Origin: Candidatus Curtissbacteria bacterium RIFOXYA1_FULL_41_14 | GTDB lineage: Bacteria; Patescibacteriota; Microgenomatia; Curtissbacterales; GWA2-41-24 | Direction: 5' to 3' | Assembly: GCA_001775095.1 (NCBI GenBank) | Contig: MFCA01000029.1 | Location: 55,975 to 119,974 of the forward strand | Length of the DNA stretch: 64,000 bases | Shown: piece after piece, positions 1 to 64,000 of the stretch | How the letters are laid out: every line of letters begins with the position of its first letter | Position numbering within the stretch: the first letter of the stretch is position 1 | The notes under the pieces: generated by a model | The model's database searches: none | The model's input: only the letters and a program-made list of their open reading frames with translations | What the model was told of the DNA's origin: nothing | Position numbers and translations under genes: made by a program

Positions 1-64
1 TATTCACCATCTATAACCATTTTTCACCAAAACTTGCGCAAATGTCAAGTAGGCAAAACCAGTC

Positions 65-637
65 TTGTTATATAATCTTGATATGAACCTGACTGAAAGA
101 TGGGATCCAAGCCGAAATATTCCTCAAAACGATGTTGATCGTTTAGTTTTGCGGATTTTTGAAGGAAAACCAGTTGCCAGACTTGAATTGTTGCCTAGTT
201 TGAATCCGGCAATAAATAATCCATGGCAGTCTGTTGAAGATTGGGCAGCTAAGGTTCAGGAATTCTTAGGGGTAAGCAAAGAAAAGATTCAAGCAGTCAG
301 AAGAGTCGAGACTGAGAGAAGATACTGTGTAATGACCCACTATCCTAAATACTACATGATACTAATGCTTGGAGACGAACGTTTCTTGAACTGGATATGG
401 CTGGCCCATTGGGATGATGGACAGACAACCATTTCTTTTGATGGCCTAATTGCCGAAAGAGAAAAACCGAAGGGTTCGGAAGAAGAAGAGAGAGCTAAGA
501 CTGAACTTTTCAAAGAAGGCCTAGAAAAATTATCTGGTCAATATTCAGACTTTGATTGCCGCGCGAGATTAAACGCAGCTGTCGAAAGTGATAGGCAACG
601 CCAAAGATTATTTTTAGAGGGTAAGCTCGAAGATTAA
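65..637 (+). CDS. hypothetical protein (190 aa), no recognisable family
   Basis: Intact ORF in track. Possible extended -10 (TGTTATATAAT) immediately upstream, which overlaps the annotated ATG, so the true start may be the internal Met at 83. No motif recognised. Confidence 0.4.
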   Translation: MLYNLDMNLTERWDPSRNIPQNDVDRLVLRIFEGKPVARLELLPSLNPAINNPWQSVEDWAAKVQEFLGVSKEKIQAVRRVETERRYCVMTHYPKYYMILMLGDERFLNWIWLAHWDDGQTTISFDGLIAEREKPKGSEEEERAKTELFKEGLEKLSGQYSDFDCRARLNAAVESDRQRQRLFLEGKLED

Positions 638-704
638 AAGCGAGGCGATTACTAAAAAGGCAATTATAATTCCGATGGCTGTTAAAATCTGCTTTGACAT
701 TTCT

Positions 705-795
705 TCCTTTCTGTCATCCTGAACTTACCCGCCCTGAGCGAGGTCGAAGGGATTCAGGATCTATATAGATTCCGAAATGAATTCGGAATGACAAT
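705..795. repeat. GC-rich nested palindromic element (family B copy) between convergent genes
   Basis: Seen: tgtcatcctgaa...ttcaggat inverted repeat, ccctgagcgaggtcgaaggg core, then perfect palindrome attccgaa-atga-ttcggaat, bracketed by tgtcat/atgaca. The same cores recur at 13596-13650, 19859-19893, 22224-22304 and 35163-35249. Confidence 0.6.
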
Positions 796-883
796 TAGTC
801 GAAAAACCTTTGTATTCTTCGAACGAAGTGAGAAGTTTGATAGTTCTCGCTCCGCTCGAACAATAAGAGTTTTCAATAAGCCC

Positions 884-2500
884 TTAACTCTTTTTACTGG
901 CATAAGGGGTCCTTCTATATTCAGGATCATACTGGCTCATATCAAATGGATTATTATAGTCAAGACAACCGCTACAGTGAGAAGCGTGCATTTGATCAAC
1001 TGTCATTTCAAGTGAAGCAGCAAGCCCTTCCAGACTTAAATAATATAAGGAAGCAACTTTAAGATTTTTTTGAATTTCCTCTTGAGACATTATTCTATAT
1101 TGACCTTTTTTATTTTTGTCGACTGCCCCCAACTCATCACGAGAACCGATATTTACCCCTAAAAAGCACGGGTTGACAAAACGCGGAGCCAGGAATCGAC
1201 AATGGATTTCCCTGACACCGATTTCCAGTAAATGTTTAACCAAAATTTTGTAAGTATTAAGCCGGACACCGGTATCGTCAATTAAGTAAATTGATTTACC
1301 AATTATCGATGGAGATACGAAAAACTTCTTTTCGATTTGCCTTTCCCTAAGATAGGGGTCGTCCTCAATGAAAGTCCGCCTTGCCCAATCGTATCTTTCT
1401 TTGACAAGTCCACGAGTGTAGACCATTTTAAGATTGAATCTTGAAAGCTCCTGTTTAAGGGTCTCATAAAAAGTAAGGGCGCCTGGTCTAGCAGTATCCG
1501 GAACAGCCACAACATAGTCAATATTTTCAATATCATCCTTTTTGATGATCCCATCTGCAACTCTTACTGCTTCCTCTTTGGCAAGCTGTGCTCCTAAATT
1601 ATTTCTGTTTTCGCCAATTACGAAGCCATGCCACATGGAAGTTTCGTGGGAAAAATAAAGTTTTTCAAAAACACAAAAGGCGTGTTTTTTAACCGGGGTA
1701 TAGTTAGTTTGTGAAACTCCGTTTTTGTCAGCTATTAAAAGTTGCCCGGGCTCAATCCGCTGGCTATGGCGAATGTTAATTCTATCAAGGGCGCAAGTTT
1801 CAGAAGCAACAAAAACATGGCCGTTATCTTGTGTCCAAACCAGAGGCCTTACCCCCCAAGGATCACGAAGAGCCATTAACTTATCATCACCAGTTACCAT
1901 CACCAGCGAATAGGCACCTTTGACATCGGATAGAGCATTGGTAATTTTCTGCTTCCAAGTAGAACCGGGCGCGGTTACAATCAGCCATGTCAAAATTTCC
2001 GAATCTGAATCTGATTCTGTTTCGACTCCGAGTTTTTTGAGTTTATTAAAATGCCTTTTGATATCGACAACATTACCATTATGCCCAAGTGCCAATTCCC
2101 AACCTTTATATGAGGCATAAAAGGGCTGGGCGTCGCAATTTTGCCGGCTGGCGCCCTCTGTCGGGTAACGAAGATGGGCAATTGCAATTTCGCCACGGAG
2201 AGAGTGATCTTCGATTACATCAACTGAGGAAAATATTTCATTAAAAGCTCTGGCTTTTTTGTAGACTTTAAGTATTTTGCCTTGCGGTTTAACAGCCACT
2301 CCTCCCCCATTTTGACCTCTGTGCTGGAGTGCCTTACCCATCTCAATAACCGAATTGACGACATTTATGCCTCCTTGGGCATAACCGCCCGCAATTCCGC
2401 AATAATGATGGAGCTCTGTCGGAATATGTTTTGTCACAAAAAATAGCTTTTTAGGAGAATTCCTTGAATTCAGTATGAACTGCAGGCCGATTTTTTTCAA
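884..2500 (-). CDS. purF: amidophosphoribosyltransferase (glutamine PRPP amidotransferase), with N-terminal propeptide-like extension
   Basis: Ntn-amidotransferase motifs CGIAG...HRGQ...AHLRYPTEG, a PRTase region (IDYVVAVPDTARPGALTF; YLIDDTGVRLNT) and a C-terminal CFLGV/SLEGL/CSGCL block that resembles Bacillus-type PurF. About 35 residues precede the catalytic Cys. Confidence 0.8.
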   Translation of the reverse strand: MKKIGLQFILNSRNSPKKLFFVTKHIPTELHHYCGIAGGYAQGGINVVNSVIEMGKALQHRGQNGGGVAVKPQGKILKVYKKARAFNEIFSSVDVIEDHSLRGEIAIAHLRYPTEGASRQNCDAQPFYASYKGWELALGHNGNVVDIKRHFNKLKKLGVETESDSDSEILTWLIVTAPGSTWKQKITNALSDVKGAYSLVMVTGDDKLMALRDPWGVRPLVWTQDNGHVFVASETCALDRINIRHSQRIEPGQLLIADKNGVSQTNYTPVKKHAFCVFEKLYFSHETSMWHGFVIGENRNNLGAQLAKEEAVRVADGIIKKDDIENIDYVVAVPDTARPGALTFYETLKQELSRFNLKMVYTRGLVKERYDWARRTFIEDDPYLRERQIEKKFFVSPSIIGKSIYLIDDTGVRLNTYKILVKHLLEIGVREIHCRFLAPRFVNPCFLGVNIGSRDELGAVDKNKKGQYRIMSQEEIQKNLKVASLYYLSLEGLAASLEMTVDQMHASHCSGCLDYNNPFDMSQYDPEYRRTPYASKKS

Positions 2501-2520
2501 GTGGGAGTGATTTTAGGGGT

Positions 2521-3882
2521 TCAACCCGAATTTGCGGTCGGACCCCTATTTAGCCTGGAGTTGATTTGTGATGCCAAACTTGCAATTTTTACTCTTTCTT
2601 GTTTTGTCGTGTCACGATCACGGATAGTTACTGTATCATCCTCCAAAGTTTTAAAGTCGATGGTCACACAATACGGCGTGCCGATTTCGTCCTGAGAGTA
2701 ATAACGCTTTCCGATATTTCCCCGCTCATCCCAGGCAATGGGTAAAAGTTCACGGTTCACAGTTAACAGTTCACGGACCAAGCGGGCTTTTTTGACTAGT
2801 TCCGGTTTGTTGGCCAAAAGCGGGAAGACGGCAACCTTGACCGGTGCAAGTTTGGGATTAAGTTTTAGGACAACTCGGCCTTGTCCTGAGTTTGTCGAAG
2901 GATCTTTGTCTTCATTATATGCGTCAATTAAAAAGAAGAGTGCGGCGCGGTCTACACCTCCTGAGGTTTCAATAATCCATGGCAAATAATGCTTACCGGT
3001 TTCCTGATCGAAGTATTGCATATCTTGACCGGAAGATTTTTGATGTTGTGAAAGATCCCAGTCCCCCCGATTGTGAATTCCTTCGAACTCTTTCCAGCCA
3101 AAGGGTGAATCGTATTCAATATCCCAAGCATCCCGGGCATAATGGGCTCGTTCATTTTCTTCGTGCTGACGGAAACGGAGCTTGTTTTCAGTCATACCTA
3201 GCGTCCGGTACCAATTCATTCTTTCTTTTTTCCAATATTCATACCATTTTCTTGCCTGGCTTTCTTCTGGTTTGATATAAAACTGCAGTTCCATCTGTTC
3301 AAATTCTCTTGAGCGGAAAGTAAAGTTCCCCGGGTTAATTTCGTTGCGGAAAGCCTTACCTATTTGGGCAATCCCAAAAGGTATTTGCAGTCTTGTCGAG
3401 TCTAAAACATTTTTAAAGTTGACATGAACACCTTGAGTAATTTCGCCGCGAAGATAAACCTTTTGTTTAGCCTCCTCAACTACTCCTAATTTTGCCTCAA
3501 CCAAAAGATTGAATTTTCTGGACGGGGTCCATTGGGTCTTTTTGCCTTGGTGAGATTTTTCGTGACCTGCCAAATCTTCTTTTTGATCCGCCTTAAATCT
3601 TTGATGACAGATTTTACACTCCACCAAAGGATCGACAAAAGCCTTGACATGGCCGGACGCTTCCCAAACCTTTGGATTCATCAAGATTGCTGCATCAATC
3701 CCGACAACATCATTCCGTCCGTAAACAGTTGATTGCCAAAAAGCTTCCTTGATATTGTTTTTAAGTTCTACACCCAAAGGACCATAATCCCAAGTTCCCC
3801 CCAAGCCGCCATAAATTTCTGAGCCCGGAAAAATAAAGCCTCGGCGCTTACAAAGAGAAACGATCTTATCAAGAGTAGTCAT
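2521..3882 (-). CDS. glyQS: glycine--tRNA ligase, dimeric class II form
   Basis: N-terminus MTTLDKIVSLCKRRGFIFPGSEIYGGLGGTWDYGPLG is the classic GlyQS signature. Full-length, 453 aa. Confidence 0.9.
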   Translation of the reverse strand: MTTLDKIVSLCKRRGFIFPGSEIYGGLGGTWDYGPLGVELKNNIKEAFWQSTVYGRNDVVGIDAAILMNPKVWEASGHVKAFVDPLVECKICHQRFKADQKEDLAGHEKSHQGKKTQWTPSRKFNLLVEAKLGVVEEAKQKVYLRGEITQGVHVNFKNVLDSTRLQIPFGIAQIGKAFRNEINPGNFTFRSREFEQMELQFYIKPEESQARKWYEYWKKERMNWYRTLGMTENKLRFRQHEENERAHYARDAWDIEYDSPFGWKEFEGIHNRGDWDLSQHQKSSGQDMQYFDQETGKHYLPWIIETSGGVDRAALFFLIDAYNEDKDPSTNSGQGRVVLKLNPKLAPVKVAVFPLLANKPELVKKARLVRELLTVNRELLPIAWDERGNIGKRYYSQDEIGTPYCVTIDFKTLEDDTVTIRDRDTTKQERVKIASLASQINSRLNRGPTANSG

Positions 3883-4730
3883 TTTGAGGAAACAACGACA
3901 TATGTTGCGAAGGAGTCAGTCGTTGCAGAAATGGTCTTGGAAGCACTGTCGTAATTTGAATCAAGCTTTGCCCATTTGGAATCAGTATGATTGTAGCTAT
4001 AAAGTTGGGGGTTTTCGACATCTTGGGTAAGTTTGATGCTTAAAGGGGCACTTTTTGAAAAGACGGGCGCCACCGAAAAAGTACCATAAACAGGTAAAAC
4101 TACGCCTTTAATATCAAATTGGCCATTTGCCGGAACACCGACTGTGTCTGAAATAATCACAAAATAATTTTTGCCGAGAGTTGGAGAGGTCATTTGAAAA
4201 TTACCGGACTGATCTTTAAGCGTTGCTGAGCTTGCGACAATTTGCTCAAAACCCCAACCGGTTTCAGACTGATATTCTGTCTCTCCTTTGAACATATGTA
4301 TTGTCAGTTTGCCATCGGTTATCCCGGTATCCGGACTTCGAACACCTTTTGAAGCTGTACCCAGTAGAATCGATTTCTTATACTTTGGATCTTTGGTATT
4401 TACATCAATACCCGTTGCACCCCGCTGGATCTTTTCACCGGCGATATTAGGGTTGTCTGCCAAGTAAGTTAGCTCATACTCGATCTGGTCAAAATCAGTC
4501 ATATTCTCAATAGAGAGTAAAATTTCTGCGCCGTCAGAGGTTGGTGTCAAAGTCACATAGGGACGCTTTGCAACATCAATTTCATTTAGCTGTCTAACTT
4601 CCCCTGAAACCTCCTCGGGCTTAATTTGTCCAGGCCCTTTTTGAAAGATAAATAAGAAGTAAACAGCGACTAAAATACCTATAAAACCGATAGCAGCAAT
4701 GATGTAAGTGTTGCGTTTAGCCTGATCCAT
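3879..4730 (-). CDS. hypothetical membrane-anchored protein (one N-terminal TM, extracytoplasmic domain)
   Basis: N-terminal hydrophobic helix IIAAIGFIGILVAVYFLFIF followed by a 250-aa hydrophilic domain. 4-bp overlap with glyQS stop suggests co-transcription. Confidence 0.45.
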   Translation of the reverse strand: MDQAKRNTYIIAAIGFIGILVAVYFLFIFQKGPGQIKPEEVSGEVRQLNEIDVAKRPYVTLTPTSDGAEILLSIENMTDFDQIEYELTYLADNPNIAGEKIQRGATGIDVNTKDPKYKKSILLGTASKGVRSPDTGITDGKLTIHMFKGETEYQSETGWGFEQIVASSATLKDQSGNFQMTSPTLGKNYFVIISDTVGVPANGQFDIKGVVLPVYGTFSVAPVFSKSAPLSIKLTQDVENPQLYSYNHTDSKWAKLDSNYDSASKTISATTDSFATYVVVSSK

Positions 4731-4878
4731 CTCAATTTAAATTTCGAAATCCTAAATTCTAAATCCGAAACAAATCCAAATATTCAAAATTCTAAATTCA
4801 AAATACCTAATGTTCAAGAACTTGAATTTAGATATTGTTTAGAATTTCGTGCTTAGTATTTTGGACTTGCAAACAAAA
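4731..4878. repeat. AT-rich intergenic inverted-repeat element, family A copy 1
   Basis: cctaaattctaaatccgaaacaaatccaaat ... gaatttagatattgtttagaatttcg. The arms are mutually complementary. Related copies at 8069-8250, 14534-14701 and 17331-17422. Confidence 0.55.
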
Positions 4879-5502
4879 CTATAAAAACCGTGAGGTTTTG
4901 AGTTTTGTTTGAGTAAGGTTCTCAATTATGCTATCAAGAAATTGCAAAAGTTTCAAATATGACCTGTCTGTGAGTTTGATCTTTTCTTTAATCTTGCCAA
5001 AATCTGCATTTTCCAGGGTTTCAAAAAGATTTTTCGCATTTGAATTTTTGATGTTTTTCGCGGAAAAAAAACCAAGTGTTGATAAAAGTTTGATTTTAAA
5101 TGTAAGTGAGAGTAATCTAAAATCTTCGCCATCGGTAATTCTTTTAAGAAAGCCGACAAGTAGAATAAAAACAGAAAGATTTTTCTGTTTTTCCGCTGTT
5201 AAATTATCAACAAGCTCCAAAAGATGATAGATTTTATTGGCCTTTTGTTCGCTGAAATCGACTATTCCAAAAGAACGCTTTAGTTCAACTTCTGTCAATA
5301 AATCAAGATTCCTGCCCCGAGCAACAAAAATCCGACACCAATTGCCAAGTTCGAGATGACCAGCTTTTCTGGATCTTGGACGACGGACACCTTTGGCAAG
5401 TGCAACAATCTTACCATGATCGCGACTACAAATAGTTAAGATTCTATCCGCTTCTGCGAAATTACGACGCGCTAGAATCACGCCTTCGGTTTTAAAATAC
5501 AT
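4879..5502 (-). CDS. recO: DNA repair protein RecO
   Basis: N-terminal OB-fold signature MYFKTEGVILARRNFAEADRILTICSRDHGKIVALAKGVRR. Length 207 aa. Confidence 0.7.
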   Translation of the reverse strand: MYFKTEGVILARRNFAEADRILTICSRDHGKIVALAKGVRRPRSRKAGHLELGNWCRIFVARGRNLDLLTEVELKRSFGIVDFSEQKANKIYHLLELVDNLTAEKQKNLSVFILLVGFLKRITDGEDFRLLSLTFKIKLLSTLGFFSAKNIKNSNAKNLFETLENADFGKIKEKIKLTDRSYLKLLQFLDSIIENLTQTKLKTSRFL

Positions 5503-5568
5503 AACTTACTACCCCATCGATTCAGACTCGTTTGGGGAGGGTAGATAATACATGCAACAATTTGAATA

Positions 5569-7380
5569 TTAAAGCCTGAAAATGAGTTCCTTGTCGGTAT
5601 CGAGAGGGAAAGCTTTTTGTTTTTTACCAAAAGCCTCAATTTCGTAAGTATGGCCTTTTATACCACCTTGCTTTTGAATAAGAAGTTTATACTGATTGTC
5701 AACTTTTAGAGGGACTGTATATTCAATTTCGAATTTCAGCGAGCCCTCTGGCCTCAGCTCAAAAAACCCTTCAAAAACCGTTTTTGTAAGATCCTCGGTC
5801 TCGGTGAATTCCAATCCATCTGTTTTCGTAATCTTGGATCCCTTAGGAACATAAACTCTTATCCAATCTCTGTAAATCCCGGCCAGACACAAACCACCTT
5901 GACGTTCAAGTGAACAATTGTCCATTTTACGCGGGTACTTATATTCAATTGTTAGCTTTTTCTCTAAATTATTATCTTTACCTTTTTTAACAGTTTGTTT
6001 AACCTTTTCCTGAACGTAGAGATTCGATTTGGCACCGGCAAAATTGGTTTCGTTAATCAGGAAGTAATCACCATCATATTGATTGAGACGCCCGGCAAAA
6101 TTAATTTTCTCGGCGGCTTCTTGAAGATTTGCTCGTTTAAAATATAAAAGCAGATGTTTTTCACGAAGAGCTGTTATCGTCGTTCCCAAAAGATTCGGCC
6201 ACGAGGATTTGGGGGCATTAAATGCTTTATCCATCATTTGCTGCATTAAAACACCAATAATATCTTTGCGCGCGCCTTTCTCATAGGCCACTGGTTCGTC
6301 AGCAAATTTTTCCAGTTCATAAATAATCTGCGGACATGCACAAGCTTCAACTTCATCAGTTGTGAATTTGGCACCGTAGGCATCAATTGGTCCAAGTACT
6401 TTCATCATCGCCAAAACAAATTCGGTATCCAGTGCAACGATCCCGTCAATTTCTTTTTTAGCTTGGGTAGCATTGTATAGTTCCTCGAATTGTTGCATCG
6501 AGGCGTAATAGTCGGGAGAGAGGTTAGAATCCCGCAAATTTAAAGTACTAACATTCGGAAGATATTTAACAATTGGTTCGGGTGCAGGAATTTTCTTAAG
6601 AAGCGTATTATCCAACTCATAAATATCCTGTGAGCCCTCTGAGGCGATGAGGCCGTTGTTGACTCTAAAAATTGCATAGGCAGTAATAAATCCTCCGGTA
6701 GGCCGAAGTTCTTTGTCGTTCTGAAATAGGACCAGGTATTTTTTCTCGCTTGTAGCACCCATAATTTCGGGTAAAACTAAAAGCAAAGGTTTAGTATCGA
6801 CGATAAACGACTCCAGCTGATCAATAGTATTTCTGGCAGTTCTGATTTTAGTACCAGGTTTACCGGGTAAAATATCCGGATAACGCCAAGGTTGAATCTG
6901 ATCTATCCTGTTTCTGGCTTGACCTAGGCTTTTGCCTACTTCATCTATCTGAGGGGTAACTTTTGATAAAGTTTCAATAGCCTTAGCCAGTCTCTCCTGA
7001 GCAGTACCACCTAAAAATGTGCCTTCACCTTCCAAACCCAACACATCCGCATATGGTGTAATAGCCTCAGCCAGAGTACTTGCTCCTTCGAGTCCATAGA
7101 TTGCCCCATCAACACCTCTTTGGATATCGGCAACATACCAACCAAAAAGCGGGATAATCCTTAATGGGGAAAATACGAAGATAAATTTTTTTGTTGTTTT
7201 AAACTCTTTAGTAGCATCACGCAAATAGGCCTTTGTTGCATTCAAATCCTGTAATTTAAAAGCACCGACTGCTTTCTGAGTCGTCGCGATAGCCGTTCGA
7301 GCTGACAGAATTGTTAAAATCCCAAACAGACCAAAAACTGCAATAAAAACTATTAAAATAAGAATTATCCGCCTCTTCAT
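5569..7380 (-). CDS. DUF4012-like membrane-anchored protein of polysaccharide loci
   Basis: N-terminal TM, then LVLFQNDKELRPTGGFITAYA, which resembles the DUF4012 core motif. 603 aa. Assignment from memory of the family signature. Confidence 0.45.
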   Translation of the reverse strand: MKRRIILILIVFIAVFGLFGILTILSARTAIATTQKAVGAFKLQDLNATKAYLRDATKEFKTTKKFIFVFSPLRIIPLFGWYVADIQRGVDGAIYGLEGASTLAEAITPYADVLGLEGEGTFLGGTAQERLAKAIETLSKVTPQIDEVGKSLGQARNRIDQIQPWRYPDILPGKPGTKIRTARNTIDQLESFIVDTKPLLLVLPEIMGATSEKKYLVLFQNDKELRPTGGFITAYAIFRVNNGLIASEGSQDIYELDNTLLKKIPAPEPIVKYLPNVSTLNLRDSNLSPDYYASMQQFEELYNATQAKKEIDGIVALDTEFVLAMMKVLGPIDAYGAKFTTDEVEACACPQIIYELEKFADEPVAYEKGARKDIIGVLMQQMMDKAFNAPKSSWPNLLGTTITALREKHLLLYFKRANLQEAAEKINFAGRLNQYDGDYFLINETNFAGAKSNLYVQEKVKQTVKKGKDNNLEKKLTIEYKYPRKMDNCSLERQGGLCLAGIYRDWIRVYVPKGSKITKTDGLEFTETEDLTKTVFEGFFELRPEGSLKFEIEYTVPLKVDNQYKLLIQKQGGIKGHTYEIEAFGKKQKAFPLDTDKELIFRL

Positions 7381-7417
7381 AAATTTAAAATTGAAGATTT
7401 AAAATTGAAGATTTTCA

Positions 7418-8068
7418 TTATATTGCACCCTTTGTACTTATCATGGCAATTGGAGTCTTAATTACAATCCCAAGGTCATAGAGGATAGATTTTCTTTTAA
7501 TATAATCTGCATCCATCTCTACTCTCTTGTCGAAATTGATAGACGACCTACCTGAAACCTGCCAGGGCCCAGAAGCACCTGGTCTGGCTGTAAGAATTAT
7601 TTTAACGCATTTACGAGTTGTAGGGTAGACTTTTTGTTGATGAATAAGCTCATCTTGTTGATAAGCCCGGGGTCCAACAAGTGACATATCGCCAATTAAA
7701 ACATTTACTAACTGCGGTAATTCGTCAAGGGAAAATTTTCTCAAGATTTTACCAACTGATGTAATTCTGGGATCACGCTTCAATTTAAAACTGTTTTCTT
7801 GATACTGGCGCATTAGTTTTGGGTGGCTTTGCAGATATTTTTCTGCATGGACCCACGTCCCTTTGATTTTGTACATATGCATACTTCTAAACTTAAGCAT
7901 TTTAAATTGACTGCCGTCTTTACCAACGCGAAGCGGGTTATAAAATAGAGGACCAGGTGAGGTTGATTTAACCAGTAGTGCCACAAATATTATTATTGGA
8001 GAAAAAATAATAAGGCTTACAAGACTACCTATAATATCAATAGTACGTTTAGTGAAGTAGTAAAACAT
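7418..8068 (-). CDS. small monotopic phosphoglycosyl transferase (bacterial sugar transferase, PglC/WbaP C-terminal type), initiating enzyme
   Basis: Signature DELPQLVNVLIGDMSLVGPRA plus N-terminal re-entrant hydrophobic segment. 216 aa. Confidence 0.85.
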   Translation of the reverse strand: MFYYFTKRTIDIIGSLVSLIIFSPIIIFVALLVKSTSPGPLFYNPLRVGKDGSQFKMLKFRSMHMYKIKGTWVHAEKYLQSHPKLMRQYQENSFKLKRDPRITSVGKILRKFSLDELPQLVNVLIGDMSLVGPRAYQQDELIHQQKVYPTTRKCVKIILTARPGASGPWQVSGRSSINFDKRVEMDADYIKRKSILYDLGIVIKTPIAMISTKGAI

Positions 8069-8250
8069 ATCCTGAAAAATTCTAATTTCTAAATCCTAAA
8101 TCCTAAACAAATCTAAATGACCAAAATATAAAATTTAAAACAATTTAAAAAAAACAAATTTACTTTTTTGTTTTTTGAACATTTGAATTTTGATATTGTT
8201 TAGAGTTTAGAATTTAGCGTTTAGAATTTGATTAGCTATTAGGTCAATTT
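8069..8250. repeat. AT-rich intergenic inverted-repeat element, family A copy 2
   Basis: tctaaatcctaaatcctaaacaaatctaaatgaccaaaata...ttgaacatttgaattttgatattgtttagagtttagaatttag. Nearly identical to 14534-14701. Lies between a gene 3' end and the next gene start on the minus strand. Confidence 0.6.
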
Positions 8251-9351
8251 CTACAAATATTCTTCTTTCTCGGCGTCTTTGAGTTTTTCAATTATCTTCT
8301 TGACATCATGAGTTCTTCCCTTTGAGCAAACTAAGAGAGCATCCTCCGTATCGACAATGATTAGCCCTTCCAGTCCGATGGCTGCAATAACTTTCTGATT
8401 TTTGTTTGAGTAGACAAGACAGTCTTTAAGATCCAAATCAATTACCTCTCCCTGCAGTATATTGTCTTGAGGATGAGAAGCCATTTCGTCTTTTAGTTCA
8501 TTCCATGTTCCGACATCCCTCCAACCCAGATCTGCAGAGACGACTACTTGGTCTTGACCTGTCAGATGAGAATTGACCGCGAAGTCTATAGAAGTTTTAG
8601 GAATTTTTTCGTATTCTCTTTCCAAAACCGATTCCTGCTGGTCTCCCCCCCATGCTTTTTGAATTTTGGATAGAGGTACAAAGCCTTTTGGAAAGAACTT
8701 CTCAATTTGGGAAAGCATTTTTCCCGCTGGCCAAAGTGCATAGCCTACATGCCAGAGATATTCCCAGGATTCCACGAATTTTTTGGCTTGAGCAAAATCG
8801 GGTTTTTCAATTTGGGCAACAAATTCGAAAACTGCTATACCGTTAACTTTTTTTAGCATTTTGCCAACTTGTAAATAGCCCAAGGCGGTACTTGCAAAGG
8901 TCGGCCTTACACCGATTTCGACGAATTTACCAGTTTCTGCGACTGTTTGATTTGCCAGTAAAATTGCTTTGATAAATTCCGGACCGTTGCGTACTACATG
9001 ATCACACCAAATAGCCAAGACATTTGGATTATCAAACTTTTTATCCAAAACTGCGGCCGCTAAGCCGACAGCTGCACCAGTATCTCGCATTTGTGGTTCG
9101 ATAACGATGTTCTCAAGTGGAATCTGAGGAGCAAGTTTAACAATCCAACCAACACAATCACGGGTGGTTATGGGAAATATGTCACGGAAAGGGAACTCTT
9201 GTTTTAAAAGATTTACCATAATCTCAAAAGTGGACAAATTGTTGATAAGCGGCTGGAATTGTTTGGGAAGTGCCCTTCTGCTCATCGGCCACATACGAGT
9301 GCCGGATCCACCGCAAAAAAGAGCGATTTTTAAGTTTCTATGATTCTGCAT
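8251..9351 (-). CDS. mannose-1-phosphate guanylyltransferase-like sugar nucleotidyltransferase
   Basis: LFCGGSGTRMWPMSR nucleotidyltransferase P-loop. Length matches ManC without the isomerase domain. Confidence 0.7.
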   Translation of the reverse strand: MQNHRNLKIALFCGGSGTRMWPMSRRALPKQFQPLINNLSTFEIMVNLLKQEFPFRDIFPITTRDCVGWIVKLAPQIPLENIVIEPQMRDTGAAVGLAAAVLDKKFDNPNVLAIWCDHVVRNGPEFIKAILLANQTVAETGKFVEIGVRPTFASTALGYLQVGKMLKKVNGIAVFEFVAQIEKPDFAQAKKFVESWEYLWHVGYALWPAGKMLSQIEKFFPKGFVPLSKIQKAWGGDQQESVLEREYEKIPKTSIDFAVNSHLTGQDQVVVSADLGWRDVGTWNELKDEMASHPQDNILQGEVIDLDLKDCLVYSNKNQKVIAAIGLEGLIIVDTEDALLVCSKGRTHDVKKIIEKLKDAEKEEYL

Positions 9352-9430
9352 GTTATTAAAGTATCAAAGGTATCAAAGGTTATAGAACATTATGCGTATG
9401 ATACTTGTGGTACTTCTGATACTTGTGGTA
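9352..9430. repeat. tandem direct repeats (gtatcaaag x2; 18-mer gatacttgtggtacttct x2.5)
   Basis: Seen directly. The 18-mer array encodes the SQVSEVPQVSEVPQVS tail of the GT4 at 9390-10535 on the minus strand. Confidence 0.65.
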
Positions 9431-10535
9431 CTTCTGATACTTGTGATACATATCTCTCGAGTTCTTCTATAAAGTGCTTTTTCGAGAATCTCGTCGCGTT
9501 CTTCCTGCAAACTTGTATCTTCCATTTTACCCTACTTAATCTTCCAATTGCATCTTGGAGTGCTTGCGCCGATTGATTATCAAATAAAATTCCAGTTCTG
9601 CCATCTTCGACAGTCTCACTGACACCGCTTTGCCTATAAGCAATTACCGGAATACCACAGGCTTGTGCCTCTACTGCAGCAATACCAAAATCTTCTTCCT
9701 GGGTCACTATCAGGGCCTGGCAATTTTGATAAAGTTCGCGAAGCTGCTCTCTTGTTACTCTGCCAAGAAACTCAATATCTCCTGTCCTGTCATCTCGAAC
9801 CAATCTTTTAAGTCTCGATCTATCCGGTCCCTCCCCGACTATTTTTAGACTTTTTCCCATATTAGATATTGCCTTAATTGCTATATCAATCTTTTTCCAT
9901 TTCACGAGTCTGGTGACCACTAGGAAATAATTTTGACTTTTAAGTTCCCAGTTGTGAACTTTGGCAACCTGGAAAAAATTTAGGTCAACGAACGGATAAA
10001 TTACTTCGGACTCTCTTTCGTAAAATTTTTTAATTTTTTTGCTAATATTTGCCGAATTCGCGACAAACAAATCAGGTCGACAGGAGGATACTTTATCCCA
10101 TCTTTTGAGCCATATTAAGATTGGCTTAAAAATGAGTCTTAACATAATTGGTAAATAATCAGCCTGAGCTTTGCGCCCGTATAAAAATCTTGGAATACTG
10201 TTCATATAGCAAATATGCATCGTTCTGGGTTGAGTAATAATTGATTTGGCGAAGCGGGTAGTTGAGGAGATTACAAGATCGAATTCATTGAAATTAAAAC
10301 TCTCAAATGCCAATGGGTAAAGTGGTAAAAGAGCTTTATACAATTTGGCAGCAAAAGGAATTTTCTGCATCCAGGAGGGCCGGATTCTATCCCGGTTTAT
10401 TGTGGAAGGTAATTTCTTCCAATCAACGAAGGAGGTATAGATTGGAGCTTTGGGCCAAATGGAAGCGATGGTAGCAAACAGACTCTCCGCTCCTCCGGCT
10501 TGAACGAAGTCATCGTGTACAAGGGCTACTTTCAT
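9390..10535 (-). CDS. glycosyltransferase family 4 with repetitive C-terminal tail
   Basis: GT4 architecture with EDFGIAAVEAQACGIPVIA donor-binding motif. C-terminus ends in a repeat-encoded VSEVPQ tract. Confidence 0.8.
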   Translation of the reverse strand: MKVALVHDDFVQAGGAESLFATIASIWPKAPIYTSFVDWKKLPSTINRDRIRPSWMQKIPFAAKLYKALLPLYPLAFESFNFNEFDLVISSTTRFAKSIITQPRTMHICYMNSIPRFLYGRKAQADYLPIMLRLIFKPILIWLKRWDKVSSCRPDLFVANSANISKKIKKFYERESEVIYPFVDLNFFQVAKVHNWELKSQNYFLVVTRLVKWKKIDIAIKAISNMGKSLKIVGEGPDRSRLKRLVRDDRTGDIEFLGRVTREQLRELYQNCQALIVTQEEDFGIAAVEAQACGIPVIAYRQSGVSETVEDGRTGILFDNQSAQALQDAIGRLSRVKWKIQVCRKNATRFSKKHFIEELERYVSQVSEVPQVSEVPQVSYA

Positions 10536-10575
10536 GGGGTAATTATATCAACTGTTTTAGTGATACACTAAATAT

Positions 10576-10770
10576 ATGGTCCGGGGGGTTGTAAGTTTGT
10601 TATTGCTTTTGATTACAATTATCATATTAGCTTTAATTTTTATTTTGGCAAATCCTTTCTCCGCAAGTAAAAACGAGGCAACTAGCCCACAAAAAATTCA
10701 AGAAACTCAAGATGTAATTGATAATTATCAGCAAAAATCTCTAGAAAGACAAACGATAGAAGTCGAGTAG
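10576..10770 (+). CDS. possible small membrane protein (64 aa)
   Basis: Only plus-strand ORF in a 248-bp gap. Hydrophobic helix LLLLLITIIILALIFILA then a polar tail. Preceded by perfect hairpin tttagtg-atac-cactaaa. No homology evidence. Confidence 0.25.
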   Translation: MVRGVVSLLLLLITIIILALIFILANPFSASKNEATSPQKIQETQDVIDNYQQKSLERQTIEVE

Positions 10771-10783
10771 AAGACAAAGATTT

Positions 10784-11569
10784 TCATCGAATTCCAAAGA
10801 ACTTTTCTTTTAGTTCAGCAAGAGACAAGTTTCCAATAACTCTTTGTTCTCCAAATAATTCTATAGCCTTCAGTAATAATTCCCATTGCTCGTGAGGTTC
10901 CAGTTGTACTGCAAGGGTTCTTTGTTGCAAAATGGCGGTTTTTAAATCTCCATTATAACCAGTTATCGCACTTCCACAGGTATATCTATGTCCATCTGAG
11001 CTCGCAATTGCTGCGCCTATTGATCTATTTTGCCGATAATGTGAATAAAAAAATTGTGCTGCAATATTTGTGTCCTGAATCCTATCGTTCCTAAGAGATT
11101 GGTATTGAACTCCTGCATTACATACCTCGAAACCGTCGAAATAAACCCCTTCAGCCCTGCTCTTCATAATGTCTATAATTCTTTCATCTGTCAACGAACT
11201 GACTCTAAAGAATGGGTGGGGAGCAATAGTCAATCCTCCTTGTTCGTGGATAGCACAAAGGGTTTGTTCGAGTGTTATATTTCTTTCGATCGGCCCTTTA
11301 AGAAACAACCCGACTACATGTCCGTCTTTTGTTCTTACTTCTGTTCCGACGATAACTTGAATTTCTAATCCTTCTCTTTGTACATGTTCATGTGCTGCTA
11401 GCGCAGGTTTAGTAGTATGATGATCAGCTATTGCAATAGCTGAAAGTCCTATGCTTTGTGCAAATTCAACAGCTTGTTCAGGAGTCATCTTCCCGTCAGA
11501 ACCTGTTGTGTGGACATGAAGATCTGCAAAATGAGTTGTATCAATCGGTCTTCCGAGAACTTCTTTCAT
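10784..11569 (-). CDS. PHP-domain metal-dependent phosphoesterase
   Basis: DLHVHTTGSDG...IADHH...PHPF His-rich motifs of the PHP family. Confidence 0.7.
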   Translation of the reverse strand: MKEVLGRPIDTTHFADLHVHTTGSDGKMTPEQAVEFAQSIGLSAIAIADHHTTKPALAAHEHVQREGLEIQVIVGTEVRTKDGHVVGLFLKGPIERNITLEQTLCAIHEQGGLTIAPHPFFRVSSLTDERIIDIMKSRAEGVYFDGFEVCNAGVQYQSLRNDRIQDTNIAAQFFYSHYRQNRSIGAAIASSDGHRYTCGSAITGYNGDLKTAILQQRTLAVQLEPHEQWELLLKAIELFGEQRVIGNLSLAELKEKFFGIR

Positions 11570-11572
11570 GCG

Positions 11573-12361
11573 TTAAGAATGTGCCGCAACAAAAGCGATG
11601 GCAAGTGAATCATTTGGAACAACTAAAATTGACCAATCAGTCAGAGAAAGAGCTTTTGCTCTTTCCAATGCCTTTCCAACAAGATTAACGGAAAAACTAT
11701 TTCCTGATTCTGGTCTAATTTCAACATCTTTTCGACCTACTCCCTGCTTGAATCCAGTTTCAAGAACTTTTACAACTGCTTCTTTACTGGCCCATCTGAT
11801 CGCTAATTCTTGAGGATCCTCCTGGCTATCATCAACTTCTCTCTCAGAAAAAACAATAGCATAGAGTCGGTTTCTACTTTTTTCCATTAATTCTCTAAAT
11901 CGGTCATTTGATGTAACATCCACACCGATTTGCAGCGATCCTTGGAAATTTTCAGGTATCGCGGCTGCAAATCCAATTGCTATTCCCTCATCATGGCTGA
12001 TACTTAGTCTATACTGCGAAAACCCTTTATTCCGAATTATATCTTTAGATTCTTCTCCTATTTGCACAACAGGTTGTCCTGTTTCTGACGGATGGATGTT
12101 AATGTCGGTCCAGTTTAATCCAGTACCCACTGCCCTCATTAAAGCAACTTTAGCGGCAAACCTACCGGCGAGACGATTGAGTCTGTTTTTACAATATAAA
12201 AGCTCTTCCTCAGTAAGATACCGTGCAAGAGAATGATCGGGAAGATTAAGATACCCCACGCCATAAACCCACAAATTTACTCCCTCCCCCAATCTGAATT
12301 CATGGGATAAGCGTGTGTTTAAATACGCAGAAATTGGAGAGAATCTTGGTACTTCTCGCAT
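11573..12361 (-). CDS. 4'-phosphopantetheinyl transferase-like protein, tandem AcpS-like halves (first half degenerate)
   Basis: Half 1: RFAAKVALMRAVGTGL and LSISHDEGIAIGFAAA, resembling AcpS RFAVKEAAAKAFGTGI / VTLADERHYACATVI but lacking GxDxxE and the KEA Glu. Half 2: IGVDV...WASKEAVVKVLETG intact. Confidence 0.5.
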   Translation of the reverse strand: MREVPRFSPISAYLNTRLSHEFRLGEGVNLWVYGVGYLNLPDHSLARYLTEEELLYCKNRLNRLAGRFAAKVALMRAVGTGLNWTDINIHPSETGQPVVQIGEESKDIIRNKGFSQYRLSISHDEGIAIGFAAAIPENFQGSLQIGVDVTSNDRFRELMEKSRNRLYAIVFSEREVDDSQEDPQELAIRWASKEAVVKVLETGFKQGVGRKDVEIRPESGNSFSVNLVGKALERAKALSLTDWSILVVPNDSLAIAFVAAHS

Positions 12362-12394
12362 TGACGTATTTTACTATCTCTTTCAAGGAAGAGC

Positions 12395-13594
12395 CTAGAG
12401 GCTGTATTGTACATAAACCTTAAGTGTCTCTCTGGCCATCTTAAGCCAAGAGTATTTTTGCACTTGTTCCAAGCCCTTTACTACGAGGTCGGACCTCGTA
12501 GTTGTATCTGTGAGGACTTTTTGGATTTTTCTGGATATATCTTTTGGATCCTCTGGATCGAAATACAATGCGGCATCCCCGTAGATTTCTTTAAGTGTCG
12601 GAATGTTTGAACAAACTGCCGGAAGGCCCGCGGCCATGGAATTAAGACCGGGAATTCCAAACCCCTCCGAAAGTGATGGGAATACATAAGCTTGGGCAGA
12701 TCTTAAGACTTCTGATAATTCTTTTGGCGGAATATAGCCAGTCAGGACAACTCCCTCCTCTAATCCTAGATTCTTTATCCTTTCTTTTAGGCGTTGCCAG
12801 AAAATATCCCGAGGACAGACAAGGATTAAGTGCAGCTTGCGCTCACCCCAGGGGTGTTTTTCTATTCTGTGAACCGTTGACTGTGAACCGTGAACTAAAA
12901 TCTTGAAAGCTTGCAGTAACCGTTCAAGATTTTTGTGTGGATAAGCATTCCCTATATAAATGATAAAAGGCTGATTAATATTGTATTTCTCCAAAAACTT
13001 TGAACTTTGAACTTTGAACTTTGAACTTGTTCGGAAGTATTCCTCTTCTGCCGCTTCGTATGTTACGACGATTTTCGCAGGATCAATTCGAAAAGTCCTA
13101 ACAATCTCGTCCTTAACAAAATTCGAGGGGGTGAGGATTTTTTGAGAATCTTTGACAGCATGATTAATAACATGTCGATAAGCAAACCTTTTAATTTTAA
13201 AAATGTAAAGATTCCGAGTCGTTGCGGATTCTTGTCTAAATCGATGATGGATCAGGTCATGAATTGTTACTATGAATTTACCTCTGTAAAAAACAGGCAC
13301 GTTAAAATGAGTAAAGTGTAAAAGATCTAAATTCTGGTTTGAAAAAATTTTTGGTAATTTAATTTGCTCTTTGAGAGAATACCAGGGGATATCTGCTAAA
13401 ACCTTTTTGAAATTTTTGGATTTTAACCTTAGCCAATCCCAGTTAGACCGGCGCAGAAAAATAACATACTGATTATTGTCATCTAAAATTGCGAGATTTT
13501 CGATAAGTTTTTCAGTATATTTACCAAGACCTGTACCTTCCGGACCGACAAACCTCGCATCAATACCAATTCTCATATATCCCCCTCTTGTCAT
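12395..13594 (-). CDS. glycosyltransferase family 4 (probable true start MRIGIDAR at 13576), carries heptamer tract and gtgaac-repeat insert
   Basis: MRIGIDARF N-terminus and PSLSEGFGIPGLNSMAAG motif. Extra loop GSQSTVHRIEKHPWGERKLH relative to paralog 23002-24141. Confidence 0.8.
   Translation of the reverse strand: MTRGGYMRIGIDARFVGPEGTGLGKYTEKLIENLAILDDNNQYVIFLRRSNWDWLRLKSKNFKKVLADIPWYSLKEQIKLPKIFSNQNLDLLHFTHFNVPVFYRGKFIVTIHDLIHHRFRQESATTRNLYIFKIKRFAYRHVINHAVKDSQKILTPSNFVKDEIVRTFRIDPAKIVVTYEAAEEEYFRTSSKFKVQSSKFLEKYNINQPFIIYIGNAYPHKNLERLLQAFKILVHGSQSTVHRIEKHPWGERKLHLILVCPRDIFWQRLKERIKNLGLEEGVVLTGYIPPKELSEVLRSAQAYVFPSLSEGFGIPGLNSMAAGLPAVCSNIPTLKEIYGDAALYFDPEDPKDISRKIQKVLTDTTTRSDLVVKGLEQVQKYSWLKMARETLKVYVQYSL
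12998..13029. repeat. heptanucleotide tract (CTTTGAA)x4 plus partial unit inside GT4 coding sequence
   Basis: Seen: ctttgaactttgaactttgaactttgaacttg, encoding SSKFKVQSSKF on the minus strand. Unit length is not a multiple of 3. Confidence 0.75.
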
Positions 13595-13595
13595 C

Positions 13596-13650
13596 CTGAG
13601 GAAGCAAAGCGACCAAAGGATTTGATTTTATGGACGCAATAGCGGTCATG
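13596..13650. repeat. family B element copy (ttgtcatcctgagg ... aaggatttg) in intergenic spacer
   Basis: Shares GTCATCCTGAG core with 705-795 and 19859-19893. Confidence 0.45.
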
Positions 13651-14533
13651 CTGACATAATTCTGATTCTCAATAAAATCTTCAAAGAAATTAATACCAGC
13701 CAATTAATAAAAAATGGGTATTTTAAAAGATAATGTTTTTTATAAAAAATCTCCATTGCTCTGACTGATTCTGTAAGGGCCCGCTTTTTTGAATCTATAG
13801 ATGCTTTTGTCAGGTGCTGAGATGTTTGTTTCATTCCGGAGGCGGCCCCTTTGTAGTGGATAATTTTGGTTCTTGGAGTGTACATAATCTTGTATCCGGC
13901 GTCTTTAAATCGCCAACACCAATCAAGATCTTCGCCATAAAAGAAAAAATCCTCATCAAATAGGCCGACTTTTTTAACTATAGATTGTCGAACCATCATA
14001 AAAGCACCAACGCAGGAATCTATCTCGTGTTCAGTTGCAGGTGATAAATACCCAAAATAGTATTGATTGAATAACTTAGAATGGGGAAATAATTTCGCCA
14101 GTTTTGAAAAATGACAAAAAGCTCGCCATGGAGTCGGAAAATGCCGGCGACAATCGCGATCTATCTGGCCGTTAGGTAGTTCAACTCTACAGGTAGAGAC
14201 CGCAATTTTCGGGTCTTTTTCCATAAACTTAATCATTTCTGAAATAGTGTCAGGGGCCAGTTTTGTGTCCGGATTTAATATCAGCACATATTTTCCCTTT
14301 GCAAGCTTTAATGCCTGGTTATTGGCTTTGGAAAAACCTAGATTTTTTTTATTTGCTATTAGCTTAATCTGAGGATAATCTTTCTTGATCATCGCGGCCG
14401 TATTATCAGAAGAATTATTGTCGACGACGAATATCTCTGTCTGAAATTCTTTGGAAGAACCGATAACTGAATTTAGGCAAGATTTGAGAAGTTCTTTTGT
14501 ATTGAAAGAGACGATGATGATAGATAAATCCAT
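13646..14533 (-). CDS. glycosyltransferase family 2
   Basis: MDLSIIIVSFNT...VVDNNSSDNT...WCWRFKDAGYKIMYTP typical of GT2 (rhamnosyl/galactosyl-transferase type). Confidence 0.8.
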   Translation of the reverse strand: MDLSIIIVSFNTKELLKSCLNSVIGSSKEFQTEIFVVDNNSSDNTAAMIKKDYPQIKLIANKKNLGFSKANNQALKLAKGKYVLILNPDTKLAPDTISEMIKFMEKDPKIAVSTCRVELPNGQIDRDCRRHFPTPWRAFCHFSKLAKLFPHSKLFNQYYFGYLSPATEHEIDSCVGAFMMVRQSIVKKVGLFDEDFFFYGEDLDWCWRFKDAGYKIMYTPRTKIIHYKGAASGMKQTSQHLTKASIDSKKRALTESVRAMEIFYKKHYLLKYPFFINWLVLISLKILLRIRIMSA

Positions 14534-14701
14534 AATAAATTTCTAATTTCTAAATCCTAAATCCTAAATCCTAAACAAATTCAAATGACCAAAATACATA
14601 ATTCAAAACAAATCTTAATTTTTTGGTTTATTTGAACATTTGAATTTTGATATTGTTTAGAGTTTAGATATTAGAGTTTAGGATTTTTATTAGTTATTAG
14701 G
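14534..14701. repeat. AT-rich intergenic inverted-repeat element, family A copy 3
   Basis: Near-identical to 8069-8250 apart from the central ~25 bp, including the attaggtcaattt end that overlaps the upstream gene stop. Confidence 0.6.
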
Positions 14702-15892
14702 TCAATTTTTTCCTCCTACTTCCTGATATACTCGGTCGAGCTCTGATGATATCTTCTTCCAGTCATACTGACTTTTTACCAATTGATAGGCTCTGCTTGC
14801 TAATTCCTGCCCAAGTTTAGGGTTTTTTAAAACTTCTAAGGTCTTTGCTGCTAAGTCACTGGCAGTTTCGGCAACAAAAGCTTCTTTACCGTTTCTTATA
14901 TGGATTCCCTCAACCGCTAGCTTGGAACCTATAATTGGGGTATTAGTAGCCATTGCTTCTAGAATTTTATATTTCGTGCCACGCCCGTTGCGTATGGGCG
15001 CCAAAAGAACGTCAGCTTTTGCATAGGCAAGTCTGACATCTTCAACTTCCCCATCCACCTGGACGTCGGGGCCTGTAAATTTAAGAATATCTAAAGGGGG
15101 ATTCCTACCTACTATCCAAAGTTTGGCGGTCTTAATCTGACTTTTTATCTTTGGCCAAATCTCCTCTACCAAAAATTTGGTAGCATCACGATTTGGCAAC
15201 CATTTGAACTGTCCAACAAAAAGGACAGTTGGACTTTTCGGTTTTAGTTTCTCGGTTTTTGCAAAATAATCTATATCAACCCCGTTGGCAATTACATCTA
15301 CCTTCAGGGGACTGTGATTTTGGATAAAAAGACGGTCATCATCAGACATTGCGGCTAGTCTTTTGGCCTTCCTCCAATAATATCTTTCCCACCATTTAAT
15401 CTTGAAAACATCAGCGAGAAGAAAAGGTTTAATAAAAAACATCCATAACGGTAAGCCCTTTACAAAACTTTGGTATACGAGATATTCAATGACTTGTTCA
15501 ACTAAAAAAATGGGGATTTTGGTTTGGGGAATATTAGGCATTACGTAGAAAGTCTCAGCATGGATAAGATCGTAGTTTTCACTTTCTAATTCACGTTTGA
15601 TTTTACTTCTGACAGAAATATCAAAATAGATGCTTACTAAAAAAGGGAATGGAGTTATTCCGGCTAGTATTATATTTACGGGAGACCAAGCTTTTCTTCT
15701 TTTAAAAATAATTATCTTGCGACAAAAAGGCATGAGTTCATTCAAATATTTTCTCTCGGCATCTTCGCGAATGAATGAGGCTAAAGTGATTTGATGCTTT
15801 GGGGCCAGATTTTTAAGTAAATTATATGTACGAATTTGTCCGCCGGAAACTAAGGGATAAGGGAGATATGGTGTGATCATTAAAATTTTCAT
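14702..15892 (-). CDS. glycosyltransferase family 4
   Basis: MKILMITPYLPYPLVSGGQ N-terminus and C-terminal GT4 donor-binding region (KYKILEAMATNTPIIGS). Confidence 0.8.
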   Translation of the reverse strand: MKILMITPYLPYPLVSGGQIRTYNLLKNLAPKHQITLASFIREDAERKYLNELMPFCRKIIIFKRRKAWSPVNIILAGITPFPFLVSIYFDISVRSKIKRELESENYDLIHAETFYVMPNIPQTKIPIFLVEQVIEYLVYQSFVKGLPLWMFFIKPFLLADVFKIKWWERYYWRKAKRLAAMSDDDRLFIQNHSPLKVDVIANGVDIDYFAKTEKLKPKSPTVLFVGQFKWLPNRDATKFLVEEIWPKIKSQIKTAKLWIVGRNPPLDILKFTGPDVQVDGEVEDVRLAYAKADVLLAPIRNGRGTKYKILEAMATNTPIIGSKLAVEGIHIRNGKEAFVAETASDLAAKTLEVLKNPKLGQELASRAYQLVKSQYDWKKISSELDRVYQEVGGKN

Positions 15893-15893
15893 A

Positions 15894-17330
15894 CTACCTC
15901 CCTATACATTCTTTAAACATCTCGACAATGACATAATCTTGCGTTTGGTCAATAACCTTACAATGCTTGATAAGATTCTGAATACCGGCATCTGCAACAT
16001 CGACTGATACCAGATATTTAGTACCCTCATCTATAAATTTTTCAAGTGGCCTGTCGACGATGGGGTAGCCATGTCGATTTGTCTGATAAAGAAAAGCGGC
16101 ATCGCCGTTATAAGGTGCGATAACCGTGGCATCTTTTGGAAGAAGTTGATCAACAGCCTTGCCTGCTTTGACTATTTGCGGCTTGTTTATCCAATAAAAA
16201 CCGCGTACTTCAAAAGTGCCAAAAGCAAAGGTCAGAACAATTAAAATAATTGCGATGGGATAACTAATGATTCTGTTAAAAGACTGAGCCGGGAGGGCTA
16301 AAAGGTTTTTAGTGCCAACCGCCATAAAAATCGCAGCGATTGGAATAAACGGCACTTGATAGTAGTCGTGGCGAATATTACCGGATGCAAAAACCACGAA
16401 GTATATAGCTACAGAAGCCAGCCATGTAAGGTAAAATGATTTTTCCTGCAGCTGGGGTTTTTTTAAAATCCCTAAAACAAAGAGAGAGAAGCCAGGTACA
16501 GTCAAGATTAATTTTCCCATCCGCTCGGCGATCAACCAGCGAAAAAATGCGCCTTTAAAACGAATATTTCCCTCATTTAGAAGAAATCGCCAATTGGGAA
16601 TACCTTGGGGAAACTGAGTCATCCAAATACGCCATAAAACAAAAGGTAAAAGGGATAAAAGTGCAAATAGCCACAATTTGTAATTTCTGAAAAGCGAGAT
16701 TCCAAATTTATCATAGGCCAAATACAAGGCAGGCAAGAAGAAAAAAATGGCAATTGGCCAAGTGAGAATTGCTAAATTAGCAAAGACTATAGATAAAATG
16801 AACCAAATTAACTTTTGATTCTCGAGCCATTTTAAAAAAGTTAAATAAAGACCTAAAATCCCTAAAACCATCAGTGGTCCCGGCAAAACTGCTGAAGAAT
16901 AAAAAATGTTATATGGCAAGAAAGCGAAGAAAAATGCCGACAAGAGTGCAGTCTGAGTACCGGAAAAGTGTTTGACTAAAAAATATAGAAGAAGTGTCGA
17001 GATGAGAGAAATCACGACAGTAGTTAATCGTGCATAAGTCTCATTTACGCCAGTTATTGACCAAACGCCGGCCACAAGCGTGTTATAAGTAGGAAATTCA
17101 ACGAAACGATATCTTTGGGGATTATCAAGGCCGTTGGCTTGAGACGACATATCGTCATATCGAGGAATAAATGGATTAAAACCCTCCTTAATAAAATTTC
17201 GGGCAACCGCAGCAGTGTCTGCTTGTCTCCATGAATGCCAGTCTGCTATTGGCCGGTTAATTTTATAGAGGCGAATTACAAAGGCAAGAATCAGGATTAT
17301 TGAGAGGACAATAATTTCGACTTTTCTCAT
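15894..17330 (-). CDS. polytopic membrane glycosyltransferase, GT-C fold (ArnT/PMT_2-like)
   Basis: About 12 predicted TM helices. First-loop motif WHSWRQADTAAVARNF aligns with the DE-x-x-(Y/H)A loop of the paralogs at 24871, 34081 and 38077. Confidence 0.45.
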   Translation of the reverse strand: MRKVEIIVLSIILILAFVIRLYKINRPIADWHSWRQADTAAVARNFIKEGFNPFIPRYDDMSSQANGLDNPQRYRFVEFPTYNTLVAGVWSITGVNETYARLTTVVISLISTLLLYFLVKHFSGTQTALLSAFFFAFLPYNIFYSSAVLPGPLMVLGILGLYLTFLKWLENQKLIWFILSIVFANLAILTWPIAIFFFLPALYLAYDKFGISLFRNYKLWLFALLSLLPFVLWRIWMTQFPQGIPNWRFLLNEGNIRFKGAFFRWLIAERMGKLILTVPGFSLFVLGILKKPQLQEKSFYLTWLASVAIYFVVFASGNIRHDYYQVPFIPIAAIFMAVGTKNLLALPAQSFNRIISYPIAIILIVLTFAFGTFEVRGFYWINKPQIVKAGKAVDQLLPKDATVIAPYNGDAAFLYQTNRHGYPIVDRPLEKFIDEGTKYLVSVDVADAGIQNLIKHCKVIDQTQDYVIVEMFKECIGR

Positions 17331-17422
17331 TTGTTAAACTCCAAACTCTAAACCCTAAATTCCAAATAATATCAAAATTTCAAATTTGAAGGTTTAGAGT
17401 TTTTGAATTTAGGCATCTGAAT
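17331..17422. repeat. family A copy 4 (short form)
   Basis: aaactctaaaccctaaattccaaa ... ttgaaggtttagagtttttgaatttagg inverted repeat. Lacks the central segment of copies 2 and 3. Confidence 0.45.
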
Positions 17423-19087
17423 TTATTTGGAATTTGTGATTTGTGATTTGAGATTTACTTTTGTTGTGGTTGCTAATTTAACTGTAGCCAAAAGTATGGC
17501 CACCATGATCCAAAAAGTGTAAGCTACCTTGGAGGCTTCAAAAACATCGATATAAAGAGAGTTAACAAGAAGACCTAAGGTGGCAGCGATCAAAGCGGCG
17601 ACGAGAGTCGAGGCAAAAGGATCGTTAATTTTTTTAAAGTTAACAAGAGAATACCAGATAATAAAGGCGATTATTCCAAAAAAGGCCAAAAATCCTGAAA
17701 GACCGGTCTCCCCAAGGGCTCTTAAAAAATCATTGTCCGTTGACTCAGCCTCTGTAAAATCTTCGATATTTCTTTTGGTTAAAGTTGAATAACCGGAGCC
17801 AAAAATCGGATTGCGGGTAAATCCTTTAATTGCTTGGGGCCAAGTGTAATCGAGACGGATTCCGGTTGACAGGTCGTATTGAACCGCAGCTTGTGAGTAA
17901 ACTCGGGGTTTTGCAGCCAGTGTGGCCGGCAAACTTTCCCCTTCTCCATATTCAGGGACGTCCTCATAAACGTCGGCAGGTACTGCACCAGTAACCGGCG
18001 ATCCAGTGGTTGGTTTTTGAGTAGTGGGAGGTGTATCCGATTTTGAGCCGACATCTTTTCCGATATCAAGATAAGCCGCTTGGGCTCCACCTGGAGGTTC
18101 CTTTTTAAGAGGTTTCAGAGCAAATGAGGTTTTGAACGCGTCTAATTTCAGGACATGGGCAAAACGGTCTGAAAGATCGCCAAAAGAAATCATGACAACA
18201 AGAGAAAAAACAATCACAATTGACCAGCGAGAAACACTCCAAAGCCAACCTCTCTTAAGGATCAATAAGCTAAAAACAATTGTTATCGAAACTAGATAGG
18301 CCAAAAAAGATGTTCGTGAAACGGTTAGAATCAAAAGCCAAAAGCCGGCCAGGCTAACAATCAAAAAAAGTAGCTTATGAGTGATTTTCTTAAGAATGGT
18401 AATTAGGGGAATGAAAATCGTCAGAACAATCATTAAATAGGCTGCTAAATCATAGTGGCCACCGAAAGTTGACAGTACCCTAGCATGCTCAGTCAGATAG
18501 AGTTTTACACCTTTGGAAAACTCTCGATTCATCGTCGAAAATGCCGGCCAATAAAGGTACTTTTGGCCGAATCCGTAGATCGAAACTCCCAAAAGGACAA
18601 CGGCAGCAAGAAAGATATATTTTTTTATCTGAGCTAACGATTTTATGGATGAGAAAAATATAAAAAAGACCGAAAAATATTCCACTCTTCTTATGAAATG
18701 CAAATAGAGTTTTTCCATATGAAGTGCCTGAACAGGAACAGTTTTAGTCCAAAAAAGGGCGGAAAGTGTAGAGAGAAAACCAACAATAACATAGACACCA
18801 ATGGGAATAAACAAGGGGTTACCTCTAAGAGTTACTTTTTTTCGGATAAGCCAGATTACCCAAATACCGAATGCTAGTGCTACTAAAAGATCATCCGGCC
18901 TAAGTCTTACTAAATAGCCGGGGATAAGGTCCGCAATCGGAATTTTGGGGTAAAGTGGAATAAAAATAAGAAGAGCAAGAGATAAATATTCAAGGATGTG
19001 ATCATCGAGCCATGTTAAACCAGGCTTAAACCGCCTTAAAAGCTTCGACATACGATTTTGCAAGCTCCTTTCTTCCCAAGAGACCAA
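17423..19087 (-). CDS. O-antigen ligase / polymerase-like (Wzy_C domain) membrane protein with Pro/Thr-rich extracytoplasmic linker
   Basis: Multi-TM protein with GHYDLAAYLMIV...TVSRTSFLAYLVSITIVFSLLIL resembling the Wzy_C/WaaL core. PTTQKPTTGSPVTGAVP low-complexity loop. Confidence 0.5.
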   Translation of the reverse strand: MVSWEERSLQNRMSKLLRRFKPGLTWLDDHILEYLSLALLIFIPLYPKIPIADLIPGYLVRLRPDDLLVALAFGIWVIWLIRKKVTLRGNPLFIPIGVYVIVGFLSTLSALFWTKTVPVQALHMEKLYLHFIRRVEYFSVFFIFFSSIKSLAQIKKYIFLAAVVLLGVSIYGFGQKYLYWPAFSTMNREFSKGVKLYLTEHARVLSTFGGHYDLAAYLMIVLTIFIPLITILKKITHKLLFLIVSLAGFWLLILTVSRTSFLAYLVSITIVFSLLILKRGWLWSVSRWSIVIVFSLVVMISFGDLSDRFAHVLKLDAFKTSFALKPLKKEPPGGAQAAYLDIGKDVGSKSDTPPTTQKPTTGSPVTGAVPADVYEDVPEYGEGESLPATLAAKPRVYSQAAVQYDLSTGIRLDYTWPQAIKGFTRNPIFGSGYSTLTKRNIEDFTEAESTDNDFLRALGETGLSGFLAFFGIIAFIIWYSLVNFKKINDPFASTLVAALIAATLGLLVNSLYIDVFEASKVAYTFWIMVAILLATVKLATTTKVNLKSQITNSK

Positions 19088-19967
19088 AAACTATTATTCG
19101 TGCTAGTGCTCCTATTTTAAGTAAGAGACGGACAATTTGCAAAGAAAATTTGCCTTTGTATTTTTGGTAAAAATACAGGACAGCTTTGTATTCGCCAATA
19201 AATGCTGAGGTTGGAATTTTCCGACTTGACCCTCTGCCAATGTGAATGATTTTTGTTGTGGGTGTAAAGTAGATTTTATGTCCTGCATTTTTGATGCGCC
19301 AGCACCATTCAACTTCTTCCCCGTACATAAAAATCTTTTCATCTAAAGAATCTACTTTGGTAATAACATCTCTAGGGACTAAGATTGCCGCGCCTGTTAC
19401 CCAATCGACTTTCTGATCTTTTCTATAAAAACTGTCATGGTCGACATGATACGGTTTTAATAAAGTTCCGCCGGGAAGATCATCAATAAAACTCATCCAC
19501 CAGAAGACTTGGGGCAGATGAGGGAAGAATCCTACGGACTGTTGGATAGATCTGTCTTCATTTAATAATAACGGACCAATTGCTCCCAAGTCCCCTCTTA
19601 TGCTTCGAGCTTTGTCGAGAAGTTTCTCTAATGAGTTTTCAATTAAATAAGTATCTGAATTTAGAAGTAGAATATATTCCCCTTTCGCAATTTTAATTCC
19701 TTGATTATTGGCTTTAGTAAATCCCAAATTTGCTTTGTTGAGTATCAACTTCGCTTTCGGAAATTTCTCTTTCACCATTGTCTGACTGCCGTCTGTTGAT
19801 CCATTATCGGCAACAATAACCTCGAAACTGATGTTCTTTCCTCGCTTTTCGTCATCCCGAGCGTCAGCGAGGGATCTGTCATTATTCGTGTACCGATAGA
19901 TTGACTCAAGACAATCCTCGAGGAGCCTTTTTGTGTTCCAATTGACGATAATGACACTCAAGTCCAT
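19026..19967 (-). CDS. glycosyltransferase family 2 carrying an in-frame repeat-derived insert
   Basis: MDLSVIIVNWNT...FEVIVADNGSTDGS...WCWRIKNAGHKIYFTP. About 17 extra residues (NNDRSLADARDDEKRGK) relative to paralog 13646-14533 coincide with the repeat at 19859-19893. Confidence 0.8.
   Translation of the reverse strand: MDLSVIIVNWNTKRLLEDCLESIYRYTNNDRSLADARDDEKRGKNISFEVIVADNGSTDGSQTMVKEKFPKAKLILNKANLGFTKANNQGIKIAKGEYILLLNSDTYLIENSLEKLLDKARSIRGDLGAIGPLLLNEDRSIQQSVGFFPHLPQVFWWMSFIDDLPGGTLLKPYHVDHDSFYRKDQKVDWVTGAAILVPRDVITKVDSLDEKIFMYGEEVEWCWRIKNAGHKIYFTPTTKIIHIGRGSSRKIPTSAFIGEYKAVLYFYQKYKGKFSLQIVRLLLKIGALARIIVFGLLGRKELAKSYVEAFKAV
19859..19893. repeat. family B element inserted in-frame in a GT2 gene
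   Basis: cgtcatcccgagcgtcagcgagggatctgtcatt. Shares gtcatcc(c/t)gag and ggatct cores with 705-795. Confidence 0.55.
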
Positions 19968-20857
19968 ATTTTTCCTTTTGCTACCATAATATATCGATAA
20001 GAAGTTGCTAAAAAGACTCCCGTAATTATTAACAGTGCACCTAAAATCAGATTTAATTTAAGTTTTTCACCAAATAAAATAACCCCAAATATACTCGACA
20101 AAATCGTTTGCATATAGATATTAAGAGATGAAATAAAAGCCGATGTGTTCTTAATCAGAAATTGGTAACCTACAATAAATAGCAAAGCTATGATCGCTAA
20201 GCTCACTGCCATCAAATTTATTTTAAGATTAAAACTGTAGTTTAACTTCCCATTAGCTATTAAGGGTCCGAGGGCAAGAATGGAGATCATACATGCCACC
20301 ATAAAATTAGTGAGAGTAATTTCCCATGGATTAAATTTTCGAGTATTTTTTTTCGAGATGACAATATAAAGTGACCACGTAAGTACTGCAATACCTATTA
20401 AAAGATTGCCGAGTGGTCTGCCAAAAGATAAAATATCAGCCGTTTTGAATGAATTCCAAATTAATATGCTTACTCCAACCAAAGATAGGAGAAGACCAAC
20501 TATCTGGTTACCGGTTAATTTTTCTTTTAAGAAAAAATATCCGAGAATTGCCACTATTAAAGGGGTAAGCACATATAGGAGCATCCCCACTATTAAACTG
20601 GTGTATTGAATACCAATCGCATATAAAATTACATTGACTGAGAAAAGAATACCGGTACTGATCAAGAATTTATCAGAAATTAATTTCTTTATTAATTGTC
20701 TTTTAAATACAAACGGAGCAATTATCAAAAGACCGAGAAAGAAGCGAATTGCGACAATGGTTAATGGATCAAGATGAAATACTAATAACTTTACCAGAGT
20801 ACCAACGGTAGCTCCTATAAGGCTCGTTAAGAAAAATATGCCAAGATTTGAAAACAT
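19958..20857 (-). CDS. EamA/DMT-superfamily transporter
   Basis: Ten TM helices in two repeated halves, 299 aa. Typical drug/metabolite transporter architecture. Confidence 0.55.
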   Translation of the reverse strand: MFSNLGIFFLTSLIGATVGTLVKLLVFHLDPLTIVAIRFFLGLLIIAPFVFKRQLIKKLISDKFLISTGILFSVNVILYAIGIQYTSLIVGMLLYVLTPLIVAILGYFFLKEKLTGNQIVGLLLSLVGVSILIWNSFKTADILSFGRPLGNLLIGIAVLTWSLYIVISKKNTRKFNPWEITLTNFMVACMISILALGPLIANGKLNYSFNLKINLMAVSLAIIALLFIVGYQFLIKNTSAFISSLNIYMQTILSSIFGVILFGEKLKLNLILGALLIITGVFLATSYRYIMVAKGKIWT

Positions 20858-21453
20858 TATTGGAATAGCCTGGCGCGGCCGAGTTTGTAATGGGGGTCTT
20901 TGTTTTTTCGTTCTCCGATTACTTTGGCAGGAACGCCGCCGACAATTTCAAAAGGTTTAACCTCTGAGGTAACTACTGCACCGGCTGCTATCACTGAACC
21001 TTTGCCGATTTTTACCCCCGGCAAGATAGTCGCACGAGGACCAATAAAAACATAATCTTCTATTTCTACTTCCCCGTAGGTCGGATCAAAACCCTCAGAA
21101 TTGATATCGTGTTCCGAATTATAAATTAAAACTTGGGATGCTATATCTACATGGTTGCCAATTCGAAGCGGCGCTCGGCCATCTAAAAAACAGTGATCGC
21201 CTACAATTGTACCTTGGCCGATACGTACTCCATGAGGGTAAAAAAACCTAACACCCATATGTATAAATGAATGTTTCCCGATTTTGACGCCGGCTAGTCT
21301 TAGGAAAAAATTTCTAATTGAATGTAAGGGGATAAGCGCGCAAATCACTGCAAGAACCATTAGCTCGATATCCAAAAGAATATGGAAGACTCTTATAAGA
21401 ATTTTGGCAAGAACTTCCATTGCATTTAACTCCGTACCCATTCGGTCTTTCAT
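20857..21453 (-). CDS. hexapeptide-repeat (LbH) O-acetyltransferase, WcaF/WbbJ-like
   Basis: Left-handed beta-helix hexapeptide repeats (IGQGTIVGDHCFL..IGNHVDIAS..FIGPRATILPGVKIGKGSVIAAGAVV). Confidence 0.75.
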   Translation of the reverse strand: MKDRMGTELNAMEVLAKILIRVFHILLDIELMVLAVICALIPLHSIRNFFLRLAGVKIGKHSFIHMGVRFFYPHGVRIGQGTIVGDHCFLDGRAPLRIGNHVDIASQVLIYNSEHDINSEGFDPTYGEVEIEDYVFIGPRATILPGVKIGKGSVIAAGAVVTSEVKPFEIVGGVPAKVIGERKNKDPHYKLGRARLFQ

Positions 21454-21514
21454 ACCTACTAGACTATAATATCAGAATTTACTTTGCATATACTATATTC
21501 GAGCGGATCGCCTG

Positions 21515-21676
21515 ATAAACTTCCGAGGGCTAAAAGCCCTCGGTCCTGCCTGCCAGCAGGCAGGTATTGCCCTAAAAAGTTTACATGAGCGAGCAGAACA
21601 CTCGGAAGTATGTATTCGCTCCGCATTCATCCGTGGACTAAGAGTTCATGGTATTGAAGCGAGCGAATATAAAATC
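21515..21676 (-). promoter_or_regulatory. conserved hairpin-containing leader element upstream of acetyltransferase gene (copy 1)
   Basis: aaacttccgagggctaaaagccctcgg...attgccctaaaaagtttacatgagcgagcaga...gtatgtattc...gcgagcgaatata. A second copy at 38008-38110 upstream of the paralogous acetyltransferase has a compensatory change in the hairpin stem. Confidence 0.5.
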
Positions 21677-21690
21677 TGTCTTGATCCAAA

Positions 21691-22950
21691 TTATGAAGTT
21701 TTTTCCGAAGCAACTTTTTCGAGGACCTGTAGGGTAATTTTGGCGCATTTTTGCCAGGAAAAGTGCTTGATGTTGGAAAAACCATTTTTGACCAGGTCGG
21801 ATCTGATTTTTGGGTCAAGAGTCTTTTTAATACCGTCGGCTATTGACTGGATACTTTCAGGATTGATAAGTATGGCGCTACACCTAAGATCCACCCCTGG
21901 GGTGTTCTCAGGGTGACGTCCTGACTTCACCTCAGGGGTGAGCGAGTTGGCTCCTACTATTTCCGGCAGACTTGAGGTGTTGGAAACAACAACCGGCACT
22001 CCACAAGCTTGAGCCTCGATAACCGGAATACCAAAGCCTTCCCAAAGCGAAGGCAAGACGTAGGCTCGAGCTCCACTGATCAAAACTGGTAAGTCGGAAT
22101 CGGAAACGTAATCAGTAAAAATAACTTTGTTTTGTAGTCCCAAGGTCTTGACTTTTTTGAAAATTGAATCATAAAGCCAACCTTTCTTGCCGACAATCAC
22201 CAATAATAAGTTGTCGGTTATCGGTTTACGGTTCACGGTTTTTTTATTCCTGTGAACTGTGAACTGCCTGCCCTGAGCGAAGTCGAAGGGTGAACTGTGA
22301 ACTAGAATCTTGAAAGCTTCTAAAAGTCTTTCAAGATTCTTGCGCGGCTGGAGTGTACCGACAAAAATAATGTAATCGCTAGAAATTTTATATTTCTTTT
22401 TCATTCTATCAATAGAATATTTAGATTGCGGCTTGAAGCGATCTTTGTCATACCCCTCATAGGTGACAGTAATCTTCGAAGGAGCGACATTGTAATTTTT
22501 AACAATATCGTCTTTTGTAGTTTGCGAAACAGCAATGATATGGGTTGCTTTTTTGATGGAAGCTTTAGTACCAAAAGTCAGCTGAATAAGATCGCTTTTT
22601 TTAAAAAGTTCTGAATAATGTAGAAATGAAAGATCATGGATAGTTACTACTTGCGGCACTGGACAGATCCTTGGAAGGTAATGAGCAGTTGAGAAGTAAA
22701 CACTTGTTCTTTTGTTGACGATTAGGTGCAATGGTAAGGCGAGTTGAGTCCAGAACTTCCTAGGTCCGAGAACTTTGTACTGAAAGCTGGCAATAGGTTT
22801 TGGTAAATCAGGAAGTGGTTTGTCCTTAAGGTAAACAATAAACTGATGTCTTTTGTCTTTAACAAATTGCCAAAGTAGTTCAAAAGCGTATTGACCGGTA
22901 CCAACTCTGGTTCGTACATTTGCTTCATTTCCGTCTATTCCTATAAGCAT
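21691..22950 (-). CDS. glycosyltransferase family 4 carrying an in-frame repeat-derived insert
   Basis: MLIGIDGNEANV N-terminus and PSLWEGFGIPVIEAQACGVPVV motif. Extra loop SSPFDFAQGRQFTVHRNKKTVNRKPITDN is encoded by repeat 22224-22304. Confidence 0.8.
   Translation of the reverse strand: MLIGIDGNEANVRTRVGTGQYAFELLWQFVKDKRHQFIVYLKDKPLPDLPKPIASFQYKVLGPRKFWTQLALPLHLIVNKRTSVYFSTAHYLPRICPVPQVVTIHDLSFLHYSELFKKSDLIQLTFGTKASIKKATHIIAVSQTTKDDIVKNYNVAPSKITVTYEGYDKDRFKPQSKYSIDRMKKKYKISSDYIIFVGTLQPRKNLERLLEAFKILVHSSPFDFAQGRQFTVHRNKKTVNRKPITDNLLLVIVGKKGWLYDSIFKKVKTLGLQNKVIFTDYVSDSDLPVLISGARAYVLPSLWEGFGIPVIEAQACGVPVVVSNTSSLPEIVGANSLTPEVKSGRHPENTPGVDLRCSAILINPESIQSIADGIKKTLDPKIRSDLVKNGFSNIKHFSWQKCAKITLQVLEKVASEKTS
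22224..22304. repeat. composite element (gtgaact direct repeats flanking ccctgagcgaagtcgaaggg core) inserted in-frame in a GT4 gene
   Basis: ggttcacgg...ctgtgaactgtgaactg-cctgccctgagcgaagtcgaaggg-tgaactgtgaactag. Core is 20/21 identical to 731-750. A coreless version (gtgaaccgttgactgtgaaccgtgaact) sits at the homologous site of GT4 12395-13594. Confidence 0.55.
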
Positions 22951-22951
22951 A

Positions 22952-22986
22952 GTGATTAGTGATTAGTGATTAGTGATTAGTGATTA
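22952..22986. repeat. heptanucleotide tract (GTGATTA)x5 abutting the start codon of GT4 21691-22950
   Basis: Seen: gtgattagtgattagtgattagtgattagtgatta, one base after the minus-strand ATG (22948-22950). The whole 51-bp intergenic spacer is mostly this repeat. Confidence 0.8.
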
Positions 22987-23001
22987 GTCACTACACACTA
23001 T

Positions 23002-24141
23002 TCACTTTTCACTGCTTTTAACCACCTCCTCATAGACTTTTAAAGTTTCCTTAGCGGTCTTAATCCAGGTATATTGCCTTGCTCGATTTAGGCTAGCATT
23101 AACCATCTTCTGATAACTATCCAAGTTTAAATTTAAAACCATCTCGATTGCTCGCTTTATCTGGCTTTCGCTTCTTGGATCAACAAGAATTGCAGCATCC
23201 TTGGCAATTTCGGTCATGGAAGAATTATTGGAGGTAATTACCGGTGTACCACAAGCCATTGCTTCGAGAATTGGCAGACCAAATCCTTCATAAAGCGATG
23301 GATAAACAAAAACCCGGCACCCACTATAGAGTGCCGTAAGATCATCTCTCGGAATGAAACCTGTTGAAACAATTCGATCATTGTCCTTGAAACTAGGGTC
23401 TTGCCCCCATCCATGCTTCCCGGTTAAAACTAAACTTAAATTAGGATTTTCTTTCTGAATTTTTTCAAAGACATCGACTAATTTTTGAATATTTTTTCTC
23501 GGTTCCCAAGTTGCAACTGATAAAATGTAAGGCTTTTTAATTTTGTATTTTTCTAAAACTTCTTTTACTTTGTCATCATCCTGGGGTTTGAAAATCACAG
23601 AAGAAGCAAGATAGACGACGGTTACTTTTTCTTGGGGAATTTCTAAAAATTTCACAAGATCCTCTTTGGTCGTTTCGGAATCTGTAATAATCGCATCAAC
23701 TTCGGCTTTAACAATTTTAAGTCTTCGTTTCTGATTAGAAACTATTTTTGGGTGAGAAGAAGATGGAAAAAGATATGCAATCATGTCATGGACAGTGGTT
23801 ACTTTTTTTGTACGTTGCGACCTTACAGGGGGTTGCGTCCAATCGGATGAATGAAATACGTCAACTTCACCAAGAAATTTTTCTATGGGAAAGATATGCA
23901 ACTTATTCCAAAGAAATGCTAAAAGAAAGGGCGGATAATGGGTAATTTTGAACTCGACATTTTTGTATTGGGAAAGTTGTTTTTTGAAACCGGTCAATTT
24001 TTTATTGAGCCTCAGGGAAGATCCAAAAAGGATGTATTGATTTTTTCGATCAATTTTTAAGAGTGCTTCTACCAACTGCTTAGTATAATTTGAAACCCCG
24101 GTCCCGTAAACGATTTGAGAAATATCAATACCGATTTTCAT
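23002..24141 (-). CDS. glycosyltransferase family 4
   Basis: MKIGIDISQIVYGTG and PSLYEGFGLPILEAMACGTPVI motifs. No repeat insert. Confidence 0.85.
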   Translation of the reverse strand: MKIGIDISQIVYGTGVSNYTKQLVEALLKIDRKNQYILFGSSLRLNKKLTGFKKQLSQYKNVEFKITHYPPFLLAFLWNKLHIFPIEKFLGEVDVFHSSDWTQPPVRSQRTKKVTTVHDMIAYLFPSSSHPKIVSNQKRRLKIVKAEVDAIITDSETTKEDLVKFLEIPQEKVTVVYLASSVIFKPQDDDKVKEVLEKYKIKKPYILSVATWEPRKNIQKLVDVFEKIQKENPNLSLVLTGKHGWGQDPSFKDNDRIVSTGFIPRDDLTALYSGCRVFVYPSLYEGFGLPILEAMACGTPVITSNNSSMTEIAKDAAILVDPRSESQIKRAIEMVLNLNLDSYQKMVNASLNRARQYTWIKTAKETLKVYEEVVKSSEK

Positions 24142-24905
24142 GCATCGAATTCTATCACAAAAACCCTCCGATAGCAGTTTCCGAAATTAGCAAATTTGAG
24201 TATCGGAATAAGCAGAAGGTAACCTTTGAGATATAAATAGTAGAGAAGCTTGCTTCTGGTTATCCAGGTTCTCATTAAAATATTACGAATAGCCAGATTT
24301 AAGTTGCCAGTTGAAGTAATTTTTGCATTTTTGCCCAATTTCCTCAGTGATTTATCTAAGTAGACTAAAATCTCGTCAGAGGTTGGAAGTCCGTTTCTAA
24401 TATGCTCTTCTAGAAAATGATTTTCTCTGTCAAAAACTTTACGCCAATACTTTTGGAGTTGTTTATCCTGATTTTGGGCTAATTCGCCGGTTGGTACTGC
24501 AATAACAGCTATTTTTTTAGCAACTCTTAATATTTCATATATTGCTTTCTCGCGTATATCTCTTTCTAAGTGCTCGATCACATCAACCGAAATGACAACG
24601 TCATAAGAGTTCTTTCGAAAGGGCAAATCATCAGCTTGACCTTTGATCTCATTTAATAAGTTTGTCCGAGGTCCGGAAAAGTCGATGTCTACAGCATCGA
24701 TTTCTCTTTTAAGATACGGGGTAATTCCAAGTGAACCAGACCCAACTTCAAGAATCTGAGAATTTAGTAAATTCCACTTTTTAATGGCCGAGACCACTGG
24801 TAAGTAACGAAGAGCCGCCTCAGGATGTTGTCTATAGAAATATCTATTAAAAAATTTCCTGGCAAGATTTTTAGCGCTTAAATTCATAAAGAAAGCCAAC
24901 TCCAT
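24138..24905 (-). CDS. class I SAM-dependent methyltransferase
   Basis: Motif I ILEVGSGSLG and post-I acidic residue. DVVISVDVIEHL motif. Confidence 0.7.
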   Translation of the reverse strand: MELAFFMNLSAKNLARKFFNRYFYRQHPEAALRYLPVVSAIKKWNLLNSQILEVGSGSLGITPYLKREIDAVDIDFSGPRTNLLNEIKGQADDLPFRKNSYDVVISVDVIEHLERDIREKAIYEILRVAKKIAVIAVPTGELAQNQDKQLQKYWRKVFDRENHFLEEHIRNGLPTSDEILVYLDKSLRKLGKNAKITSTGNLNLAIRNILMRTWITRSKLLYYLYLKGYLLLIPILKFANFGNCYRRVFVIEFDA

Positions 24906-26304
24906 TAAAATTATCAGTCTTTATGTTATTAAATCCGAGTTTTGTTAGCTCTTCAAAAACCAGACCCCGCGGGTCAGTAATTTGCGATAGATATTGGAAC
25001 AGAAAAATTCTATTTTTATTGCGTGTGAGGTCATCTAGTTTGTTTCTAACTTCAGATTGGCTGGGATTGAAATTTTCAAGCGCTCCGACTGCCTGGGTTT
25101 TTCCGCGATTATAATAATCAAATGGCCCGAAAGTATATGGTGACTCAAAAAGAATTAAGGAATTTTCATCAGAAGTCTTTTCAACATAAGAGGTAGCCTC
25201 TCGCCAATTTTCTCTCTGAAACCTTGGCATTGACAAATAAAATGCACTGGAAGTTAAGTTAATAATTAAGGCGAAGGACAGTAGAATCCTTATTAAGGGT
25301 TTCCAGTTGATGGTATTTATTGCCATCGACCAAATTAAATAGTAGGCACCTAAAATAAATATAAATCTAAAATATGAAAATACTGGAATAAAATAGGCCA
25401 AAATAAAACCGATTAGGATTGGTCCAAAAAACCAAAACCACAAAAAGAATCGCAGGTAGGACATTCGCAGCAAGGATAACAGGAAGAGGAATATTACGAA
25501 CAATGCAGCAGGAGCAAATAATAAAGCATAGATTAAATTATTATCATATGAGATTCTGCCGATTGTAAATTTGACAAATGTAACTGCCAGATTTTGTAAA
25601 TTGGGGGAGCCGACTATCTGTGCCCATGCTGGAGAGGCGGTTTTTGCTGATAAGCCTACCTGTAGCTGTTTGGGTAAGATAATTAACCAAGGCACGATTA
25701 ATATTAATATTAGGATGAACGCCGGAATAAAAGATTTTAAAGTACTTGAGGCAACTTTTTTTCTTCCGATTAATAAATAAAAGAGATATACGGGTATTAA
25801 TAAATAAGGAAGATAGTCTGTGTAAAGCATTAATGTGGTTGATATAACAAAACCAAACCACACCCAGAGGCTATCCTTTTTAAGGATTGAAATAAAAAAA
25901 TAGACAGAAAGACTTACTAAAGCCGCAGCAAGCATATACATTCGTGCCTCTTGAGAATAGTAAATATGTAGAGGAGAGGTCGCCAATAAAGTTGCACCAA
26001 TTAAGGCTGTCTTATTTTCAAATAATTTTTTGCCAATAAGATAAGTTATGAAAACAGTTGCGACACCTAAAATTACTGATGGCAACCTTACAGAAATTTC
26101 GGATGATCCAAACAGCAGAATCCACTCTCTAAGGATAAGATGATAAAGCGGTGGGTGAAAATCACTTAAAGAGTAATCAAAAAAAAGTGATTTAAAATTC
26201 AGCGCTCTGGCAACGTTTACATTAATTCCTTCATCCAACCAGAGACTTTGATTAAGACTAATAAATCTAATTACCAAAGCAATTAAAAGAACAATAAAGA
26301 TCAT
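24871..26304 (-). CDS. GT-C membrane glycosyltransferase, ArnT/PMT_2-like (polyprenyl-phosphate-sugar dependent)
   Basis: First extracytoplasmic loop LWLDEGINVNVARAL (DE motif) and DFHPPLYHL. About 12 TM helices, 477 aa. Confidence 0.6.
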   Translation of the reverse strand: MIFIVLLIALVIRFISLNQSLWLDEGINVNVARALNFKSLFFDYSLSDFHPPLYHLILREWILLFGSSEISVRLPSVILGVATVFITYLIGKKLFENKTALIGATLLATSPLHIYYSQEARMYMLAAALVSLSVYFFISILKKDSLWVWFGFVISTTLMLYTDYLPYLLIPVYLFYLLIGRKKVASSTLKSFIPAFILILILIVPWLIILPKQLQVGLSAKTASPAWAQIVGSPNLQNLAVTFVKFTIGRISYDNNLIYALLFAPAALFVIFLFLLSLLRMSYLRFFLWFWFFGPILIGFILAYFIPVFSYFRFIFILGAYYLIWSMAINTINWKPLIRILLSFALIINLTSSAFYLSMPRFQRENWREATSYVEKTSDENSLILFESPYTFGPFDYYNRGKTQAVGALENFNPSQSEVRNKLDDLTRNKNRIFLFQYLSQITDPRGLVFEELTKLGFNNIKTDNFNGVGFLYEFKR

Positions 26305-26313
26305 TTTTATGCC

Positions 26314-27198
26314 TTATTTAAATTTTGGTTCTTGAAAAAAAGATCTAATTACGGAAACAAACACACCTAGATCGTAAATTATTTTGAAAACAACAAATGA
26401 CAATTGGCCCGTGACAGTTGACTTAAAAATTCCAATTAATATGGATACCAGTAAGTTATACAAAAATAGTGACCGAATTTTACGAAGTAGCGAACCACTA
26501 ATAAACTCATTTTTCCCAATCCAACGAGCTTGCTTGAAAACTTCCTTAAGAGATGTTGGGTTTGAGTGGAAATATACTGCACCAGGAGCCAAAGTCGATT
26601 TAATATTCAGTTTTCGAGAAAGACTCCAATCATCGGTATATTCACCAGTCGCATCGAAGCCTCCTACCTTATTAAATTCTTTTTTTAAAATTGCCCTGAA
26701 GACTGGTGCCTGATTCGGGTAATCTGGAGGTAACATTCGATCCTTGGGAACATTTCTGTTAATGTTCCAGCAAATTGACCAAATGTTATTATAATTAGCG
26801 ACCATTTCATTTTTTGAAAAAGTGCCGATCGTTCTGCTGTCTAGAATTGGATTAACTAAGTCTTTGATAAAATCCCTATCAAAGGTCATATCAGCATCCA
26901 CAAAAACGAGGATTTCGCCGTGGGCTTTCGATGCGCCAAGATTTCTAGCTGAGCCCGGACCTTTATGATTTTGCTCAAGCAATTGGAAATTGGAAATTGG
27001 AAATTCCCGACCTCGTCTCGACTTGGTCGAGGACGGGTTGAAATTTGAAATTATTCTGAGTGTCCTATCACTCGAGCCATCATCGACAAGAATAATTTCC
27101 ATTGGTTTATAACTCTGGCTTAAAAGTGATTGAAGACATCTTTTTATAACTTTCTCTTCGTTATAAACTGGGGTAACTATAGATATGAGATTATTCAT
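26314..27198 (-). CDS. glycosyltransferase family 2 carrying an in-frame repeat-derived insert
   Basis: ISIVTPVYNE...ILVDDGSSDRT...GPGSARNLG...FVDADM. Extra segment NFNPSSTKSRRGREFPISNFQ is encoded by repeat 26981-27054. Confidence 0.75.
   Translation of the reverse strand: MNNLISIVTPVYNEEKVIKRCLQSLLSQSYKPMEIILVDDGSSDRTLRIISNFNPSSTKSRRGREFPISNFQLLEQNHKGPGSARNLGASKAHGEILVFVDADMTFDRDFIKDLVNPILDSRTIGTFSKNEMVANYNNIWSICWNINRNVPKDRMLPPDYPNQAPVFRAILKKEFNKVGGFDATGEYTDDWSLSRKLNIKSTLAPGAVYFHSNPTSLKEVFKQARWIGKNEFISGSLLRKIRSLFLYNLLVSILIGIFKSTVTGQLSFVVFKIIYDLGVFVSVIRSFFQEPKFK
26981..27054. repeat. (AATTGGA)x3 heptamer tract plus GC-rich palindrome inside GT2 coding sequence
   Basis: aattggaaattggaaattggaaatt-cccgacctcgtctcgacttggtcgaggacggg-ttgaaatttgaaatt. 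The palindrome cccgacctcg/cgaggacggg has one mismatch. Confidence 0.6.
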
Positions 27199-27203
27199 AA
27201 GTA

Positions 27204-28271
27204 TTATGAAATTGATAACTTATTAATAAGAGCTTGGTATTTTTGAGCCACTTTATTCCAGCTAAATTTTAGAGCTTGGGTGTAAGGAATATTTTTATAA
27301 TTTGTTTTTGCAGCAAGTTCTAGATCCTTGGCATACTGCTCAACGTTACCGGGATCAGTAAGAATTCCAGCGGGACCGATTATTTCAGCCCTGGAATCAT
27401 CTGCAGTGGTCACTACAGGGAGATTGCAGGCCATAGCCTCAACATAAGAAATTCCAAATGCTTCTGTTTTTGAAGCGAGAGTAAAAACATTTCCCGACCT
27501 GTAATAAGCAGGAATTTGCTCATAGGGCACCACTAATCTTAAATATCTTTTGCCTAAGAGCCTTTTGCCAAGAGTATCAATCATCCCATGCAACTGACCA
27601 TCTCCTAATATTAAAAGGCTTAAGTTTTTTGTCTTAGCAATAGCTTTAATGGTTAAATCCACTCTTTTATAGGGAACAAGGGCCGAAGCACAAACTGCTA
27701 TTGGCTTCGCTAGAGGCAAAGTCTTCGATTTAACCTTTGGATTGAAACGTGCCAGGTCAACTCCATTAGGAATTGTAACTATCTCGACCTCCGGAGCTAA
27801 CCGTTTTGCCCAGTCAGCCTCTGCCTTAGTTAAAGCTACAAAGACGTCAGGTCTAAAAAAAAGATTGGCGGCATCATCCGAGCCTATGCCCGCATGGCCA
27901 GAGGTTAAAATTTTTGCTCCTGTGATTTTCGTAACTATCCTAAAAACTAGTGTCTGCCATCCGCCGTTTAGGGGAATAATTAAATCGTATTTCCCTCTAT
28001 AGATCTTGAGTAAGGCTCTTAAGCTAAAAATCAATATTTTGACGGAACTCCAATCTAAATAAAATTTACTAAGTACGCCGCAAGTTGACTTTGGGGTACT
28101 GACGAACGATTTAATTTCTTCAACCCTATATTTTTGTGGTTTTGTATGGCCGGCCGCAAAAACCGTCACCTTATGTTTAACAGATAGACGTTTGCTAATT
28201 TCAAAAGCAAACGTTTCCACTCCCCTGTCGACTATCCCGGAATAGAAACTTAAAATAGCAATTTTATACAT
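27204..28271 (-). CDS. glycosyltransferase family 4 (start re-assigned to MYKIAILSF; track ORF extends to 28367 through the duplicated region)
   Basis: Canonical GT4 N-terminus MYKIAILSFYSG and SKTEAFGISYVEAMACNLPVV. The 31-aa upstream extension in the track is translation of repeat DNA. Confidence 0.8.
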   Translation of the reverse strand: MYKIAILSFYSGIVDRGVETFAFEISKRLSVKHKVTVFAAGHTKPQKYRVEEIKSFVSTPKSTCGVLSKFYLDWSSVKILIFSLRALLKIYRGKYDLIIPLNGGWQTLVFRIVTKITGAKILTSGHAGIGSDDAANLFFRPDVFVALTKAEADWAKRLAPEVEIVTIPNGVDLARFNPKVKSKTLPLAKPIAVCASALVPYKRVDLTIKAIAKTKNLSLLILGDGQLHGMIDTLGKRLLGKRYLRLVVPYEQIPAYYRSGNVFTLASKTEAFGISYVEAMACNLPVVTTADDSRAEIIGPAGILTDPGNVEQYAKDLELAAKTNYKNIPYTQALKFSWNKVAQKYQALINKLSIS

Positions 28272-28535
28272 ATTGGTAAAGTTTCTGCGGTCCTCGTTCC
28301 TCGATATCAGCCTTCGCCTTCGGCGAATCTGATATATCAGAGGAGTAATATTGAAACAAAGTTTCAAATTGATCTGCTGATATAAACTCGGAACTGCGGG
28401 CCTAAGAAACTTAAAATAGCAATTTTATACATATTGGTAAAGTTTCTGCGGTCCTCGTTCCTCGATATCAGAGGAGCAATATTGAAACAAAGTTTCAAAT
28501 TGATCTGCTGATATAAACTCGGAACTGCGGGCCTA
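28245..28535. repeat. tandem duplication (units ~160 bp and ~131 bp) covering promoter region and first 9 codons of GT4 27204-28271
   Basis: gaaacttaaaatagcaattttatacatattggtaaagtttctgcggtcctcgttcctcgatatcag[30-bp extra in copy 1]aggag(t/c)aatattgaaacaaagtttcaaattgatctgctgatataaactcggaactgcgggcctaa occurs twice head-to-tail. Copy 2 carries a 22-codon pseudo-ORF starting MYKIAILSF. Confidence 0.85.
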
Positions 28536-28566
28536 AGAAACTAAGAATTGCGATCTTGGTTATTTT

Positions 28567-30534
28567 CTAAGAACGATTTTTTACTTTTGATGATCTACGT
28601 TTGTGAATATACCATAAAAAAAGCATAAATATGATGGTAAGGCTGATGGTTTTACCTGTGTTAAAAGTCTCAGGTTGATACTTTAACTCTAAGGTCTTTG
28701 TATTTGGCAGAACATTCACTCTCCTAAAAACAGGTTCTTTCCTTTCCGCAGGGAATTTTTGATGATCCTGAAAGGCAAACCAGCCGGGATAAAAGTTTTC
28801 AGCAAAAATCAGGATTCGAGATTCTGGCCGTTCACTGAACTGGACCTGAATTGAATTTGGTGAATATTTCTCAATAATTACCTCATCGGCTAAATTATTA
28901 AAATAGGCCCGCGGCTTATATTTTTGATTCTGATAAAGATAAATTTTTTCGAATTGGTTGATAAATATCAGGTCGCTATCTGTTATCGGATAGGTTGAGG
29001 CCACATATTTAACATTAGCAAGACTTAAGAGATTAATATTTGGTTGAGGCAAATCATCCTTCTGCCAAACCTGGTATGGAGGAAAAATCACGGCAAATTT
29101 AGAATATTCATAGCCGCCTGCTGCCTGTAAGAAATCAATAAAATTAGCATCCTGAATAGGTGTTTCTCCATGTAAAACTTGAATTTTGTATTTAGATATT
29201 AATTGCGGATTAAAACAATAAGTTGTGCAGTAAACCCGATAAAAACCTTTATCTTCGGCAAGGAACTGGTATAGGGGCTCATTTGTAAAAATTAAATTCG
29301 GAATAGAGTTGATTTTCCTGTATCCGATAAAAAAAGATTCTGCTAAGAAAATAAGCAGTATCAGGTAAATTATTGATTTTCTCTTAAATTTCTCAAGAGC
29401 AAATGCGCTTAAAAGAGCAACAATTAAAGCTACAATAAACCATAATCTTGTTGTGACTCGTGAGTATTTCAAAAAGGGCACAAAATTATAGAAAAATTCA
29501 AAAAGAGGTGTTGAAAGCCCGGCAATAAAAAGTAATGCAGCAAAGCCTCCAAACAACAAAACAATTTTTTTAAGTCTAGACAGCTTAAAAAAGCCAATAA
29601 TTGAGAAAAGGCTTGGAATAAGGCCTAGATAGAGAAATGACTCATGATCAAGACTATTAAAATTCAAGTAAGGAAATATTAGGCTAGTTACTAATCTTTT
29701 AAGATTCCAAGCTGGTATTGCCACATCTTCAATGGTTAAACGTGATCTTGTCGAGAACGGTGCAAACTCTGCTTGTGGCAAAATAAATATGGCTGAAAAA
29801 CCCAAAAAAATAACAATTGTAAAAAAAATATTAATAACCTGTTTTTTGATAGCAACAATCTCCAGGCTTTTTGTTATCCATGCGGACACTAAAACTCGGT
29901 AGGCCCAATAAGTAGCTAAAAAAATAAGTGCATAATAAAAAATTGTCGGATAGGTCATCAGCATAAAAGTCAGAGATACTGCCCCGATTATTATCCAAGT
30001 TAGGGGTGCAACCCCTAATAGGGGCCTGACTCTTTTTGGCACAAAAATTGTTCTGATTGATAAAAGGGTCAACGGAAAGTAAGAAAAGGCAGCAATCATA
30101 GTAATATGGCCGGCTGAAAGGTGAAAAATCATTTTCGTCGAGAAAGCGTAAAAAAGAGCGGCAGCAAAAGACGAAAGCGGTAATAATTTAAAAGAGCGAG
30201 AAAGTAAATATATAAAAACTCCAGCTAGTAGAAAATGGATAAAAAGATAAATTATAGAGGCAAATTTAATCGGAAAAATCAAAAAAAGGAGGTTTGCGGG
30301 ATAGAACAATGATGAAAGTGGATTGCCGATAAAAGTCTCCCCCATCATCTGATCCGGACGCCATAAAGGAATTTGTTTGTAATAAAAAATTGAATCTCTT
30401 AAAAAGCTAAAAAGGGGAATATAAGTTCTTCCGAGATCATTATCCTTTAAAGCTAATAAATCAGGCTTTATTAAAAACGGAAGAAAGAAGACCAAACAGA
30501 TCACAAAAAATAAAATGAGGTAATTATTTTTCAT
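28567..30534 (-). CDS. YfhO-family-like polytopic membrane glycosyltransferase (GT-C)
   Basis: N-terminal loop IPLWRPDQMMGETFIGNPLSSLFYPANLLF, many TM helices, C-terminal extracytoplasmic domain with FYPGWFAFQD motif. 655 aa. Confidence 0.45.
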   Translation of the reverse strand: MKNNYLILFFVICLVFFLPFLIKPDLLALKDNDLGRTYIPLFSFLRDSIFYYKQIPLWRPDQMMGETFIGNPLSSLFYPANLLFLIFPIKFASIIYLFIHFLLAGVFIYLLSRSFKLLPLSSFAAALFYAFSTKMIFHLSAGHITMIAAFSYFPLTLLSIRTIFVPKRVRPLLGVAPLTWIIIGAVSLTFMLMTYPTIFYYALIFLATYWAYRVLVSAWITKSLEIVAIKKQVINIFFTIVIFLGFSAIFILPQAEFAPFSTRSRLTIEDVAIPAWNLKRLVTSLIFPYLNFNSLDHESFLYLGLIPSLFSIIGFFKLSRLKKIVLLFGGFAALLFIAGLSTPLFEFFYNFVPFLKYSRVTTRLWFIVALIVALLSAFALEKFKRKSIIYLILLIFLAESFFIGYRKINSIPNLIFTNEPLYQFLAEDKGFYRVYCTTYCFNPQLISKYKIQVLHGETPIQDANFIDFLQAAGGYEYSKFAVIFPPYQVWQKDDLPQPNINLLSLANVKYVASTYPITDSDLIFINQFEKIYLYQNQKYKPRAYFNNLADEVIIEKYSPNSIQVQFSERPESRILIFAENFYPGWFAFQDHQKFPAERKEPVFRRVNVLPNTKTLELKYQPETFNTGKTISLTIIFMLFLWYIHKRRSSKVKNRS

Positions 30535-31910
30535 TTTCTAACCTTAAACCATAAAGTATCAGAAATTTGGACTAGATTTTTATAATTCGCATCAAGGTAG
30601 TCGGCAATTTCCCTGGGTCTATATACTCCAAGTTCATATCTCGGTCCTACATCATAAGGCTTAAAAATTATAAATTTTGAATTTTGCTTTTCAATTCCAT
30701 CAATGACTTTCTTCTGAAGATCAGGGATTTCTAAATACCAAGGGAATTCATCTGCCCAAGGCTTGGGTGGTAATCTACCTGACAGTGCCAATATTTGGTC
30801 TGGGCCGTTTTGAATATAGATGGAATCACCAGGATTTGTATTTTTACTTAAAGTTAGGGCTGCTCCTGCAATATCTTTCTCAAAAAATCTTACTTCTTGT
30901 GTCCAATTATTTTTAAGATAGCGGATAGTAAATACAATTAGAAAAATTAAGCTGAGTGTAAAAATTGACCGGATAGCCAGCTTTGTTTTTTTTAGACTCT
31001 TCAGGTTGTCTGGAAAAGTTAAAGACAAAACAGTAAGTGAAGGAATTAAATGAAAATAGTCAAATCTTGGATATGCAAAAAGGACTAAAACAAAACCCGT
31101 TAGAACAATTAAAGTTGTCTTAAACCTGTTATTAAAAAGTATAGGAGTAAATAAAAAAAATAAAGCTAAAATTGTCAAAATCTGATGAACTGTCGGAAGA
31201 AGTAAGTACCACGGCATTCTTGATGCTTTAAAAAATGGAAAGATAAATATCCAGTAGAGAAAATCGTCTGTGAGTCCTTGTTGCCTAAAGAATATAATTA
31301 GGGTTAGAAACATACAAATAAATGGGGCAAAAATATAAGGATTTTTTATAAAAATATCTTTGGTCTTTTTACCGAATTTATAAATCAAAATTGCTAAAAA
31401 CCATAAAGATAACCAAATTACTTGTTGTTTCGTAAAAATGGCAATCGTTAAAGAAAAGACTGAAAAAAATAGTGATTTTCTGGACTTGGGATTATTCATA
31501 AATTTATAAAAAAAATAAACAGATAAAAGAACGAGGGGTGTCTGCACAAGATCAAACCAAAGCCCATTGACCCCAAAAGGGATGGATAAAATAATAAAAA
31601 ATATAAGTGAAAAATAAGCTGTAGATTTAGTAAAAATCTTTTGTGCAAGTAAGAAAGTTAAAAGATCGGTAATGATTATTAAAAACCAAGTTAAAATTTG
31701 GTAAGGAAGTGGTTGATAACCAAAGATTTTAGCAAAAATTGCCAGAGAGTAACTCAAAAAGGGCGGGTAGGGATTAATTATATCCCTATATAGCATAAAT
31801 CCATTGTTGACTAGATATGGATAAACAACCATTTCCGGCCAAAGAGTAAAGCGGGTGTTTATAAGAAGTACAAAATGTATCAAAAGTAACAAAGGTACAA
31901 GAAGCAACAT
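30531..31910 (-). CDS. polytopic membrane protein, possible GT-C (GT87/DUF2029-like NPYPP motif)
   Basis: About 12 TM helices. Loop LYRDIINPYPPFLSY resembles the PimE-like motif. Weak assignment. Confidence 0.3.
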   Translation of the reverse strand: MLLLVPLLLLIHFVLLINTRFTLWPEMVVYPYLVNNGFMLYRDIINPYPPFLSYSLAIFAKIFGYQPLPYQILTWFLIIITDLLTFLLAQKIFTKSTAYFSLIFFIILSIPFGVNGLWFDLVQTPLVLLSVYFFYKFMNNPKSRKSLFFSVFSLTIAIFTKQQVIWLSLWFLAILIYKFGKKTKDIFIKNPYIFAPFICMFLTLIIFFRQQGLTDDFLYWIFIFPFFKASRMPWYLLLPTVHQILTILALFFLFTPILFNNRFKTTLIVLTGFVLVLFAYPRFDYFHLIPSLTVLSLTFPDNLKSLKKTKLAIRSIFTLSLIFLIVFTIRYLKNNWTQEVRFFEKDIAGAALTLSKNTNPGDSIYIQNGPDQILALSGRLPPKPWADEFPWYLEIPDLQKKVIDGIEKQNSKFIIFKPYDVGPRYELGVYRPREIADYLDANYKNLVQISDTLWFKVRK

Positions 31911-32031
31911 AAATTTACAATTTGAAATTTTTACTTTTTTATTGAAATCTAAAATTTAAATTTTGATAAGAAAATATTTTAATAAAATATTTTGAAACAT
32001 TCAAAATTGAATGAAAATTTAAAATTGAAAA

Positions 32032-32778
32032 TTAAAAATTATCTCGCTTGTATTTTCCTTTCAAATCATTCCATCTAATTTTAATTAGGCCAAAAAAAGA
32101 TCTTGCTACATCTTTTCCAAGAGAAACCTTAGTGCCTCTAACATCACTCCAAGTTACCGGAGCTTGAGCAACTCTGATATTTAGTTTTTTGCATATGAAC
32201 AGAATTTCCGCATCAAAAGCCCAATCGTAAATCGTAATTTTGTTAAATATTTTTTGAGCGACATTTTTTTCAAAAGTCTTAAAGCCGCAAGTTGCGTCTT
32301 TAATTTTCCAGTCAATCAATAATCTAACAAGCAGTGTAAAACCTCTCCCGAGAATCTCACGCAAAAAATGTTGATGGATAAGAATTTTAGCTCCCTCAAT
32401 TCGCCTTGAACCGATAGCAACTTGGTACCCTCTTTCAAAATGTTTAAAGAAACCCTCAATAGTATTTATGGGAACCGAATGATCCAAATCAGTAAATAAA
32501 ATGTATTTGCCTTTGGCGTTTATTATTCCTTGAACTATCGCATAGCCTTTCCCGTGATTTTTATTGTAACTAATGACTTGAATGCTTGATTTGTCTTTTG
32601 CACATGCTCGTATCAGCTTCAAGGTGTTATCTTTTGACCCATCATTAACAAAAATAAGTTCCCATGGATATTTTTGTTTTGAAAGATAAGAAAAATAGTG
32701 ATCAAATCCTTTCTGAAAACGTTTTTCCTCGTTATAACAAGGAACTACTACAGATAATTTAATTGACGTTTTTGGCAT
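32032..32778 (-). CDS. GT2 polyprenyl-phosphate sugar synthase (DPM1/GtrB/ArnC-like)
   Basis: LSVVVPCYNEE...FVNDGSKDNT...TDLDHS. Short C-terminus with amphipathic tail, 248 aa. Confidence 0.7.
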   Translation of the reverse strand: MPKTSIKLSVVVPCYNEEKRFQKGFDHYFSYLSKQKYPWELIFVNDGSKDNTLKLIRACAKDKSSIQVISYNKNHGKGYAIVQGIINAKGKYILFTDLDHSVPINTIEGFFKHFERGYQVAIGSRRIEGAKILIHQHFLREILGRGFTLLVRLLIDWKIKDATCGFKTFEKNVAQKIFNKITIYDWAFDAEILFICKKLNIRVAQAPVTWSDVRGTKVSLGKDVARSFFGLIKIRWNDLKGKYKRDNF

Positions 32779-34048
32779 TTAACTTGAAAAGAACATAAAA
32801 AAGCATTAGAGAAAAAGCCAAGAATTCACTTATTGTGAAAGCATAGGCAGCACCAATTGCTTCAAAACTCGGCACTGCAAGAAAGAGCAGAATTACAAAG
32901 AACCAATAGCGCGAAAACGTGATTGCAAATGATATTTGTGATTTTCCGAAATAGTAAAGGATTATTGAGGAAGGAATGGTTGATAAGAAAAAGAAAATAA
33001 AGCCAATTGCTAAAATTTTGAGAACTTGAATGGAGCCGCTAAACTCTTTGCCGAAAATCAAAATAACTAAGGGATCGGCAATAAGAATTAAAAATAGGAG
33101 TCCCAAACTAAATAGTAATACTAGACCGCTTGTTTTCTTGGCAAAATTAATTACTTTTTCTTTATTATCAAAAGAAGCAAAACGTGATGCTAAGACGCTT
33201 GTAAAGTTGCCTCCAAATTCATAAACAACCGTTAATATCTTTAAGGGAGCAGCATAAAGGCCAGTTTGAATAGGTCCGGCTAGCTTCAGAAGAAAGTAAT
33301 TATCAAATGGGATTGAGGCTAGTGTTAATGAAAAAGCAACCCAAATATTGAATTTAAAGAAATCACTGGCAAGGCTTTTGTCGATTTTTTCAATATTAAA
33401 TGGTAAAAAGTATTTGCCAATTATGGTGGAGATAATGGTTACGGCAAAGTAAATAACTGTCAAAAAATACAATCCAATTGTAAAAAAATATGAACCGATT
33501 AAAAGGAGAACAATTCTTGCAACATTATTGGCGATAGAAGGAATTGACGCTTTAAGAAATTCCTGCCTCGCCTGAAGCCCGGCAACAAATAAATTAGTCA
33601 GATGAAAAAAAACTGTTGCTCCAAAGGCAATTCTTAAAAAGAGAGTAATTTCTGGGTGTCCTAAAATAGCAGAAAGGATTGGCGCTATGAAAAAGCCGAT
33701 TACCGCTATTATCAGACCGAAAAATAAATACGACTTGAGGGCAATTGAAAGAATTGCATTTTGCTGGTTTGAACTCCTGTGGGCAAATTTTAGTATTCCG
33801 GTTTCGACACCTAGGCTTGACAACCGAACCGCTACTACTCCTGTCGCAACAACTGTTGAAAATATACCAAAATCTGAAGGCCCAAGAATTCGCGGTGCAA
33901 GAATAAAAAATAATCCACCGACAATTACGTTGACAAGAGTTCCGGCAAAAACTATTGAAGTATCTTTACCTGTATCGGTTAAAAGAAGATCTTTAAAAGA
34001 TTGAATCATTCGGTCAAAGTATAAGCAAAGCTTGCGGTCCTCGTCCAC
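32759..34048 (-). CDS. Wzx-type polysaccharide flippase (MOP superfamily); ATG start probably at 34009
   Basis: 12-TM Polysacc_synt-like architecture. Track uses a GTG start inside repeat element 34033-34071; internal ATG (MIQSFKDLLL) is more plausible. Confidence 0.55.
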   Translation of the reverse strand: MDEDRKLCLYFDRMIQSFKDLLLTDTGKDTSIVFAGTLVNVIVGGLFFILAPRILGPSDFGIFSTVVATGVVAVRLSSLGVETGILKFAHRSSNQQNAILSIALKSYLFFGLIIAVIGFFIAPILSAILGHPEITLFLRIAFGATVFFHLTNLFVAGLQARQEFLKASIPSIANNVARIVLLLIGSYFFTIGLYFLTVIYFAVTIISTIIGKYFLPFNIEKIDKSLASDFFKFNIWVAFSLTLASIPFDNYFLLKLAGPIQTGLYAAPLKILTVVYEFGGNFTSVLASRFASFDNKEKVINFAKKTSGLVLLFSLGLLFLILIADPLVILIFGKEFSGSIQVLKILAIGFIFFFLSTIPSSIILYYFGKSQISFAITFSRYWFFVILLFLAVPSFEAIGAAYAFTISEFLAFSLMLFYVLFKLNAKNVN

Positions 34049-34071
34049 TTCACAGTGGACTGCGGGCCTAA
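34033..34071. repeat. family C element (tgcggtcctcg ... ctgcgggcctaa) minimal copy
   Basis: Same terminal motifs as the boundaries of each unit in the 28245-28535 duplication. Inner part is a short palindrome ccacttcacagtgg. Confidence 0.45.
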
Positions 34072-34080
34072 CAATTTTTC

Positions 34081-35727
34081 TTACTGATCAAACCAACCTG
34101 TACTGTTATTCATTACAACAACTTCAATATTGCCAAAAGGTGCATTTTTCACCTCATGATATTTTAAAACAGCATATCGTTTGTAAAAATCTTCAGTCTC
34201 CGGCGTAAAGTCATGAATGACGAAGGAAACTACAGTTGGAGGATGTTTTTGGGCAACAGGAGTTGTTCCATAAAGGTAAGCGAAATTTGGGTCGACATAG
34301 CTCTTAACCGGTTCTTGGCCAAAAACGGCAAACAAATACCGATATCCTGAGTACCTCCAACAAGTTGAAAGTGAATCCAGAGAAAATGGTTTATCCCCTA
34401 CTTGCTGCATAGTAAATTCGATCGCCTGCCTTTTATAAGTCAGGCCCATGCTGTTTTTAGCATTTAAGAGTTTATTGAGATTAAAGACTATAAAAAGACC
34501 AAGTACTAAAAGCCACAATTTTTTGGGGAGTAAACTTACGATGTTGGCAAAAATCAGAAGAAAAAGTGCGAATAAACCTGCTATGTAATGCTCAAAAATA
34601 TCAGCTCTAAAAATAGTTCCATACAGCTGGATACCAACAAGATATAGAATCACAAGTATAGCAATAAGCCGCCAACCTACATTTTCTTGATTTTTCCCGA
34701 GAGCCCAGACGACAAAACCAATGATAGAAATCGATGAGAGAAATACTAGAATAGGAGGAATTACTTGATATTTTTCTTTGACAAACGCCTGGCAATATGA
34801 ATATTGCTTAGCTATTTGATTGTCATCGAATGTATAAATAAGACGAGTAAAGGCTCGAGGGAAAAGTGAAGAATTATTAATGAATTTTTGCATTTCAAAT
34901 CCGGGGTCGTTCCTCCCCTGCTTCCAGAACCCGACAACTGGTTTTGTATTGGCAAAGTTGTGCCTAAGGTCAAATAGGATAAGAGGCAGAAATGAGAAAG
35001 TAATTAGTCCAAGCGCAAAAAAAGTACTCTTTTTAATCGGCAGCTTGTAGATTATCCAAGCCAAAATTGCAAGCACAAGAAAAACTAAGTTAGATGGATC
35101 AGCATGAATACTAAGAGCAATGGTTAGACCTAAGAAGTAAATGTATTTATCATTTAGATTTTTCGTCCTGAGATTGCTTCGCGGAGTATATCCCGAGATT
35201 CTTCGAGAGGCTCGCAATGACATCGAAGGGCTCAGAATGACAGCGTGAGAGTGGATAATTTTGTAAAGACAAAAGACAACTATCAGCGAAACTAGCGGAC
35301 CCCAATAAAGCGCCCACAGATGTCGATCATAAACATTGGCAAGATATGAAAATGCCCAGAAAATAGCAGCTGTCAGAGCAATCTTTTTGGAACTAAATAC
35401 TTTGCCAACTACAAATATCATAAAAGTAGTGGCCATAGCTATGATAGCTGAAGCGTAACCCCAGGCAATTGGATTAAGTTTTCCCAAAAATAAAATGGCC
35501 GAATAAAACCAATAAAAATATGGCCCAAGGTGAAAATTAAAAGGCGTTACCCCGCCTATCAGCGGAATATGTTTCCAGAGAATTAATCGCCTTCCAACAA
35601 ATGCAGGAATTGATTCGTCATAAGTGAAATAAAAAAGTTCTTCAAGCTTTATTACCCTAAGAATAAATGTAATAACAATAAGTAGAATAACCGGCCAAAA
35701 TTTGGCGATTTTGCTCATTTTTTGCAA
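34081..35727 (-). CDS. GT-C membrane glycosyltransferase, ArnT/PMT_2-like, carrying an in-frame repeat-derived insert
   Basis: Loop FYFTYDESIPAFVGRRL (DE motif), about 13 TM helices. Segment HSHAVILSPSMSLRASRRISGYTPRSNLRT is encoded by repeat 35163-35249. Confidence 0.55.
   Translation of the reverse strand: MQKMSKIAKFWPVILLIVITFILRVIKLEELFYFTYDESIPAFVGRRLILWKHIPLIGGVTPFNFHLGPYFYWFYSAILFLGKLNPIAWGYASAIIAMATTFMIFVVGKVFSSKKIALTAAIFWAFSYLANVYDRHLWALYWGPLVSLIVVFCLYKIIHSHAVILSPSMSLRASRRISGYTPRSNLRTKNLNDKYIYFLGLTIALSIHADPSNLVFLVLAILAWIIYKLPIKKSTFFALGLITFSFLPLILFDLRHNFANTKPVVGFWKQGRNDPGFEMQKFINNSSLFPRAFTRLIYTFDDNQIAKQYSYCQAFVKEKYQVIPPILVFLSSISIIGFVVWALGKNQENVGWRLIAILVILYLVGIQLYGTIFRADIFEHYIAGLFALFLLIFANIVSLLPKKLWLLVLGLFIVFNLNKLLNAKNSMGLTYKRQAIEFTMQQVGDKPFSLDSLSTCWRYSGYRYLFAVFGQEPVKSYVDPNFAYLYGTTPVAQKHPPTVVSFVIHDFTPETEDFYKRYAVLKYHEVKNAPFGNIEVVVMNNSTGWFDQ
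35163..35249. repeat. family B element inserted in-frame in GT-C gene
   Basis: Minus-sense ctgtcattctgagcccttcgatgtcattgcgagcctctcgaagaatctcgggat...ctcaggacga. Contains GTCATTCTGAG and CCTTCGA cores shared with other family B copies. Confidence 0.55.
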
Positions 35728-35740
35728 ATATTCGCTTTGC

Positions 35741-36304
35741 TCATTTTTTGCAAATAAACAAAGTTGTTGAACCTGGGAAAAATCGGCAAGGTCGAATAAT
35801 TTTCACCTTGAATCTTAACAATGACAGTAAATTTCTTAATTTCTTAGCGTTCCAATAACAAATTCTGTCATTTGGATAAAGAACGAAATCCCAAAATCTT
35901 GAAAGTTTACTTCTAACAAATTCACCCGTATCTATTTCTTTTATCGTCAATGTCCCACCCTTTTTAAGATTTTTGGCGATATTTTTCAGAATTTTTTTCT
36001 GATCTGGGAAATTAATGTGGTGCAGAACATCGGAAAGAATAACCGCGTCGAAATTTTTGACAGAATAAGTTCTGATATCACTTTTGACGAATTGCAAATT
36101 CTTTTGCAAGGGTTTGGGAAGCCTTTTTTTATCAAGATCAACTCCAATTACAGTCCTTCCTTTGGTTTTGGATAGATAGGCGGCTACAACTCCTTCGCCG
36201 CACCCAAGATCCACAACCCTTGCGCCTTTAGGCACATTTTCATCAATTTCATCAAGCGGGAGAATTATTGATCTGAAAAAATTGTAAAAAAAAGGTGTTT
36301 TCAT
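35741..36304 (-). CDS. class I SAM-dependent methyltransferase
   Basis: VVDLGCGEGVVAAYL motif I, DAVILSDVLHHI, KKGGTLTIKE. Confidence 0.8.
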   Translation of the reverse strand: MKTPFFYNFFRSIILPLDEIDENVPKGARVVDLGCGEGVVAAYLSKTKGRTVIGVDLDKKRLPKPLQKNLQFVKSDIRTYSVKNFDAVILSDVLHHINFPDQKKILKNIAKNLKKGGTLTIKEIDTGEFVRSKLSRFWDFVLYPNDRICYWNAKKLRNLLSLLRFKVKIIRPCRFFPGSTTLFICKK

Positions 36305-37452
36305 TGTTCTGTCACCTTGCCGACTTTAAAAAAATCGTGAATGAAACCTGAGGCAAAATAAACAACAGTAATGACAACGGGGAAAAAGAAACGATAGCTT
36401 AAAACCGGGTAAATGAAAATCGCAAGATATGAAGCGACTGCCGAACATATCATTAAGATATCCAAAATGGAGGGTTTAAGACGGATTAATAACTTTACTA
36501 CTTTGAAAAGCGCAAAAAGGCATAAGACAAACCACCAATGACGAGAGACTAGTTCTCTGACAAAAACTAAATGAGAATCTATCACCGCTTGGGCAATATA
36601 ATTTATTACCTGCAGATTCGAATATGAATTACTATACAGACCGTAAGAGTTCATTGTGTAAATAAGAGTATCCAGGACGTTTTTTTGATTCGTTGCGTAT
36701 GAGACTAAGATGTACAAGATCGTTAAAAGGAAAGAAACAACAGTTGCCCGGAAAAATTTTTTTTTGAAATTTCCTATCTTAAAAACTCTGACAAATAAGG
36801 ATGCCAATACCAGCAGAGGCAGCATTAAGATGCTCTGTTCCCTGTTCAAAAAGGAAATTACCAAAAAGAAGGAAAAGAGATATAGCCATTTTGGATTCAT
36901 ATCCTTGGCGAATTTATAGATAAAAAAAAGCTGCAAAAGCCAAAATGCGGCTCCCATAGTATCTGTTAAAAAGTATGTAGACCAGTCCAAAAACGGGTAG
37001 AAGGAAATAAAAAGGCTCGCTGTAAAAGCCGCAAAGAATCTATTTAAACCTTGACTGAAAAAATAAAATGCCAGAAGCACAACCCCAAGATAACTTATAA
37101 AAACTGGAAGTAGAAAAGCCTGGTATTCATTATGCAAAATTTTGTTAAAAAGGTAAGCCAAAAACGGATAAAGAGGCCTTTTTTTGAAAAAGTCGTAGAC
37201 TTGGGAGTAGACGGCTTTGTTTTGAAAAATATTTCTCGAGATTTGTCCACTGTTGGCAAAGTCAACTTGATTTAGGACTAACTCCCTTGATTCTTGGAAC
37301 GAATTTCCCTGGAATTGGTAAAAGATATGTTTATAAAAGTAACTGTCTGAAAGATACGGAGATTTATGTCTCAAAATCAAAATAAACTGTATTGTTGAGA
37401 ATAGTAAAAGGAAAACTAATATTAGAAAATCCTTTTTATTTGGAATATGCAT
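36301..37452 (-). CDS. polytopic membrane protein, possible GT-C
   Basis: At least 10 TM helices. Loop with RPLYPFLAYL. No firm family. Confidence 0.3.
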   Translation of the reverse strand: MHIPNKKDFLILVFLLLFSTIQFILILRHKSPYLSDSYFYKHIFYQFQGNSFQESRELVLNQVDFANSGQISRNIFQNKAVYSQVYDFFKKRPLYPFLAYLFNKILHNEYQAFLLPVFISYLGVVLLAFYFFSQGLNRFFAAFTASLFISFYPFLDWSTYFLTDTMGAAFWLLQLFFIYKFAKDMNPKWLYLFSFFLVISFLNREQSILMLPLLVLASLFVRVFKIGNFKKKFFRATVVSFLLTILYILVSYATNQKNVLDTLIYTMNSYGLYSNSYSNLQVINYIAQAVIDSHLVFVRELVSRHWWFVLCLFALFKVVKLLIRLKPSILDILMICSAVASYLAIFIYPVLSYRFFFPVVITVVYFASGFIHDFFKVGKVTEQ

Positions 37453-37455
37453 CTA

Positions 37456-37992
37456 TTAAAGTTTGCGGATTACTTTGGCAGGTACTCCCGCAACAAGCGT
37501 TTTTGAGGGAACATTTTTTGTTACCACGCTGCCAGCTGCAACAAAAGACATTTCTCCGATTATGACTCCCGGCAAAATGGTACTTGCGGCGCCGACAGCG
37601 CTACCGCTTTTGACGATTACAGCACGTGAACTTTTTGGAAACTTTGTCTGCAATGGGTGGTTTTTATAACCTACATTGAGATGAGTCAGGATCGTAACAT
37701 TTTGGGCTATAGTCACTTGATCTTCCAGGATTACTTGGTCATAAAGATCGATCAAAGTTTTATCCCCGATAAAACATTCTTCGCCAACTTCTAATCCCCC
37801 AGGCCCCCTGTGATGCCAATTAAAAAAATTAACATTCATTAAGATTGAGTGGTTACCAATTTTTGCACCTAAAAGAACTAAGAATATTTTTCTTAAAGGC
37901 GGCAGGAGACAAAGGCAATAAATTGTTTGCAAAAAACTAAAAAATATAAACTTTAAAGTTTTTTTAAAACCAATTTCGTCAACTATTCTCAT
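37456..37992 (-). CDS. hexapeptide-repeat O-acetyltransferase, paralog of 20857-21453
   Basis: LbH repeats (ILTHLNVG...VIVKSGSAVGAASTILPGVIIGEMSFVAAGSVVTKNV). C-terminus aligns with the paralog (GGVPAKVIGERK / AGVPAKVIRKL). Confidence 0.7.
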   Translation of the reverse strand: MRIVDEIGFKKTLKFIFFSFLQTIYCLCLLPPLRKIFLVLLGAKIGNHSILMNVNFFNWHHRGPGGLEVGEECFIGDKTLIDLYDQVILEDQVTIAQNVTILTHLNVGYKNHPLQTKFPKSSRAVIVKSGSAVGAASTILPGVIIGEMSFVAAGSVVTKNVPSKTLVAGVPAKVIRKL

Positions 37993-38007
37993 TTATCGTT
38001 TCTAATT

Positions 38008-38110
38008 ATAAACTTCCGAGGACTGAAAGTCCTCGGTATTGCTCTTTAAGTTTACATGAGCGAGCAGAGTATGTATTCACTTTTGCAATCTTGCTCTGCG
38101 AGCGAATATA
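38008..38110 (-). promoter_or_regulatory. conserved hairpin-containing leader element upstream of acetyltransferase gene (copy 2)
   Basis: ataaacttccgaggactgaaagtcctcggtattgctctttaagtttacatgagcgagcagagtatgtattc...gcgagcgaatata. Stem ggact/agtcc versus gggct/agccc in copy 1. 3' part overlaps the last codons of gene 38077-39666. Confidence 0.5.
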
Positions 38111-39666
38111 TGTTTTGCAAAAGAAAAAAGGAAAATTACTTGTAAGAAAATGGCAACAAATAAAGGGAACAGAATCAAATAACCTTTCAAGATCTGAGGC
38201 TTGTATTGACTTATCTGTTTAACAAAAGTAGAAACGTTGGTTGTTTCATAATAAGAAGCGGAAACATAACTAAGCGATACGTTATTAAATATGACCATCA
38301 AAAACACGATAAAAAAAAGTAGATATTTGGCAAATTTCTTAAATATCAACTGTGATACCTGCCAAAATCCGATTGTTAAAATTGTAAAATGGGGAATAAT
38401 CATCGGGAAGAAATAACGTCCCTGAATTCCAAAAGAATACCCATGCTCCAAATCAAAGAAATAATCCCATATAAGGAAAATTAGAAAATAGACTATTGAT
38501 GCATAAAGCATAAAAAATAGACCCAGGTCCAGTTCTTCAACTTTTCTTCTCTTAATAATTTGAAGTAGTTTAATGATAATCCCGGCAAATGCGATAAGAA
38601 TTAATCTGTTAATAATTTGGTAGTTGATATGAGGTACCGTTAGCGAAAGCCATTTGTATACGCCGAAGTACCACGGTAAAACTTCATCGTAAGTATGACG
38701 AGCAGTCCAGAGGGCAAATTGTAAAAAACGATTATCCAATAATTTGCTTAGTTCAACCTTGCCAATTTCAAAAAACGAAAAATTTCTTATAGGTTCTAAA
38801 TATTTTATGAAAAAACTTGCGATAAAGGTAATCACGATAAAGATTAGCAGGAGGGTCAAACTTTTTTTAAGAAATTTTAGATTTTTAAATATTTGGTAAA
38901 GAATCGGAAAGAGTACTATTGGTATGGAAATTAAAAATTGTTGCCTGGTTAAAAAACCTAAGATTATTACAATTGTTAAAAAAAATATCACAAAAAAATT
39001 TAGCCCTTTTGTTAAAATCTTTATACTTAAAAAAATAACCAGTGAGAAAAGCAAATTAGTCAGCGGGTCCGGTAAAACGCCGGTTGAAGCAAAAACAAAC
39101 ATCGGCGTAAATGCAACCAGACTCGCAAGCACTAATGGCAATGTTTTATTTTTGACAAAAATTATCTGGCCGATTTTATAACTTACAATTATCATAGTTA
39201 TGAAGAAAATTAATGACATCAGTCTTACTGCGTAGACCCTACTAAAAAGACTAGCGTTTTCAAATACTCTGTAAAATACAGAACCTAAAAAGGGGTAAAG
39301 CGGCGGGTTAAGAGTTGCTTCGTTTTTGACCAACTGGGTTCTGGCGGATCTTGGAAGATTATTGATTAAATTCTCTTGATAACCATAATAATTATCGGTG
39401 TAATCAAGCTTAAATTCTGGATGATAGGTAAATTTGTTATTACCTAACCCATCTCTTTCCGTACCCAAAATTTTTTCCGATAATGTAATTTCTAAGGACG
39501 TGTTGAGTTTATCAACTGGCCTTTGCCCTAGTTCTGCAACGTCTTGAATTTGTGCAAAATGGGCTTGTTCATCAGGATATTGCCAGAGAGGTGTCAAGAC
39601 TATCCATAAAACTGCATTCAAAAATGCAGAAACAAGAAGTATCCTGATTAATTGACTGGTATTCAT
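38077..39666 (-). CDS. GT-C membrane glycosyltransferase, ArnT-like (PDExxHF loop)
   Basis: First loop WQYPDEQAHFAQIQDVAELGQRPV parallels the ArnT DExRYA motif. About 13 TM helices, 529 aa. Confidence 0.5.
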   Translation of the reverse strand: MNTSQLIRILLVSAFLNAVLWIVLTPLWQYPDEQAHFAQIQDVAELGQRPVDKLNTSLEITLSEKILGTERDGLGNNKFTYHPEFKLDYTDNYYGYQENLINNLPRSARTQLVKNEATLNPPLYPFLGSVFYRVFENASLFSRVYAVRLMSLIFFITMIIVSYKIGQIIFVKNKTLPLVLASLVAFTPMFVFASTGVLPDPLTNLLFSLVIFLSIKILTKGLNFFVIFFLTIVIILGFLTRQQFLISIPIVLFPILYQIFKNLKFLKKSLTLLLIFIVITFIASFFIKYLEPIRNFSFFEIGKVELSKLLDNRFLQFALWTARHTYDEVLPWYFGVYKWLSLTVPHINYQIINRLILIAFAGIIIKLLQIIKRRKVEELDLGLFFMLYASIVYFLIFLIWDYFFDLEHGYSFGIQGRYFFPMIIPHFTILTIGFWQVSQLIFKKFAKYLLFFIVFLMVIFNNVSLSYVSASYYETTNVSTFVKQISQYKPQILKGYLILFPLFVAIFLQVIFLFSFAKHIFARRARLQK

Positions 39667-39675
39667 CCAGGGTTT

Positions 39676-40362
39676 TTAGTCTGTGAATTTATATTTAAGC
39701 AGAAAGTAAATAGCAACAAAACCGTCCCACCATTTGATTTTCTTTTCGGAAATTGGCCTAGGATTGTAGCTTATGGGAACCTCAATTATTTTCACTTTAC
39801 GTTTTGCTATTTTGGCAGTTACTTCCGGGCAGAATTCAAAGCCTCTCGATTCAAGTTTTATCGCTTTGATTAATTTTGCCCTGAAAAGTTTATAACCCGT
39901 CGGCTCATCGGTAATGTGCGTTTTGTACAAAAGGTTGGTAATTTTGGTAACCAATCGTCCGCCCAGATTAAACGTCCAATGAGAAACTGGGTTTTTGACA
40001 AGTTCCCTTGAGCCATATACTACTTGAACATCTTTGTTTCTGAAAGGTGAAAGCAGGTTGTTGTAGTCTTTGGGATCATATTCAAAATCAGCATCCTGAA
40101 TAATCACAATATCGCCAGTCACGTGTTTCAAGGCCTTTCTTATGGACGCACCTTTGCCTAAATTTCTGGGGTTCGTGATAATTTTGTGGTTTTTAAGTTT
40201 TCTAAGATAGCTTGCTGTCTGATCAGTTGACCCGTCGTTTACAATAATGATCTCTTTTTGGTAGGGAATTTTAACTTTGCCGATTCGGCCCAATAATCCG
40301 TCTAATGAGTAAAATTCATTAAAGCTTGGAATAATTATTGAAACTTTTACTTTTTTTGGCAT
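39676..40362 (-). CDS. GT2 polyprenyl-phosphate sugar synthase (DPM1/GtrB-like)
   Basis: VSIIIPSFNE...IVNDGSTDQT...IQDADFEYDP. 228 aa. Confidence 0.75.
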   Translation of the reverse strand: MPKKVKVSIIIPSFNEFYSLDGLLGRIGKVKIPYQKEIIIVNDGSTDQTASYLRKLKNHKIITNPRNLGKGASIRKALKHVTGDIVIIQDADFEYDPKDYNNLLSPFRNKDVQVVYGSRELVKNPVSHWTFNLGGRLVTKITNLLYKTHITDEPTGYKLFRAKLIKAIKLESRGFEFCPEVTAKIAKRKVKIIEVPISYNPRPISEKKIKWWDGFVAIYFLLKYKFTD

Positions 40363-41036
40363 ACTGCAAAGATAGATAGTCCAACTGGAGGCTCTATTCT
40401 TTTTTCCAGGATAGTAATAAGGCCCATTATTTTATCGAAGATTCCAATTTGTCCAGCAGAGACCATTTTTCTTTTAAAGATTTTTCCGGCCACAAACCAG
40501 CCTAACAATCCGAACATATTCAGGTATTTAATTGATATTATTGTAAAGTGATTATTCTCAAGCAGATTCTTAAGTGAGTCTTTTGAGTATCTTCGGAAGT
40601 GATTGATTTCTTTATCCATCTCTCCATATGCCCACTGATGGGCCGGCACTAGAATTATCAGTTTCCCTCTGTGGCTTAACAAATTGTACAAATTCAAAAG
40701 AGCTTTGTCATCATTTTTTATATGTTCCAAAACGTTAAAACACATTATTGTTTTAAATTTTTTCTTATTAAAAAAATATATGGCTTGTTCAATATCTCCG
40801 TACCCGGCTTTTTCTTTTGGAAGGATTTTTTGAAGGTTTGTGGCTAATTCCAGGTCTTGGTCAATTGCGTAAACCAAATAGTCTTTAAGAAGCAACTCCA
40901 CAAATGCACCATTGCCGGCTCCCGCGTCAAGAATCGGGCTTTTGAGGTGATTTTTAACTTGAGTGACAAGCCATTGATTATATCTCTTGGCGGTCGTTTT
41001 CATAATATCAAGGGATTTTTTGCCTCTATATTCCAT
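40347..41036 (-). CDS. class I SAM-dependent methyltransferase
   Basis: ILDAGAGNGAF motif I, FKTIMCFNVLEHI, HRGKLIILVP. Confidence 0.75.
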   Translation of the reverse strand: MEYRGKKSLDIMKTTAKRYNQWLVTQVKNHLKSPILDAGAGNGAFVELLLKDYLVYAIDQDLELATNLQKILPKEKAGYGDIEQAIYFFNKKKFKTIMCFNVLEHIKNDDKALLNLYNLLSHRGKLIILVPAHQWAYGEMDKEINHFRRYSKDSLKNLLENNHFTIISIKYLNMFGLLGWFVAGKIFKRKMVSAGQIGIFDKIMGLITILEKRIEPPVGLSIFAVCQKK

Positions 41037-42600
41037 TTAATTTCCTGACTGTGATTGCGCCGTTAATATCTATCTCTTTAGTTAATTTATAGCTGTCGAA
41101 GTTTTTGAGCCAGGAATCTTTGGTGTAAAATTCATTTTGCTCGCTGTTTTCGAGAATTAAGTAAATTGTCGAGGCGATTTTGCCGTTTGAATATAATTCT
41201 TTATTCCTGACATATCGAGGTTGATTAGGTAAATAAGCAAAATCCACAGGTAAGCCTTTTTTAAATCTTACTCCCTGCCACCAAAATAAATATTGATAGG
41301 AAAAATCGTAAATAGGCGGTGTATAAACATAGACAGAAAACGGTTTTCCTTGACTATCGTCGTAAATATACTCTATCGCCGCTAACTGATTGGAAAGTTG
41401 CGCCGGGTCGTTCTTCGCATTGGCAGTTCTTTCATCTTTAGCATAAGGAAAAATATTTAAACCCAGGAATAAAACCACGAAAACAACAGCCGCAGCTTTA
41501 TTTCTGATCCCGACAAGTGCATATACGATTAAAAAGGCCACAAAAATAAAAGTTCCGTACAAATACCAAGTTTTTATTTCTACGGTAATAAAGACCGAGA
41601 AAACTATAAAAATAATCAGCAGAGAAACAACATTTATTTTTAGTAAAATATGCAAATTTTTATCCCTATCAGTCTTGATAAAATGATAAAGTCCAAATCC
41701 GATTAACAAAAGTATCAGCAATGCAATAATATTGGATTGAGGAGAAACACTTTCCTTGAAAAGTTCAAAAAAGATACCGGCTCTATCTAAGATCCTTGGA
41801 AGGAACGGCAATTGCCCGGACAAAGATGGATTGTTCCCCGCAAAATATGCAAGCAAAGACCGCGTTTGAATAAAGTTATTGCGAAGTTCAAACAGAATTT
41901 GAGGGGTAAAGGGCAAGACATAAGCAAAAAAAGATATTGCGGCAATCTTAAATAATTTCCTTGTGCGGTAGAGTTTAAAGTAAAAAAAGATAAAGATGGG
42001 AATAAAAGTAAAAACAACAGCGGACGGAGGTTCTGTATGGTAAATCAGGCTCACTGACAAAAAAGATGCTGAAATAAACAAAGGATTTTTTGTGACAGCC
42101 AGGAATAAAAAATATATCATACAAAGAGTCAAAATAGGGGTAATATTAGCCGGGAAGGCAAAAAGAGAAAGATTGATCATTTGAGAACTAAAAAGAATAA
42201 TAATTGAGAAGATAAGGGCGTAAAACCGCGACAAATATTTATGAAACCAACAGTATGCTAAAAAACCTGTCAGTGAGAGTGAGAGTGAAACGGTAATAAC
42301 TGCAGACAGCGGATGGCCATTCGATAAGAAAAGGGGTATTGATAAAAAATAGTACCATAAAGGCCCAAAGTAGACACCCCAAATACTTGCAGCGGGACCA
42401 ATTAAAGTGGGTTCTTTATAGAAGACTATGTCTTTGGCCCAAAGCAAATCACGGCCCATGTCGTAGGCGAATGGTACCGAATCTCTAATGACTATAAGCA
42501 ATCTAAGTAAAAATGCAAGACCAGCAAGTAAGATGATCAATTCGCTCAATTCTAACAAATTCTTCCGCAAAACTGGTATATTTGGAAAGTTATGAAGCAA
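41026..42600 (-). CDS. polytopic membrane protein, GT-C-like (TTG start in track, start uncertain)
   Basis: About 13 TM helices. Loop FAYDMGRDLLWAKDIV. Genomic position next to GT2 and methyltransferase is like other GT-C sets here. Confidence 0.35.
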   Translation of the reverse strand: MLHNFPNIPVLRKNLLELSELIILLAGLAFLLRLLIVIRDSVPFAYDMGRDLLWAKDIVFYKEPTLIGPAASIWGVYFGPLWYYFLSIPLFLSNGHPLSAVITVSLSLSLTGFLAYCWFHKYLSRFYALIFSIIILFSSQMINLSLFAFPANITPILTLCMIYFLFLAVTKNPLFISASFLSVSLIYHTEPPSAVVFTFIPIFIFFYFKLYRTRKLFKIAAISFFAYVLPFTPQILFELRNNFIQTRSLLAYFAGNNPSLSGQLPFLPRILDRAGIFFELFKESVSPQSNIIALLILLLIGFGLYHFIKTDRDKNLHILLKINVVSLLIIFIVFSVFITVEIKTWYLYGTFIFVAFLIVYALVGIRNKAAAVVFVVLFLGLNIFPYAKDERTANAKNDPAQLSNQLAAIEYIYDDSQGKPFSVYVYTPPIYDFSYQYLFWWQGVRFKKGLPVDFAYLPNQPRYVRNKELYSNGKIASTIYLILENSEQNEFYTKDSWLKNFDSYKLTKEIDINGAITVRKLNGI

Positions 42601-43905
42601 AGATCCTGGAGGTTTGATATCTTTTTATTTTTCCTGTTGTTTTTCGCAAGCTTAATAATATTTAGAGATTCTTTATCTACTTTTTTTGTTCAGGACGATT
42701 TTATTTTAATCAACCAGTTCTCTCAAAATAGTCTTTTGCAGGATATCAAAAATGTTTTCGGCCTCCCGCAAGTTACCCATTGGCGTCCAATTCACAATTT
42801 ATTTTTTTTAATAGCCGGTAATATTTTTGACAAAAATTATGTCGGATATCATCTTCTGACTTTTCTTTTTCAAATCGGATCAGGCTTTTTAATCTATAAA
42901 GTTGTCCGAATGTTAACTAGAGATCATAAAAGCGGATTGATCGCTGGACTTATCTATACAATCCACCCTGCTCATTTTATCTCTCTTTTTTGGATTTCCG
43001 GTTCAGCAACGGTTATTGGATTTTTCTTTTTAGTTACTTCGTTCTATTGTTATTTTGTTGATAGAAAAATCGCATCTTTAATATTATATGTAATCTCTTT
43101 ACTTGCTTCTGAAGCAATGGTAGTCGGTCTGGCAATATTTACATCTTATGAATTTTTATTCAAAAAAGAAAAAACTGATAAGTTTTTATTAACAATAACT
43201 GGAATTATGTCGGTAATTTTTCTGATAATAAGGTTTGTCTTTTTTACCCCGAAAGTGACTATTGATGTTTATCAACTTGAGTTATCCGCTAAAGTTCTTA
43301 ACGCTATAAAATATTATCTTTTAAGGACAGCCGGATTTGCAGAAGCATCTGGAGATAAAATCGTCTCTCTCATACTTTTTGGCTGGCTGACTTTGATTAT
43401 TTTATTGCTATTCAAAAGTTTGAACAAAAAACAAAATATTAACCTGTTGATATTTTCAATCGTCACGATTATTGCGGGATTTTCCCCATTTATTCTAATT
43501 CCTTCCCATCTTTCTCCACACTACATGAATGTTTCGATATTTGGTTTTGCAATAATAATCGGGCTAGCACTAAAGCAGTTAAGGCCGGTGACGTCTTTTG
43601 TATTTTTGTTAATATTTTTAGGGATTTCTATCTACAATATCAATTTGACGAAAAGTAATAACTGGGTTTTCAAAAGGGCTGACTTAGCAAAGGCTTACGT
43701 CGAACAAATTGAGAAAGAAAATTCCCTTCCGGAAAGTAAACTCGTTTTTGCAGACAATAAAATGTCAACTTCACAAGAGGCTTATATCGCACTGGGAACT
43801 GGCGAGGCAATAAAATTTTGGTTTAAAGATAAAAATTACAGGATGTGTTTTACGTTTTTTGAAAACTGTGATTTTAGCCAAAATAAAATTTTTATTTTAG
43901 ACTAG
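42592..43905 (+). CDS. polytopic membrane protein, GT-C-like (QDD motif)
   Basis: Loop FFVQDDFILINQ...HWRPIHNLFF, then about 10 TM helices. One of only two plus-strand genes inside the minus-strand block. Confidence 0.35.
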   Translation: MKQRSWRFDIFLFFLLFFASLIIFRDSLSTFFVQDDFILINQFSQNSLLQDIKNVFGLPQVTHWRPIHNLFFLIAGNIFDKNYVGYHLLTFLFQIGSGFLIYKVVRMLTRDHKSGLIAGLIYTIHPAHFISLFWISGSATVIGFFFLVTSFYCYFVDRKIASLILYVISLLASEAMVVGLAIFTSYEFLFKKEKTDKFLLTITGIMSVIFLIIRFVFFTPKVTIDVYQLELSAKVLNAIKYYLLRTAGFAEASGDKIVSLILFGWLTLIILLLFKSLNKKQNINLLIFSIVTIIAGFSPFILIPSHLSPHYMNVSIFGFAIIIGLALKQLRPVTSFVFLLIFLGISIYNINLTKSNNWVFKRADLAKAYVEQIEKENSLPESKLVFADNKMSTSQEAYIALGTGEAIKFWFKDKNYRMCFTFFENCDFSQNKIFILD

Positions 43906-45296
43906 TTTTTCTTTCTTCGCTTCACGAGATTCACTCTCATTCCCTGCATGAATAACCACCATAAATAAAGAATCGATAATGTTAAAATCGAAATAATCGC
44001 TCCTTTTTGAAACTCTCTTTTAAAGATTAATTCTGGTGAGCCGTCAGTCTTTGACATATTTAATTTAAGAGGTGTGGTGAGTTGTTTTTCGGAAAGGTTC
44101 TCTAAACCCTCAAGGACTATCTGGGAATTTTCCCAAATGAAATATTTATTAAACACTAAGATTTGCTGAATGATAACAGAGGTGATTATTGCTGTGAATA
44201 AAATAACTTTAAAATAGTTATTGAGTCTTTTTGTTATTAACTCATATCCGAAAGCGGCAAGAGATGCTGCAGCAAAAGTACTTACAAGTGCAAATCTGGC
44301 GGGTGCGCGAAAGGGAAAGTCTGGAATATGAGCAACTATCCAATAGGGCTTAAAGTATCCTCCAAAACTTATCAGCAAAAAAATGGCCCAAATTATATAT
44401 AAAGCTCCGACAGTTTTTATATTTCTGTTTTTGAAAATAATTACAATTGGCAATAGGGCTAATAAAAATGGAGCTGTCCAGATTGTAATATTTAGTTCCC
44501 AAAAGCCTCCACCAATTTGAGTAAAACCTAAATCGTCACCTGGTCGAGAAACACCAAAGACACCCGGCAGTAGATAAGTAATAAGATGAGACTCCGGAAG
44601 TGAATAAGAGAAATGAATCGCAATACCCCAGTCTTGACGCTGAGAAATTGTAAAGAGTCGTGCGGTAGGTAAAAGCTGAATAGCGCTTAGGCCAAGTCCT
44701 AAAATTGTAAAAAAAATGACCATTAAAATTTTTTTGGTTACTTGAAAAAAGTTTTGTTTTTTAAGAATTGACAAAATGAAGACGTATGATAAATAGCCGG
44801 CAATACTTGTTAGGGCAATTTGAACGTGACCAGCTGTAATTTGAAGATATATTAAAAATGGTAACAGAAAAAGTGAATTGGTATTTTTAGACGATTTCTG
44901 GATGATCAAGAACCCCCAAGGCATGAGTGATGCCGTAAAAATGATTGAGGGCTGAAAATATCTGCTCACTATAAAACCTGAAAGAATAAAAATAAGCCCT
45001 CCCAACAGACTTCCTAGTTTGCTGCAGTTGTTCTCTTGCAGGAAAAAGTAAGTGCCGGCGATGGCGATAATCGCGTAGGACAAATAAAGTAAATTCACAG
45101 AGACTGAAAAAGGAAAGATAAATAAAATCAACGAGTTTATAGGAGAAAGAATACCCGTTTCCCCTTCAGCAAGAAGTGGGTATCCATTTTGGTAAAGCAA
45201 GGGAACCCAATGAGGAATTTGCAGATTTTTTAAGTAACCGGAAATGAGATAATACCAGGGTAAGTATTGAGTTATAAGGTCGGAAGTGTAAAACAT
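43902..45296 (-). CDS. polytopic membrane protein, YfhO-like
   Basis: N-terminal loop PHWVPLLYQNGYPLLAEGETGILSPINSL resembles 28567-30534. About 12 TM helices. Confidence 0.35.
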   Translation of the reverse strand: MFYTSDLITQYLPWYYLISGYLKNLQIPHWVPLLYQNGYPLLAEGETGILSPINSLILFIFPFSVSVNLLYLSYAIIAIAGTYFFLQENNCSKLGSLLGGLIFILSGFIVSRYFQPSIIFTASLMPWGFLIIQKSSKNTNSLFLLPFLIYLQITAGHVQIALTSIAGYLSYVFILSILKKQNFFQVTKKILMVIFFTILGLGLSAIQLLPTARLFTISQRQDWGIAIHFSYSLPESHLITYLLPGVFGVSRPGDDLGFTQIGGGFWELNITIWTAPFLLALLPIVIIFKNRNIKTVGALYIIWAIFLLISFGGYFKPYWIVAHIPDFPFRAPARFALVSTFAAASLAAFGYELITKRLNNYFKVILFTAIITSVIIQQILVFNKYFIWENSQIVLEGLENLSEKQLTTPLKLNMSKTDGSPELIFKREFQKGAIISILTLSILYLWWLFMQGMRVNLVKRRKKN

Positions 45297-45306
45297 TCGT
45301 TTATAG

Positions 45307-46869
45307 TTATTGAAAAATTCTCTTCCTAAAAGCTACCAATATTAGCGAGACAAGAGTGGAAGTTAAAGTGGAAAAATTTGCGATTTTTCTAACTGGTGAT
45401 TCTTCAAAGAAAACATCTACAGATCTTTTGCCGGGTGCAAGGTTGAAACTGATTAATCCGTCTTCCTGATAAAAACTGTGTTTTTTACCATCGACCTTTA
45501 CGTTCCATCCCGGGAAATATAATTTCCTTACGATTAAATTGTCGTCTTGATTTAATTTCGCATCGAAGGAAATTCGATAAGGATTACTTTTTACATTCAT
45601 AATCTCTACTTGATTTGAATGATCAATTAGAGGTCTTTGGCTGTATGTTTTATTATTAGTCCAAATAGTGTCAAATTCGTTTTGAGTAGTGAGGGTTGGT
45701 GTTGGAATGCTGTGGACTACTTGATTTGGCTTGATGAAGTAATGGCGAGAGGTGTAAATTGCCAAGGCGATTATAAAAATAGCAAGTAATTTTTTATGTT
45801 TCACTTTATTTATTAGGTGAACGCTTAAGAATGCTGATGAGATGAGCGCAATTGAAAGAAATCTCCACGGGTAAAGCACGTAGTCAAGAGGTTTAATGTT
45901 TTCCCAAAGCAGTCTTGATGACGGATGGATTAAAAAGATCGAGACTAAAAAAACAGAAATAAGCAGAGTTGTGTCAGTATTTCTCTTTTTAATCCATAAT
46001 GCCAAGCTAAATACAAAAATTATTGAGGACGTTATCCCAATTTGAAAGGGTGTACCAATATTCACTCCTTCCCCGGGTATTCTTAAGATCTGGAATATGT
46101 TCAAGAAATGACCTTTATAAAGTTCCAGCAAGTTCTGGTCAAATTTTAAGAAATTTTTTTCAAATACTGCCGGCATCCACTGAAAAGAAGACATTAAGAT
46201 TCCCAAGAGCACTGAGAGGATTATTATTTTAATTGTTTTTATTCCTGGCTTCATAATAAATACAAAGTATAGAAAGTAAAATGGTATAAAGATAAAAAAG
46301 ATTACCGGGTGAGAAGTTACAAGTCCGAACGTCGCAATTGCCAATAAAAAAAATCCAATACCTTTATTCTTAATAATTAGGTGAAGGGAAAATAAGAACA
46401 TAACAGAAAATAATACGGCTGTTGATTCTCCAAGTGATGCTCTGGAATAAAGATTAGCGAATCTATAAGGAAGATAGCTGAAAACTAAGGCTCCTGTTAA
46501 ACTTGCAATGTTTGATGAGATATTTTTGAACAGGAAAAAAGCGAAAATACCGCTTAACAAAAAAGTAACCGATAAAACTGATTTAAAAGCTAAAGTCGAA
46601 TTATTACTTATTTGCATAAAAATTTCTGCAAGATAATACGGTAGCTGATAATTGACAACAAACAAGGGGTAGCCAATACCGTTTAAAATCGTTGGGGCGA
46701 GTCTGGGAGGAACTTGGCCAAGATCAATACTTTGATGAAACTGGTCAATTCTCGCTATATGATATAGTCCATCATGGCTTGGAAAGATTGGGCTAGCAAG
46801 TAAAAGATATTGCGATGGGAGAAGGAGAATTAAAAATATTATTAAATATTTGAATGTTTTTAGGTCCAT
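45307..46869 (-). CDS. polytopic membrane glycosyltransferase-like protein with YfhO-like C-terminal domain
   Basis: Loop SHDGLYHIARIDQF...GIGYPLFVVNYQLPYYL. C-terminal extracytoplasmic region with YFPGWNVKVDGK motif. Confidence 0.4.
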   Translation of the reverse strand: MDLKTFKYLIIFLILLLPSQYLLLASPIFPSHDGLYHIARIDQFHQSIDLGQVPPRLAPTILNGIGYPLFVVNYQLPYYLAEIFMQISNNSTLAFKSVLSVTFLLSGIFAFFLFKNISSNIASLTGALVFSYLPYRFANLYSRASLGESTAVLFSVMFLFSLHLIIKNKGIGFFLLAIATFGLVTSHPVIFFIFIPFYFLYFVFIMKPGIKTIKIIILSVLLGILMSSFQWMPAVFEKNFLKFDQNLLELYKGHFLNIFQILRIPGEGVNIGTPFQIGITSSIIFVFSLALWIKKRNTDTTLLISVFLVSIFLIHPSSRLLWENIKPLDYVLYPWRFLSIALISSAFLSVHLINKVKHKKLLAIFIIALAIYTSRHYFIKPNQVVHSIPTPTLTTQNEFDTIWTNNKTYSQRPLIDHSNQVEIMNVKSNPYRISFDAKLNQDDNLIVRKLYFPGWNVKVDGKKHSFYQEDGLISFNLAPGKRSVDVFFEESPVRKIANFSTLTSTLVSLILVAFRKRIFQ

Positions 46870-48314
46870 TGTTATTTGCTAGAATGATAAAAGATAAAAT
46901 GACGACTTACAAGAACAAAACAGATTCCCATGTTCTTGAGGCCGTGATTCTTTCTCCATTGCTTAAGATTTACCACGTAAAACCTGGAATAAATTATTTA
47001 TTAACAGCGATTTTTTTACTTATGGGTATTTTAAACCCCGTAAATAACAACTCAGTTGATCTGTCTATAGGCTTTTTTACCTTTGGATTCGCATCCTTTC
47101 TTATTCTAGATTTTAAATTCAAACCTTGGTCTGTAATTCTATTTTCGGTAAGTGGATCAATGATTTTTTGGCTAATAAAAGATTTCAATTATTTAACTTT
47201 TTTGTCCTCAACTTGCGGAATTCTAGCCGCTTTTTTAATTAATAGATTTAGATTGGTCAATTTTGCAATCTGGGTTTTGATTATTTCCTTTTTATTGGCC
47301 TCTTGGTTTACCAGTAAAAACTTAAGAACTATTCTGGACAGCGATTTATCTGGATATGCTTACAACAATGATCCAGGAACTTTTTTAAAAACTTATTTTT
47401 TGATTGAGCGGAATGTAAATTATTATGATGCCTACCAACAAGCTTTTCTTGGAAGATTTGGCTCAAGTATCATACCTTCAGATATTTGGGGATGGCGATT
47501 GCCAACGAGTTTCATGTTGTGGAAGTTTTTACCAGGCTCCTCAGCTCTCTCGATTTATTATCTTTATTTAATGCTGGCTGCGAGTGTTCTTTACGTCTCT
47601 TTCAAAATCGGGAGTCACTACTTGGGATCCATCTCTGGTTTACTTTCTAGTTATCTTATATTTCCTTATTTGCATTATGGAGCAAGAGACATAATGTTTT
47701 TAATCACCGAGTGGTGGTCTATCTCATTCTTTATCTTAGGAATATATTTTTTGATTTATAGAAAACTTTTTCTTGCCATACTTTTATTTTCATTAACCTT
47801 AATGACAAGAGAAATTTATATATTACCACTAGGTCTGATGTTTATTTACGCATTCTTACTTAAAAGAAGAATTGTTCCAGTATTTGCAATACCAATAGCT
47901 GCCTTTTCATTGTTATTTTTCTATCACATTTCGCGAGTAAATCTATATATTGATGCTTGGCAAACATTATTTACACCAAGAACCGTAACTGATGGATTAT
48001 TTTTTATACAGCAAACTTTGGCTTTTGCATCGGGGGAATATTTGTTTTACTATTTCAGACCATTCTCTATTTTTCTTTTATTTGCGATTGTTAGCTCTTT
48101 AATTCTGACTAGGATGAGGGGTTTTAGAGAAAACGGAGTAATCTGGATTCTTGCGTATTTACCCTTCCCTGTCTCTTATTTAAGATTTGGTACATTACCC
48201 TTCAACGATTATTGGGGAATTATGTATGTTCCGCTCGTAATCATCTTGACACCCGTTTCTTTGATGTTTTTTGAGAATCGGCGATTAGGAAAAGATTCTA
48301 CCCAGGGTGATTAA
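46854..48314 (+). CDS. polytopic membrane protein, unknown family
   Basis: About 12 TM helices, plus strand. Start uncertain. Confidence 0.3.
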   Translation: MFLGPLLFARMIKDKMTTYKNKTDSHVLEAVILSPLLKIYHVKPGINYLLTAIFLLMGILNPVNNNSVDLSIGFFTFGFASFLILDFKFKPWSVILFSVSGSMIFWLIKDFNYLTFLSSTCGILAAFLINRFRLVNFAIWVLIISFLLASWFTSKNLRTILDSDLSGYAYNNDPGTFLKTYFLIERNVNYYDAYQQAFLGRFGSSIIPSDIWGWRLPTSFMLWKFLPGSSALSIYYLYLMLAASVLYVSFKIGSHYLGSISGLLSSYLIFPYLHYGARDIMFLITEWWSISFFILGIYFLIYRKLFLAILLFSLTLMTREIYILPLGLMFIYAFLLKRRIVPVFAIPIAAFSLLFFYHISRVNLYIDAWQTLFTPRTVTDGLFFIQQTLAFASGEYLFYYFRPFSIFLLFAIVSSLILTRMRGFRENGVIWILAYLPFPVSYLRFGTLPFNDYWGIMYVPLVIILTPVSLMFFENRRLGKDSTQGD

Positions 48315-48986
48315 CTCAATTCCATTGACATATTTCGAATTTTTACTAAGTCGAAAAGGAAAATGGTTAGAGATTTTGTTCGCATAATCATCATTTGACA
48401 GCGCATATTTAAGCTCGGCTATAACAATGTTCCTGGAAGGTTCGCTCTTTTGGAAAAATGGGCTCAAGTGGGATAATAAACAATAATACTCAACTTCGGA
48501 ATCCTGAGTGATTCTGAAATTTGAATCTGCAGATACAAAATAACGACGCTTGTATCTATTGATAAGAACTGGAGACAAGACCGACAGCCCGGCTTTGACT
48601 TCTATGGGTATATTGGATCTTGCGAAAAGATCTTGCAGGTTTTCCTTTTTGAAGATTCTTTCGATATTAAACGATTTAAGTGGAAATGATAATTTTTTAT
48701 TGGCAAAACTTTTTTTAATTTTAATTTCCAGCATCGGTTTTTTTATAAGTCCTGTTAATTCCCCGTACCAACGTATTCTTATTTTGATTCGGTTATTATT
48801 GCCAAGTACAGCATCGTTATAATTATTTAGGTTTAAGGTGTCCAGATATAAACTGTTTACGTGGCGAGAAACAAAAGATTCTGAAAACATAGCAGGATGA
48901 AGTGTTATTATTGTCTCAACCTGCTTTTGAGTAAGATTATTTGCAAGAAATTTTCTTTCGTATCTATACTTAGAATCAAAATTCAT
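48285..48986 (-). CDS. VTC-domain (CYTH-like, polyphosphate-polymerase-domain) protein
   Basis: N-terminus YRYERKFL and size (~233 aa) typical of bacterial VTC-domain proteins. Lies in a cassette with DUF4956 and CotH genes. Confidence 0.5.
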   Translation of the reverse strand: MNFDSKYRYERKFLANNLTQKQVETIITLHPAMFSESFVSRHVNSLYLDTLNLNNYNDAVLGNNNRIKIRIRWYGELTGLIKKPMLEIKIKKSFANKKLSFPLKSFNIERIFKKENLQDLFARSNIPIEVKAGLSVLSPVLINRYKRRYFVSADSNFRITQDSEVEYYCLLSHLSPFFQKSEPSRNIVIAELKYALSNDDYANKISNHFPFRLSKNSKYVNGIELITLGRIFS

Positions 48987-49007
48987 TTCACATATCTGGC
49001 TTGTTAG

Positions 49008-50114
49008 TTATTTTCTTCTTGCTACAAAAGCAAAAACAAACACTGCCAAAAATAAGCCTGTCAAAAATCCGTACCAGTAACTATTATCTTTAAGTGCGGA
49101 ACTAATTACTGTTTTTGCTTGTAAAATATAGTTTCTATTATTTAACTCTTCAATATTTTTAAGATTATAAAACTCCAGATCTCTTAAATTATTTTTTTCA
49201 TTTAATGGGATTAGTTTGAAAGATACGTTGCCATTTTCTACATTTACCAGAATATAATTTTCGTCTTTAATTTCGCCCATTCCGGAGGAAATAAGGTTTA
49301 TGTTATCCAATTTTTCATAAAATGCTGGAATAGAATCAGGACGACCTCCCGTATCACCGGCTATGACATAAATATTCTTTGAATGATATTGTTGAAGTAG
49401 GGGAAAAATCTCTTCCCAGAAATTAGAATTTTCAAGTTCAGACCAGCCATACCTTGACCTGTTATTGGCAAATACTTGCCTATACTTTGGATTTTTGTTC
49501 CATAGAAGCTCATGAAAAAGGATGAATATGTTTTTTGGATTTTCACCGCTTTCTAGATTTTGCTTCAAAAAGTCCAGCTGATCTTGGTCAATCTTTAACT
49601 TATCTTTTTGGCTGTCGAGAATTATAAACCTCTCTGAACCGATATCGAATTTATAAAAAGTGGCGCCGAATTTTTGGTGCAAAAAATTGCTGCCGTAGTC
49701 TGAATTGTCGTGGTTGCCCAATGCAAAGTAAGCTAAAAGACCCAGCTTGTCGGTTTCTTCCTGCGCTTTTTGCCAGGCTTTTTCACTTGCAGGGGCTCTG
49801 AGAGCATCTCCTGTAAAAATCACAAATGCGATTTCCTTTTTTCCCAAAACATTAGATAGGTTATTCAAAAATTTTGGATATATGCCTAGGTTATTTCCGC
49901 TGTGAGATCCGTAAGCGTGGCCGGCAACGATAAAGGAGTATTTTTGGGGATCTACGGAAGGATTTGGAGACATTTGGGCAAGCGTTTGTCCTTGACATGT
50001 TACAAGGACAGTAAGAAGAGCGACGGAAAATATAAGAAGTAGCCTACTCAGTTTCATCGGGATATAATTTGATAAACACATTTTTCCCCTCCGCAGGTAT
50101 TTCTTTATAGTCAA
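49008..50114 (-). CDS. calcineurin-like metallophosphoesterase, secreted/membrane-anchored (true start probably MKLSRLL near 50054)
   Basis: FIVAGHAYGSH, FTGDA, ALGNHD phosphoesterase motifs. Signal peptide and C-terminal TM helix. Confidence 0.7.
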   Translation of the reverse strand: MTIKKYLRRGKMCLSNYIPMKLSRLLLIFSVALLTVLVTCQGQTLAQMSPNPSVDPQKYSFIVAGHAYGSHSGNNLGIYPKFLNNLSNVLGKKEIAFVIFTGDALRAPASEKAWQKAQEETDKLGLLAYFALGNHDNSDYGSNFLHQKFGATFYKFDIGSERFIILDSQKDKLKIDQDQLDFLKQNLESGENPKNIFILFHELLWNKNPKYRQVFANNRSRYGWSELENSNFWEEIFPLLQQYHSKNIYVIAGDTGGRPDSIPAFYEKLDNINLISSGMGEIKDENYILVNVENGNVSFKLIPLNEKNNLRDLEFYNLKNIEELNNRNYILQAKTVISSALKDNSYWYGFLTGLFLAVFVFAFVARRK

Positions 50115-52626
50115 CGTTTAGCGTAGAACCCTCCTCGACCAGATAAGGTGTAGAGGCGAAATTGTCCTTGAGGCCGGTCACGACCATGTGGGCCGTGCCG
50201 AACTGGAGTTTCTTCTGATAAACCGTAAGTCCCCAATCGGCACTTTTGATATTAATTCCCTTTACGTTAACGGTCGAGTTGTCCTTGGCGGCTATTCCTA
50301 TATAGGCTTTATTAATTTCGATTTCTTCACCTTGTACTCGGCTATTTTCCCCAACGCTAATGCCTTTGTCGCCGGCGTTTCTGATCTTTACCGCATTCAC
50401 GTTAACGTTACCTTCGGAAAAATCCATCGCATCGCCCGCGGTATTGGTGAATATGCTTTGGGAAATGGTGCCGCTTGCAAAATCCGTGTCGATTGCATCC
50501 GATGACGTATCGGTAAAGGCGGACCCGACAATTTCAAAATCGGACCTTATGATATTTAACGTGTCCTCGGAATTGTTACTTTTAAACAAACATTGATTTA
50601 TATAGACGGGAGACTGATAAAAAGTAACTGCACCCGTCAGTTCCCATCCGTTTTCCTTCGGATTTGTGAGATTTTCGAATACGACGTTTTCAAGATGCGA
50701 TTCGTTTTGCGCGTTTATCACTACTATCCCCTGCCCACTTTGATTCCCTGAACGGATAAAAATAGGTGACTGCTCCGACCCCTTAAACTGAAGGGGCGAG
50801 TAAGAGATGATTTTTGCTCCATTTGTTAAATTGACTGTTGTTTCTTCCGATAGTTCAAAAGTGTAGCCGCTGGGGATAATCAGGTTGCGGTCCAAATTCC
50901 AGGTTCCCCTTCTTGCGATAATTGTTTTTGAAGGATTATCGACAAATAAATTATCAAACTCTGCTACATTCGGGCCTTGAGACATCACGCGGTTTTGAAA
51001 AACCTCAGGAAAGAATGAGTAGGACGCCACGTCTGCTTCCTTTGGCGATTGAATACCTAAAATTTTGTAGTAAATCTTAGGGATAGTAATTTCTTCCTGT
51101 CTGGTACCCGTATTACCTCTTATAAAATCAAAAGTCTGATACTGGACTGTATTGTCGGGATTTCTCTCAGATAAGATAATTTTTTGTGTACCTTTGTAAG
51201 TACCGCCTTTGTATGAGACTTCCTCGACTTCTATCGGAAAAGGATAGAGACTACCGATGTCAATTTTCAGACCGTTTGTGTTTTCTTCCCTGAAATAGGC
51301 GTGAAGTGCTTTGGGCGGATTGAGAGAATCCTGGATATATTTCTGGTTTGTAAACAAACTGGCCTCCCTGAACTCGGATGCGGGAAACTCGCTATAGATG
51401 ATGTTTAAATTTTTCCCAAGATCGCTTTTCAAATCACCCAGCATTTTGTCGAAATAGTCGTCGCTCGCGTAAGAATTCAGATATTGAACATATCTTCTTA
51501 AAAATTCCGGGTCTTTAAAAAATAGCGATGTAAACCTTTTTTCGCGGTCGAAACCTTCGTTTACCCACCAGTTGCCTACGCGGGCGCTTTCATCCGAGAA
51601 CCTGTTAATCTCGGCAGAATATACTTCAAGTTTGTCTGTTATCGGATTGTAGTAGAATTTGACGTCGTTTGGATCAAATTCCAAAGAGGCAAACAAGGCC
51701 CTCAGTGCGAAAAATTTGCTAATGCTGTCAATGTCAAATGCCTGACTGACGCTTACCTTGCCGGCACGGAAGTCTTCCAAAAGTTTAATGGCCAAAACCG
51801 AGATCGGTTCGACGGCCTCAAAATTACTTGGTATAACCTCACTTTGCATTTCCTTGAATCCCCCGGTCATTCCCGTTGAGAAAATTTCTTGTCTCGTGTT
51901 TCCTCTTGCCCACTCTTCCAAAACCAGACTCTTGTCAAAACCGATTAAAGCCCCTTCCCTTCTTTTGTTATTTTCTACAAGAGCTTTGCTAAAATCTTCC
52001 TCTAAAACATAAATACCGTGATTCCTTCCGTTGATGGCCACTTTGACGAATTCAACTCTCGGGAATAGGAAGCCCTCCTTTTCCAATGCTTTGGCATAAA
52101 GCCATTCGTAAATATAATTTCTGGTTTTGGGGTGCATTATGGAAAAATCAGTCATACCCAAAATACTTTTTTGATTGGAGATTCTCATTTTTAAAGACCA
52201 TTTTTTATCGTCGTCCCAATGGTCAAATCCAGCTCCTTTGAGTCTTAATTTAATGTCATAGCTTTGTCCGTTGTAAGTAAGTTTTGCCGGCAAAAATTCG
52301 GTGTTTTGCTCAAGCAAGACACCGGCATTTACCGCTCTTTGTCTCTGGTCGGAAATCTTCTGATAATTGGTCCAATTAATGTCGATAGACAGTTCTTTTG
52401 GTTTTGCAAAAATGATGCCAGCAAGGTGCCTTTGTTGTTCAAGGGTAAATGTTTTAAGTTCGCTTAAATAGGGTCTTATTGGATCTGGCTTGATCAGAAT
52501 AACTAAAAAAAGAGACATCAGGGCAAGTATTAACGTAAAACCAATAATTTTAGCTTTTTTTTTCTTAAATAAACCAGTTTGTAAGAGGAAGAAATTCTCT
52601 TTCTTTGTTTCGGTTTTTATAAGCAT
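50044..52626 (-). CDS. CotH-family atypical kinase-like protein fused to C-terminal parallel beta-helix domain, N-terminal membrane anchor
   Basis: KKKKAKIIGFTLILALMSLFLVILI anchor. CotH-like region YDIKLRLKGAGFDHWDDDKKWSLKMR. C-terminal NxxGD/beta-helix-like repeats. 860 aa. Confidence 0.65.
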   Translation of the reverse strand: MLIKTETKKENFFLLQTGLFKKKKAKIIGFTLILALMSLFLVILIKPDPIRPYLSELKTFTLEQQRHLAGIIFAKPKELSIDINWTNYQKISDQRQRAVNAGVLLEQNTEFLPAKLTYNGQSYDIKLRLKGAGFDHWDDDKKWSLKMRISNQKSILGMTDFSIMHPKTRNYIYEWLYAKALEKEGFLFPRVEFVKVAINGRNHGIYVLEEDFSKALVENNKRREGALIGFDKSLVLEEWARGNTRQEIFSTGMTGGFKEMQSEVIPSNFEAVEPISVLAIKLLEDFRAGKVSVSQAFDIDSISKFFALRALFASLEFDPNDVKFYYNPITDKLEVYSAEINRFSDESARVGNWWVNEGFDREKRFTSLFFKDPEFLRRYVQYLNSYASDDYFDKMLGDLKSDLGKNLNIIYSEFPASEFREASLFTNQKYIQDSLNPPKALHAYFREENTNGLKIDIGSLYPFPIEVEEVSYKGGTYKGTQKIILSERNPDNTVQYQTFDFIRGNTGTRQEEITIPKIYYKILGIQSPKEADVASYSFFPEVFQNRVMSQGPNVAEFDNLFVDNPSKTIIARRGTWNLDRNLIIPSGYTFELSEETTVNLTNGAKIISYSPLQFKGSEQSPIFIRSGNQSGQGIVVINAQNESHLENVVFENLTNPKENGWELTGAVTFYQSPVYINQCLFKSNNSEDTLNIIRSDFEIVGSAFTDTSSDAIDTDFASGTISQSIFTNTAGDAMDFSEGNVNVNAVKIRNAGDKGISVGENSRVQGEEIEINKAYIGIAAKDNSTVNVKGINIKSADWGLTVYQKKLQFGTAHMVVTGLKDNFASTPYLVEEGSTLNVDYKEIPAEGKNVFIKLYPDETE

Positions 52627-53310
52627 TTAGAAAATACCTTTATTGTCCAGGAAGGAAATGCTGATATTTTTATCTAATTGACGCAGAGAAGATTTTGCTT
52701 TTTCAAGCTGGCCCAAGTTTTCTATCTCCAGGTTAAAAACAGCTTTCAATCCATCCGTACTTTCATCAAACCTTCTTAGATCAACTTTTGAGCTGGACTG
52801 TTTCAAAACAGCGATAATTTTTGACAGGTCGATTTTTTCCGATTTATTAGTCGATATCACCAGGTTAAGATTTTGGTTCTCAGAAGACTCGCGCTTAAAA
52901 TTTAGAATTAGTATCACCACGGTGATAAGCACAAACGCAACTAGTGTAATTTTTAACTGGTCTGCCCCCAAACCTAGGCCTATGCCAATTGTAAGGAATA
53001 AATAGGCTAATTCCTCCGGTTCTTTAATAGCAGCCCTGAACCTGACTATTGAAAGAGCACCTACCAAGCCTAGCGAGAGGGCAAGTGATGATTTTACCAC
53101 CGTAATAATTAGCGTTGTAGTCACCGCTAAAAGAACAAAATTTCTGGCAAATGTTTGTCTATTGGAAAGCGATTTCCCGTATTTTGTGTAAATAAGGCTC
53201 AAAATATAACCGAGAATTGCCGCTAGAATTAAATTAACTAAAAAGTTCAAAATTGGAATTTGAATATTCTGATTTGACAGGAAGTTTTGGATTAAAGTTT
53301 GCTGGTCCAT
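52627..53310 (-). CDS. DUF4956-family membrane protein
   Basis: Four TM helices with LGLVGALSIVRFRAAIKEPEELAYLFLTIGIGLGLGA signature of DUF4956. 227 aa. Confidence 0.6.
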   Translation of the reverse strand: MDQQTLIQNFLSNQNIQIPILNFLVNLILAAILGYILSLIYTKYGKSLSNRQTFARNFVLLAVTTTLIITVVKSSLALSLGLVGALSIVRFRAAIKEPEELAYLFLTIGIGLGLGADQLKITLVAFVLITVVILILNFKRESSENQNLNLVISTNKSEKIDLSKIIAVLKQSSSKVDLRRFDESTDGLKAVFNLEIENLGQLEKAKSSLRQLDKNISISFLDNKGIF

Positions 53311-53413
53311 ACAATTGATTTACAATTTAGATTTATACAGAAAATCCGGCAGCTTGTCAAAAAGAACATCTTCCTGGTTTTTAATTTATGTAAAAGATTG
53401 AGAAATTACTGGC

Positions 53414-54166
53414 TTGTATCATAAAATAGACCTGATGAATAAGCCAGATATTTCGATAATTCTTCCCTGCTACAATGAGGGGTATTCCCTTGAGGAAAAT
53501 GCTGAAAAAATCGTTAGGGAGCTTAAAAAATTAAAAAGATCTTGGGAGTTAATTTTTGTTGAAGATAAAAGTACCGACCAAACTAAGGCGAACGTGGAAA
53601 AATTAGTCAAGAAGACAAGAAATTCTTCCGCAATCTTCCATAGCAAGAATCGGGGACGCGGAAAGTCGGCCGCAGATGGAATTTTGAAGGCAAAGGGCAA
53701 GATTTGTGGTTTTTTGGATGTTGATCTGGAAGTTGCTCCGCATTATATTCCTCTTTTTATCCACGAAATTGAAAATGGTGCTGATATGGTTATTGGTAGA
53801 AGATTTTATGAGGGAGGATTTAGGTCACTTGCTAGATATTTAGCATCAAAAACTTACGCACTAGTAGTCAAAATTTTTCTCAAAATTCCCATTGAAGACA
53901 CTGAAGCTGGATATAAATTTTTTACCAGATCTAAAATATTGCCGATTTTATCAAAAGTCCAAGACAAACATTGGTTCTGGGATACGGAAATCTGTGCTAG
54001 GGCTTTCTGGGTAGGACTGGAAATCAGCGAAATTCCGGTTCTATTTATAAGAAAACATGAGAAAAGATCGACAGTTAAATTAATTCCAGATACTTGGGAC
54101 TATTTAATAAAGGTACTCAAATTTCGATCGCAAGTACCTAAACTACACTCGCAACAATTAGACTAA
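53414..54166 (+). CDS. GT2 polyprenyl-phosphate sugar synthase-like (probable start MNKPDISIIL at 53438)
   Basis: ISIILPCYNE...FVEDKSTDQT...FLDVDLE. Confidence 0.7.
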   Translation: MYHKIDLMNKPDISIILPCYNEGYSLEENAEKIVRELKKLKRSWELIFVEDKSTDQTKANVEKLVKKTRNSSAIFHSKNRGRGKSAADGILKAKGKICGFLDVDLEVAPHYIPLFIHEIENGADMVIGRRFYEGGFRSLARYLASKTYALVVKIFLKIPIEDTEAGYKFFTRSKILPILSKVQDKHWFWDTEICARAFWVGLEISEIPVLFIRKHEKRSTVKLIPDTWDYLIKVLKFRSQVPKLHSQQLD

Positions 54167-54169
54167 TAC

Positions 54170-55297
54170 ATGATGAATCAATTTACGATTCCACTTCATA
54201 AACCATTTTGGGGTAAAGAAGAAGAAAAAGCCGCAATCCTGGCGATGAGGAGTGGGATCGGGATTGGTGGTTTATCATACAGCGACCTGCTGACAGAAGC
54301 TTTGTCCGACAAACTTTCTGTCAGGTATGTTCTTCCAACCGCATCAGGAACAGCGGCCTTGGAACTTGCTTGCGCTTGTTTGCTGAGACGTGGCCACGAA
54401 GTAATTTTACCCAGTTTTACTTTTTCATCTTGTGCAAATGCAATAATGCTTTCGGGGGCAAAACCGATATTTTGTGATATTGATATCAATACCTACAACA
54501 TTGACCCTACTGAAACTGAAAAACATATAACTTCAAAAACAAGGGCCATTATGGTTATTCATTATGCTGGTCTTGCCTGTGATATGGAGAAAATGACTGC
54601 AATGGCTAAAAAACATAACCTCTTAATAATTGAGGACGCTGCTCACGCACTTGGTTCAAAATTTAAAGGACAATTTTTAGGTACCATTGGCGATATTGGC
54701 TGTTTTTCTTTTCATGGAACAAAAAATGCGGCAAGTGGAGAAGGTGGTGTTTTTGTGACTAACAATAAAGAGGTGTATAAACTTGCTGAAATTATTCGCG
54801 AAAAGGGCACGGACAGATCCTCTTTTATGCGCGGGGAAAGAAAAAAATATTCCTGGGTTAAGGTCGGCAGAAGTTTAGTCCTTTCGGATATTCTGTCAGC
54901 TATTGCTCTTGAGCAAGTTAAAAAACTTGAAAAAATCACTCACCTTAGAAAACGCAACGCCAAATATCTTCTAAAAAAACTTGAGAGATTGTCTTCCAAA
55001 ATTATTTTACCTAAGGAAATCGAATATTGTGATACCTGTTGGCATATATTTGCAATTAGAGTCCCGAAGCTTTCCCGTGATAAAGTAATTGAAGGGCTGA
55101 GATCTTATGGCATTGAAGCCTCATTTCACTATTTACCATTACACACGAGTGTGATGGGTAAAAAATTGGGATATAAAGCCCGAGATTTACCTGTGACTGA
55201 AGAAGTTGCAACCACTTTGATTCGTTTACCGATGTACCCACAGCTTAAAAAATCTGAACTGGACTACATGGTTGCATCTCTTGAAAAAATTCTATAA
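54170..55297 (+). CDS. DegT/DnrJ/EryC1/StrS-family PLP-dependent sugar aminotransferase
   Basis: TASGTAALELA...EDAAHALGS...FSFHGTKN (Schiff-base Lys region). Confidence 0.85.
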   Translation: MMNQFTIPLHKPFWGKEEEKAAILAMRSGIGIGGLSYSDLLTEALSDKLSVRYVLPTASGTAALELACACLLRRGHEVILPSFTFSSCANAIMLSGAKPIFCDIDINTYNIDPTETEKHITSKTRAIMVIHYAGLACDMEKMTAMAKKHNLLIIEDAAHALGSKFKGQFLGTIGDIGCFSFHGTKNAASGEGGVFVTNNKEVYKLAEIIREKGTDRSSFMRGERKKYSWVKVGRSLVLSDILSAIALEQVKKLEKITHLRKRNAKYLLKKLERLSSKIILPKEIEYCDTCWHIFAIRVPKLSRDKVIEGLRSYGIEASFHYLPLHTSVMGKKLGYKARDLPVTEEVATTLIRLPMYPQLKKSELDYMVASLEKIL

Positions 55298-55423
55298 GCG
55301 ATACTAATATGCGAATTTATACTAATTATACGAACGGAATCAATTCCAATGTACAAATTGTACGAATAGCACGAATTATTTTTATTAGTATGATTAGTAT
55401 TCATTAGTATATTTGCATCGTAT
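55298..55423 (+). promoter_or_regulatory. intergenic region with repeated ATTAGTAT and TACGAA words (candidate operator/promoter)
   Basis: tattagtatgattagtattcattagtatatttg (3 copies of attagtat at 9-10 bp spacing) and tacgaa x3 upstream. Confidence 0.35.
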
Positions 55424-56383
55424 ATGAAAATCATTCTTGTAACAGGCGGAGCAGGTTTCATCGGGTCTCACCTTTGCGAGCGATTAGTCGCGCGTGGTGA
55501 CACTGTCATCTGCCTTGATAATCTTTTGACCGGCTCACAGAAAAATATCGCTCATCTTATGAGTAAGAGAAACTTCTTTTTCTTTAACCATGATGTTACA
55601 AAACCATTTGTAAGCCGCAAATTTGCCAAGATTGATGAAATTTATCACCTAGCCTCCCCCGCTGATCCAAATGTAAATTCACCATTTTCATATATGGCTC
55701 ATCCTTTCGAAACAATGAAAGTTAATACCATCGGCACTTGGAATATGTGTGAGATAGCGTATAAATTTAAGGCAAAATTATCTTTTGCTTCAACCTCAGA
55801 AATCTATGGAGATCCTGAAGTTTCTCCTCAAAGCGAGAATTATCGAGGCAATGTTTCAACCATTGGGCCGAGATCTGTTTATGATGAGTCCAAGAGATTT
55901 GGTGAAACGATTGTTGCCGCATTTGTCAGCAAAAAGGATTTGGAGGGGCGGATTACCAGAATTTTTAATACCTATGGACCGAGAATGAATGTTAATGAGG
56001 GGAGGGCTGTTGTTAATTTTATAAAACAAGCTTTAACACAAAAACCAATCACTATCTTTGGTGACGGCAAACAGACAAGATCTTTCTGTTATATTGATGA
56101 CCAAGTCGAGGGGCAAATTTTAGCGATGGAAAAAGGTAAGCCTGGAGAAGTTTTTAATATCGGAAACGACGATGAGAGAACGATTCTGGAATTTGCCAAA
56201 ATCATCAAACAAATGACAAGAAGTCAGAGTAAAATAACTTTTTCTCAACGACTTCCCGAAGATGATCCCCATCAACGCAGGCCAGACATCAACAAGGCCA
56301 AAAAGGTATTGCAGTGGAAACCAAAAACTTCACTTGAGGAAGGGCTCTTCAAAACAATTAATTATTTTAAGGAAATTTTGTGA
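55424..56383 (+). CDS. UDP-glucuronate decarboxylase (UDP-xylose synthase-like)
   Basis: MKIILVTGGAGFIGSHL...IYHLASPA...TMKVNTIGTWNM closely parallels UXS1/ArnA-C family. Confidence 0.75.
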   Translation: MKIILVTGGAGFIGSHLCERLVARGDTVICLDNLLTGSQKNIAHLMSKRNFFFFNHDVTKPFVSRKFAKIDEIYHLASPADPNVNSPFSYMAHPFETMKVNTIGTWNMCEIAYKFKAKLSFASTSEIYGDPEVSPQSENYRGNVSTIGPRSVYDESKRFGETIVAAFVSKKDLEGRITRIFNTYGPRMNVNEGRAVVNFIKQALTQKPITIFGDGKQTRSFCYIDDQVEGQILAMEKGKPGEVFNIGNDDERTILEFAKIIKQMTRSQSKITFSQRLPEDDPHQRRPDINKAKKVLQWKPKTSLEEGLFKTINYFKEIL

Positions 56384-56387
56384 AACT

Positions 56388-57035
56388 ATGGTTTCCTCGA
56401 AAAGATTCCATGAAATTCTAAATCAGGTCCCTGCCGATTATTATGACCAGGGTGTAAAGACTAATCTTTTTCAAAAATATTGGCACCAGAAAAAATGGCG
56501 AACTCTTAAAAAATTCTTGAAGGAATCAGCAAAAGGATCTTTTCTGGACATTGGCTGTGCTGACGGCACAACTACTTTTCAAATCTATAAAAACTTTCCC
56601 AATCTTAAGATCACAGGACTTGATTATTATCGAAAAGCAATAGAATTTGCTCGCAGGACCAAACCCCAAATAAAATTTGTTATTGCCGATGTTCACAAAT
56701 TACCTTTTCCAAATAGAAGTTTTGATATTGTCAGCGCAATCGAAACACTCGAACATGTTCAAAATCCCCATGAAGCACTTGCCGAAATTAAAAGAGTTTT
56801 AAAACCTGGTGGTTTCTTAATAATAGTCCAGGATACCAACAGTCTTCTATTTCGGTCTATCTGGTGGTTATGGACTCGTTGGAAGGGCTCCGTATGGAAG
56901 AATAGTCATATAAACTGTATGGAATCAAAGAAGTTATTCAGAGTTCTCAGAAAGTCTGGATTCAAAATTGAACATTTCGAATACACTAATTTAAAAATGG
57001 AAGTATTTATAAAAGCTCAAAAACATAAATATTGA
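56388..57035 (+). CDS. class I SAM-dependent methyltransferase (start re-assigned; track ORF 56262 has spurious N-extension)
   Basis: FLDIGCADGTTT motif I, FDIVSAIETLEHV, KPGGFLII. Confidence 0.75.
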   Translation: MVSSKRFHEILNQVPADYYDQGVKTNLFQKYWHQKKWRTLKKFLKESAKGSFLDIGCADGTTTFQIYKNFPNLKITGLDYYRKAIEFARRTKPQIKFVIADVHKLPFPNRSFDIVSAIETLEHVQNPHEALAEIKRVLKPGGFLIIVQDTNSLLFRSIWWLWTRWKGSVWKNSHINCMESKKLFRVLRKSGFKIEHFEYTNLKMEVFIKAQKHKY

Positions 57036-57038
57036 GAA

Positions 57039-57983
57039 ATGAAAAAAATACTTGTTACCGGTTGTGCTGGGTTCATAGGTTCCCACCTAGTAGACAGATT
57101 GTTGGCTAATAACCATAAGGTGATTGGTGTTGATAATTTTAATGATTATTATGACCCAAAGATTAAAAAAAAGAATTTAGAATCAGCACTAAGATTAAAG
57201 TCTTTCAAATTATATCGAGGGGATATTTTAGATTTTTCCCTCTTAACCAAAATTTTTAAATCTGAACGACTAGAAAAAGTCATTCACTTGGCAGCAAGAG
57301 CTGGAGTAAGACCGTCAATCGAAAGTCCCCTACTTTACGGAAAAGTAAATGTTGGCGGGACAGTTAATCTTTTGAAAATGTCAGTAGATTTTAAAGTTAA
57401 TCAATTTATTTTCTGCTCCTCATCGTCAGTCTACGGAGAGTCAAAACGATTGCCATTTACCGAAGATGATCCATGCGAAAATATTATTTCACCATACGGT
57501 TCTTCTAAAAGAGCGGCTGAATTTTGGGTGGAAAGTTTTTTTCATTCATACGGCTTGAAATCTGTTATTTTAAGGTTTTTTACAGTTTACGGACCAAGAG
57601 GTCGCCCGGACATGGCACCGGCCCTCTTTGCTAAGGCAATCCTCTCTGGCAAAACAATTAACCAATTCGGGGATGGATTCAGCAGCCGGGACTATACATA
57701 TATTGATGACATTATTGACGGGATTGTTAGAGCTTGTTATAAAAACTTTGATTTTGAAATTATAAATCTTGGGAATAACCATCCCGTCAAGCTCTCTGTT
57801 TTTGTTAAAACTCTTGAGAAAATAATCGGTAAAAAGGCGAAGATTAACAAATTACCAACACAACACGGAGATGTTGAAAAAACCTGGGCAAATATTGTAA
57901 AAGCTAAAAAGCTTTTGGATTGGGCTCCAAAAACAAAAATTGACGAAGGCCTAGAACATTATCTTGAATGGCTAAAAAAATGA
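57039..57983 (+). CDS. UDP-glucuronate 4-epimerase (Cap1J/LpsL family)
   Basis: RFFTVYGPRGRPDMA and CSSSSVYG motifs match UDP-GlcA 4-epimerases. Confidence 0.8.
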   Translation: MKKILVTGCAGFIGSHLVDRLLANNHKVIGVDNFNDYYDPKIKKKNLESALRLKSFKLYRGDILDFSLLTKIFKSERLEKVIHLAARAGVRPSIESPLLYGKVNVGGTVNLLKMSVDFKVNQFIFCSSSSVYGESKRLPFTEDDPCENIISPYGSSKRAAEFWVESFFHSYGLKSVILRFFTVYGPRGRPDMAPALFAKAILSGKTINQFGDGFSSRDYTYIDDIIDGIVRACYKNFDFEIINLGNNHPVKLSVFVKTLEKIIGKKAKINKLPTQHGDVEKTWANIVKAKKLLDWAPKTKIDEGLEHYLEWLKK

Positions 57984-58801
57984 AGACAAAAAAGAAAGTT
58001 TCTGTCTCTGCCTTTTTCCCATGTTACAACGACGCTGGCACAATTGCTTCAATGGTTGAATTAGCAACTTTAACTCTTAAGAAAGTCGCAAATGATTTTG
58101 AAGTAATCGTTATCGATGACGGATCAAGTGACAATTCACGGGAAATTTTAAAGGAACTTTCGCAATCAAATCCTTATTTAAAACTAGTCTTCCACGAAAA
58201 GAATAAAGGTTATGGCGGAGCACTTCGCAGCGGCTTTAAAACAGCATCTAAAGATCTTATTTTTTACACGGATGGCGATGCCCAATATGATATTAGTGAA
58301 CTTCTCAATCTTTTGACTAAATTATCAGATAATGTTGATATAGTCCAAGGCTATAAGATAAAAAGGAGCGACCCGTGGTATCGAATAATCATTGGCGATC
58401 TTTACAATTTTGGAGTAAAATTGGCCTTTGCTATTAAAATAAGAGATGTTGATTGTGATTTTCGGCTGATTAGAAGAAGCGTTTTTGATAAGGTAAGGCT
58501 TGAACATAACAGCGGGGTAATAACTGTGGAGATGGTTAAGAAATTTCAGGATGCAGGATTTAAATTTGCTCAAGTACCGGTTAGTCATTATTTTAGAAGT
58601 TACGGAAAGTCGCAATTTTTTAATTTTAAACGGGTTGCCCATGTTGCAATCGAACTCTTGATTCTTTGGAGAGAATTAGTTTTGGCTAAATGGTTAAGAA
58701 TAAATACTTCAAAAATGACATCCTCTCCCACCACGAAGGAGTGGGGTTTTATCGGCCGAGTTCGGATGACGTTTTTTCATCTGTTTCATCCCCGAGAATG
58801 A
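57968..58801 (+). CDS. GT2 polyprenyl-phosphate sugar synthase-like (possible start at 57980, ATGA overlap)
   Basis: VSVSAFFPCYND...IVIDDGSSDNS...YTDGDAQYD. Confidence 0.75.
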   Translation: MAKKMKTKKKVSVSAFFPCYNDAGTIASMVELATLTLKKVANDFEVIVIDDGSSDNSREILKELSQSNPYLKLVFHEKNKGYGGALRSGFKTASKDLIFYTDGDAQYDISELLNLLTKLSDNVDIVQGYKIKRSDPWYRIIIGDLYNFGVKLAFAIKIRDVDCDFRLIRRSVFDKVRLEHNSGVITVEMVKKFQDAGFKFAQVPVSHYFRSYGKSQFFNFKRVAHVAIELLILWRELVLAKWLRINTSKMTSSPTTKEWGFIGRVRMTFFHLFHPRE

Positions 58802-59793
58802 AGGCTCAAAGTTTTCACAGATTCAAAAATAAAAACGTCTTAATCACCGGCGGACTTGGTTTCATCGGTTCAAATTTAACAATTAGACTTGTAGAACTTG
58901 GTGCCAATGTTACAATTCTTGATACTCTAATCCCCGAATTTGGCGGGAATAAATTTAATATTCTCCCTGTAAAACATAAAGTAAAGGTGAAGATTGGCGA
59001 TATGAGAAATCCTGCGACTATCAAACGGGTAGTAATAGATAAAGACATTATTTTTAACCTTGCCGGAACTCTTTCTCATATCGATAGCATGAAAGATCCT
59101 TTTGTCGATCTTGATATTAATTGCCGCGCGCAACTTTGTCTTTTGGAAGCTTGTCGAAAATATAATAATAAAGTAAAGATAGTTTTTGCCGGCACCCGCA
59201 ATCAATATGGCAAGGCCATTTATTTGCCGGTTGATGAAAAACATATTCAAGAACCAACTGATATTAATGGCATCAATTCAATCGCAGCGGAAAAATATCA
59301 TCTTTTATATAACCGTATTTATGGAATCAAGGCAGTTTCAGTAAGAATGACCAACACCTACGGCCCAAGACATCAAATGGAACATTCAAAACAAGGTGTA
59401 TTAAATTGGTTTATTAGACTTTTGATGGATGGTAAAACAGTCCAACTTTACGGGGACGGCTCACAAATAAGGGATATCAATTATGTAGACGACGTAGTTA
59501 ATGCTCTTTTACTTTGCGCTAAATCCCAAAAAGCAAATGGTGAGATTTATAACCTGGGAGGCAAACCAATAACTTTAAAAGAATTCGTCGAAAAGACCAT
59601 TGAAATTTTAGGTATGGGAGAATACAAAATCATAAAATTTCCAGAGGAGAGAAAGTCGATCGAAATTGGAAATTACGTAGCTGATATCAAAAAAATCAAA
59701 GAAGAGTTAGGATGGCAGCCAAGAATAACACTTGAAGAAGGAATTAGAAAGACTATTGATTATTATAAGAAATACAAAAAATATTACTGGTAA
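58798..59793 (+). CDS. NAD-dependent epimerase/dehydratase (extended SDR); start re-assigned to MKAQSF (ATGA overlap with upstream stop)
   Basis: VLITGGLGFIGSNL Rossmann motif. YxxxK region NTYGPRH. Confidence 0.7.
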   Translation: MKAQSFHRFKNKNVLITGGLGFIGSNLTIRLVELGANVTILDTLIPEFGGNKFNILPVKHKVKVKIGDMRNPATIKRVVIDKDIIFNLAGTLSHIDSMKDPFVDLDINCRAQLCLLEACRKYNNKVKIVFAGTRNQYGKAIYLPVDEKHIQEPTDINGINSIAAEKYHLLYNRIYGIKAVSVRMTNTYGPRHQMEHSKQGVLNWFIRLLMDGKTVQLYGDGSQIRDINYVDDVVNALLLCAKSQKANGEIYNLGGKPITLKEFVEKTIEILGMGEYKIIKFPEERKSIEIGNYVADIKKIKEELGWQPRITLEEGIRKTIDYYKKYKKYYW

Positions 59794-60887
59794 TGATTCC
59801 GCTTGTAGATCTAACGATTGATAAAAAATTACGCGACAAAATTACTAAAGAAATAACGCAAGTTGTCGATTCAAAAAAATATATTCTTGGCGCGAAACTT
59901 GAATCATTCGAAAAAAAGTTTGCCAAGTTTATTGGAGTAAAATATGCAATCGGAGTTGGAAACGGAACTGATGCACTCCGACTTTCACTCAGGGCACTTG
60001 GTATCGGTCGAGGCGATAAGGTACTAACCGTTTCTTTAACTTCTCCTTTTACAGCCATTGCGGTTGTTGAAGAAGGGGCTATTCCGGTTTTTTGCGATAT
60101 TGATGAGGCAACCTGGACGATTGATGTTGCGGATGCCAGAAAAAGGATTGATAGAAAAACAAGGGCCATTATTCCGGTACATTTATTCGGTAATCCATGC
60201 GATATGTCCCCGATTCTCAAATTCGCCAAAGAAAATCATTTAAAAGTAATTGAGGATGCTTGTCAGGCTCATGGGGCAAAATATCAGGGAAAAATGGTTG
60301 GATCTCTCGGTGCCGCTGCCGCCTTTAGTTTTTATCCGACTAAAAATCTTGGGGCTTTCGGAGACGCTGGAATAGTAACGACAAATAATTCCAAGCTTGC
60401 TAAAATGATTAAATGCTTGAGACACGGGGGTCAAACCAAACGATTTTGGCACTCATATATTGGTATAAATAGTCGGCTTGACGAAATACAAGCGGCAATT
60501 TTAGGGCAAAAACTCAAAGTTCTTGAAGTCGAAAATAAAAAAAGGGTAAAAATAGCTAAAAAATACAAAAGTAATCTTAGCCGTTTACCAATTGTTTTCC
60601 AAAAAAAATATGGGAGGGCTGAGCCCGTGTTTCATCTACTTGCAGCTAGAATCAGACTAAGGAATAAACTTATCAAGTTTCTTAAAAAAAACAATATTGC
60701 AGCAGACATCTATTACCCTCATGCCATAACTGAACAACCGGCATTTAGAAAATTTGTGTCTGACGAACTACCAGTTACCGAAATGCTTACAAAAGAGCTG
60801 ACAGCTCTACCTATTTATCCTAGATTAAGTTATCAAAATCTGGATTTTATAATTCGAAAGATTAAAGACTTTTTTAACGTTAAATGA
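59793..60887 (+). CDS. DegT/DnrJ/EryC1/StrS-family PLP-dependent sugar aminotransferase (second copy)
   Basis: GVGNGTDALRLSL...EDACQAHGA...FSFYPTKN. Confidence 0.85.
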   Translation: MIPLVDLTIDKKLRDKITKEITQVVDSKKYILGAKLESFEKKFAKFIGVKYAIGVGNGTDALRLSLRALGIGRGDKVLTVSLTSPFTAIAVVEEGAIPVFCDIDEATWTIDVADARKRIDRKTRAIIPVHLFGNPCDMSPILKFAKENHLKVIEDACQAHGAKYQGKMVGSLGAAAAFSFYPTKNLGAFGDAGIVTTNNSKLAKMIKCLRHGGQTKRFWHSYIGINSRLDEIQAAILGQKLKVLEVENKKRVKIAKKYKSNLSRLPIVFQKKYGRAEPVFHLLAARIRLRNKLIKFLKKNNIAADIYYPHAITEQPAFRKFVSDELPVTEMLTKELTALPIYPRLSYQNLDFIIRKIKDFFNVK

Positions 60888-61666
60888 TCAATTGCTTTAA
60901 AGAACTCTATAAATTTAGGGAACTTTTAATTGCTTTAACAAAAAGAGAAATAAAGGTACGTTACAAACAAACGACTTTAGGTGCGGCTTGGGCAATCTTA
61001 CAGCCTTTCTCTCTGATGCTAATTTTTTCGTTGGTGTTTGGAGTATTTTTAGGGCTGGAATCGCAAGAACTCCCCTATCCGATTTTTTACTATTCTGCGC
61101 TATTAACCTGGTTATTTTTCTCCACAAGCATTTCTTTTGGCTCGCAGGCTGTAATTAACAATAGCAACTTGGTTAGTAAAATTTACTTCCCAAGAGAAGT
61201 TCTGCCTTTCGCTTCCGTGGGCGCAGCGATTTTGGATTTTGCTGTAGCAGGCCTTATTTTCATATTGATGATGCTTTTTTATAAATTACCTTTCTCACCT
61301 AACTTAATTTTTATACTGCCTATTTGCGCGATCTTAATATTTTTTACTTTAAGTGTAGTTCTTTTTACTTCAGCGCTTGTTGTTATTTGGAGGGATTTAA
61401 AATTCGTTGTGCCCTTAATAATTCAAATATGGATGTTTGCCTCCCCTATCATTTATCCCGTCAGCAAAGTTCCCCAAAACTTAAGATTCCTTTACATGTT
61501 AAACCCAATGGCGGTCATAATCGAAAACTTCAGAAGAGTAACGCTTTTTGCAAAACCTCCAGTTTTATCGGAGATTTTAATTGCTTTTTTCGTATCAATT
61601 ATACTTTTTTTTATAAGTTACAAGTTCTTTAAGATTAAGGAGAGGTCATTTGCGGATATTATTTAA
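60884..61666 (+). CDS. wzm: ABC-2 type polysaccharide export permease
   Basis: LIALTKREIKVRYKQTTLGAAWAILQPF signature of Wzm/TagG/KpsM permeases. 6 TM helices. Confidence 0.85.
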   Translation: MINCFKELYKFRELLIALTKREIKVRYKQTTLGAAWAILQPFSLMLIFSLVFGVFLGLESQELPYPIFYYSALLTWLFFSTSISFGSQAVINNSNLVSKIYFPREVLPFASVGAAILDFAVAGLIFILMMLFYKLPFSPNLIFILPICAILIFFTLSVVLFTSALVVIWRDLKFVVPLIIQIWMFASPIIYPVSKVPQNLRFLYMLNPMAVIIENFRRVTLFAKPPVLSEILIAFFVSIILFFISYKFFKIKERSFADII

Positions 61667-61672
61667 AACACA

Positions 61673-62431
61673 ATGGATAGCTCACTGATCGAATTTAATA
61701 ACGTCTACAAATCCTACTCGATAAGCAGACTCAAATACAAAAGGTTTGCGGAAGATATAGGGCAAATTTTTCAAAGGGTGCTGACCAGAAAAAAAAGGAC
61801 TATTCAAAAAGAAAAATTTGTAGCGTTAAAGAACGTCAATTTTAAAGTCAAACAAGGCGAAAGTCTTGGCATAATCGGCAAAAATGGGGCAGGTAAAACG
61901 ACTATTTTGAAACTGATTTCCAGAGTTACCTATCCGGACTCCGGTGAAATAAAAGCGGACGGTAAAATCGGCGCATTCATCGAGCTTGGAGCCGGCCTTC
62001 ACCCGGAACTCTCGGGTCGGGAAAATATATATCTCTACGGTTCAATTTTAGGAATGAGAAAAAAAGAAATAGATGAGAAATTCGATGATATCGTCAAATT
62101 CTCCGAGCTCAGAAAGTTTTTAGATACTCCTATTAAACGTTACTCTTCCGGGATGTATGCCAGGCTTGGATTTTCAGTCGTGGCCTTTATGGATCCCGAT
62201 ATTCTCGTGATAGATGAAGTCCTGGCAGTGGGTGATAAAAGTTTTCAGGAAAGATGCCTTAGCAAGATGAATAAATTTGTGAAGGGAAACAAAACGATAA
62301 TCTTTGTCTCACATAATCTGGAAGCAGTAAAGAGTATTTGTGATCGGGGAATTCTTTTGGATCACGGAAAAATTATTAAAGATGGTAGAGTTTCTGAAGT
62401 TATAAATACCTACCTTGCTAATTATTCTTAA
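61673..62431 (+). CDS. wzt: ABC transporter ATP-binding protein for polysaccharide export (short form without C-terminal carbohydrate-binding domain)
   Basis: Walker A GKNGAGKTT, signature YSSGMYARLGF, Walker B ILVIDE. Confidence 0.85.
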   Translation: MDSSLIEFNNVYKSYSISRLKYKRFAEDIGQIFQRVLTRKKRTIQKEKFVALKNVNFKVKQGESLGIIGKNGAGKTTILKLISRVTYPDSGEIKADGKIGAFIELGAGLHPELSGRENIYLYGSILGMRKKEIDEKFDDIVKFSELRKFLDTPIKRYSSGMYARLGFSVVAFMDPDILVIDEVLAVGDKSFQERCLSKMNKFVKGNKTIIFVSHNLEAVKSICDRGILLDHGKIIKDGRVSEVINTYLANYS

Positions 62432-62463
62432 AAAAGAATAGAATAAAAATCGTTTTTGACCAA

Positions 62464-63459
62464 ATGAATTTAAAAGATCGAATATTATTGTTAACAGGCG
62501 GGACAGGATCGTTCGGACAAGCTTTTATTAAAAATCTTCTTAGCCAAAAAGATTTCAATGGCGTTATTAGGGTTTTTTCTAGAGATGAATTTAAGCAACA
62601 TGAAATCGAGGAAAGATATCAGAATGACAGAAGATTACGGTTTTTTATAGGCGATGTTAGAGATATCAATCGTCTAAAAAGAGCAATGGATGGTGTTGAT
62701 TATGTTATTCATGCAGCCGCTTTAAAACAAATACCAATTCTTGAGTACAATCCATTTGAAGCGGTTAAAACAAATATCCTAGGAACACAAAATGTCATTG
62801 ATTGTGCGATTGATTTTGGGATTAAAAAGTCACTTTTAATTTCCTCCGACAAAGCATGCGTACCTGTCAACTTATACGGTGCAACAAAAATGGTAGCTGA
62901 AAAAATATTTGTTCAGGGTAATTCTTATGTCGGAGGCCGTAAGGTCAAGCTATCAGTAGTTCGTTACGGAAATGTGGTGGCCTCGCGGGGAAGTATTGTG
63001 CCAAAATTTTTAGAGCAGGCAAAAAATAACGAGTTAACAATCACTGATGATAGAATGACTAGATTCTGGATCACACTGGACCAGGGAGTAAAATTTGTTC
63101 TTAAAGCTTTAGAAAAAATGGAGGGAGGAGAAATTTTTGTTCCTAAATTACCAAGTATTAAAATTATAGATTTAGCTAAAACAATTGCCCCAAATGCGAA
63201 AATCAAAATTGTTGGGATTAGGCCTGGTGAAAAATTTCATGAGGTGTTAATTGGTGAAGATGAAGCCAGGCATACTCGAGATGTCGGATCTTACTTTGTG
63301 GTTGAGCCGGAATTTAATTGGTGGGGAGCACAAGTTAAGAACAGGAGAGGCACGAGATTGAAAGCCGGGTTTTCTTACAAGAGTAATAACAATAGTCAAT
63401 GGTTGACAAGCTCTTATATTAACAAGCTCCTTAGACAATTAACTGAAAATAATGTCTAA
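62464..63459 (+). CDS. pseB: UDP-N-acetylglucosamine 4,6-dehydratase (inverting), PseB/FlaA1 family
   Basis: LLTGGTGSFG...VFSRDEFKQ...RFFIGDVRD...HAAALKQIPILEYNP...SSDKA closely parallel Helicobacter/Campylobacter PseB. Confidence 0.8.
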   Translation: MNLKDRILLLTGGTGSFGQAFIKNLLSQKDFNGVIRVFSRDEFKQHEIEERYQNDRRLRFFIGDVRDINRLKRAMDGVDYVIHAAALKQIPILEYNPFEAVKTNILGTQNVIDCAIDFGIKKSLLISSDKACVPVNLYGATKMVAEKIFVQGNSYVGGRKVKLSVVRYGNVVASRGSIVPKFLEQAKNNELTITDDRMTRFWITLDQGVKFVLKALEKMEGGEIFVPKLPSIKIIDLAKTIAPNAKIKIVGIRPGEKFHEVLIGEDEARHTRDVGSYFVVEPEFNWWGAQVKNRRGTRLKAGFSYKSNNNSQWLTSSYINKLLRQLTENNV

Positions 63460-64000
63460 AATTATTCCCTACGGTCATCAATCAATTGACGAAAGTGATA
63501 TCCAAGTCGTTATTAAAGTTTTAAAAGCAGATAGAATTACTCAGGGACCGGAAATTGATAAATTCGAAAATGCTTTAGCGAAATTTGTTGGCGCAAAATA
63601 TGCAGTTGCCACCTCAAGCGGAACTGCGGCACTCCATGCCGCTTGTATTGCCTGTGGAATTACACAGGGTGATGAGGTAATTGTGCCGACGTTATCGTTC
63701 ATCGCATCTGCAAATTGCGTTTTATACTGTGGAGGCAAACCGGTTCTAGTTGACATCTACCCTGATACTTTGACAATTAATGTTGAAGAAGTTGAACGAA
63801 AAATTACTAAAAAAACAAAAGCTATTATTGCTGTTGATTTTGCCGGTCATCCGGCTCACTGGGATAAATTAAAAAAACTGGCAAGTAAATACAGATTGAC
63901 ATTAATTGACGATGCGTCTCATGCTATAGGGAGTAAGTACAAAAATAAGCCTATCGGGTCAATAGCCGACTTGACCACATTTTCCTTCCATCCTGTTAAA
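63452..64000 (+). CDS. pseC: PseC-like UDP-4-keto-6-deoxy-sugar aminotransferase (partial, runs off window; not in ORF track)
   Basis: Own translation: MSKIIPYGHQSIDESDIQVVIKVLKADRITQGPEIDKFENALAKFVGAKYAVATSSGTAALHAA... DegT-type fold. ATG overlaps pseB stop by 8 bp. Confidence 0.7.
   Translation, partial: MSKIIPYGHQSIDESDIQVVIKVLKADRITQGPEIDKFENALAKFVGAKYAVATSSGTAALHAACIACGITQGDEVIVPTLSFIASANCVLYCGGKPVLVDIYPDTLTINVEEVERKITKKTKAIIAVDFAGHPAHWDKLKKLASKYRLTLIDDASHAIGSKYKNKPIGSIADLTTFSFHPVK

Follow-up and report, generated by a model that had tools for sequence, protein, structure and literature searches.

A probable envelope-glycan supercluster in Candidatus Curtissbacteria combines twelve GT-C-type membrane proteins with four predicted polyprenyl-phosphate sugar synthases

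Three-component glycosylation systems have been described for the O-antigens of Shigella and Salmonella (GtrA/GtrB/GtrC) and for the teichoic acids of Bacillus and Listeria (CsbB/GtcA/YfhO) (PMC11127046, PMC5836110, PMC8035078). As in these systems, genes for predicted GT2 polyprenyl-phosphate sugar synthases lie beside genes for GT-C glycosyltransferases in the locus described here, and one of its transferases is a bona fide member of the YfhO family. Unlike them, the locus has no GtrA/GtcA-type flippase, twelve transferases accompany four synthases, and the synthases lack the two C-terminal transmembrane (TM) helices of GtrB. Serotype-converting cassettes are phage-borne or accessory, whereas the system here lies within the main glycan cluster and is conserved together with it.

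The Arn pathway for the aminoarabinose of lipid A, with the aminotransferase ArnB, the GT2 ArnC and the GT-C ArnT, provides another comparison. Relatives of our locus carry an operon of U437 (a GT-C candidate), a short GT2, a DegT aminotransferase and an SDR enzyme, and the short GT2 of 277 residues (GT2s_277) is closest to ArnC both among solved structures (9HWJ, 3.5e-24 over 223 residues) and in NCBIfam, its gene being followed by an SDR gene and a second DegT gene. However, ArnA formyltransferase, ArnD deformylase and ArnE/F are absent here, DegT1 scores above the NCBIfam cutoff as a dTDP-4-amino-4,6-dideoxygalactose transaminase (381.6 vs 375) and not as ArnB, and U437 is not detectably a member of the ArnT family. 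Since an outer membrane is missing from CPR bacteria (PMC6744442), lipid A would not be expected to serve as the acceptor.

Many divergent GT-Cs served by few lipid-monophosphate donors, namely decaprenyl-P-arabinose and polyprenyl-P-mannose, are found in mycobacteria and corynebacteria (EmbA-C, AftA-D, MptA-C, PimE and Pmt), which likewise use TM-less, Ppm1/PpgS-like synthases. AftA, EmbC, AftD and PimE appear among our fold matches, but no sequence-level orthology with these enzymes was detected. Mycobacterial GT-C genes are scattered over a 4-Mb genome, whereas twelve lie here within 32 kb of a genome of probably about 1 Mb. A single locus with a short GT2, multiple GT-Cs and a sugar epimerase also recalls the Pgf system of Streptococcus mutans (GT2 PgfS, GT-Cs PgfM1 and PgfM2, epimerase PgfE), but the short GT2s score only 57-93 bits against the PgfS equivalog cutoff of 500, and the scale here is far larger.

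We analysed a window of 64,000 nucleotides from an uncultured, ultra-small bacterium of the CPR lineage, Candidatus Curtissbacteria, in agreement with the CPR/Firmicutes-like envelope that the original prediction, made from the letters alone, had suggested. A sugar-coat gene cluster fills almost the whole window (Table 1). We give a probability of roughly 70% to the reading that these ~58 kb (roughly 5569-63459) are an envelope-glycan biosynthesis supercluster centred on 15894-48314, in which the short GT2s would load lipids and the GT-Cs would use them outside the membrane. By homology, the cluster contains a cytoplasmic arm (an initiating phosphoglycosyltransferase, six GT4, three conventional GT2, Wzx, a Wzy_C protein and an ABC-2 exporter), nucleotide-sugar supply (ManC, two DegT aminotransferases, four SDR enzymes and PseB) and a lipid-carrier loading set of four short, TM-less GT2 of the GtrB/DPM1/ArnC class. 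Downstream of the central span, the same minus-strand array encodes a DUF4012 protein, Bac_transf, ManC, three GT4, one GT2, PHP and tandem AcpS. The clustering of the genes is functional (operonic) and not due to chance, as its recurrence in the related loci shows. The components are familiar; finding so many of them at a single locus is unusual for a genome of roughly 1 Mb.

Table 1. Features of the cluster, with positions in the window
Feature	Position	Strand	Evidence
Downstream (3'-end) part of minus-strand array	5569..15892	-	Pfam, NCBIfam
Bac_transf initiating phosphoglycosyltransferase	7418-8068	-	Pfam/NCBIfam
ManC, GDP-mannose synthesis	8251-9351	-	Pfam/NCBIfam
PMT2_A, GT-C, PMT_2 family, 478 aa, about 9 TM	15894..17330	-	Pfam PMT_2 47.7 bits (cutoff 26.1)
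Wzy_C-domain membrane protein (polymerase, ligase or O-oligosaccharyltransferase class)	17423..19087	-	Pfam Wzy_C 46.7 bits
Conventional GT2, 313 aa	19026..19967	-	Pfam GT2
EamA/DMT-superfamily transporter	19958..20857	-	Pfam EamA 114 bits
Hexapeptide acetyltransferase, WcaF-like	20857..21453	-	Pfam Hexapep; top NCBIfam WcaF family, 104.7 bits, under its cutoff
GT4 (GT-B) pair	21691-22950, 23002-24141	-	Pfam Glycos_transf_1 114 and 118 bits
SAM methyltransferase MT1	24138..24905	-	Pfam Methyltransf_11
PMT2_B, GT-C, PMT_2 family	24871..26304	-	Pfam PMT_2 75.2 bits
Conventional GT2, 294 aa	26314..27198	-	Pfam GT2
GT4 glycosyltransferase	27204..28367	-	Pfam
YfhO-family GT-C	28567..30534	-	Pfam YfhO 43.3 bits (cutoff 28.5)
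PMT2_C, GT-C, PMT_2 family	30531..31910	-	Pfam PMT_2 35.5 bits
GT2s_248, short GT2, 248 aa, no TM	32032..32778	-	Solved-structure matches, NCBIfam
Wzx-type (MOP) flippase	32759..34048	-	Pfam Polysacc_synt 66.4 bits
X1, GT-C without Pfam or NCBIfam family	34081..35727	-	Foldseek, hhalign
SAM methyltransferase MT2	35741..36304	-	Pfam
PMT2_D, GT-C, PMT_2 family	36301..37452	-	Pfam PMT_2 44.5 bits
Hexapeptide acetyltransferase, WcaF-like	37456..37992	-	Pfam, NCBIfam
DUF2142-family GT-C-clan membrane protein	38077..39666	-	Pfam DUF2142 78.1 bits
Short GT2, 228 aa	39676..40362	-	Solved-structure matches, NCBIfam
SAM methyltransferase MT3	40347..41036	-	Pfam
X2, GT-C, X1 paralog	41026..42600	-	phmmer, hhalign
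U437, GT-C candidate	42592..43905	+	Invariant residues, hhalign, synteny
YfhOw, YfhO-related GT-C	43902..45296	-	Pfam YfhO 19.4 bits, under cutoff; hhalign to YfhO 94.7%
PTPS_related-family GT-C-clan membrane protein	45307..46869	-	Pfam PTPS_related 50.2 bits
U486, divergent membrane protein, probably GT-C	46854..48314	+	AF2/Foldseek, hhalign, fusions, UniRef name
GT2s_250, short GT2, 250 aa, beside amino-sugar genes	53414..54166	+	Solved-structure matches
DegT1 aminotransferase	54170-55297	+	NCBIfam
SDR Epi1	55424-56383	+	Top match dTDP-glucose 4,6-dehydratase, under cutoff
SAM methyltransferase MT4	56262-57035	+	Pfam
SDR Epi2	57039-57983	+	Top match GalE, under cutoff
GT2s_277, short ArnC-like GT2, 277 aa	57968..58801	+	Solved-structure matches, NCBIfam
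SDR Epi3, DegT2 aminotransferase, ABC-2 permease and ATPase, PseB-type dehydratase	58690..63459	+	Pfam

Twelve of the 27 genes in the central span encode polytopic GT-C-type glycosyltransferases as judged from Pfam, predicted fold, profile-profile comparison and paralogy, and the expectation of at least ten such proteins therefore holds. Seven score above the Pfam gathering threshold (four PMT_2 and one each of YfhO, DUF2142 and PTPS_related). The other five, without a qualifying Pfam match or any NCBIfam match, were called from fold, profiles and paralogy: Pfam returned zero matches for X1, X2, U437 and U486, and a sub-threshold YfhO match was the sole signal for YfhOw. The negative controls Wzx, EamA and Wzy_C reached at most 1.4% to the GT-Cs in hhalign. 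An acidic residue in the first loop after TM1 is invariant in the families checked (n=9) and near-invariant for U486 (D69). The idea that most of these proteins belong to transporter families fails, since EamA is the only such protein in the span.

All sequence motifs quoted in the original prediction are present. LWLDEG begins at residue 21 of PMT2_B (D24/E25 invariant, n=11 sequences), PDEQAHF at residue 31 of the DUF2142 protein (D32/E33, n=15) and YDESIPAF at residue 36 of X1 (D37/E38 invariant), and FYPGW lies at residue 581 in the C-terminal domain of the YfhO protein, in which D31/D33 are invariant (n=13); PMT2_C has an invariant E26 (n=14). Profile comparison by hhalign linked PMT2_B to PMT2_A (86%), to the DUF2142 protein (95.7%) and to X1 (95.6%), and the PTPS_related protein to YfhO (96.9%). 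The top 34 Foldseek matches of the X1 AF2 model were without exception GT-C enzymes, including AglB, STT3, ArnT, Pmt4, PglB, ALG3/9/12, AftA, EmbC and AftD, and X2 matched X1 in phmmer (7e-10) and hhalign (98.1% over 423 columns). YfhOw lacks TM1 and the C-terminal domain. Its intact counterparts (47-58% identity) likewise begin at residue 1, four of seven family members match YfhO, and its gene is coupled to the PTPS_related gene upstream.

U437 is a probable GT-C glycosyltransferase on the basis of its QDD motif after TM1 (D35/D36 invariant, n=34 sequences), an 89% hhalign link to PMT2_C, the 'RgtA/B/C/D-like' UniRef name of a relative, and its place at the head of an ArnT/ArnC/ArnB-like operon in related loci. 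U486, which probably starts at some point downstream of 46854, is probably a GT-C as well. Alternatively, the unassigned membrane proteins could be transporters, flippases or polymerases, with U486 as the missing flippase or a scaffold. In other organisms, members of the U486 family occur as fusions with a short synthase-type GT2 or with a YfhO-like GT-C, the locus lacks GtrA, the Foldseek matches of the U486 model (pLDDT 80.7) are weak (E 0.011-0.7, TM-score <=0.46), and one member each of the U437 (4e-5) and U486 families matches the Wzy-like family EpsG. However, GT-C enzymes make up all of the top 20 fold matches of U486, without a single transporter, hhalign links it to U437 at 80%, a profile of distant members matches a U437 counterpart (1.7e-4), and one distant member matches PMT_2 (8.6e-6). 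In addition, an invariant Asp, D173 (YNNDPG), lies in a loop that contains short helices and follows a TM helix, like the first loop of GT-Cs, and the UniRef cluster is labelled RgtA/B/C/D-like. We consider the alternative quite unlikely.

The four DPM1/GtrB-like GT2 proteins of the original prediction are real, although two of their genes lie outside the span given for them, and their solved-structure matches assign them to the polyprenyl-phosphate sugar synthase type. GT2s_248 is closest to GtrB (5EKP, 1e-18) and DPMS (5MLZ, 1.8e-16), the 228-residue protein to DPMS (5MLZ, 1.9e-20), then GtrB and ArnC, and GT2s_250 to DPMS (1.6e-15) and ArnC (2e-10). In contrast, the conventional GT2s used as controls matched chondroitin synthase and GalT1 (313 aa) or GalT1 and chondroitin synthase (294 aa). 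In NCBIfam, PgfS was the top match of GT2s_248 and among the best for three of the four short GT2s, and AglJ was the top match of the 228-residue protein. PgfS is the synthase of Pgf protein glycosylation in S. mutans, and AglJ belongs to archaeal S-layer N-glycosylation. With PMT_2 domains in four proteins and a Wzy_C domain, which is common to O-oligosaccharyltransferases, these matches could indicate that some or most GT-Cs and the Wzy_C protein act on S-layer proteins or type IV pilins, as in Pmt, PglL/PilO or Pgf systems, instead of modifying a polysaccharide. The enrichment of pilins in CPR genomes points the same way (PMC6744442). Against this model, all NCBIfam scores of the short GT2s fall far under every equivalog cutoff, PMT (PF02366), MIR and STT3 signatures were not above threshold in the Pfam search of the span's proteins, and pilin or S-layer genes were not found in the window. 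We regard this protein-glycosylation reading as highly doubtful.

The Wzx-type flippase, the four SAM methyltransferases and the two acetyltransferases were likewise correctly foreseen. Wzx more plausibly flips repeat units, and EamA is a candidate transporter of a lipid-linked sugar or nucleotide-sugar. For the Wzy_C protein, no solved relative and no profile link to the GT-Cs were found. The three-component reading stands as far as synthase and GT-C genes are paired in modules, but the set is incomplete in cis because the window contains no GtrA-type flippase gene and no intergenic gap big enough to hold one. Multiplexed independent systems are not what we observe, since at twelve transferases to four synthases the pairing is not one-to-one.

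In the envelope-glycan reading, the short GT2s would put single sugars on polyprenyl phosphate at the cytoplasmic face. Candidates for these sugars include mannose (from GDP-Man), a 4-amino-4,6-dideoxyhexose that the DegT1/Epi1 cassette would supply, and another amino sugar. PseB exceeds its NCBIfam equivalog cutoff (457.8 vs 407.75). Some component would then flip the loaded lipids, and the twelve GT-Cs would add residues from them outside the membrane, at different positions or linkages, to an envelope glycopolymer and/or a surface protein, with the methyl- and acetyltransferases modifying sugars. A gene for the acceptor was not recognised. The sequence may be compatible with decoration or with stepwise extracytoplasmic polymer assembly, on a glycan or a protein acceptor.

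Related loci from other assemblies, sixteen of which came from one scan of genome records, were compared. Their core gene order is repeated at 45-80% identity, indicating that the locus is old, lineage-wide and vertically conserved. Most GT-Cs have counterparts in other Curtissbacteria at 45-75% identity, and those of the span share at most 26% pairwise identity or none detectable. The set is thus ancient, conserved and differentiated, and not a recent burst of paralogs. Such mutual divergence with individual conservation favours fixed, non-redundant steps over variable serotype decorations. It would suit an assembly line in which most GT-Cs act one after another outside the cell, polymerising and branching a major envelope glycan, as in mycobacteria, where Emb, Aft, Mpt and PimE use DPA and PPM to build arabinan and mannan. 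Just four synthases for twelve transferases, a possible polyprenyl-P-mannose supply from ManC and the DPM1-like GT2s, and the mycobacterial fold matches agree with this model. Nevertheless, the complete cytoplasmic Wzx/Wzy- and ABC-type set could make a backbone alone, part of the GT-Cs are accessory and occur in some relatives only, and no lipid-anchor or primer pathway was found; we consider the model unlikely.

Conserved neighbourhoods in the relatives include a same-strand operon of U437, GT2s_250, DegT1, Epi1, MT4, Epi2 and the ABC-2 genes, and Wzx, GT2s_248, PMT2_C and YfhO adjoin in every fetched locus that carries GT2s_248. The variable accessory module comprises PTPS_related, the YfhO-like gene, U486, PMT2_D (found in some related loci only) and X2 with its GT2 and methyltransferase, and its insertion points are fixed.

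We found GT-C-like membrane proteins encoded by 12 of the 27 genes between 15894 and 48314, which bears out the original prediction of at least ten GT-C-type genes in this span, and each motif quoted there was located in the gene to which it had been ascribed. The count combines seven proteins that passed the gathering threshold of a Pfam GT-C family with five that were assigned by other tests (see the table). HMM assignment of the membrane proteins thus succeeded for these seven, whereas X1, X2, U437, YfhOw and U486 had Pfam matches below threshold or none at all. NCBIfam models matched none of these five, nor YfhO, PMT2_C, PMT2_D, DUF2142 and PTPS_related. Hydropathy analysis gave 7-11 TM segments in all twelve, for a superfamily described as polytopic with 8-13 TM helices, and X1 and U486 were modelled by AF2 as all-helical bundles. 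In the alignments of the nine families with relatives in hand, an acidic residue of the first loop after TM1 is invariant or, in the U486 family (D69), near-invariant. Judging from the N-terminal K/R residues ahead of TM1, this D/E loop probably lies outside the membrane, and the twelve proteins are predicted to use a lipid-phosphate-linked sugar donor. Had most of them belonged to non-glycosyltransferase transporter families, the original prediction would have failed; such families are limited to EamA, Wzx and the ABC-2 pair, and we therefore rejected the view that the membrane proteins are transporters. Wzx, EamA and Wzy_C, used as negative controls, reached <=1.4% in the same all-against-all hhalign comparison, and the UniRef name of the relatives of X1, U437 and U486 is 'Glycosyltransferase RgtA/B/C/D-like domain-containing protein'.

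Coordinates and assignments of the features discussed, in the window unless another locus is named (residues: acidic residues of the first post-TM1 loop, or as stated)
Feature	Coordinates	Assignment	Residues
DUF4012 protein	5569-7380	603 aa, N-terminal TM region
ManC	8251-9351	can supply GDP-mannose
PHP/AcpS pair	10784-12361	phosphoesterase; tandem AcpS protein
PMT2_A	15894-17330	Pfam PMT_2
EamA	19958-20857	transporter family
PMT2_B	24871-26304	Pfam PMT_2	D24/E25
YfhO	28567-30534	Pfam YfhO	D31/D33
PMT2_C	30531-31910	Pfam PMT_2	E26
GT2s_248	32032-32778	short GT2
Wzx	32759-34048	transporter family
X1	34081-35727	GT-C-like	D37/E38
PMT2_D	36301-37452	Pfam PMT_2	D36
Hexa2	37456-37992	hexapeptide acetyltransferase
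DUF2142	38077-39666	Pfam DUF2142	D32/E33
GT2s_228	39676-40362	short GT2
X2	41026-42600	GT-C-like
U437	42592-43905	GT-C-like	D35/D36
YfhOw	43902-45296	YfhO-related (best called)	D6, invariant
YfhOw, L020	8001-9350
YfhOw, L021	1226-2584
YfhOw, L022	1655-2741
PTPS_related	45307-46869	Pfam PTPS_related	D33
U486	46854-48314	GT-C-like	D69 in 20/21; D173 invariant
U486-PTPS_related-YfhOw	43902-48314	accessory segment
Same segment, L020	5047-9350	inverted relative to window
Four-gene block	48285-53310	VTC domain, Metallophos, CotH kinase-like, DUF4956
GT2s_250	53414-54166	short GT2
DegT1	54170-55297	aminotransferase
GT2s_277	57968-58801	short GT2
PseB	62464-63459	equivalog cutoff passed
Y1_Tnp gene, L019	17521-18183	IS200-like transposase

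For X1, the first 34 Foldseek matches of the structure that AF2 predicted from 20 homologues (pLDDT 69, pTM 0.76) were all GT-C enzymes, with E-values down to 8e-5, and the fold matches include AglB, STT3, ArnT, Pmt4, PglB, ALG3/9/12, AftA, EmbC and AftD. X2 is a paralog of X1 (phmmer 7e-10; hhalign 98%). The top 20 Foldseek matches of the U486 model (pLDDT 81) were likewise all GT-C, at weak E-values (0.011-0.7), and hhalign placed U486 with U437 at 80%. U437 itself, in which QDD is invariant directly after TM1, was linked at 89% to the PMT2_C family over ~260 collinear columns; its hhalign comparisons with single sequences or with X1 were uninformative and became informative once family profiles from the related loci were used. 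U437, X2 and YfhOw are putative GT-C folds, linked to the superfamily by hhalign only. The family profiles of X1, U486 and U437 retrieved nothing meaningful from the PDB sequences, nor did the Wzy_C protein. YfhOw scored 19.4 with PF09586, below the gathering threshold of 28.5 that YfhO passed with 43.3; hhalign related it to YfhO at 95%, and we call it YfhO-related because four of seven members of its family match Pfam YfhO. In the window and in other assemblies, YfhOw is without TM1 and the C-terminal domain, yet conserved and intact. Its counterparts, missed by a single-sequence scan of metagenome contigs and found by an alignment-based rescan, begin at the same start residue, and we rejected a pseudogene on these grounds. 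In the three loci from other assemblies whose sequence extends far enough upstream, the start of YfhOw abuts the stop of an immediately preceding PTPS_related gene, an arrangement suggestive of an enzyme split between two genes.

One genome scan yielded 16 related loci, to which contigs obtained in other ways were added. Wherever the fetched DNA of relatives covers it, the gene order is the same: ABC-2, Epi2, MT4, Epi1, DegT1, GT2s_250 and U437 in one part, and DUF2142, Hexa2, (PMT2_D), MT2, X1, Wzx, GT2s_248, PMT2_C, YfhO, GT4, GT2, PMT2_B, MT1 and GT4 in the other (Epi, SDR enzymes; MT, SAM methyltransferases). The encoded proteins are 45-80% identical to those of the window, whereas the GT-C proteins are <=26% identical to each other or have no BLAST-detectable similarity, which indicates that the set is old, differentiated and vertically kept. 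A recent tandem duplication or paralog burst was rejected on the low identity among the paralogs, a fast-evolving serotype island on the age and vertical retention of the set, and an assembly chimera because independent assemblies have the same order. Compared with its relatives, the window has an extra X2-MT3-GT2s_228 module. The accessory PTPS_related-YfhOw-U486 module is found in L019 and L020 at the position that it has in the window; its inversion between the window and L020, together with co-directional and overlapping PTPS_related and U486 genes in L019, indicates that the locus was repeatedly rearranged at one site. L019 also carries a transposase gene between the X1 and Wzx counterparts. 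GT-C-dense loci are not unique to the genome of the window, since 17.2 kb fetched from a more distant metagenomic contig (L024, Ga0209541_10001161) encodes at least seven GT-C-like ORFs, relatives of U437, X2 (twice), PTPS_related, PMT2_B, YfhOw and PMT2_A, with GT4 and methyltransferase genes interleaved.

For the four GT2 enzymes that had been proposed to charge the lipid carrier, assignment to the class of polyprenyl-phosphate monosaccharide synthases is supported. They are 228-277 aa long without a TM segment, and their best matches among all PDB sequences are GtrB (5EKP), the Pyrococcus Dol-P-Man synthase (DPMS; 5MLZ) and ArnC (9HWJ, 9BHC), with E-values of 1e-15 to 3.5e-24. Two longer GT2 proteins from the same locus, taken as controls, matched GalT1 and chondroitin synthase best, and GtrB, DPMS and ArnC were not among their matches. 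The best NCBIfam models for the short GT2s (PgfS, AglJ and ArnC) scored far below their equivalog cutoffs, so that the class is supported and the specificity is not. As for the sugar supply, DegT1 passed the curated cutoff for dTDP-4-amino-4,6-dideoxygalactose transaminase and is followed by Epi1, a dTDP-glucose-4,6-dehydratase-like SDR; ManC and PseB are also encoded, and two hexapeptide transferases are closest to WcaF-type O-acetyltransferases, below cutoff.

The transfer of lipid-charged sugars by GT-C enzymes is established in the Gtr, CsbB/YfhO, Arn and mycobacterial PPM/DPA systems (PMC11127046, PMC5836110, PMC8035078). The locus shares their three-component/Arn-like logic, and all its components are of known classes. 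The three-component reading of the original prediction is supported in part, by the synthase class and by the adjacency of GT-C and synthase genes: every short GT2 gene except GT2s_277 adjoins at least one GT-C gene, and GT2s_248-PMT2_C-YfhO, X2-MT3-GT2s_228-DUF2142 and, in the relatives, U437-GT2s_250 are conserved adjacencies. Unlike in a canonical Gtr-type system, however, a gene for a dedicated small flippase (GtrA/GtcA or ArnE/F) was not found. None of the 56 ORFs of the window has a GtrA-family Pfam match, no gap reaches 250 bp, and no unassigned small hydrophobic ORF has the size expected of such a protein. Candidates for the third component are EamA, Wzx, an unlinked gene or U486. The U437-GT2s_250-DegT1-dehydratase operon of the relatives mirrors ArnT/ArnC/ArnB in logic, but the locus departs from the Arn pathway in ArnA, ArnD and ArnB specificity: Pfam revealed no formyltransferase or deformylase domain in the window, and DegT1 scored 220 against 631 with the ArnB model while passing that of a dTDP-Fuc4N-type transaminase.

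Homologue searches place the organism in Candidatus Curtissbacteria, and the product of the U486 gene is 100% identical to OGE12683.1 from a Rifle groundwater MAG. The longest U486 ORF overlaps the start of the divergent PTPS_related gene by 16 nt (46854-46869), its homologues are 433-471 aa long and align from about residue 45, and translation probably begins downstream of 46854. A profile search with the U486 family recovered 581 cluster representatives among 1.84 billion proteins, with fusions in the distant members P0358, P0372, P0428 and P0437. Two proteins of ~1020 aa join a U486-like domain to a YfhOw-like domain and a YfhO C-terminal domain, with the junction exactly where stand-alone YfhOw begins, and in two of ~730 aa the U486-like domain is followed or preceded by a short GT2 of synthase type in the same chain. 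These fusions are a Rosetta-stone link of the U486 family with donor synthase and transferase. The split and fused forms (U486 with GT2, U486 with a YfhO-like domain, and PTPS_related coupled to a TM1-less YfhO-like protein) suggest a physical coupling of donor synthesis and transfer. The architectures around U486 and YfhOw are also compatible with a minority reading of U486 as a coupling or flipping component and not a transferase.

The mechanism proposed originally is still the best-supported reading, with amendments on the flippase, donor sharing, the side-branch or backbone role, and the acceptor. The short GT2s would load single sugars onto polyprenyl phosphate, from which the GT-C enzymes would pass them on outside the membrane to a glycopolymer or protein; twelve transferases for four synthases imply shared donors. 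The cluster also holds a full cytoplasmic arm of Wzx/Wzy type and ABC type, and we favour a role in which the GT-C enzymes may add side branches. It seems unlikely that they assemble a large part of the polymer outside the cell. Less likely still is a broader version for Curtissbacteria and perhaps other Microgenomates, in which a conserved series of about a dozen GT-Cs, drawing on few polyprenyl-P-monosaccharide donors, would produce most of a major envelope glycopolymer on the outer side of the cytoplasmic membrane, with U486 as a previously unrecognised coupling or flipping component in place of GtrA. Such an extracytoplasmic assembly line would resemble that of mycobacteria, but compressed into one operon of a ~1-Mb genome.

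For the uncultured, ultra-small CPR bacteria, which are believed to live attached to hosts, the surface chemistry is to our knowledge essentially unknown. About 58 kb of this Curtissbacteria genome is devoted to envelope glycans, several percent if the genome is ~1 Mb, the size to which the longest contigs from relatives point, and extracytoplasmic GT-C transferases make up about half of the core genes of a set conserved across the lineage. Twelve mutually divergent GT-Cs within 32 kb are unusual, although the 'exceptional' density is judged by general knowledge of other bacteria. Also unusual are the five proteins unrecognised above threshold by curated Pfam/NCBIfam models, the fusion/split architecture around U486 and YfhOw and the conservation of the block in a lineage with genomes of probably ~1 Mb. 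Literature searches found no relevant paper on GT-C expansion in CPR, Patescibacteria, Microgenomates or Curtissbacteria, and in the databases the genes are entered as 'hypothetical' or under the automatic name RgtA/B/C/D-like. The four synthases, the twelve transferases and the predicted 4-amino-4,6-dideoxyhexose donor offer targets for glycan or lipid-linked-sugar analysis and heterologous assays, and complexes of donor synthesis and transfer may also hold in better-studied three-component systems.

According to the ORF listing and Pfam scans of 56 substantial ORFs on which the annotation is based, glycan biosynthesis genes extend over nearly the whole window, from ~5569 to 63459. From 42600 down to 5569, 33 genes form a single co-directional array on the minus strand, in which they overlap or have spacers of mostly <50 bp; a second array, on the plus strand, begins at 53414 and continues to the end of the window. 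Unrelated housekeeping genes (amidotransferase, class II aminoacyl-tRNA synthetase and RecO) are confined to the first 5.5 kb, and the window has no tRNA genes. The minus-strand array ends with the gene for the DUF4012 protein, which comes directly after that for the initiating phosphoglycosyltransferase. Inside the glycan operon, genes for a phosphoesterase of the PHP-domain type and for a protein of 262 aa that carries a tandem pair of AcpS (4'-phosphopantetheinyl transferase) domains hint at a carrier-protein-dependent modification; no carrier protein to go with the latter was seen. Several of the records with the Curtissbacteria-type locus (L008, L010, L011, L012, L015 and L017) are titled 'uncultured Gammaproteobacteria' or 'Saccharibacteria', probably taxonomic mislabels of these MAGs. 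Finally, the unrelated VTC-Metallophos-CotH-DUF4956 block, with an 860-aa CotH kinase-like protein, splits the U437-to-ABC operon, which is single elsewhere, and is absent from this site in L001, L019 and L020; the GC content of its CotH region is 0.425 against ~0.35 nearby, and the block is possibly a horizontally acquired polyphosphate/CotH module.

Follow-up and report, generated by a model that had tools for sequence, protein, structure and literature searches.

A heptanucleotide array between two GT4 glycosyltransferase genes of a Curtissbacteria-like bacterium, a predicted arm of an intercistronic hairpin

The GT4-GT4 junction and its array

The DNA analysed here, which we call the window, is a 64-kb stretch from an uncultured groundwater bacterium that is Curtissbacteria-like and belongs to the Candidate Phyla Radiation (CPR). 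The whole window is a surface-glycan region, with GT2, GT4, PMT_2, Wzy_C, YfhO, a flippase, sugar-nucleotide enzymes and an ABC-2 transporter. Two GT4 glycosyltransferase genes follow each other on its minus strand, the upstream one at positions 23002-24141 (379 aa) and the downstream one at 21691-22950 (419 aa); both have Glycos_transf_1 and Glyco_transf_4 matches. The surrounding genes are co-directional with very short gaps, and the two GT4 genes are probably co-transcribed. The TGA stop codon of the upstream gene lies at 23002-23004 and the ATG of the downstream gene at 22948-22950, a start supported by the alignment of orthologues from residue 1 (MLIGIDGN). In scans of GTDB species genomes and JGI metagenomes, the downstream protein had its nearest relatives in Candidatus Curtissbacteria and other Microgenomates, none of them above 65% amino-acid identity.

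The spacer between the two genes (22951-23001) is 51 nt long and is filled by a heptamer array up to position -1 of the downstream gene. On the plus strand, the array reads (GTGATTA)5 at 22952-22986, and the single base 22951 separates it from the cat triplet (22948-22950) that represents the start codon. The Tandem Repeats Finder (TRF) delimits a perfect tract at 22950-22988 of the minus strand, with a period of 7, 5.6 copies and 100% matches. Read on the mRNA strand, this tract is (ACTAATC)5.6, or five AATCACT units, and its final base is the A of the start codon. The tract is flanked by GTAGTGAC ... ATGCTTATAGG, and the junction reads ...UAU GAG GAG GUG GUU AAA AGC AGU GAA AAG UGA AUAGUGUGUAGUGAC UAAUCAC(x5) U AUG on the mRNA strand. 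A preliminary description of this DNA had reported a five-copy GTGATTA array that lies in a 51-nt spacer between GT4 genes and abuts the ATG; both the coordinates and the TRF output confirm it, together with the view that the repeat takes up the entire leader of the downstream gene.

Based on a search of the window for three consecutive GTGATTA units with up to three mismatches, we found four occurrences, all at the array site, against an expectation of 0.00 in 100 shuffles, which excludes a chance origin of the array. With perfect head-to-tail copies far above chance, the array is a simple sequence repeat (SSR). A GTGATTA array was found at no second site in the window and 180 fetched loci, so it does not show the multiple copies of a dispersed element.

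Predicted hairpin across the junction

On its 5′ side on the mRNA strand, the perfect array adjoins a decayed inverse heptamer array (22988-23013, minus strand; AGTGAAA, AGTGAAT, AGTGTGT and AGTGACT), for which TRF reports a period of 7 and 78% matches, and the region is thus palindromic. Folding of positions 22948-23027 predicted a single hairpin of -29.9 kcal/mol, against a shuffle mean of -11.7 kcal/mol (z = -6.44; none of 200 shuffles was as stable), and the predicted fold was unchanged in a 111-nt context. The predicted helix comprises approximately 35 pairs and is nearly continuous. Its 5′ arm (22988-23026, minus strand), defined by TRF and the fold, is made up of GGUGGUU, a bulge of 6 nt and four blocks of the AGUGA type (AGUGAAA, AGUGAAU, AGUGUGU and AGUGAC). 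The upstream gene ends within this arm, to which it contributes its last 8 codons and its stop codon, with the UGA in mid-arm. The predicted loop is located at 22987-22984 and the 3′ arm at 22983-22951. Every one of the five repeat units is paired in the 3′ arm, and the AUG stands directly 3′ of the last paired base, 22951. The heptamer repeats would form one arm of a long, stable leader hairpin, which is the arrangement of the hmw type discussed below. The array is more than a plain spacer, being the 3′ arm of a strong predicted hairpin; the preliminary description had overlooked the inverse array and with it the palindrome.

Four more spacers in the same co-directional cluster, at 4731-4878, 8069-8250, 14534-14701 and 17331-17422, are also long predicted hairpins built from inverted heptamer arrays, with folding z-scores of -3.9 to -5.6. 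Across 87 non-redundant heptamer arrays, the presence of an inverted partner within 120 nt was not enriched over reversed or complemented controls; this test is weak in AT-rich sequence, and folding z-scores were used in its place.

A nearly continuous stem of approximately 35 pairs is also what would be expected of an RNA processing or stability element, i.e., a duplex that serves as an RNase III site or as a barrier to 3′-exonucleases and, like hairpins of the REP, Correia or hmw type, uncouples the stabilities of the two cistrons, rather than as a translational device. This function is plausible for all five hairpin spacers of the cluster, and RNase III cuts the hairpin of the hmw leader (PMC12721329). 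Nevertheless, the promoter and terminator scan found no terminator-like site in 22951-23026, where the stem is followed directly by the AUG with no U-tract, and an Rfam search of the window gave no match at the gathering threshold and, when run by E-value, nothing but noise (E of at least 0.3). In addition, an element of this sort would leave the flush placement of the helix between a Shine-Dalgarno (SD)-like motif and the AUG, described below, unexplained. We consider this explanation unlikely.

The predicted fold depends on the number of repeat units. With the flanking sequences included, the minimum free energies (MFE) calculated for 0 to 8 units were -24.4, -25.4, -32.0, -38.5, -42.1, -48.6, -50.7, -50.4 and -49.4 kcal/mol, respectively. 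Each unit from the second through the fifth would add 3.6-6.6 kcal/mol of stability, and the curve is flat above five. Because the MFE climbs to five units and then levels off, the common 5-unit allele exactly saturates the 5′ arm in this model. With four units, the terminal GGUGGUU helix is predicted to be lost, and a shift of register would join UGCUU, in the start region, to AAGCA. The proposal of the preliminary description that unit number alters the leader structure without a frameshift agrees with these energies over the range of one to five units. A tract that fills the leader to -1 of the AUG, with a predicted structure that varies with unit number, is also placed as a contingency locus would be.

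An SD-like motif upstream of the hairpin

The preliminary description had also stated that no SD sequence is visible, and the 51-nt spacer indeed contains no GGAG, GAGG or AGGA. The absence is not diagnostic, since only 7 of the 56 ORFs of the window have an SD core and 49 lack one; moreover, an SD-like GAGGAGG, missed in that description, is located just 5′ of the hairpin. This motif (23025-23031, minus strand) lies in the YEEV codons of the upstream GT4 gene. The linear distance from GAGGAGG to the AUG is 74 nt; in the predicted fold, the motif abuts the helix base on one side and the AUG follows the last pair on the other.

We compared this junction with those of other genomes and found the GT4-GT4 pair to be syntenic in 58 distinct junctions. 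The statistics given here come from this comparison of syntenic junctions, as starts derived from tblastn were wrong for some loci through the merging of paralogues. The same merging accounts for the large insertions that the tblastn spans of 1.7-1.8 kb had seemed to indicate in GT4 orthologues, a candidate that we rejected since the upstream paralogue had been merged into the match. In 28 of the 58 junctions, the aligned part of the upstream protein ends no more than 12 nt ahead of the downstream start, a distance typical of translational coupling. An SD core is present at -25 to -5 in 18 of these 28 tight junctions, against the background of 7/56 ORFs in the window. It is found in the codons that correspond to YEEV, also where the residues have changed, as in AAGGAGG (YKEV), CAGGAGG (YQEA), TAGGAGG (YRRL) and GGGAGG (YGRL). 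This persistence points to constraint at the nucleotide level, i.e., to an SD that the upstream coding sequence carries on behalf of the downstream gene. GAGGAGG is thus probably the ancestral ribosome-binding site of the downstream GT4 gene. As SD use is rare in this genome, GAGGAGG could alternatively have been retained for the YEEV peptide alone; against this stands its conservation in orthologues with other residues at these positions.

In four Curtissbacteria-like relatives, the GT4-GT4 junction has been expanded by heptamer palindromes of differing sequence. Two of them repeat the architecture of the window with other heptamers: the palindrome of L014, with the unit TAAACTA/TGAACTA, has a folding z-score of -6.41 and a less flush geometry, and that of L003 (unit CTAGTNN) has a z-score of -3.13. 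The predicted hairpins are weaker in L083 (TAGTTNN and, inverted, NNAACTA; z = -1.6) and in L084 (mixed 7- and 8-nt units; z = -1.95). In more distant orthologues (L154/L037, L138 and L048), the arrays that abut the ATG are direct, G-poor and wholly unstructured.

Copy number among strains and relatives

Copies of the genome with 99.8-100% nucleotide identity are present in GCA_001775235.1 and in numerous assemblies of groundwater metagenomes. The public Rifle groundwater data in which it occurs include SRR1658466, SRR2177362, the runs of SAMN03202995 and SAMN03203005, JGI 3300025073, ERZ27254728, ERZ27254848 and ERZ27254852. Based on exact-protein look-ups, we compared nine independent, near-identical assemblies at the strain level. 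Two further loci, L179 and L180, end short of the repeat or diverge before it and were left out of the allele count. Five units are present in 8 of the 9 assemblies, namely the window, L001, L163 (a JGI contig also fetched as L175 and L177), L164, L165, L166 (GCA_001775235.1), L176 and L178. The ninth, ERZ27254728 k141_935870 (L162, also fetched as L174), has four units. A 7-nt deletion is the sole difference between L162 and L163 over 5.1 kb. An assembly artefact is an unlikely source of the 4-unit allele, as judged from the 39-nt tract being shorter than the k-mers and reads used.

The other heptamer arrays, all of 4.7 copies or fewer, showed no length change among near-identical strains in the 16-17 kb compared. 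Using a flank-anchored length comparison, which replaced a listing of BLAST-HSP indels that had missed those located in repeats, we also found approximately 20 heptamer arrays to be length-invariant between relatives with 87-99.9% identity. The longest perfect tract of the window is mutable, with no sign of the many alleles that characterize classical contingency loci. In L173, one unit has been deleted from a coding array of period 18 (9399-9449).

These data bear on the resemblance to translational phase variation drawn in the preliminary description, and on its proposal to compare related genomes. That comparison did reveal a polymorphism of 5 versus 4 units at this site. The resemblance is otherwise weakened by arrays that occur throughout the lineage, by the length stability of some 20 of them and by the shortness of the tract. 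In the form of a true contingency locus, the array would undergo frequent and reversible slippage, producing subpopulations that differ in the expression of the downstream GT4 gene and hence in their surface glycans, and selection would maintain this behavior. Its location within a 64-kb surface-glycan region and the otherwise identical background of the two alleles fit such a locus, and so does the heptamer precedent in the 5′-UTR of the hmw genes, which forms a hairpin and acts post-transcriptionally (PMC12721329). Nevertheless, the array has just five units, and one allele is common to 8 of the 9 assemblies; the tracts of hmw in nature are of 11 units or more (PMC12721329), against the 4-5 units of the GT4-GT4 junction. 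Likewise, the other heptamer arrays are invariant both among strains with 100% identity and among the more divergent relatives, and they are ubiquitous whatever the adjacent gene. We therefore regard a contingency locus as quite improbable.

Period-7 arrays in the Microgenomates

Of the periods 4-12, only period 7 is represented in the window by perfect arrays with at least three copies (n = 4). In 140 non-redundant Microgenomates loci (989 kb), we counted 33 perfect heptamer arrays of at least three copies, against 0 in shuffles; period 8 accounted for 5 arrays in the same DNA and each remaining period from 5 to 12 for at most 2. With a TRF score of at least 50, the 162 sequences available by then (the loci fetched by that stage and the window, approximately 1.18 Mb with duplicates included) yielded 56 arrays of period 7, 26 of period 14 and 12 of period 21; otherwise, only period 18 exceeded 7 arrays, with 12. 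Across the arrays there are 56 different canonical heptamer units, and the conserved trait is the period, not the sequence. Heptamer arrays occupy intergenic spacers and also occur in-frame within genes, as in the variable loops of GT4 and GT2 genes at 22222-22300, 12869-13028 and 26981-27052. An ORF-based sorting of the arrays into coding and intergenic over-called the coding class (95%) and was left unused. In our literature search, we found no report of a heptamer-repeat excess in CPR bacteria.

Period-7 arrays thus lack the gene specificity of contingency loci. Since such arrays turn up across the lineage, at numerous junctions as well as within genes, finding one beside a glycosyltransferase gene is by itself no evidence of a contingency locus.

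The regular 7-bp phasing is the sole feature that speaks for an array bound by protein at the DNA level, i.e., an iteron or operator, or for an element that sets promoter spacing for the downstream gene. Against it, the unit differs at every locus, with 56 units in all, arrays also lie inside ORFs, and GTGATTA occurs in array form at this site alone within the window. In addition, the scan found no promoter-like site at or around the array, and its overall count equalled the shuffle expectation. We give this explanation very little credence.

A quite possible account is that the array is a neutral by-product, junk left by a lineage-wide process of slippage or mobile repeats, with a hairpin that reflects its origin, by inverted duplication or from a palindromic element, and a copy number that drifts inconsequentially for both genes. 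The 56 different units found across approximately 1 Mb of Microgenomates DNA, including in-frame protein loops, favor it, as do the length stability of arrays between relatives, the unstructured direct arrays held by the same junction in other genomes, and the lack of a general enrichment of inverted partners. Furthermore, most genes of this genome initiate without an SD. However, the modal allele exactly matches the length of the 5′ arm, though the two arms have decayed to unequal extents (periodicity of 100% versus 78%), and a hairpin is predicted between the conserved GAGGAGG and the AUG in three lineages with unrelated units. Where leaders are as a rule unstructured, as this genome requires, it is also improbable that a helix of -30 kcal/mol reaching position -1 would leave initiation unaffected. 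The equal arm lengths could, for their part, stem from an inverted duplication instead of selection. If the array is inert, it is a warning against reading a repeat next to a glycosyltransferase gene as phase variation where such repeats abound.

Proposed mechanism

The reading that we favor, to which we assign a probability of roughly 0.45, is that the array is a slippage-prone repeat tolerated in a coupled junction since it is folded out of the mRNA, and that its unit number tunes the expression of the downstream gene. The array would be a slippage-generated heptamer repeat of the kind that pervades the genomes of Microgenomates (CPR), and its site of insertion a conserved GT4-GT4 junction that was ancestrally tight and translationally coupled. 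The perfect array and the decayed inverse array together would represent a palindromic insertion of approximately 75 nt. The polycistronic mRNA is proposed to fold this insertion into one long hairpin, with the five AAUCACU units as its 3′ arm and, as its 5′ arm, the terminal stretch of the upstream coding region with its stop codon. The insertion may be tolerated because the RNA folds it out: once it is looped out, the ancestral SD-like GAGGAGG and the AUG would directly adjoin the helix on its two sides, in a split ribosome-binding site. Alternatively, a ribosome terminating at the upstream UGA would have to melt the entire 5′ arm, and the G-less, unstructured 3′ arm would be freed before the AUG. 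Either way, initiation of the downstream GT4 gene would depend on the helix. As the loss or gain of a unit, seen naturally as 5 versus 4, is predicted to change both the stability and the register of the helix, unit number could set a graded downstream output and act as a rheostat, not as an on/off switch. The folding in vivo, the effect on translation and the selective value are all conjectural parts of this proposal.

Several observations weigh against the mechanism. A helix of approximately 35 pairs between an SD and an AUG is far larger than its precedents in phage T4. The geometry is less flush in L014, the hairpins of L083 and L084 are weak, and the arrays of L154, L138 and L048 are unstructured. 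Across all arrays, inverted partners are not enriched, and a single variant allele was seen at the junction studied here.

According to the current view, CPR bacteria live attached to the cells of a host, a contact in which their surface glycans probably play a part. To our knowledge, gene regulation in these bacteria is almost unknown and no genetic manipulation of them is possible. If the favored mechanism is true, a polymorphic leader-hairpin repeat of a glycosyltransferase gene would be a concrete candidate for heritable tuning of expression in the CPR, and it would extend the heptamer-repeat and RNA-hairpin mechanism of the Haemophilus hmw genes to an intercistronic setting. On a broader and frankly speculative view, which we think improbable, a lineage-wide process of the Microgenomates that generates heptamers specifically would seed palindromic heptamer modules, and heptamer arrays with nested GC-rich cores, at the junctions and in the surface loops of glycan-synthesis genes. 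The outcome would be length-variable, hairpin-bridged ribosome-binding sites at coupled junctions and, for these ultrasmall bacteria that depend on a host, a tunable, heritable diversification of surface glycans.

Relation to known systems

The feature is best viewed as a heptamer SSR that also provides a predicted leader hairpin and a putative ribosome-binding site of the split or coupled type; each of these kinds is known, and their combination is newly described in this lineage. In the 5′-UTR of Haemophilus influenzae hmw1A and hmw2A, an (ATCTTTC)n repeat supplies one strand of a long hairpin, and both the number of repeats and RNase III influence expression (PMC12721329). The hmw leaders share with our junction a transcribed 7-nt repeat ahead of a surface-structure gene, a complementary purine-rich partner arm and a change of structure, predicted in our case, that is free of any frameshift. 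They differ in the longer tract mentioned above, in its position as the left (5′) arm, in having their own promoter and in a demonstrated dependence on RNase III and inverse relation between length and expression (PMC12721329). At the GT4-GT4 junction, 4-5 units form the 3′ arm and the partner is the end of the upstream coding sequence, in an intercistronic setting in a CPR bacterium, known from sequence and a predicted fold.

In phage T4, hairpins restore the spacing between SD and AUG in the split ribosome-binding sites of genes 38 and 25 (PMC3014915). Gene 25 resembles our case in its intercistronic location (gene 26-25), with the SD in the upstream gene and the hairpin between SD and AUG (PMC3014915). 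The T4 hairpins remove 16-17 nt, whereas approximately 74 nt, or 35 pairs, are predicted to be looped out here (PMC3014915 for T4). In contrast to T4, the intervening sequence is a length-variable tandem repeat, and SD usage is low in the genome.

A well-known class of surface-glycan loci differs more strongly. The classical LPS/LOS glycosyltransferase SSR loci of H. influenzae, Neisseria and Campylobacter (cf. PMC2651432) also combine a repeat with surface-glycan glycosyltransferases and show copy-number polymorphism. Their units are of 1-5 nt, mostly intra-ORF and in long tracts, with frameshifts that switch expression on or off. The tract studied here, in contrast, is short, with a 7-nt unit outside the ORF and at most a graded effect predicted.

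An excess of heptameric SSRs has been reported in some bacteria, and polymerase slippage has been proposed to explain it (PMC4692102). The cyanobacterial STRR and the GGGAATC-type repeats of Xanthomonas and Nostoc resemble the Microgenomates arrays in their period-7 excess, in being mostly intergenic and in including some inverted pairs (PMC4692102). Cyanobacterial STRR heptamers were our first guess for the array, given the many heptamer arrays of the window; we rejected it since the closest relatives are Curtissbacteria and other Microgenomates, whereas STRR, with their canonical units, occur in heterocystous cyanobacteria. Compared with the STRR and GGGAATC types, the arrays of this CPR lineage have AT-rich, highly diverse units that are not G-rich, and many of them are in-frame in glycosyltransferase genes. 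Elhai et al. reportedly described, in 2008, small dispersed repeats nested in heptamer arrays. In this lineage too, short GC-rich cores are nested inside heptamer arrays, as in known heptameric SSRs. The period-7 excess, genic arrays included, bears on the old question of why heptamers are over-represented in some bacterial genomes.

REP/BIME, the Correia elements of Neisseria and the Rickettsia palindromic elements are hairpin-forming insertions at the gene junctions of operons, and the Rickettsia ones also occur in-frame in genes. We know of no transposase associated with GTGATTA-type palindromes. The GTGATTA palindrome differs from these elements in being single-copy in the sequence examined and in having arms made of tandem heptamers, not of a conserved element sequence. 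It resembles them as a hairpin insertion at a junction, and some of its relatives in the window are in-frame in genes or dispersed. Among the AT-rich hairpin spacers elsewhere in the window, a single element is present as two dispersed copies, 8069-8250 and 14534-14701, with a difference of exactly one heptamer between their arms.

Heptamer arrays and GC-rich cores in GT4 genes

The downstream GT4 gene, whose ATG adjoins the GTGATTA array, carries an in-frame insertion at 22222-22300 on the minus strand. This insertion consists of two AGTTCAC units, a GC-rich core (CCTTCGACTTCGCTCAGGGCAGG), two CAGTTCA units and inverse heptamers of the GTGAACC type; its product, which includes VHSSPFDFAQGRQFTVHRNKKTVNRKPITDN, lies in a variable loop following the AFKIL helix. 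A second copy of the core, with two mismatches, is located at 728-750 of the window, against a chance expectation of 0 such copies. The comparison locus L049 has a related copy.

At 12869-13028 on the minus strand, a second GT4 paralogue (ORF 12395-13594) carries a perfect, in-frame (CAAAGTT)4.7 array in its interdomain linker. Additionally, the post-AFKIL loop of this paralogue contains GTTCAC-type heptamers at the position corresponding to that in the downstream GT4.

Cores nested in heptamer arrays, 19-31 nt in length and with a GC content of 63-81%, were found in several unrelated Microgenomates genomes, each core having one and the same heptamer unit on its two flanks. These sites are located at 26981-27052 in the window and, in the comparison loci, at 4655-4717 of L025, 2523-2584 of L087, 2303-2364 of L150 and 4093-4143 of L056. 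The L025 site lies inside the orthologous GT4 gene, and the unit of its array, AATCACT, is that of the spacer array studied here. Nostocaceae have small dispersed repeats within heptamer arrays, and the nesting of the Microgenomates cores resembles this.

Duplicated gene starts in relatives

In two different genomes, L002 and L083, eight codons of the gene start (MLIGIDGN / MFIGVDGN) are present as a duplicated remnant upstream of the start of the GT4 orthologue. After the remnant come a conserved element of approximately 32 nt, ATCAGCTCTCG(C/T)TTC(G/A)CTCGC(C/T)GGATATTTCC, and then the full-length orthologue. This arrangement has the appearance of a small insertion by which the 5′ end of the targeted gene is regenerated.

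Palindromic spacers and translation initiation

The AT-rich intergenic palindromes of the window at 4731-4878, 8069-8250, 14534-14701 and 17331-17422 constitute one family. Inverted heptamer arrays make up their arms, with the pattern (TCTAAAC)n ... (GTTTAGG/A)n. The predicted folds of the four spacers have z-scores, relative to shuffled sequence, from -3.9 to -5.6. Two of them, at 8069-8250 and 14534-14701, are clearly copies of one element, with a difference of one heptamer. AGGA/GGAG motifs recur in the 3′ arms, shortly before the start codon that follows. Considering all ORF starts of the window, a GGAG, GAGG or AGGA core was present between positions -22 and -4 in only 7 of 56; translation initiation in this Curtissbacteria-like genome appears to proceed largely without Shine-Dalgarno sequences.

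Differences among near-identical strains

Besides the GTGATTA array, just one repeat was seen to vary in length between the near-identical strains: a period-18 coding array of 2.8 copies (9399-9449, ORF 9390-10535), from which assembly L173 has lost exactly one unit (9428-9445). Relative to the window, L001 has a 35-nt insertion (20878), a 12-nt deletion (20357-20368) and a 3-nt ATT insertion (21681), close to the hexapeptide-transferase and EamA genes. The window-specific SNP at 22085 is absent from L176. Taken together, the L001 indels and the L176 sequence indicate that several strains co-exist.

Other repeats

Further small dispersed repeats are located in spacers of the window. A repeat with a GC hairpin, CTCGCTCATGTAAACTT...CCGAGGNCTTTNAGCCCTCGGAAGTTTAT, occurs in two spacers (21454-21690 and 37993-38076). 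Another repeat, TTCTTAGGCCCGCAGTTCCGAGTTTATATCAGCAGATCAAT, is present twice in a single spacer, and a related piece lies in a different one (28368-28566 and 34049-34080). The heptamer 5′-GTGATTA-3′ itself has been cited as the single heptanucleotide repeat example of van Belkum et al., from Helicobacter pylori (PMC4692102); its match to our array is probably a coincidence.

Follow-up and report, generated by a model that had tools for sequence, protein, structure and literature searches.

The GT4 locus and its tandem units

The stretch of DNA analysed, hereafter the window, comprises 64,000 nt from Candidatus Curtissbacteria bacterium RIFOXYA1_FULL_41_14 and contains a GT4 glycosyltransferase gene whose 355-aa product matches the Pfam families Glycos_transf_1, Glyco_trans_1_4 and Glyco_transf_4. 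At the front end of this gene lie two tandem units, each of which reads, on the gene's (minus) strand, as a hairpin element (E), a 14-nt linker and a block (A) consisting of the GT4 ATG and eight further codons. The features of the locus, together with a second element some 6 kb away, are as follows, with E* denoting the longer, proximal element and A′ a third start-like block.

27204-28271, minus: GT4 glycosyltransferase coding sequence, 355 aa, start ATG 28271 (Pfam and homologues)
27204-28367, minus: 387-aa ORF with a TTG start, an artefact; N-terminal over-extension reading out of E*
28245-28271, minus: A (proximal), the real start and codons 2-9, MYKIAILSF
28272-28285, minus: linker of the proximal unit, GAAACTTTACCAAT, 14 nt, conserved at every E-bearing GT4 locus
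28286-28405, minus: E*, family-C hairpin element of 120 nt with nested hairpins, ends TTAGGCCCGCAG and CGAGGACCGCA
28311-28340, no strand assigned: 30-nt extra mini-hairpin, proximal unit only (repeat finder and alignment)
28335-28382, plus: nested hairpin of a second family within E*, TATCAGAGGAG...CTGCTGATA, a family also found in L008, L043 and L059
28364-28432, minus: 22-codon dead-end ORF from the distal ATG 28432, MYKIAILSFLGPQFRVYISRSI followed by a stop
28406-28432, minus: A (distal), second identical start and nine codons, with decoy ATG 28432
28433-28446, minus: linker of the distal unit
28447-28536, minus: E, family-C hairpin element of 90 nt, without the 30-nt extra and with C at 28477
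28466-28513, plus: nested second-family hairpin within the distal E
28537-28563, minus: A′, a third, decayed GT4 start, ATAACCAAGATCGCAATTCTTAGTTTC (also ATTCTTAGTTTC), 3 nt past the stop of the yfhO-like gene
28567-30534, minus: upstream yfhO-like membrane protein gene, stop TAG 28567-28569 (ORF list and Pfam)
34024-34071, minus: short canonical family-C element, core 34033-34071, with hairpin TCCACTGTGAAGTGGA (16 nt) followed by mini-hairpin AGCTTTGCT

Both a repeat finder and direct alignment place the proximal unit at 28245-28405 (161 bp) and the distal unit, head to tail with it, at 28406-28536 (131 bp), within 1 bp of the limits given in the initial annotation, which had rightly recognised two tandem units. 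The two differ by a single substitution (28346 T versus 28477 C) and one 30-bp indel (28311-28340, with a placement ambiguous by 7 nt), and are otherwise identical; the repeat escaped detection by TRF because of this indel. For the 27-nt start block GAAACTTAAAATAGCAATTTTATACAT there are exactly two occurrences, against none expected by chance, which bears out the second copy of the MYKIAILSF start that had been reported. Between the units, the A-to-E junction (...AAGTTTC|TTAGGCC...; ATTTTAAGTTTC|TTAGGCCCGCAG, with ATTTTAAGTTTCTTAGGCCCGCAG as a spanning sequence) is diagnostic of the tandem form and absent from single-unit contigs. The arrangement is thus a tandem duplication in the generic sense: head to tail, with near-identical units and a novel junction.

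The additional 30 nt had been described as an internal duplication within the proximal copy. They instead form a mini-hairpin with the core TTCGCC-GAA-GGCGAA, bracketed by a TATCAG/CTGATA stem; this core is unique in all DNA compared, and only 7-10 nt of the segment repeat neighbouring sequence. Fold z-scores are -3.8 (sense) and -4.9 (antisense) for E*, and -3.65 and -5.08 for the distal, 90-nt E. At the other end of the proximal unit, the last 7 nt of A (AAGTTTC) pair with the beginning of the linker. The sequence GAAACTT has two alternative partners, as in an attenuator: A′, a pairing that closes E, and codons 7-9 of the gene.

With regard to the start of the gene, all 120 homologues listed begin M-x-(K/N)-IAILSFYSG, their first residue aligning with ATG 28271, and they span 95-100 % (most of them 99-100 %) of the GT4 protein, such that the proximal ATG is the functional start. 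The same comparison upholds the suspicion that ORF 27204-28367 is an artefact; its 387-aa product has no record, whilst the 355-aa product is present in 107 collection blocks. The 22-codon ORF that was noted from the distal ATG is likewise present, and terminates within E*, leaving 92 nt to the true ATG.

Contigs L001 and L002, from two sister assemblies, hold a single unit each, with the 30-nt extra in L001 and without it in L002, and elsewhere match the window with 100 % identity across some 7 kb. Since these contigs are otherwise identical, copy number at this site either varies or was collapsed in assembly. That each contig holds exactly one of the two unit types would also be expected if the two-unit form were a mis-join of two single-unit alleles that co-exist, one having the 30-nt hairpin and the other lacking it. 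In keeping with such a mis-join, a junction scan of a metagenome collection returned three other lineages and no second tandem, an exact-product look-up found neither the 44-aa junction ORF nor the 387-aa ORF on record elsewhere, and the tandem form of this locus was found in the window alone. Against it, neither single-unit contig contains the k-mers of the A-to-E junction, whichever k was tried (9 and above), and therefore mixing the two alleles cannot yield the tandem: a de Bruijn assembler does not invent this join. Conversely, the tandem includes every k-mer of the single-unit contigs up to k = 65 (L001) or 67 (L002), so that collapse of a true tandem is the easier artefact. Tandem arrays of an E element with its flank also occur in independently assembled metagenome-assembled genomes (MAGs; L031, 2 × 82 bp with 100 % identity; L056, 2 × 163 bp with 95 %). 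A mis-assembled tandem is accordingly judged quite improbable.

The relic start and the codon 9/10 junction

Between the distal unit and the stop of the yfhO-like gene lies A′, which reads ATA ACC AAG ATC GCA ATT CTT AGT TTC (ITKIAILSF), with ATA in place of ATG. In relatives the corresponding block retains a start codon, this being ATG in L003, L004, L006, L007 and L008 and GTG in L068, and a start codon with an intact nine-codon frame is present in six of seven lineages. In the E-less lineages L067 and L005 the real GT4 start occupies the A′ position, 20 nt (L067) or 1 nt (L005) past the upstream stop. These E-less orthologues read AGT TTT|TAT TCT across codons 9 and 10, and L004 has 83 extra nt at exactly this point; the junction is empty in L067 and L005 and filled in L004, L003, L006, L007, L068 and the window. 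Because the E-less relatives start exactly at A′, the E-linker-A segment is an insertion between codons 9 and 10. Even a single unit therefore represents an insertion into the 5′ coding end of GT4, leaving A′ as a relic start. The link to the small repeat at 34033-34071 that was suggested initially is supported; A′ and the insertion at codon 9/10 had been missed, and the array is not a plain promoter duplication.

Nor is there any sign that a promoter is duplicated, as had been proposed. No sigma-70-like promoter or terminator was detected on the gene's strand between 27900 and 28900, by scan rules that may not fit Patescibacteria, and the E-less relatives are of operon type, with GT4 starting 1-20 nt past the upstream stop. 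The hairpin repeat in the front end of GT4 is present in two tandem copies, so that it is a repeat element, and not a promoter as first supposed, which is duplicated.

The A block was not copied from the local A′, and differences between them fall mainly at synonymous sites. A′ itself follows each lineage, with that of L003 or L004 matching the L067 start at 24 of 27 positions. Between the window and L068, the cassette (end of E, linker and A) is identical at 50 of 52 positions, as compared with 81 of 120 for the gene (p = 1e-5), and conservation falls directly after codon 9-10; expressed differently, the cassette is ~96 % identical across lineages whose GT4 genes have diverged to ~68 % DNA identity. 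A cassette more conserved than its gene, with an A unlike the local A′, fits lateral spread or functional constraint. A tentative, minority reading holds that E, linker and A might form a self-contained mobile cassette, which carries a replacement start and the first nine codons of its target and so can occupy the front of a conserved glycosyltransferase gene while leaving it active, and which has spread across Curtissbacteria, with flanking repeats that render the unit number (one or two) unstable. Were this so, a surface-glycan gene of a bacterium of the candidate phyla radiation (CPR) might be governed by a contingency-type switch that includes a decoy or coupling ORF upstream. In three lineages (L004, L007 and L068) the ORF that begins at A′ terminates 4-13 nt beyond the first base of the true ATG, which hints at translational coupling.

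That A differs from A′ mainly at synonymous sites, as two diverged genes would, could also be accommodated by site-specific cassette exchange of an integron-like kind, in which E serves as the recombination site for import of a foreign GT4 and the old start is left behind. The copy at 34 kb does begin with GTTAGGC, resembling an integron core site, where the GT4 copies read CTTAGGC. Yet the GTTRRRY-like motif is found at one end only and in the wrong relative orientation for attC, no integrase occurs amongst the neighbours of E, which are unrelated housekeeping genes, and the body of GT4 is native rather than imported with a cassette, because conservation drops right after codon 9-10. Integron-like exchange is hence regarded as extremely improbable.

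Element E as a dispersed family of hairpin repeats

The motifs bounding the tandem units, TGCGGTCCTCG and CTGCGGGCCTAA, recur together at 34033-34071 only. Their recurrence had been noticed and is correct, whilst the view of them as a mere microrepeat is not, as they are the ends of an element; equally, family C, which had been cast as a small repeat mediating the duplication, is instead the body of each unit and a dispersed Curtissbacteria hairpin element. The 34-kb member sits between a gene stop (34081) and the start of a Wzx-type flippase gene (ATG 34009; Pfam), and is matched by a covariance model with 46 bits (E-value 1e-9). A search of reference genomes with the exact pattern TTAGGCCCGCAG-N10-40-CGAGRACCGCA returned 58 loci, nearly all from MAGs of Curtissbacteria/Patescibacteria, with several per genome and mostly in intergenic positions. 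The covariance model gave 76 matches in 0.41 Mb of fetched loci; the nested inserts in the GT4 copies are too long for it, and in these it recognises the ends only. On these grounds E belongs to a dispersed, structured repeat family of Candidatus Curtissbacteria and related Patescibacteria.

Members of the family share conserved ends of 12 and 11 nt around a hairpin that is variable in both sequence and length. Amongst 68 elements there are 58 distinct interiors, with 275 Watson-Crick and 59 G.A pairs, and a tandem G.A step (YGAG/CGAR) is conserved within the stem. All seven interior pairs vary on both sides, with 64 compensated cells against 15.7 in shuffles; none of 500 shuffles attains the observed value, and slid registers collapse. 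Maintenance of the E hairpin by compensatory changes is thereby supported. The closing stem of the element comprises GGCCC/GGACC only, 5 bp with a central mismatch, and further pairing is contributed by flanking DNA.

At one orthologous site in six MAGs the ends are invariant even though the interior changes. Invariant ends around an interior that varies and yet stays paired are suggestive of a site kept by selection for binding or processing, more than of junk. The corresponding explanation, that E is a cis-acting binding or processing site in RNA or DNA for a putative Curtissbacteria factor, which would recognise the conserved ends and require no more than a hairpin between them, and that duplication is a side effect of the palindrome, also draws on the conserved G.A step and on the higher frequency of E between convergent than between divergent genes (16 versus 6, from a crude ORF-based count). 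Several observations weigh against it. Orientation relative to transcription is unbiased (14 in the same direction, 17 opposite), and a G.U versus A.C test of the interiors reveals no strand asymmetry (12 versus 13), although the closing stem alone slightly favours the plus strand. E is also patchily present at the GT4 site amongst close relatives, and is located there in a former coding region. No match to Rfam 15 reaches its gathering score in the window, and at a relaxed E-value only weak matches appear (12-21 bits against gathering scores of 40-70). A selected cis-element is consequently considered doubtful.

A direct repeat of the upstream flank is significant in 16 of 63 members, with lengths of 9-41 nt, and typically ends at the edge of E upstream and before TA downstream. 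Because length varies this widely and three quarters of members lack such repeats, they are no classical target-site duplication. The 61 neighbouring ORFs (within 4 kb on either side of each element) included neither a transposase nor an integrase or RAYT. In 0.48 Mb, where almost every half-site has its partner within 140 nt, a longer parent element or an insertion sequence (IS) with the same ends was not found. The neighbours are housekeeping genes, encoding a ribosomal protein, a tRNA synthetase, RRF, CTP synthase and similar; E was therefore rejected as a marker of glycosyltransferase cassettes or a neighbour of recombinases. A former coding 5′ end hosts E at two loci, namely GT4 and a GT2 gene in L060. 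The window contains no tRNA or tmRNA genes. Viral contigs yielded no matches for E and six for the nested family, about the number expected by chance on a rough estimate, with only that in L074 forming a convincing hairpin.

Glycosyltransferase genes are classic phase-variable loci. The unit might accordingly act as a promoter or leader of GT4, with copy number or the 22-codon uORF tuning or phase-varying a surface-glycan gene. Such an adaptive device would be in accord with a locus that varies in an otherwise clonal background, with the unusual conservation of linker and A among lineages, with the upstream ORF retained from A′ in relatives (including the three in which it ends near the true start) and with the attenuator-like alternative pairings of GAAACTT. 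It is, however, unlikely: the gene's strand bears no promoter-like site, the family occurs in all orientations beside unrelated housekeeping genes and is not specific to gene starts, and A′ in the window has no ATG. With 92 nt between its end and the true ATG, the decoy ORF is moreover too distant for coupling, and this ATG is predicted to be equally unpaired with one or two units, so that duplication would leave its accessibility unchanged.

Origin of the array and relation to known repeats

The explanation held to be probable is that of a two-unit array of an inserted hairpin repeat, linker and replacement start, which would most likely be neutral or selfish DNA rather than an evolved regulatory device. 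The relatives show that in an ancestor one unit came to be placed inside GT4 between codons 9 and 10 (...TT(C/T)^TAT...), stranding the original start A′ just behind the stop of the yfhO-like gene. GT4 was not disrupted, since both a new start and an identical set of nine N-terminal residues are provided by the inserted DNA, and E can be tolerated within the front of an essential-looking gene for the same reason. A′ and A would then flank E as imperfect direct repeats sharing AGTTTCT at the junction, and slippage or unequal recombination on them may have generated the second unit, with units presumably removable in like manner. Other hairpin modules can nest inside the variable hairpin of E, and the distal ATG is a by-product, opening a 22-codon ORF that ends in the proximal element. 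The manner in which E moves, and any activity it possesses, are a matter of inference; mobility is inferred from filled and empty sites only, because none of the 61 neighbours is a transposase, integrase or RAYT and a longer parent did not come to light.

The small genomes of CPR/Patescibacteria are usually called streamlined, and no published account of dispersed hairpin repeats from such genomes was found. This locus displays such a family, with conserved ends, a fast-changing and always-paired interior, hairpin nesting and array-generating flank repeats; the array explains the mis-called 387-aa ORF, the spurious second start and the disagreement between assemblies of one strain. If the cassette were truly mobile or regulatory, it would constitute a new way for selfish DNA to enter genes harmlessly and, if so, might also help to diversify the cell-surface glycosylation of episymbiotic bacteria.

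In comparison to described systems, the E family is apparently an undescribed variant of REP/MITE-like repeats. REP, BIME and REPIN sequences of Proteobacteria are similarly short, multi-copy, mostly intergenic and lineage-specific hairpin repeats; they frequently occupy the ends of genes or the space between convergent ones, and may form side-by-side clusters. E is likewise a short, imperfect, multi-copy and mostly extragenic palindrome. REPs, however, conserve the palindrome itself, whereas E conserves its non-palindromic ends and has a variable stem (the 58 interiors noted above); in addition, no RAYT was seen among the 61 neighbours of E, foreign hairpins are nested within it, and its flank repeats are long. 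Bacterial MITEs (Correia/NEMIS, RUP, BOX and ERIC; PMC2229807, PMC10969869) resemble E as small non-autonomous insertions with filled and empty sites, hairpin folds, nesting and a capacity to alter gene ends or expression, and presence/absence polymorphism at orthologous sites is indeed found for E. Unlike MITEs, E has no terminal inverted repeats of at least about 10 bp, only the imperfect 5-bp closing stem, and no fixed-length target duplication (9-41 nt, missing in most copies), and a parent IS with the same ends was not found in the 0.48 Mb covered.

Two other architectures were rejected. The integron attC site (RYYYAAC...GTTRRRY) was discounted since GTTAGGC stands at one end of the 34-kb copy only, the arrangement is reversed and the neighbours include no integrase. 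A TIGR array is a long tandem array of ~36-nt units with variable spacers beside a Nop-domain Tas gene (PMC12045711), whilst E occurs as dispersed single copies with constant ends, has a period of 82-163 nt where arrayed, and has no Nop-domain neighbour.

Integrative elements that bring a substitute for the end of their target gene, such as islands that integrate into tRNA genes, share with the E unit the replacement of an interrupted gene end, the retention of function and a displaced end that persists as a diverged relic. They are, however, kilobase-sized, carry an integrase and rebuild a tRNA gene at its 3′ end, whereas the E unit is 83-161 nt long, encodes no enzyme and rebuilds a protein gene at its 5′ end. 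Rickettsia palindromic elements (RPEs) resemble E in being palindromic repeats tolerated within genes of a reduced-genome bacterium, with the gene spared; they are translated in frame in the host protein, whereas GT4 is not read through E and restarts at the replacement start. A lone E-type hairpin within a tRNA synthetase ORF of the window (2884-2902) may be nearer to the RPE case.

Tandem units upstream of the glycosyltransferase gene

The window contains a low-GC gene cluster (31–43 %), transcribed mainly from the minus strand, and abundant in glycosyltransferases and membrane glycosylation proteins (Pfam). Within it, the region between a yfhO-like gene and a GT4 glycosyltransferase gene holds two tandem copies of a hairpin repeat cassette specific to the lineage. 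The cassette was inserted earlier into the GT4 5′ coding end and supplies the working start; how it moves, and any function it has, are inferred. Each unit comprises a hairpin element (E, 90 nt, or E*, 120 nt), a 14 nt linker and a block, A, carrying the GT4 start and codons 2–9. A relic start block, A′, lies upstream. Units were delimited by a repeat finder and direct alignment; TRF did not report the two-unit repeat at 28245–28536.

Features of the locus, in the order of the gene's strand
28569–28567, minus strand, stop codon (TAG) of the yfhO-like gene, followed by AAA and then A′
28563–28537, minus strand, A′, ATA ACC AAG ATC GCA ATT CTT AGT TTC (ITKIAILSF)
28406–28536, minus strand, distal unit, 131 bp: E, linker GAAACTTTACCAAT, A (ATG TAT AAA ATT GCT ATT TTA AGT TTC)
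28245–28405, minus strand, proximal unit, 161 bp: E*, linker, A, continuing into TAT TCC GGG and the remainder of GT4
27204–28271, minus strand, GT4 coding sequence, 355 aa

The initial annotation proposed a head-to-tail duplication of a promoter and 5′ end, generating a decoy start; its observation stands, whilst its interpretation holds in part. The duplication is confirmed, with the units differing by one substitution (T at 28346, C at 28477) and a 30 bp indel, and the 27 nt block encoding MYKIAILSF occurs exactly twice (none expected by chance). The indel had been taken for an internal duplication of one unit; the extra 30 nt of E* are instead a unique mini-hairpin with a TATCAG/CTGATA stem, as found in a second hairpin family. 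All 120 GT4 homologues among the matches listed (336–377 aa) begin M-x-(K/N)-IAILSFYSG, which places the start at 28271. The 387 aa TTG ORF, already suspected, is thus an artefact reading out of E*. As also noted there, the distal ATG (28432) opens a pseudo-ORF, MYKIAILSFLGPQFRVYISRSI, which terminates in E*, 92 nt short of the true ATG. Elsewhere in the window, the listed 429 aa GTG ORF at 32759–34048 (minus strand) begins within another E element, and is likely a further repeat-caused over-extension of a Wzx-type flippase, the real start being ATG 34009 (MIQSFKDLLL...).

Two contigs from sister assemblies, L001 and L002, are 100 % identical to the window over ~7 kb, each with one unit, the former with and the latter without the 30 nt extra. 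K-mers of the tandem junction are missing from both at every k tested from 9 upward, and therefore mixing of the two alleles cannot generate the tandem. Up to k=65 (L001) and 67 (L002), the tandem contains every k-mer of the single-unit contigs; at k=141, 75 and 73 of them, respectively, are foreign to it. Either one-unit and two-unit forms coexist in the population, or L001 and L002 have collapsed; no second tandem contig was found by a metagenome junction scan or by exact-product look-ups of the 44 aa junction ORF and the 387 aa ORF.

Insertion into the GT4 coding end

Comparison of orthologous loci indicates that even a single unit is an insertion into the 5′ coding end of GT4. Two loci without E, L005 (78 % protein identity) and L067 (80 %), have the GT4 start 1 and 20 nt past the upstream gene's stop, respectively, and read ...AGT TTT|TAT TCT GGA. 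At exactly this junction the window and loci L003 (87 %), L004 (85 %), L006, L007, L008 and L068–L070 (71 %) carry E, the linker and a second start block, the extra DNA amounting to 83 nt in L004. A′ occupies the ancestral start position and tracks each lineage's own sequence; for instance, the A′ of L003 and that of L004 each share 24/27 positions with the real start of L067. Five lineages retain ATG as its start codon and one has GTG, with ATA only in that of the window. For L004, L007 and L068, the ORF from A′ crosses E and ends 4–13 nt beyond the point where the true ATG begins.

The E end, linker and A agree between the window and L068 at 50/52 positions, compared with 81/120 over the next 120 nt (p=1.3e-5), conservation falling sharply directly after TATTC. 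A was not copied from the local A′: the window's A is identical to that of L003 and matches that of L068 at 26/27, with A′ blocks matching at only 19–23/27. E interiors and A types occur in mosaic combinations among lineages.

The spacer upstream of A′ in L004 (1–60, compared with L067 720–756) has an extra hairpin, CCCCAATCTGCATTGCGGATTGGGG, flanked by repeated GGGGT; this too is a small hairpin insertion accompanied by a short flank repeat. A GT2 gene in L060 (2640–2760) has the same architecture as GT4: its old start (MKNKLLISVIIPI) overlaps the upstream stop (ATGA), E comes next, and an 11 bp perfect hairpin (AGCAGGAATTA...TAATTCCTGCT) follows, with a loop containing the new start (MKVTVVIPA) joined to YNEE.

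The E repeat family

The E elements form part of a structured repeat family with dispersed members. Recurrence of the unit boundary motifs at 34033–34071, noted in the initial annotation, is borne out: they are the ends of E, found elsewhere in the window only here, around a different 16 nt hairpin between a gene stop and the flippase start. Scanning one genome per species for TTAGGCCCGCAG-N10–40-CGAGRACCGCA gave 58 loci, nearly all in Candidatus Curtissbacteria/Patescibacteria MAGs, with 7–9 copies in some MAGs; a few MAGs are labelled otherwise. The 'uncultured Gammaproteobacteria' titles of E-carrying TPA assemblies L011, L016, L017, L020, L022, L024, L026, L034, L036, L044 and L050 are probably wrong, as E is otherwise strictly confined to Curtissbacteria/Patescibacteria.

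A covariance model built from 13 members made 76 matches in 0.41 Mb of these loci, and also recovered the window's 34 kb copy, at 46 bits. The interior (58 distinct sequences among 68 elements; 10 to 97 nt) forms a hairpin in nearly every case, and a conserved tandem G.A step is frequent. All 7 of its 7 pairs have changed on both sides, and compensated cells number 64 against 15.7 in shuffles (0/500 reach the observed value; slid registers collapse), in an alignment that had been fitted to the covariance model. On both strands, folding of the window's elements is far stronger than that of shuffled controls (z −3.3 to −5.1). Hairpins also nest: in several members the stem is doubled or the loop contains a second module, and the window's E holds an inverted member of the second family (TATCAGAGGAG...CTGCTGATA), also present in L008, L043 and L059. 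On the minus strand of L008, the 3′ end of the yfhO-like gene has gained members of that family and a further hairpin, CTGATATAG...CTATATCAG, ~150 nt upstream of E and immediately before ...TATTCACAAGCG; these insertions would change the protein's C-terminus.

Flank repeats and tandem arrays are likewise a property of the family. The upstream flank recurs downstream in 16/63 elements (9–41 nt; score beyond at least 199/200 shuffles), the upstream copy mostly ending exactly at the 5′ edge of E and the downstream copy just before TA. L031 and L056 contain tandem E-plus-flank arrays, of 2×82 bp (100 % identity) and 2×163 bp (95 %), respectively. Slippage and unequal exchange classically act on direct repeats around a hairpin. 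For the window's second unit, the exchange point would have to lie in AGTTTCT, shared by A′ and A at their ends, since the copy of A in the middle is complete. Heptamer tandem repeats are also common in the window's intergenic spacers (22950–22988, 12996–13028, 14550–14575, 8077–8107 and 4730–4810, among others), and lie directly upstream of E in L021, L039, L046, L051 and L058.

Possible function and known relatives

Several results argue against a dedicated regulatory role, and neutral or selfish DNA is the favoured reading. A consensus scan, for promoters of the sigma-70 type and for terminators, found neither on the gene's strand at the unit, and Rfam returned no family for the window's E at gathering score or relaxed E-value. 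By a crude ORF-based count, elements take all orientations relative to genes: next to co-directional genes on the same (14) or the opposite strand (17), and next to convergent (16) or divergent (6) genes. The neighbours are housekeeping genes of unrelated kinds, and none encodes a transposase or integrase; E shows no wobble-pair strand asymmetry, and the true ATG is predicted to be equally unpaired whether the unit is present once or twice.

What fits neutrality poorly is that E ends are invariant as interiors change, even at one apparently orthologous site in six MAGs (L026, L028, L045, L053, L064 and L065), where ends are identical and interiors entirely different; here E follows a terminator-like hairpin (GCCTGCCGGCAGGCAGG plus a T-run) and precedes TGGCACTGTATAC. 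Together with the conserved cassette, an A unlike A′, the mosaic combinations and the A′ ORFs, this leaves room for lateral spread of the cassette between lineages, a sequence-specific partner of the E ends, or translational coupling of the A′ ORF to GT4, all of which we rank below neutral or selfish DNA.

Among known kinds, REP/BIME elements, bacterial MITEs and Rickettsia palindromic elements come closest (reviews PMC2229807, PMC10969869). E lacks the terminal inverted repeats and fixed target duplication of MITEs, its palindrome is not itself conserved as in REPs, and at GT4 it is not translated through, unlike the Rickettsia elements. Integron attC sites, TIGR arrays and known RNA families (Rfam) were tested and excluded, and the literature searched describes no such elements from Curtissbacteria or CPR. 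Separately, a canonical E-interior hairpin, TCCTGAGTTTGTCGAAGGA, stands alone at 2884–2902 (plus strand; 18.8 bits with the covariance model) within ORF 2521–3882 (minus strand), a class II tRNA synthetase gene (Pfam tRNA-synt_2b and HGTP_anticodon). It encodes ..DPSTNSGQG..., and may represent a hairpin that entered a coding gene in frame, as the Rickettsia elements do.
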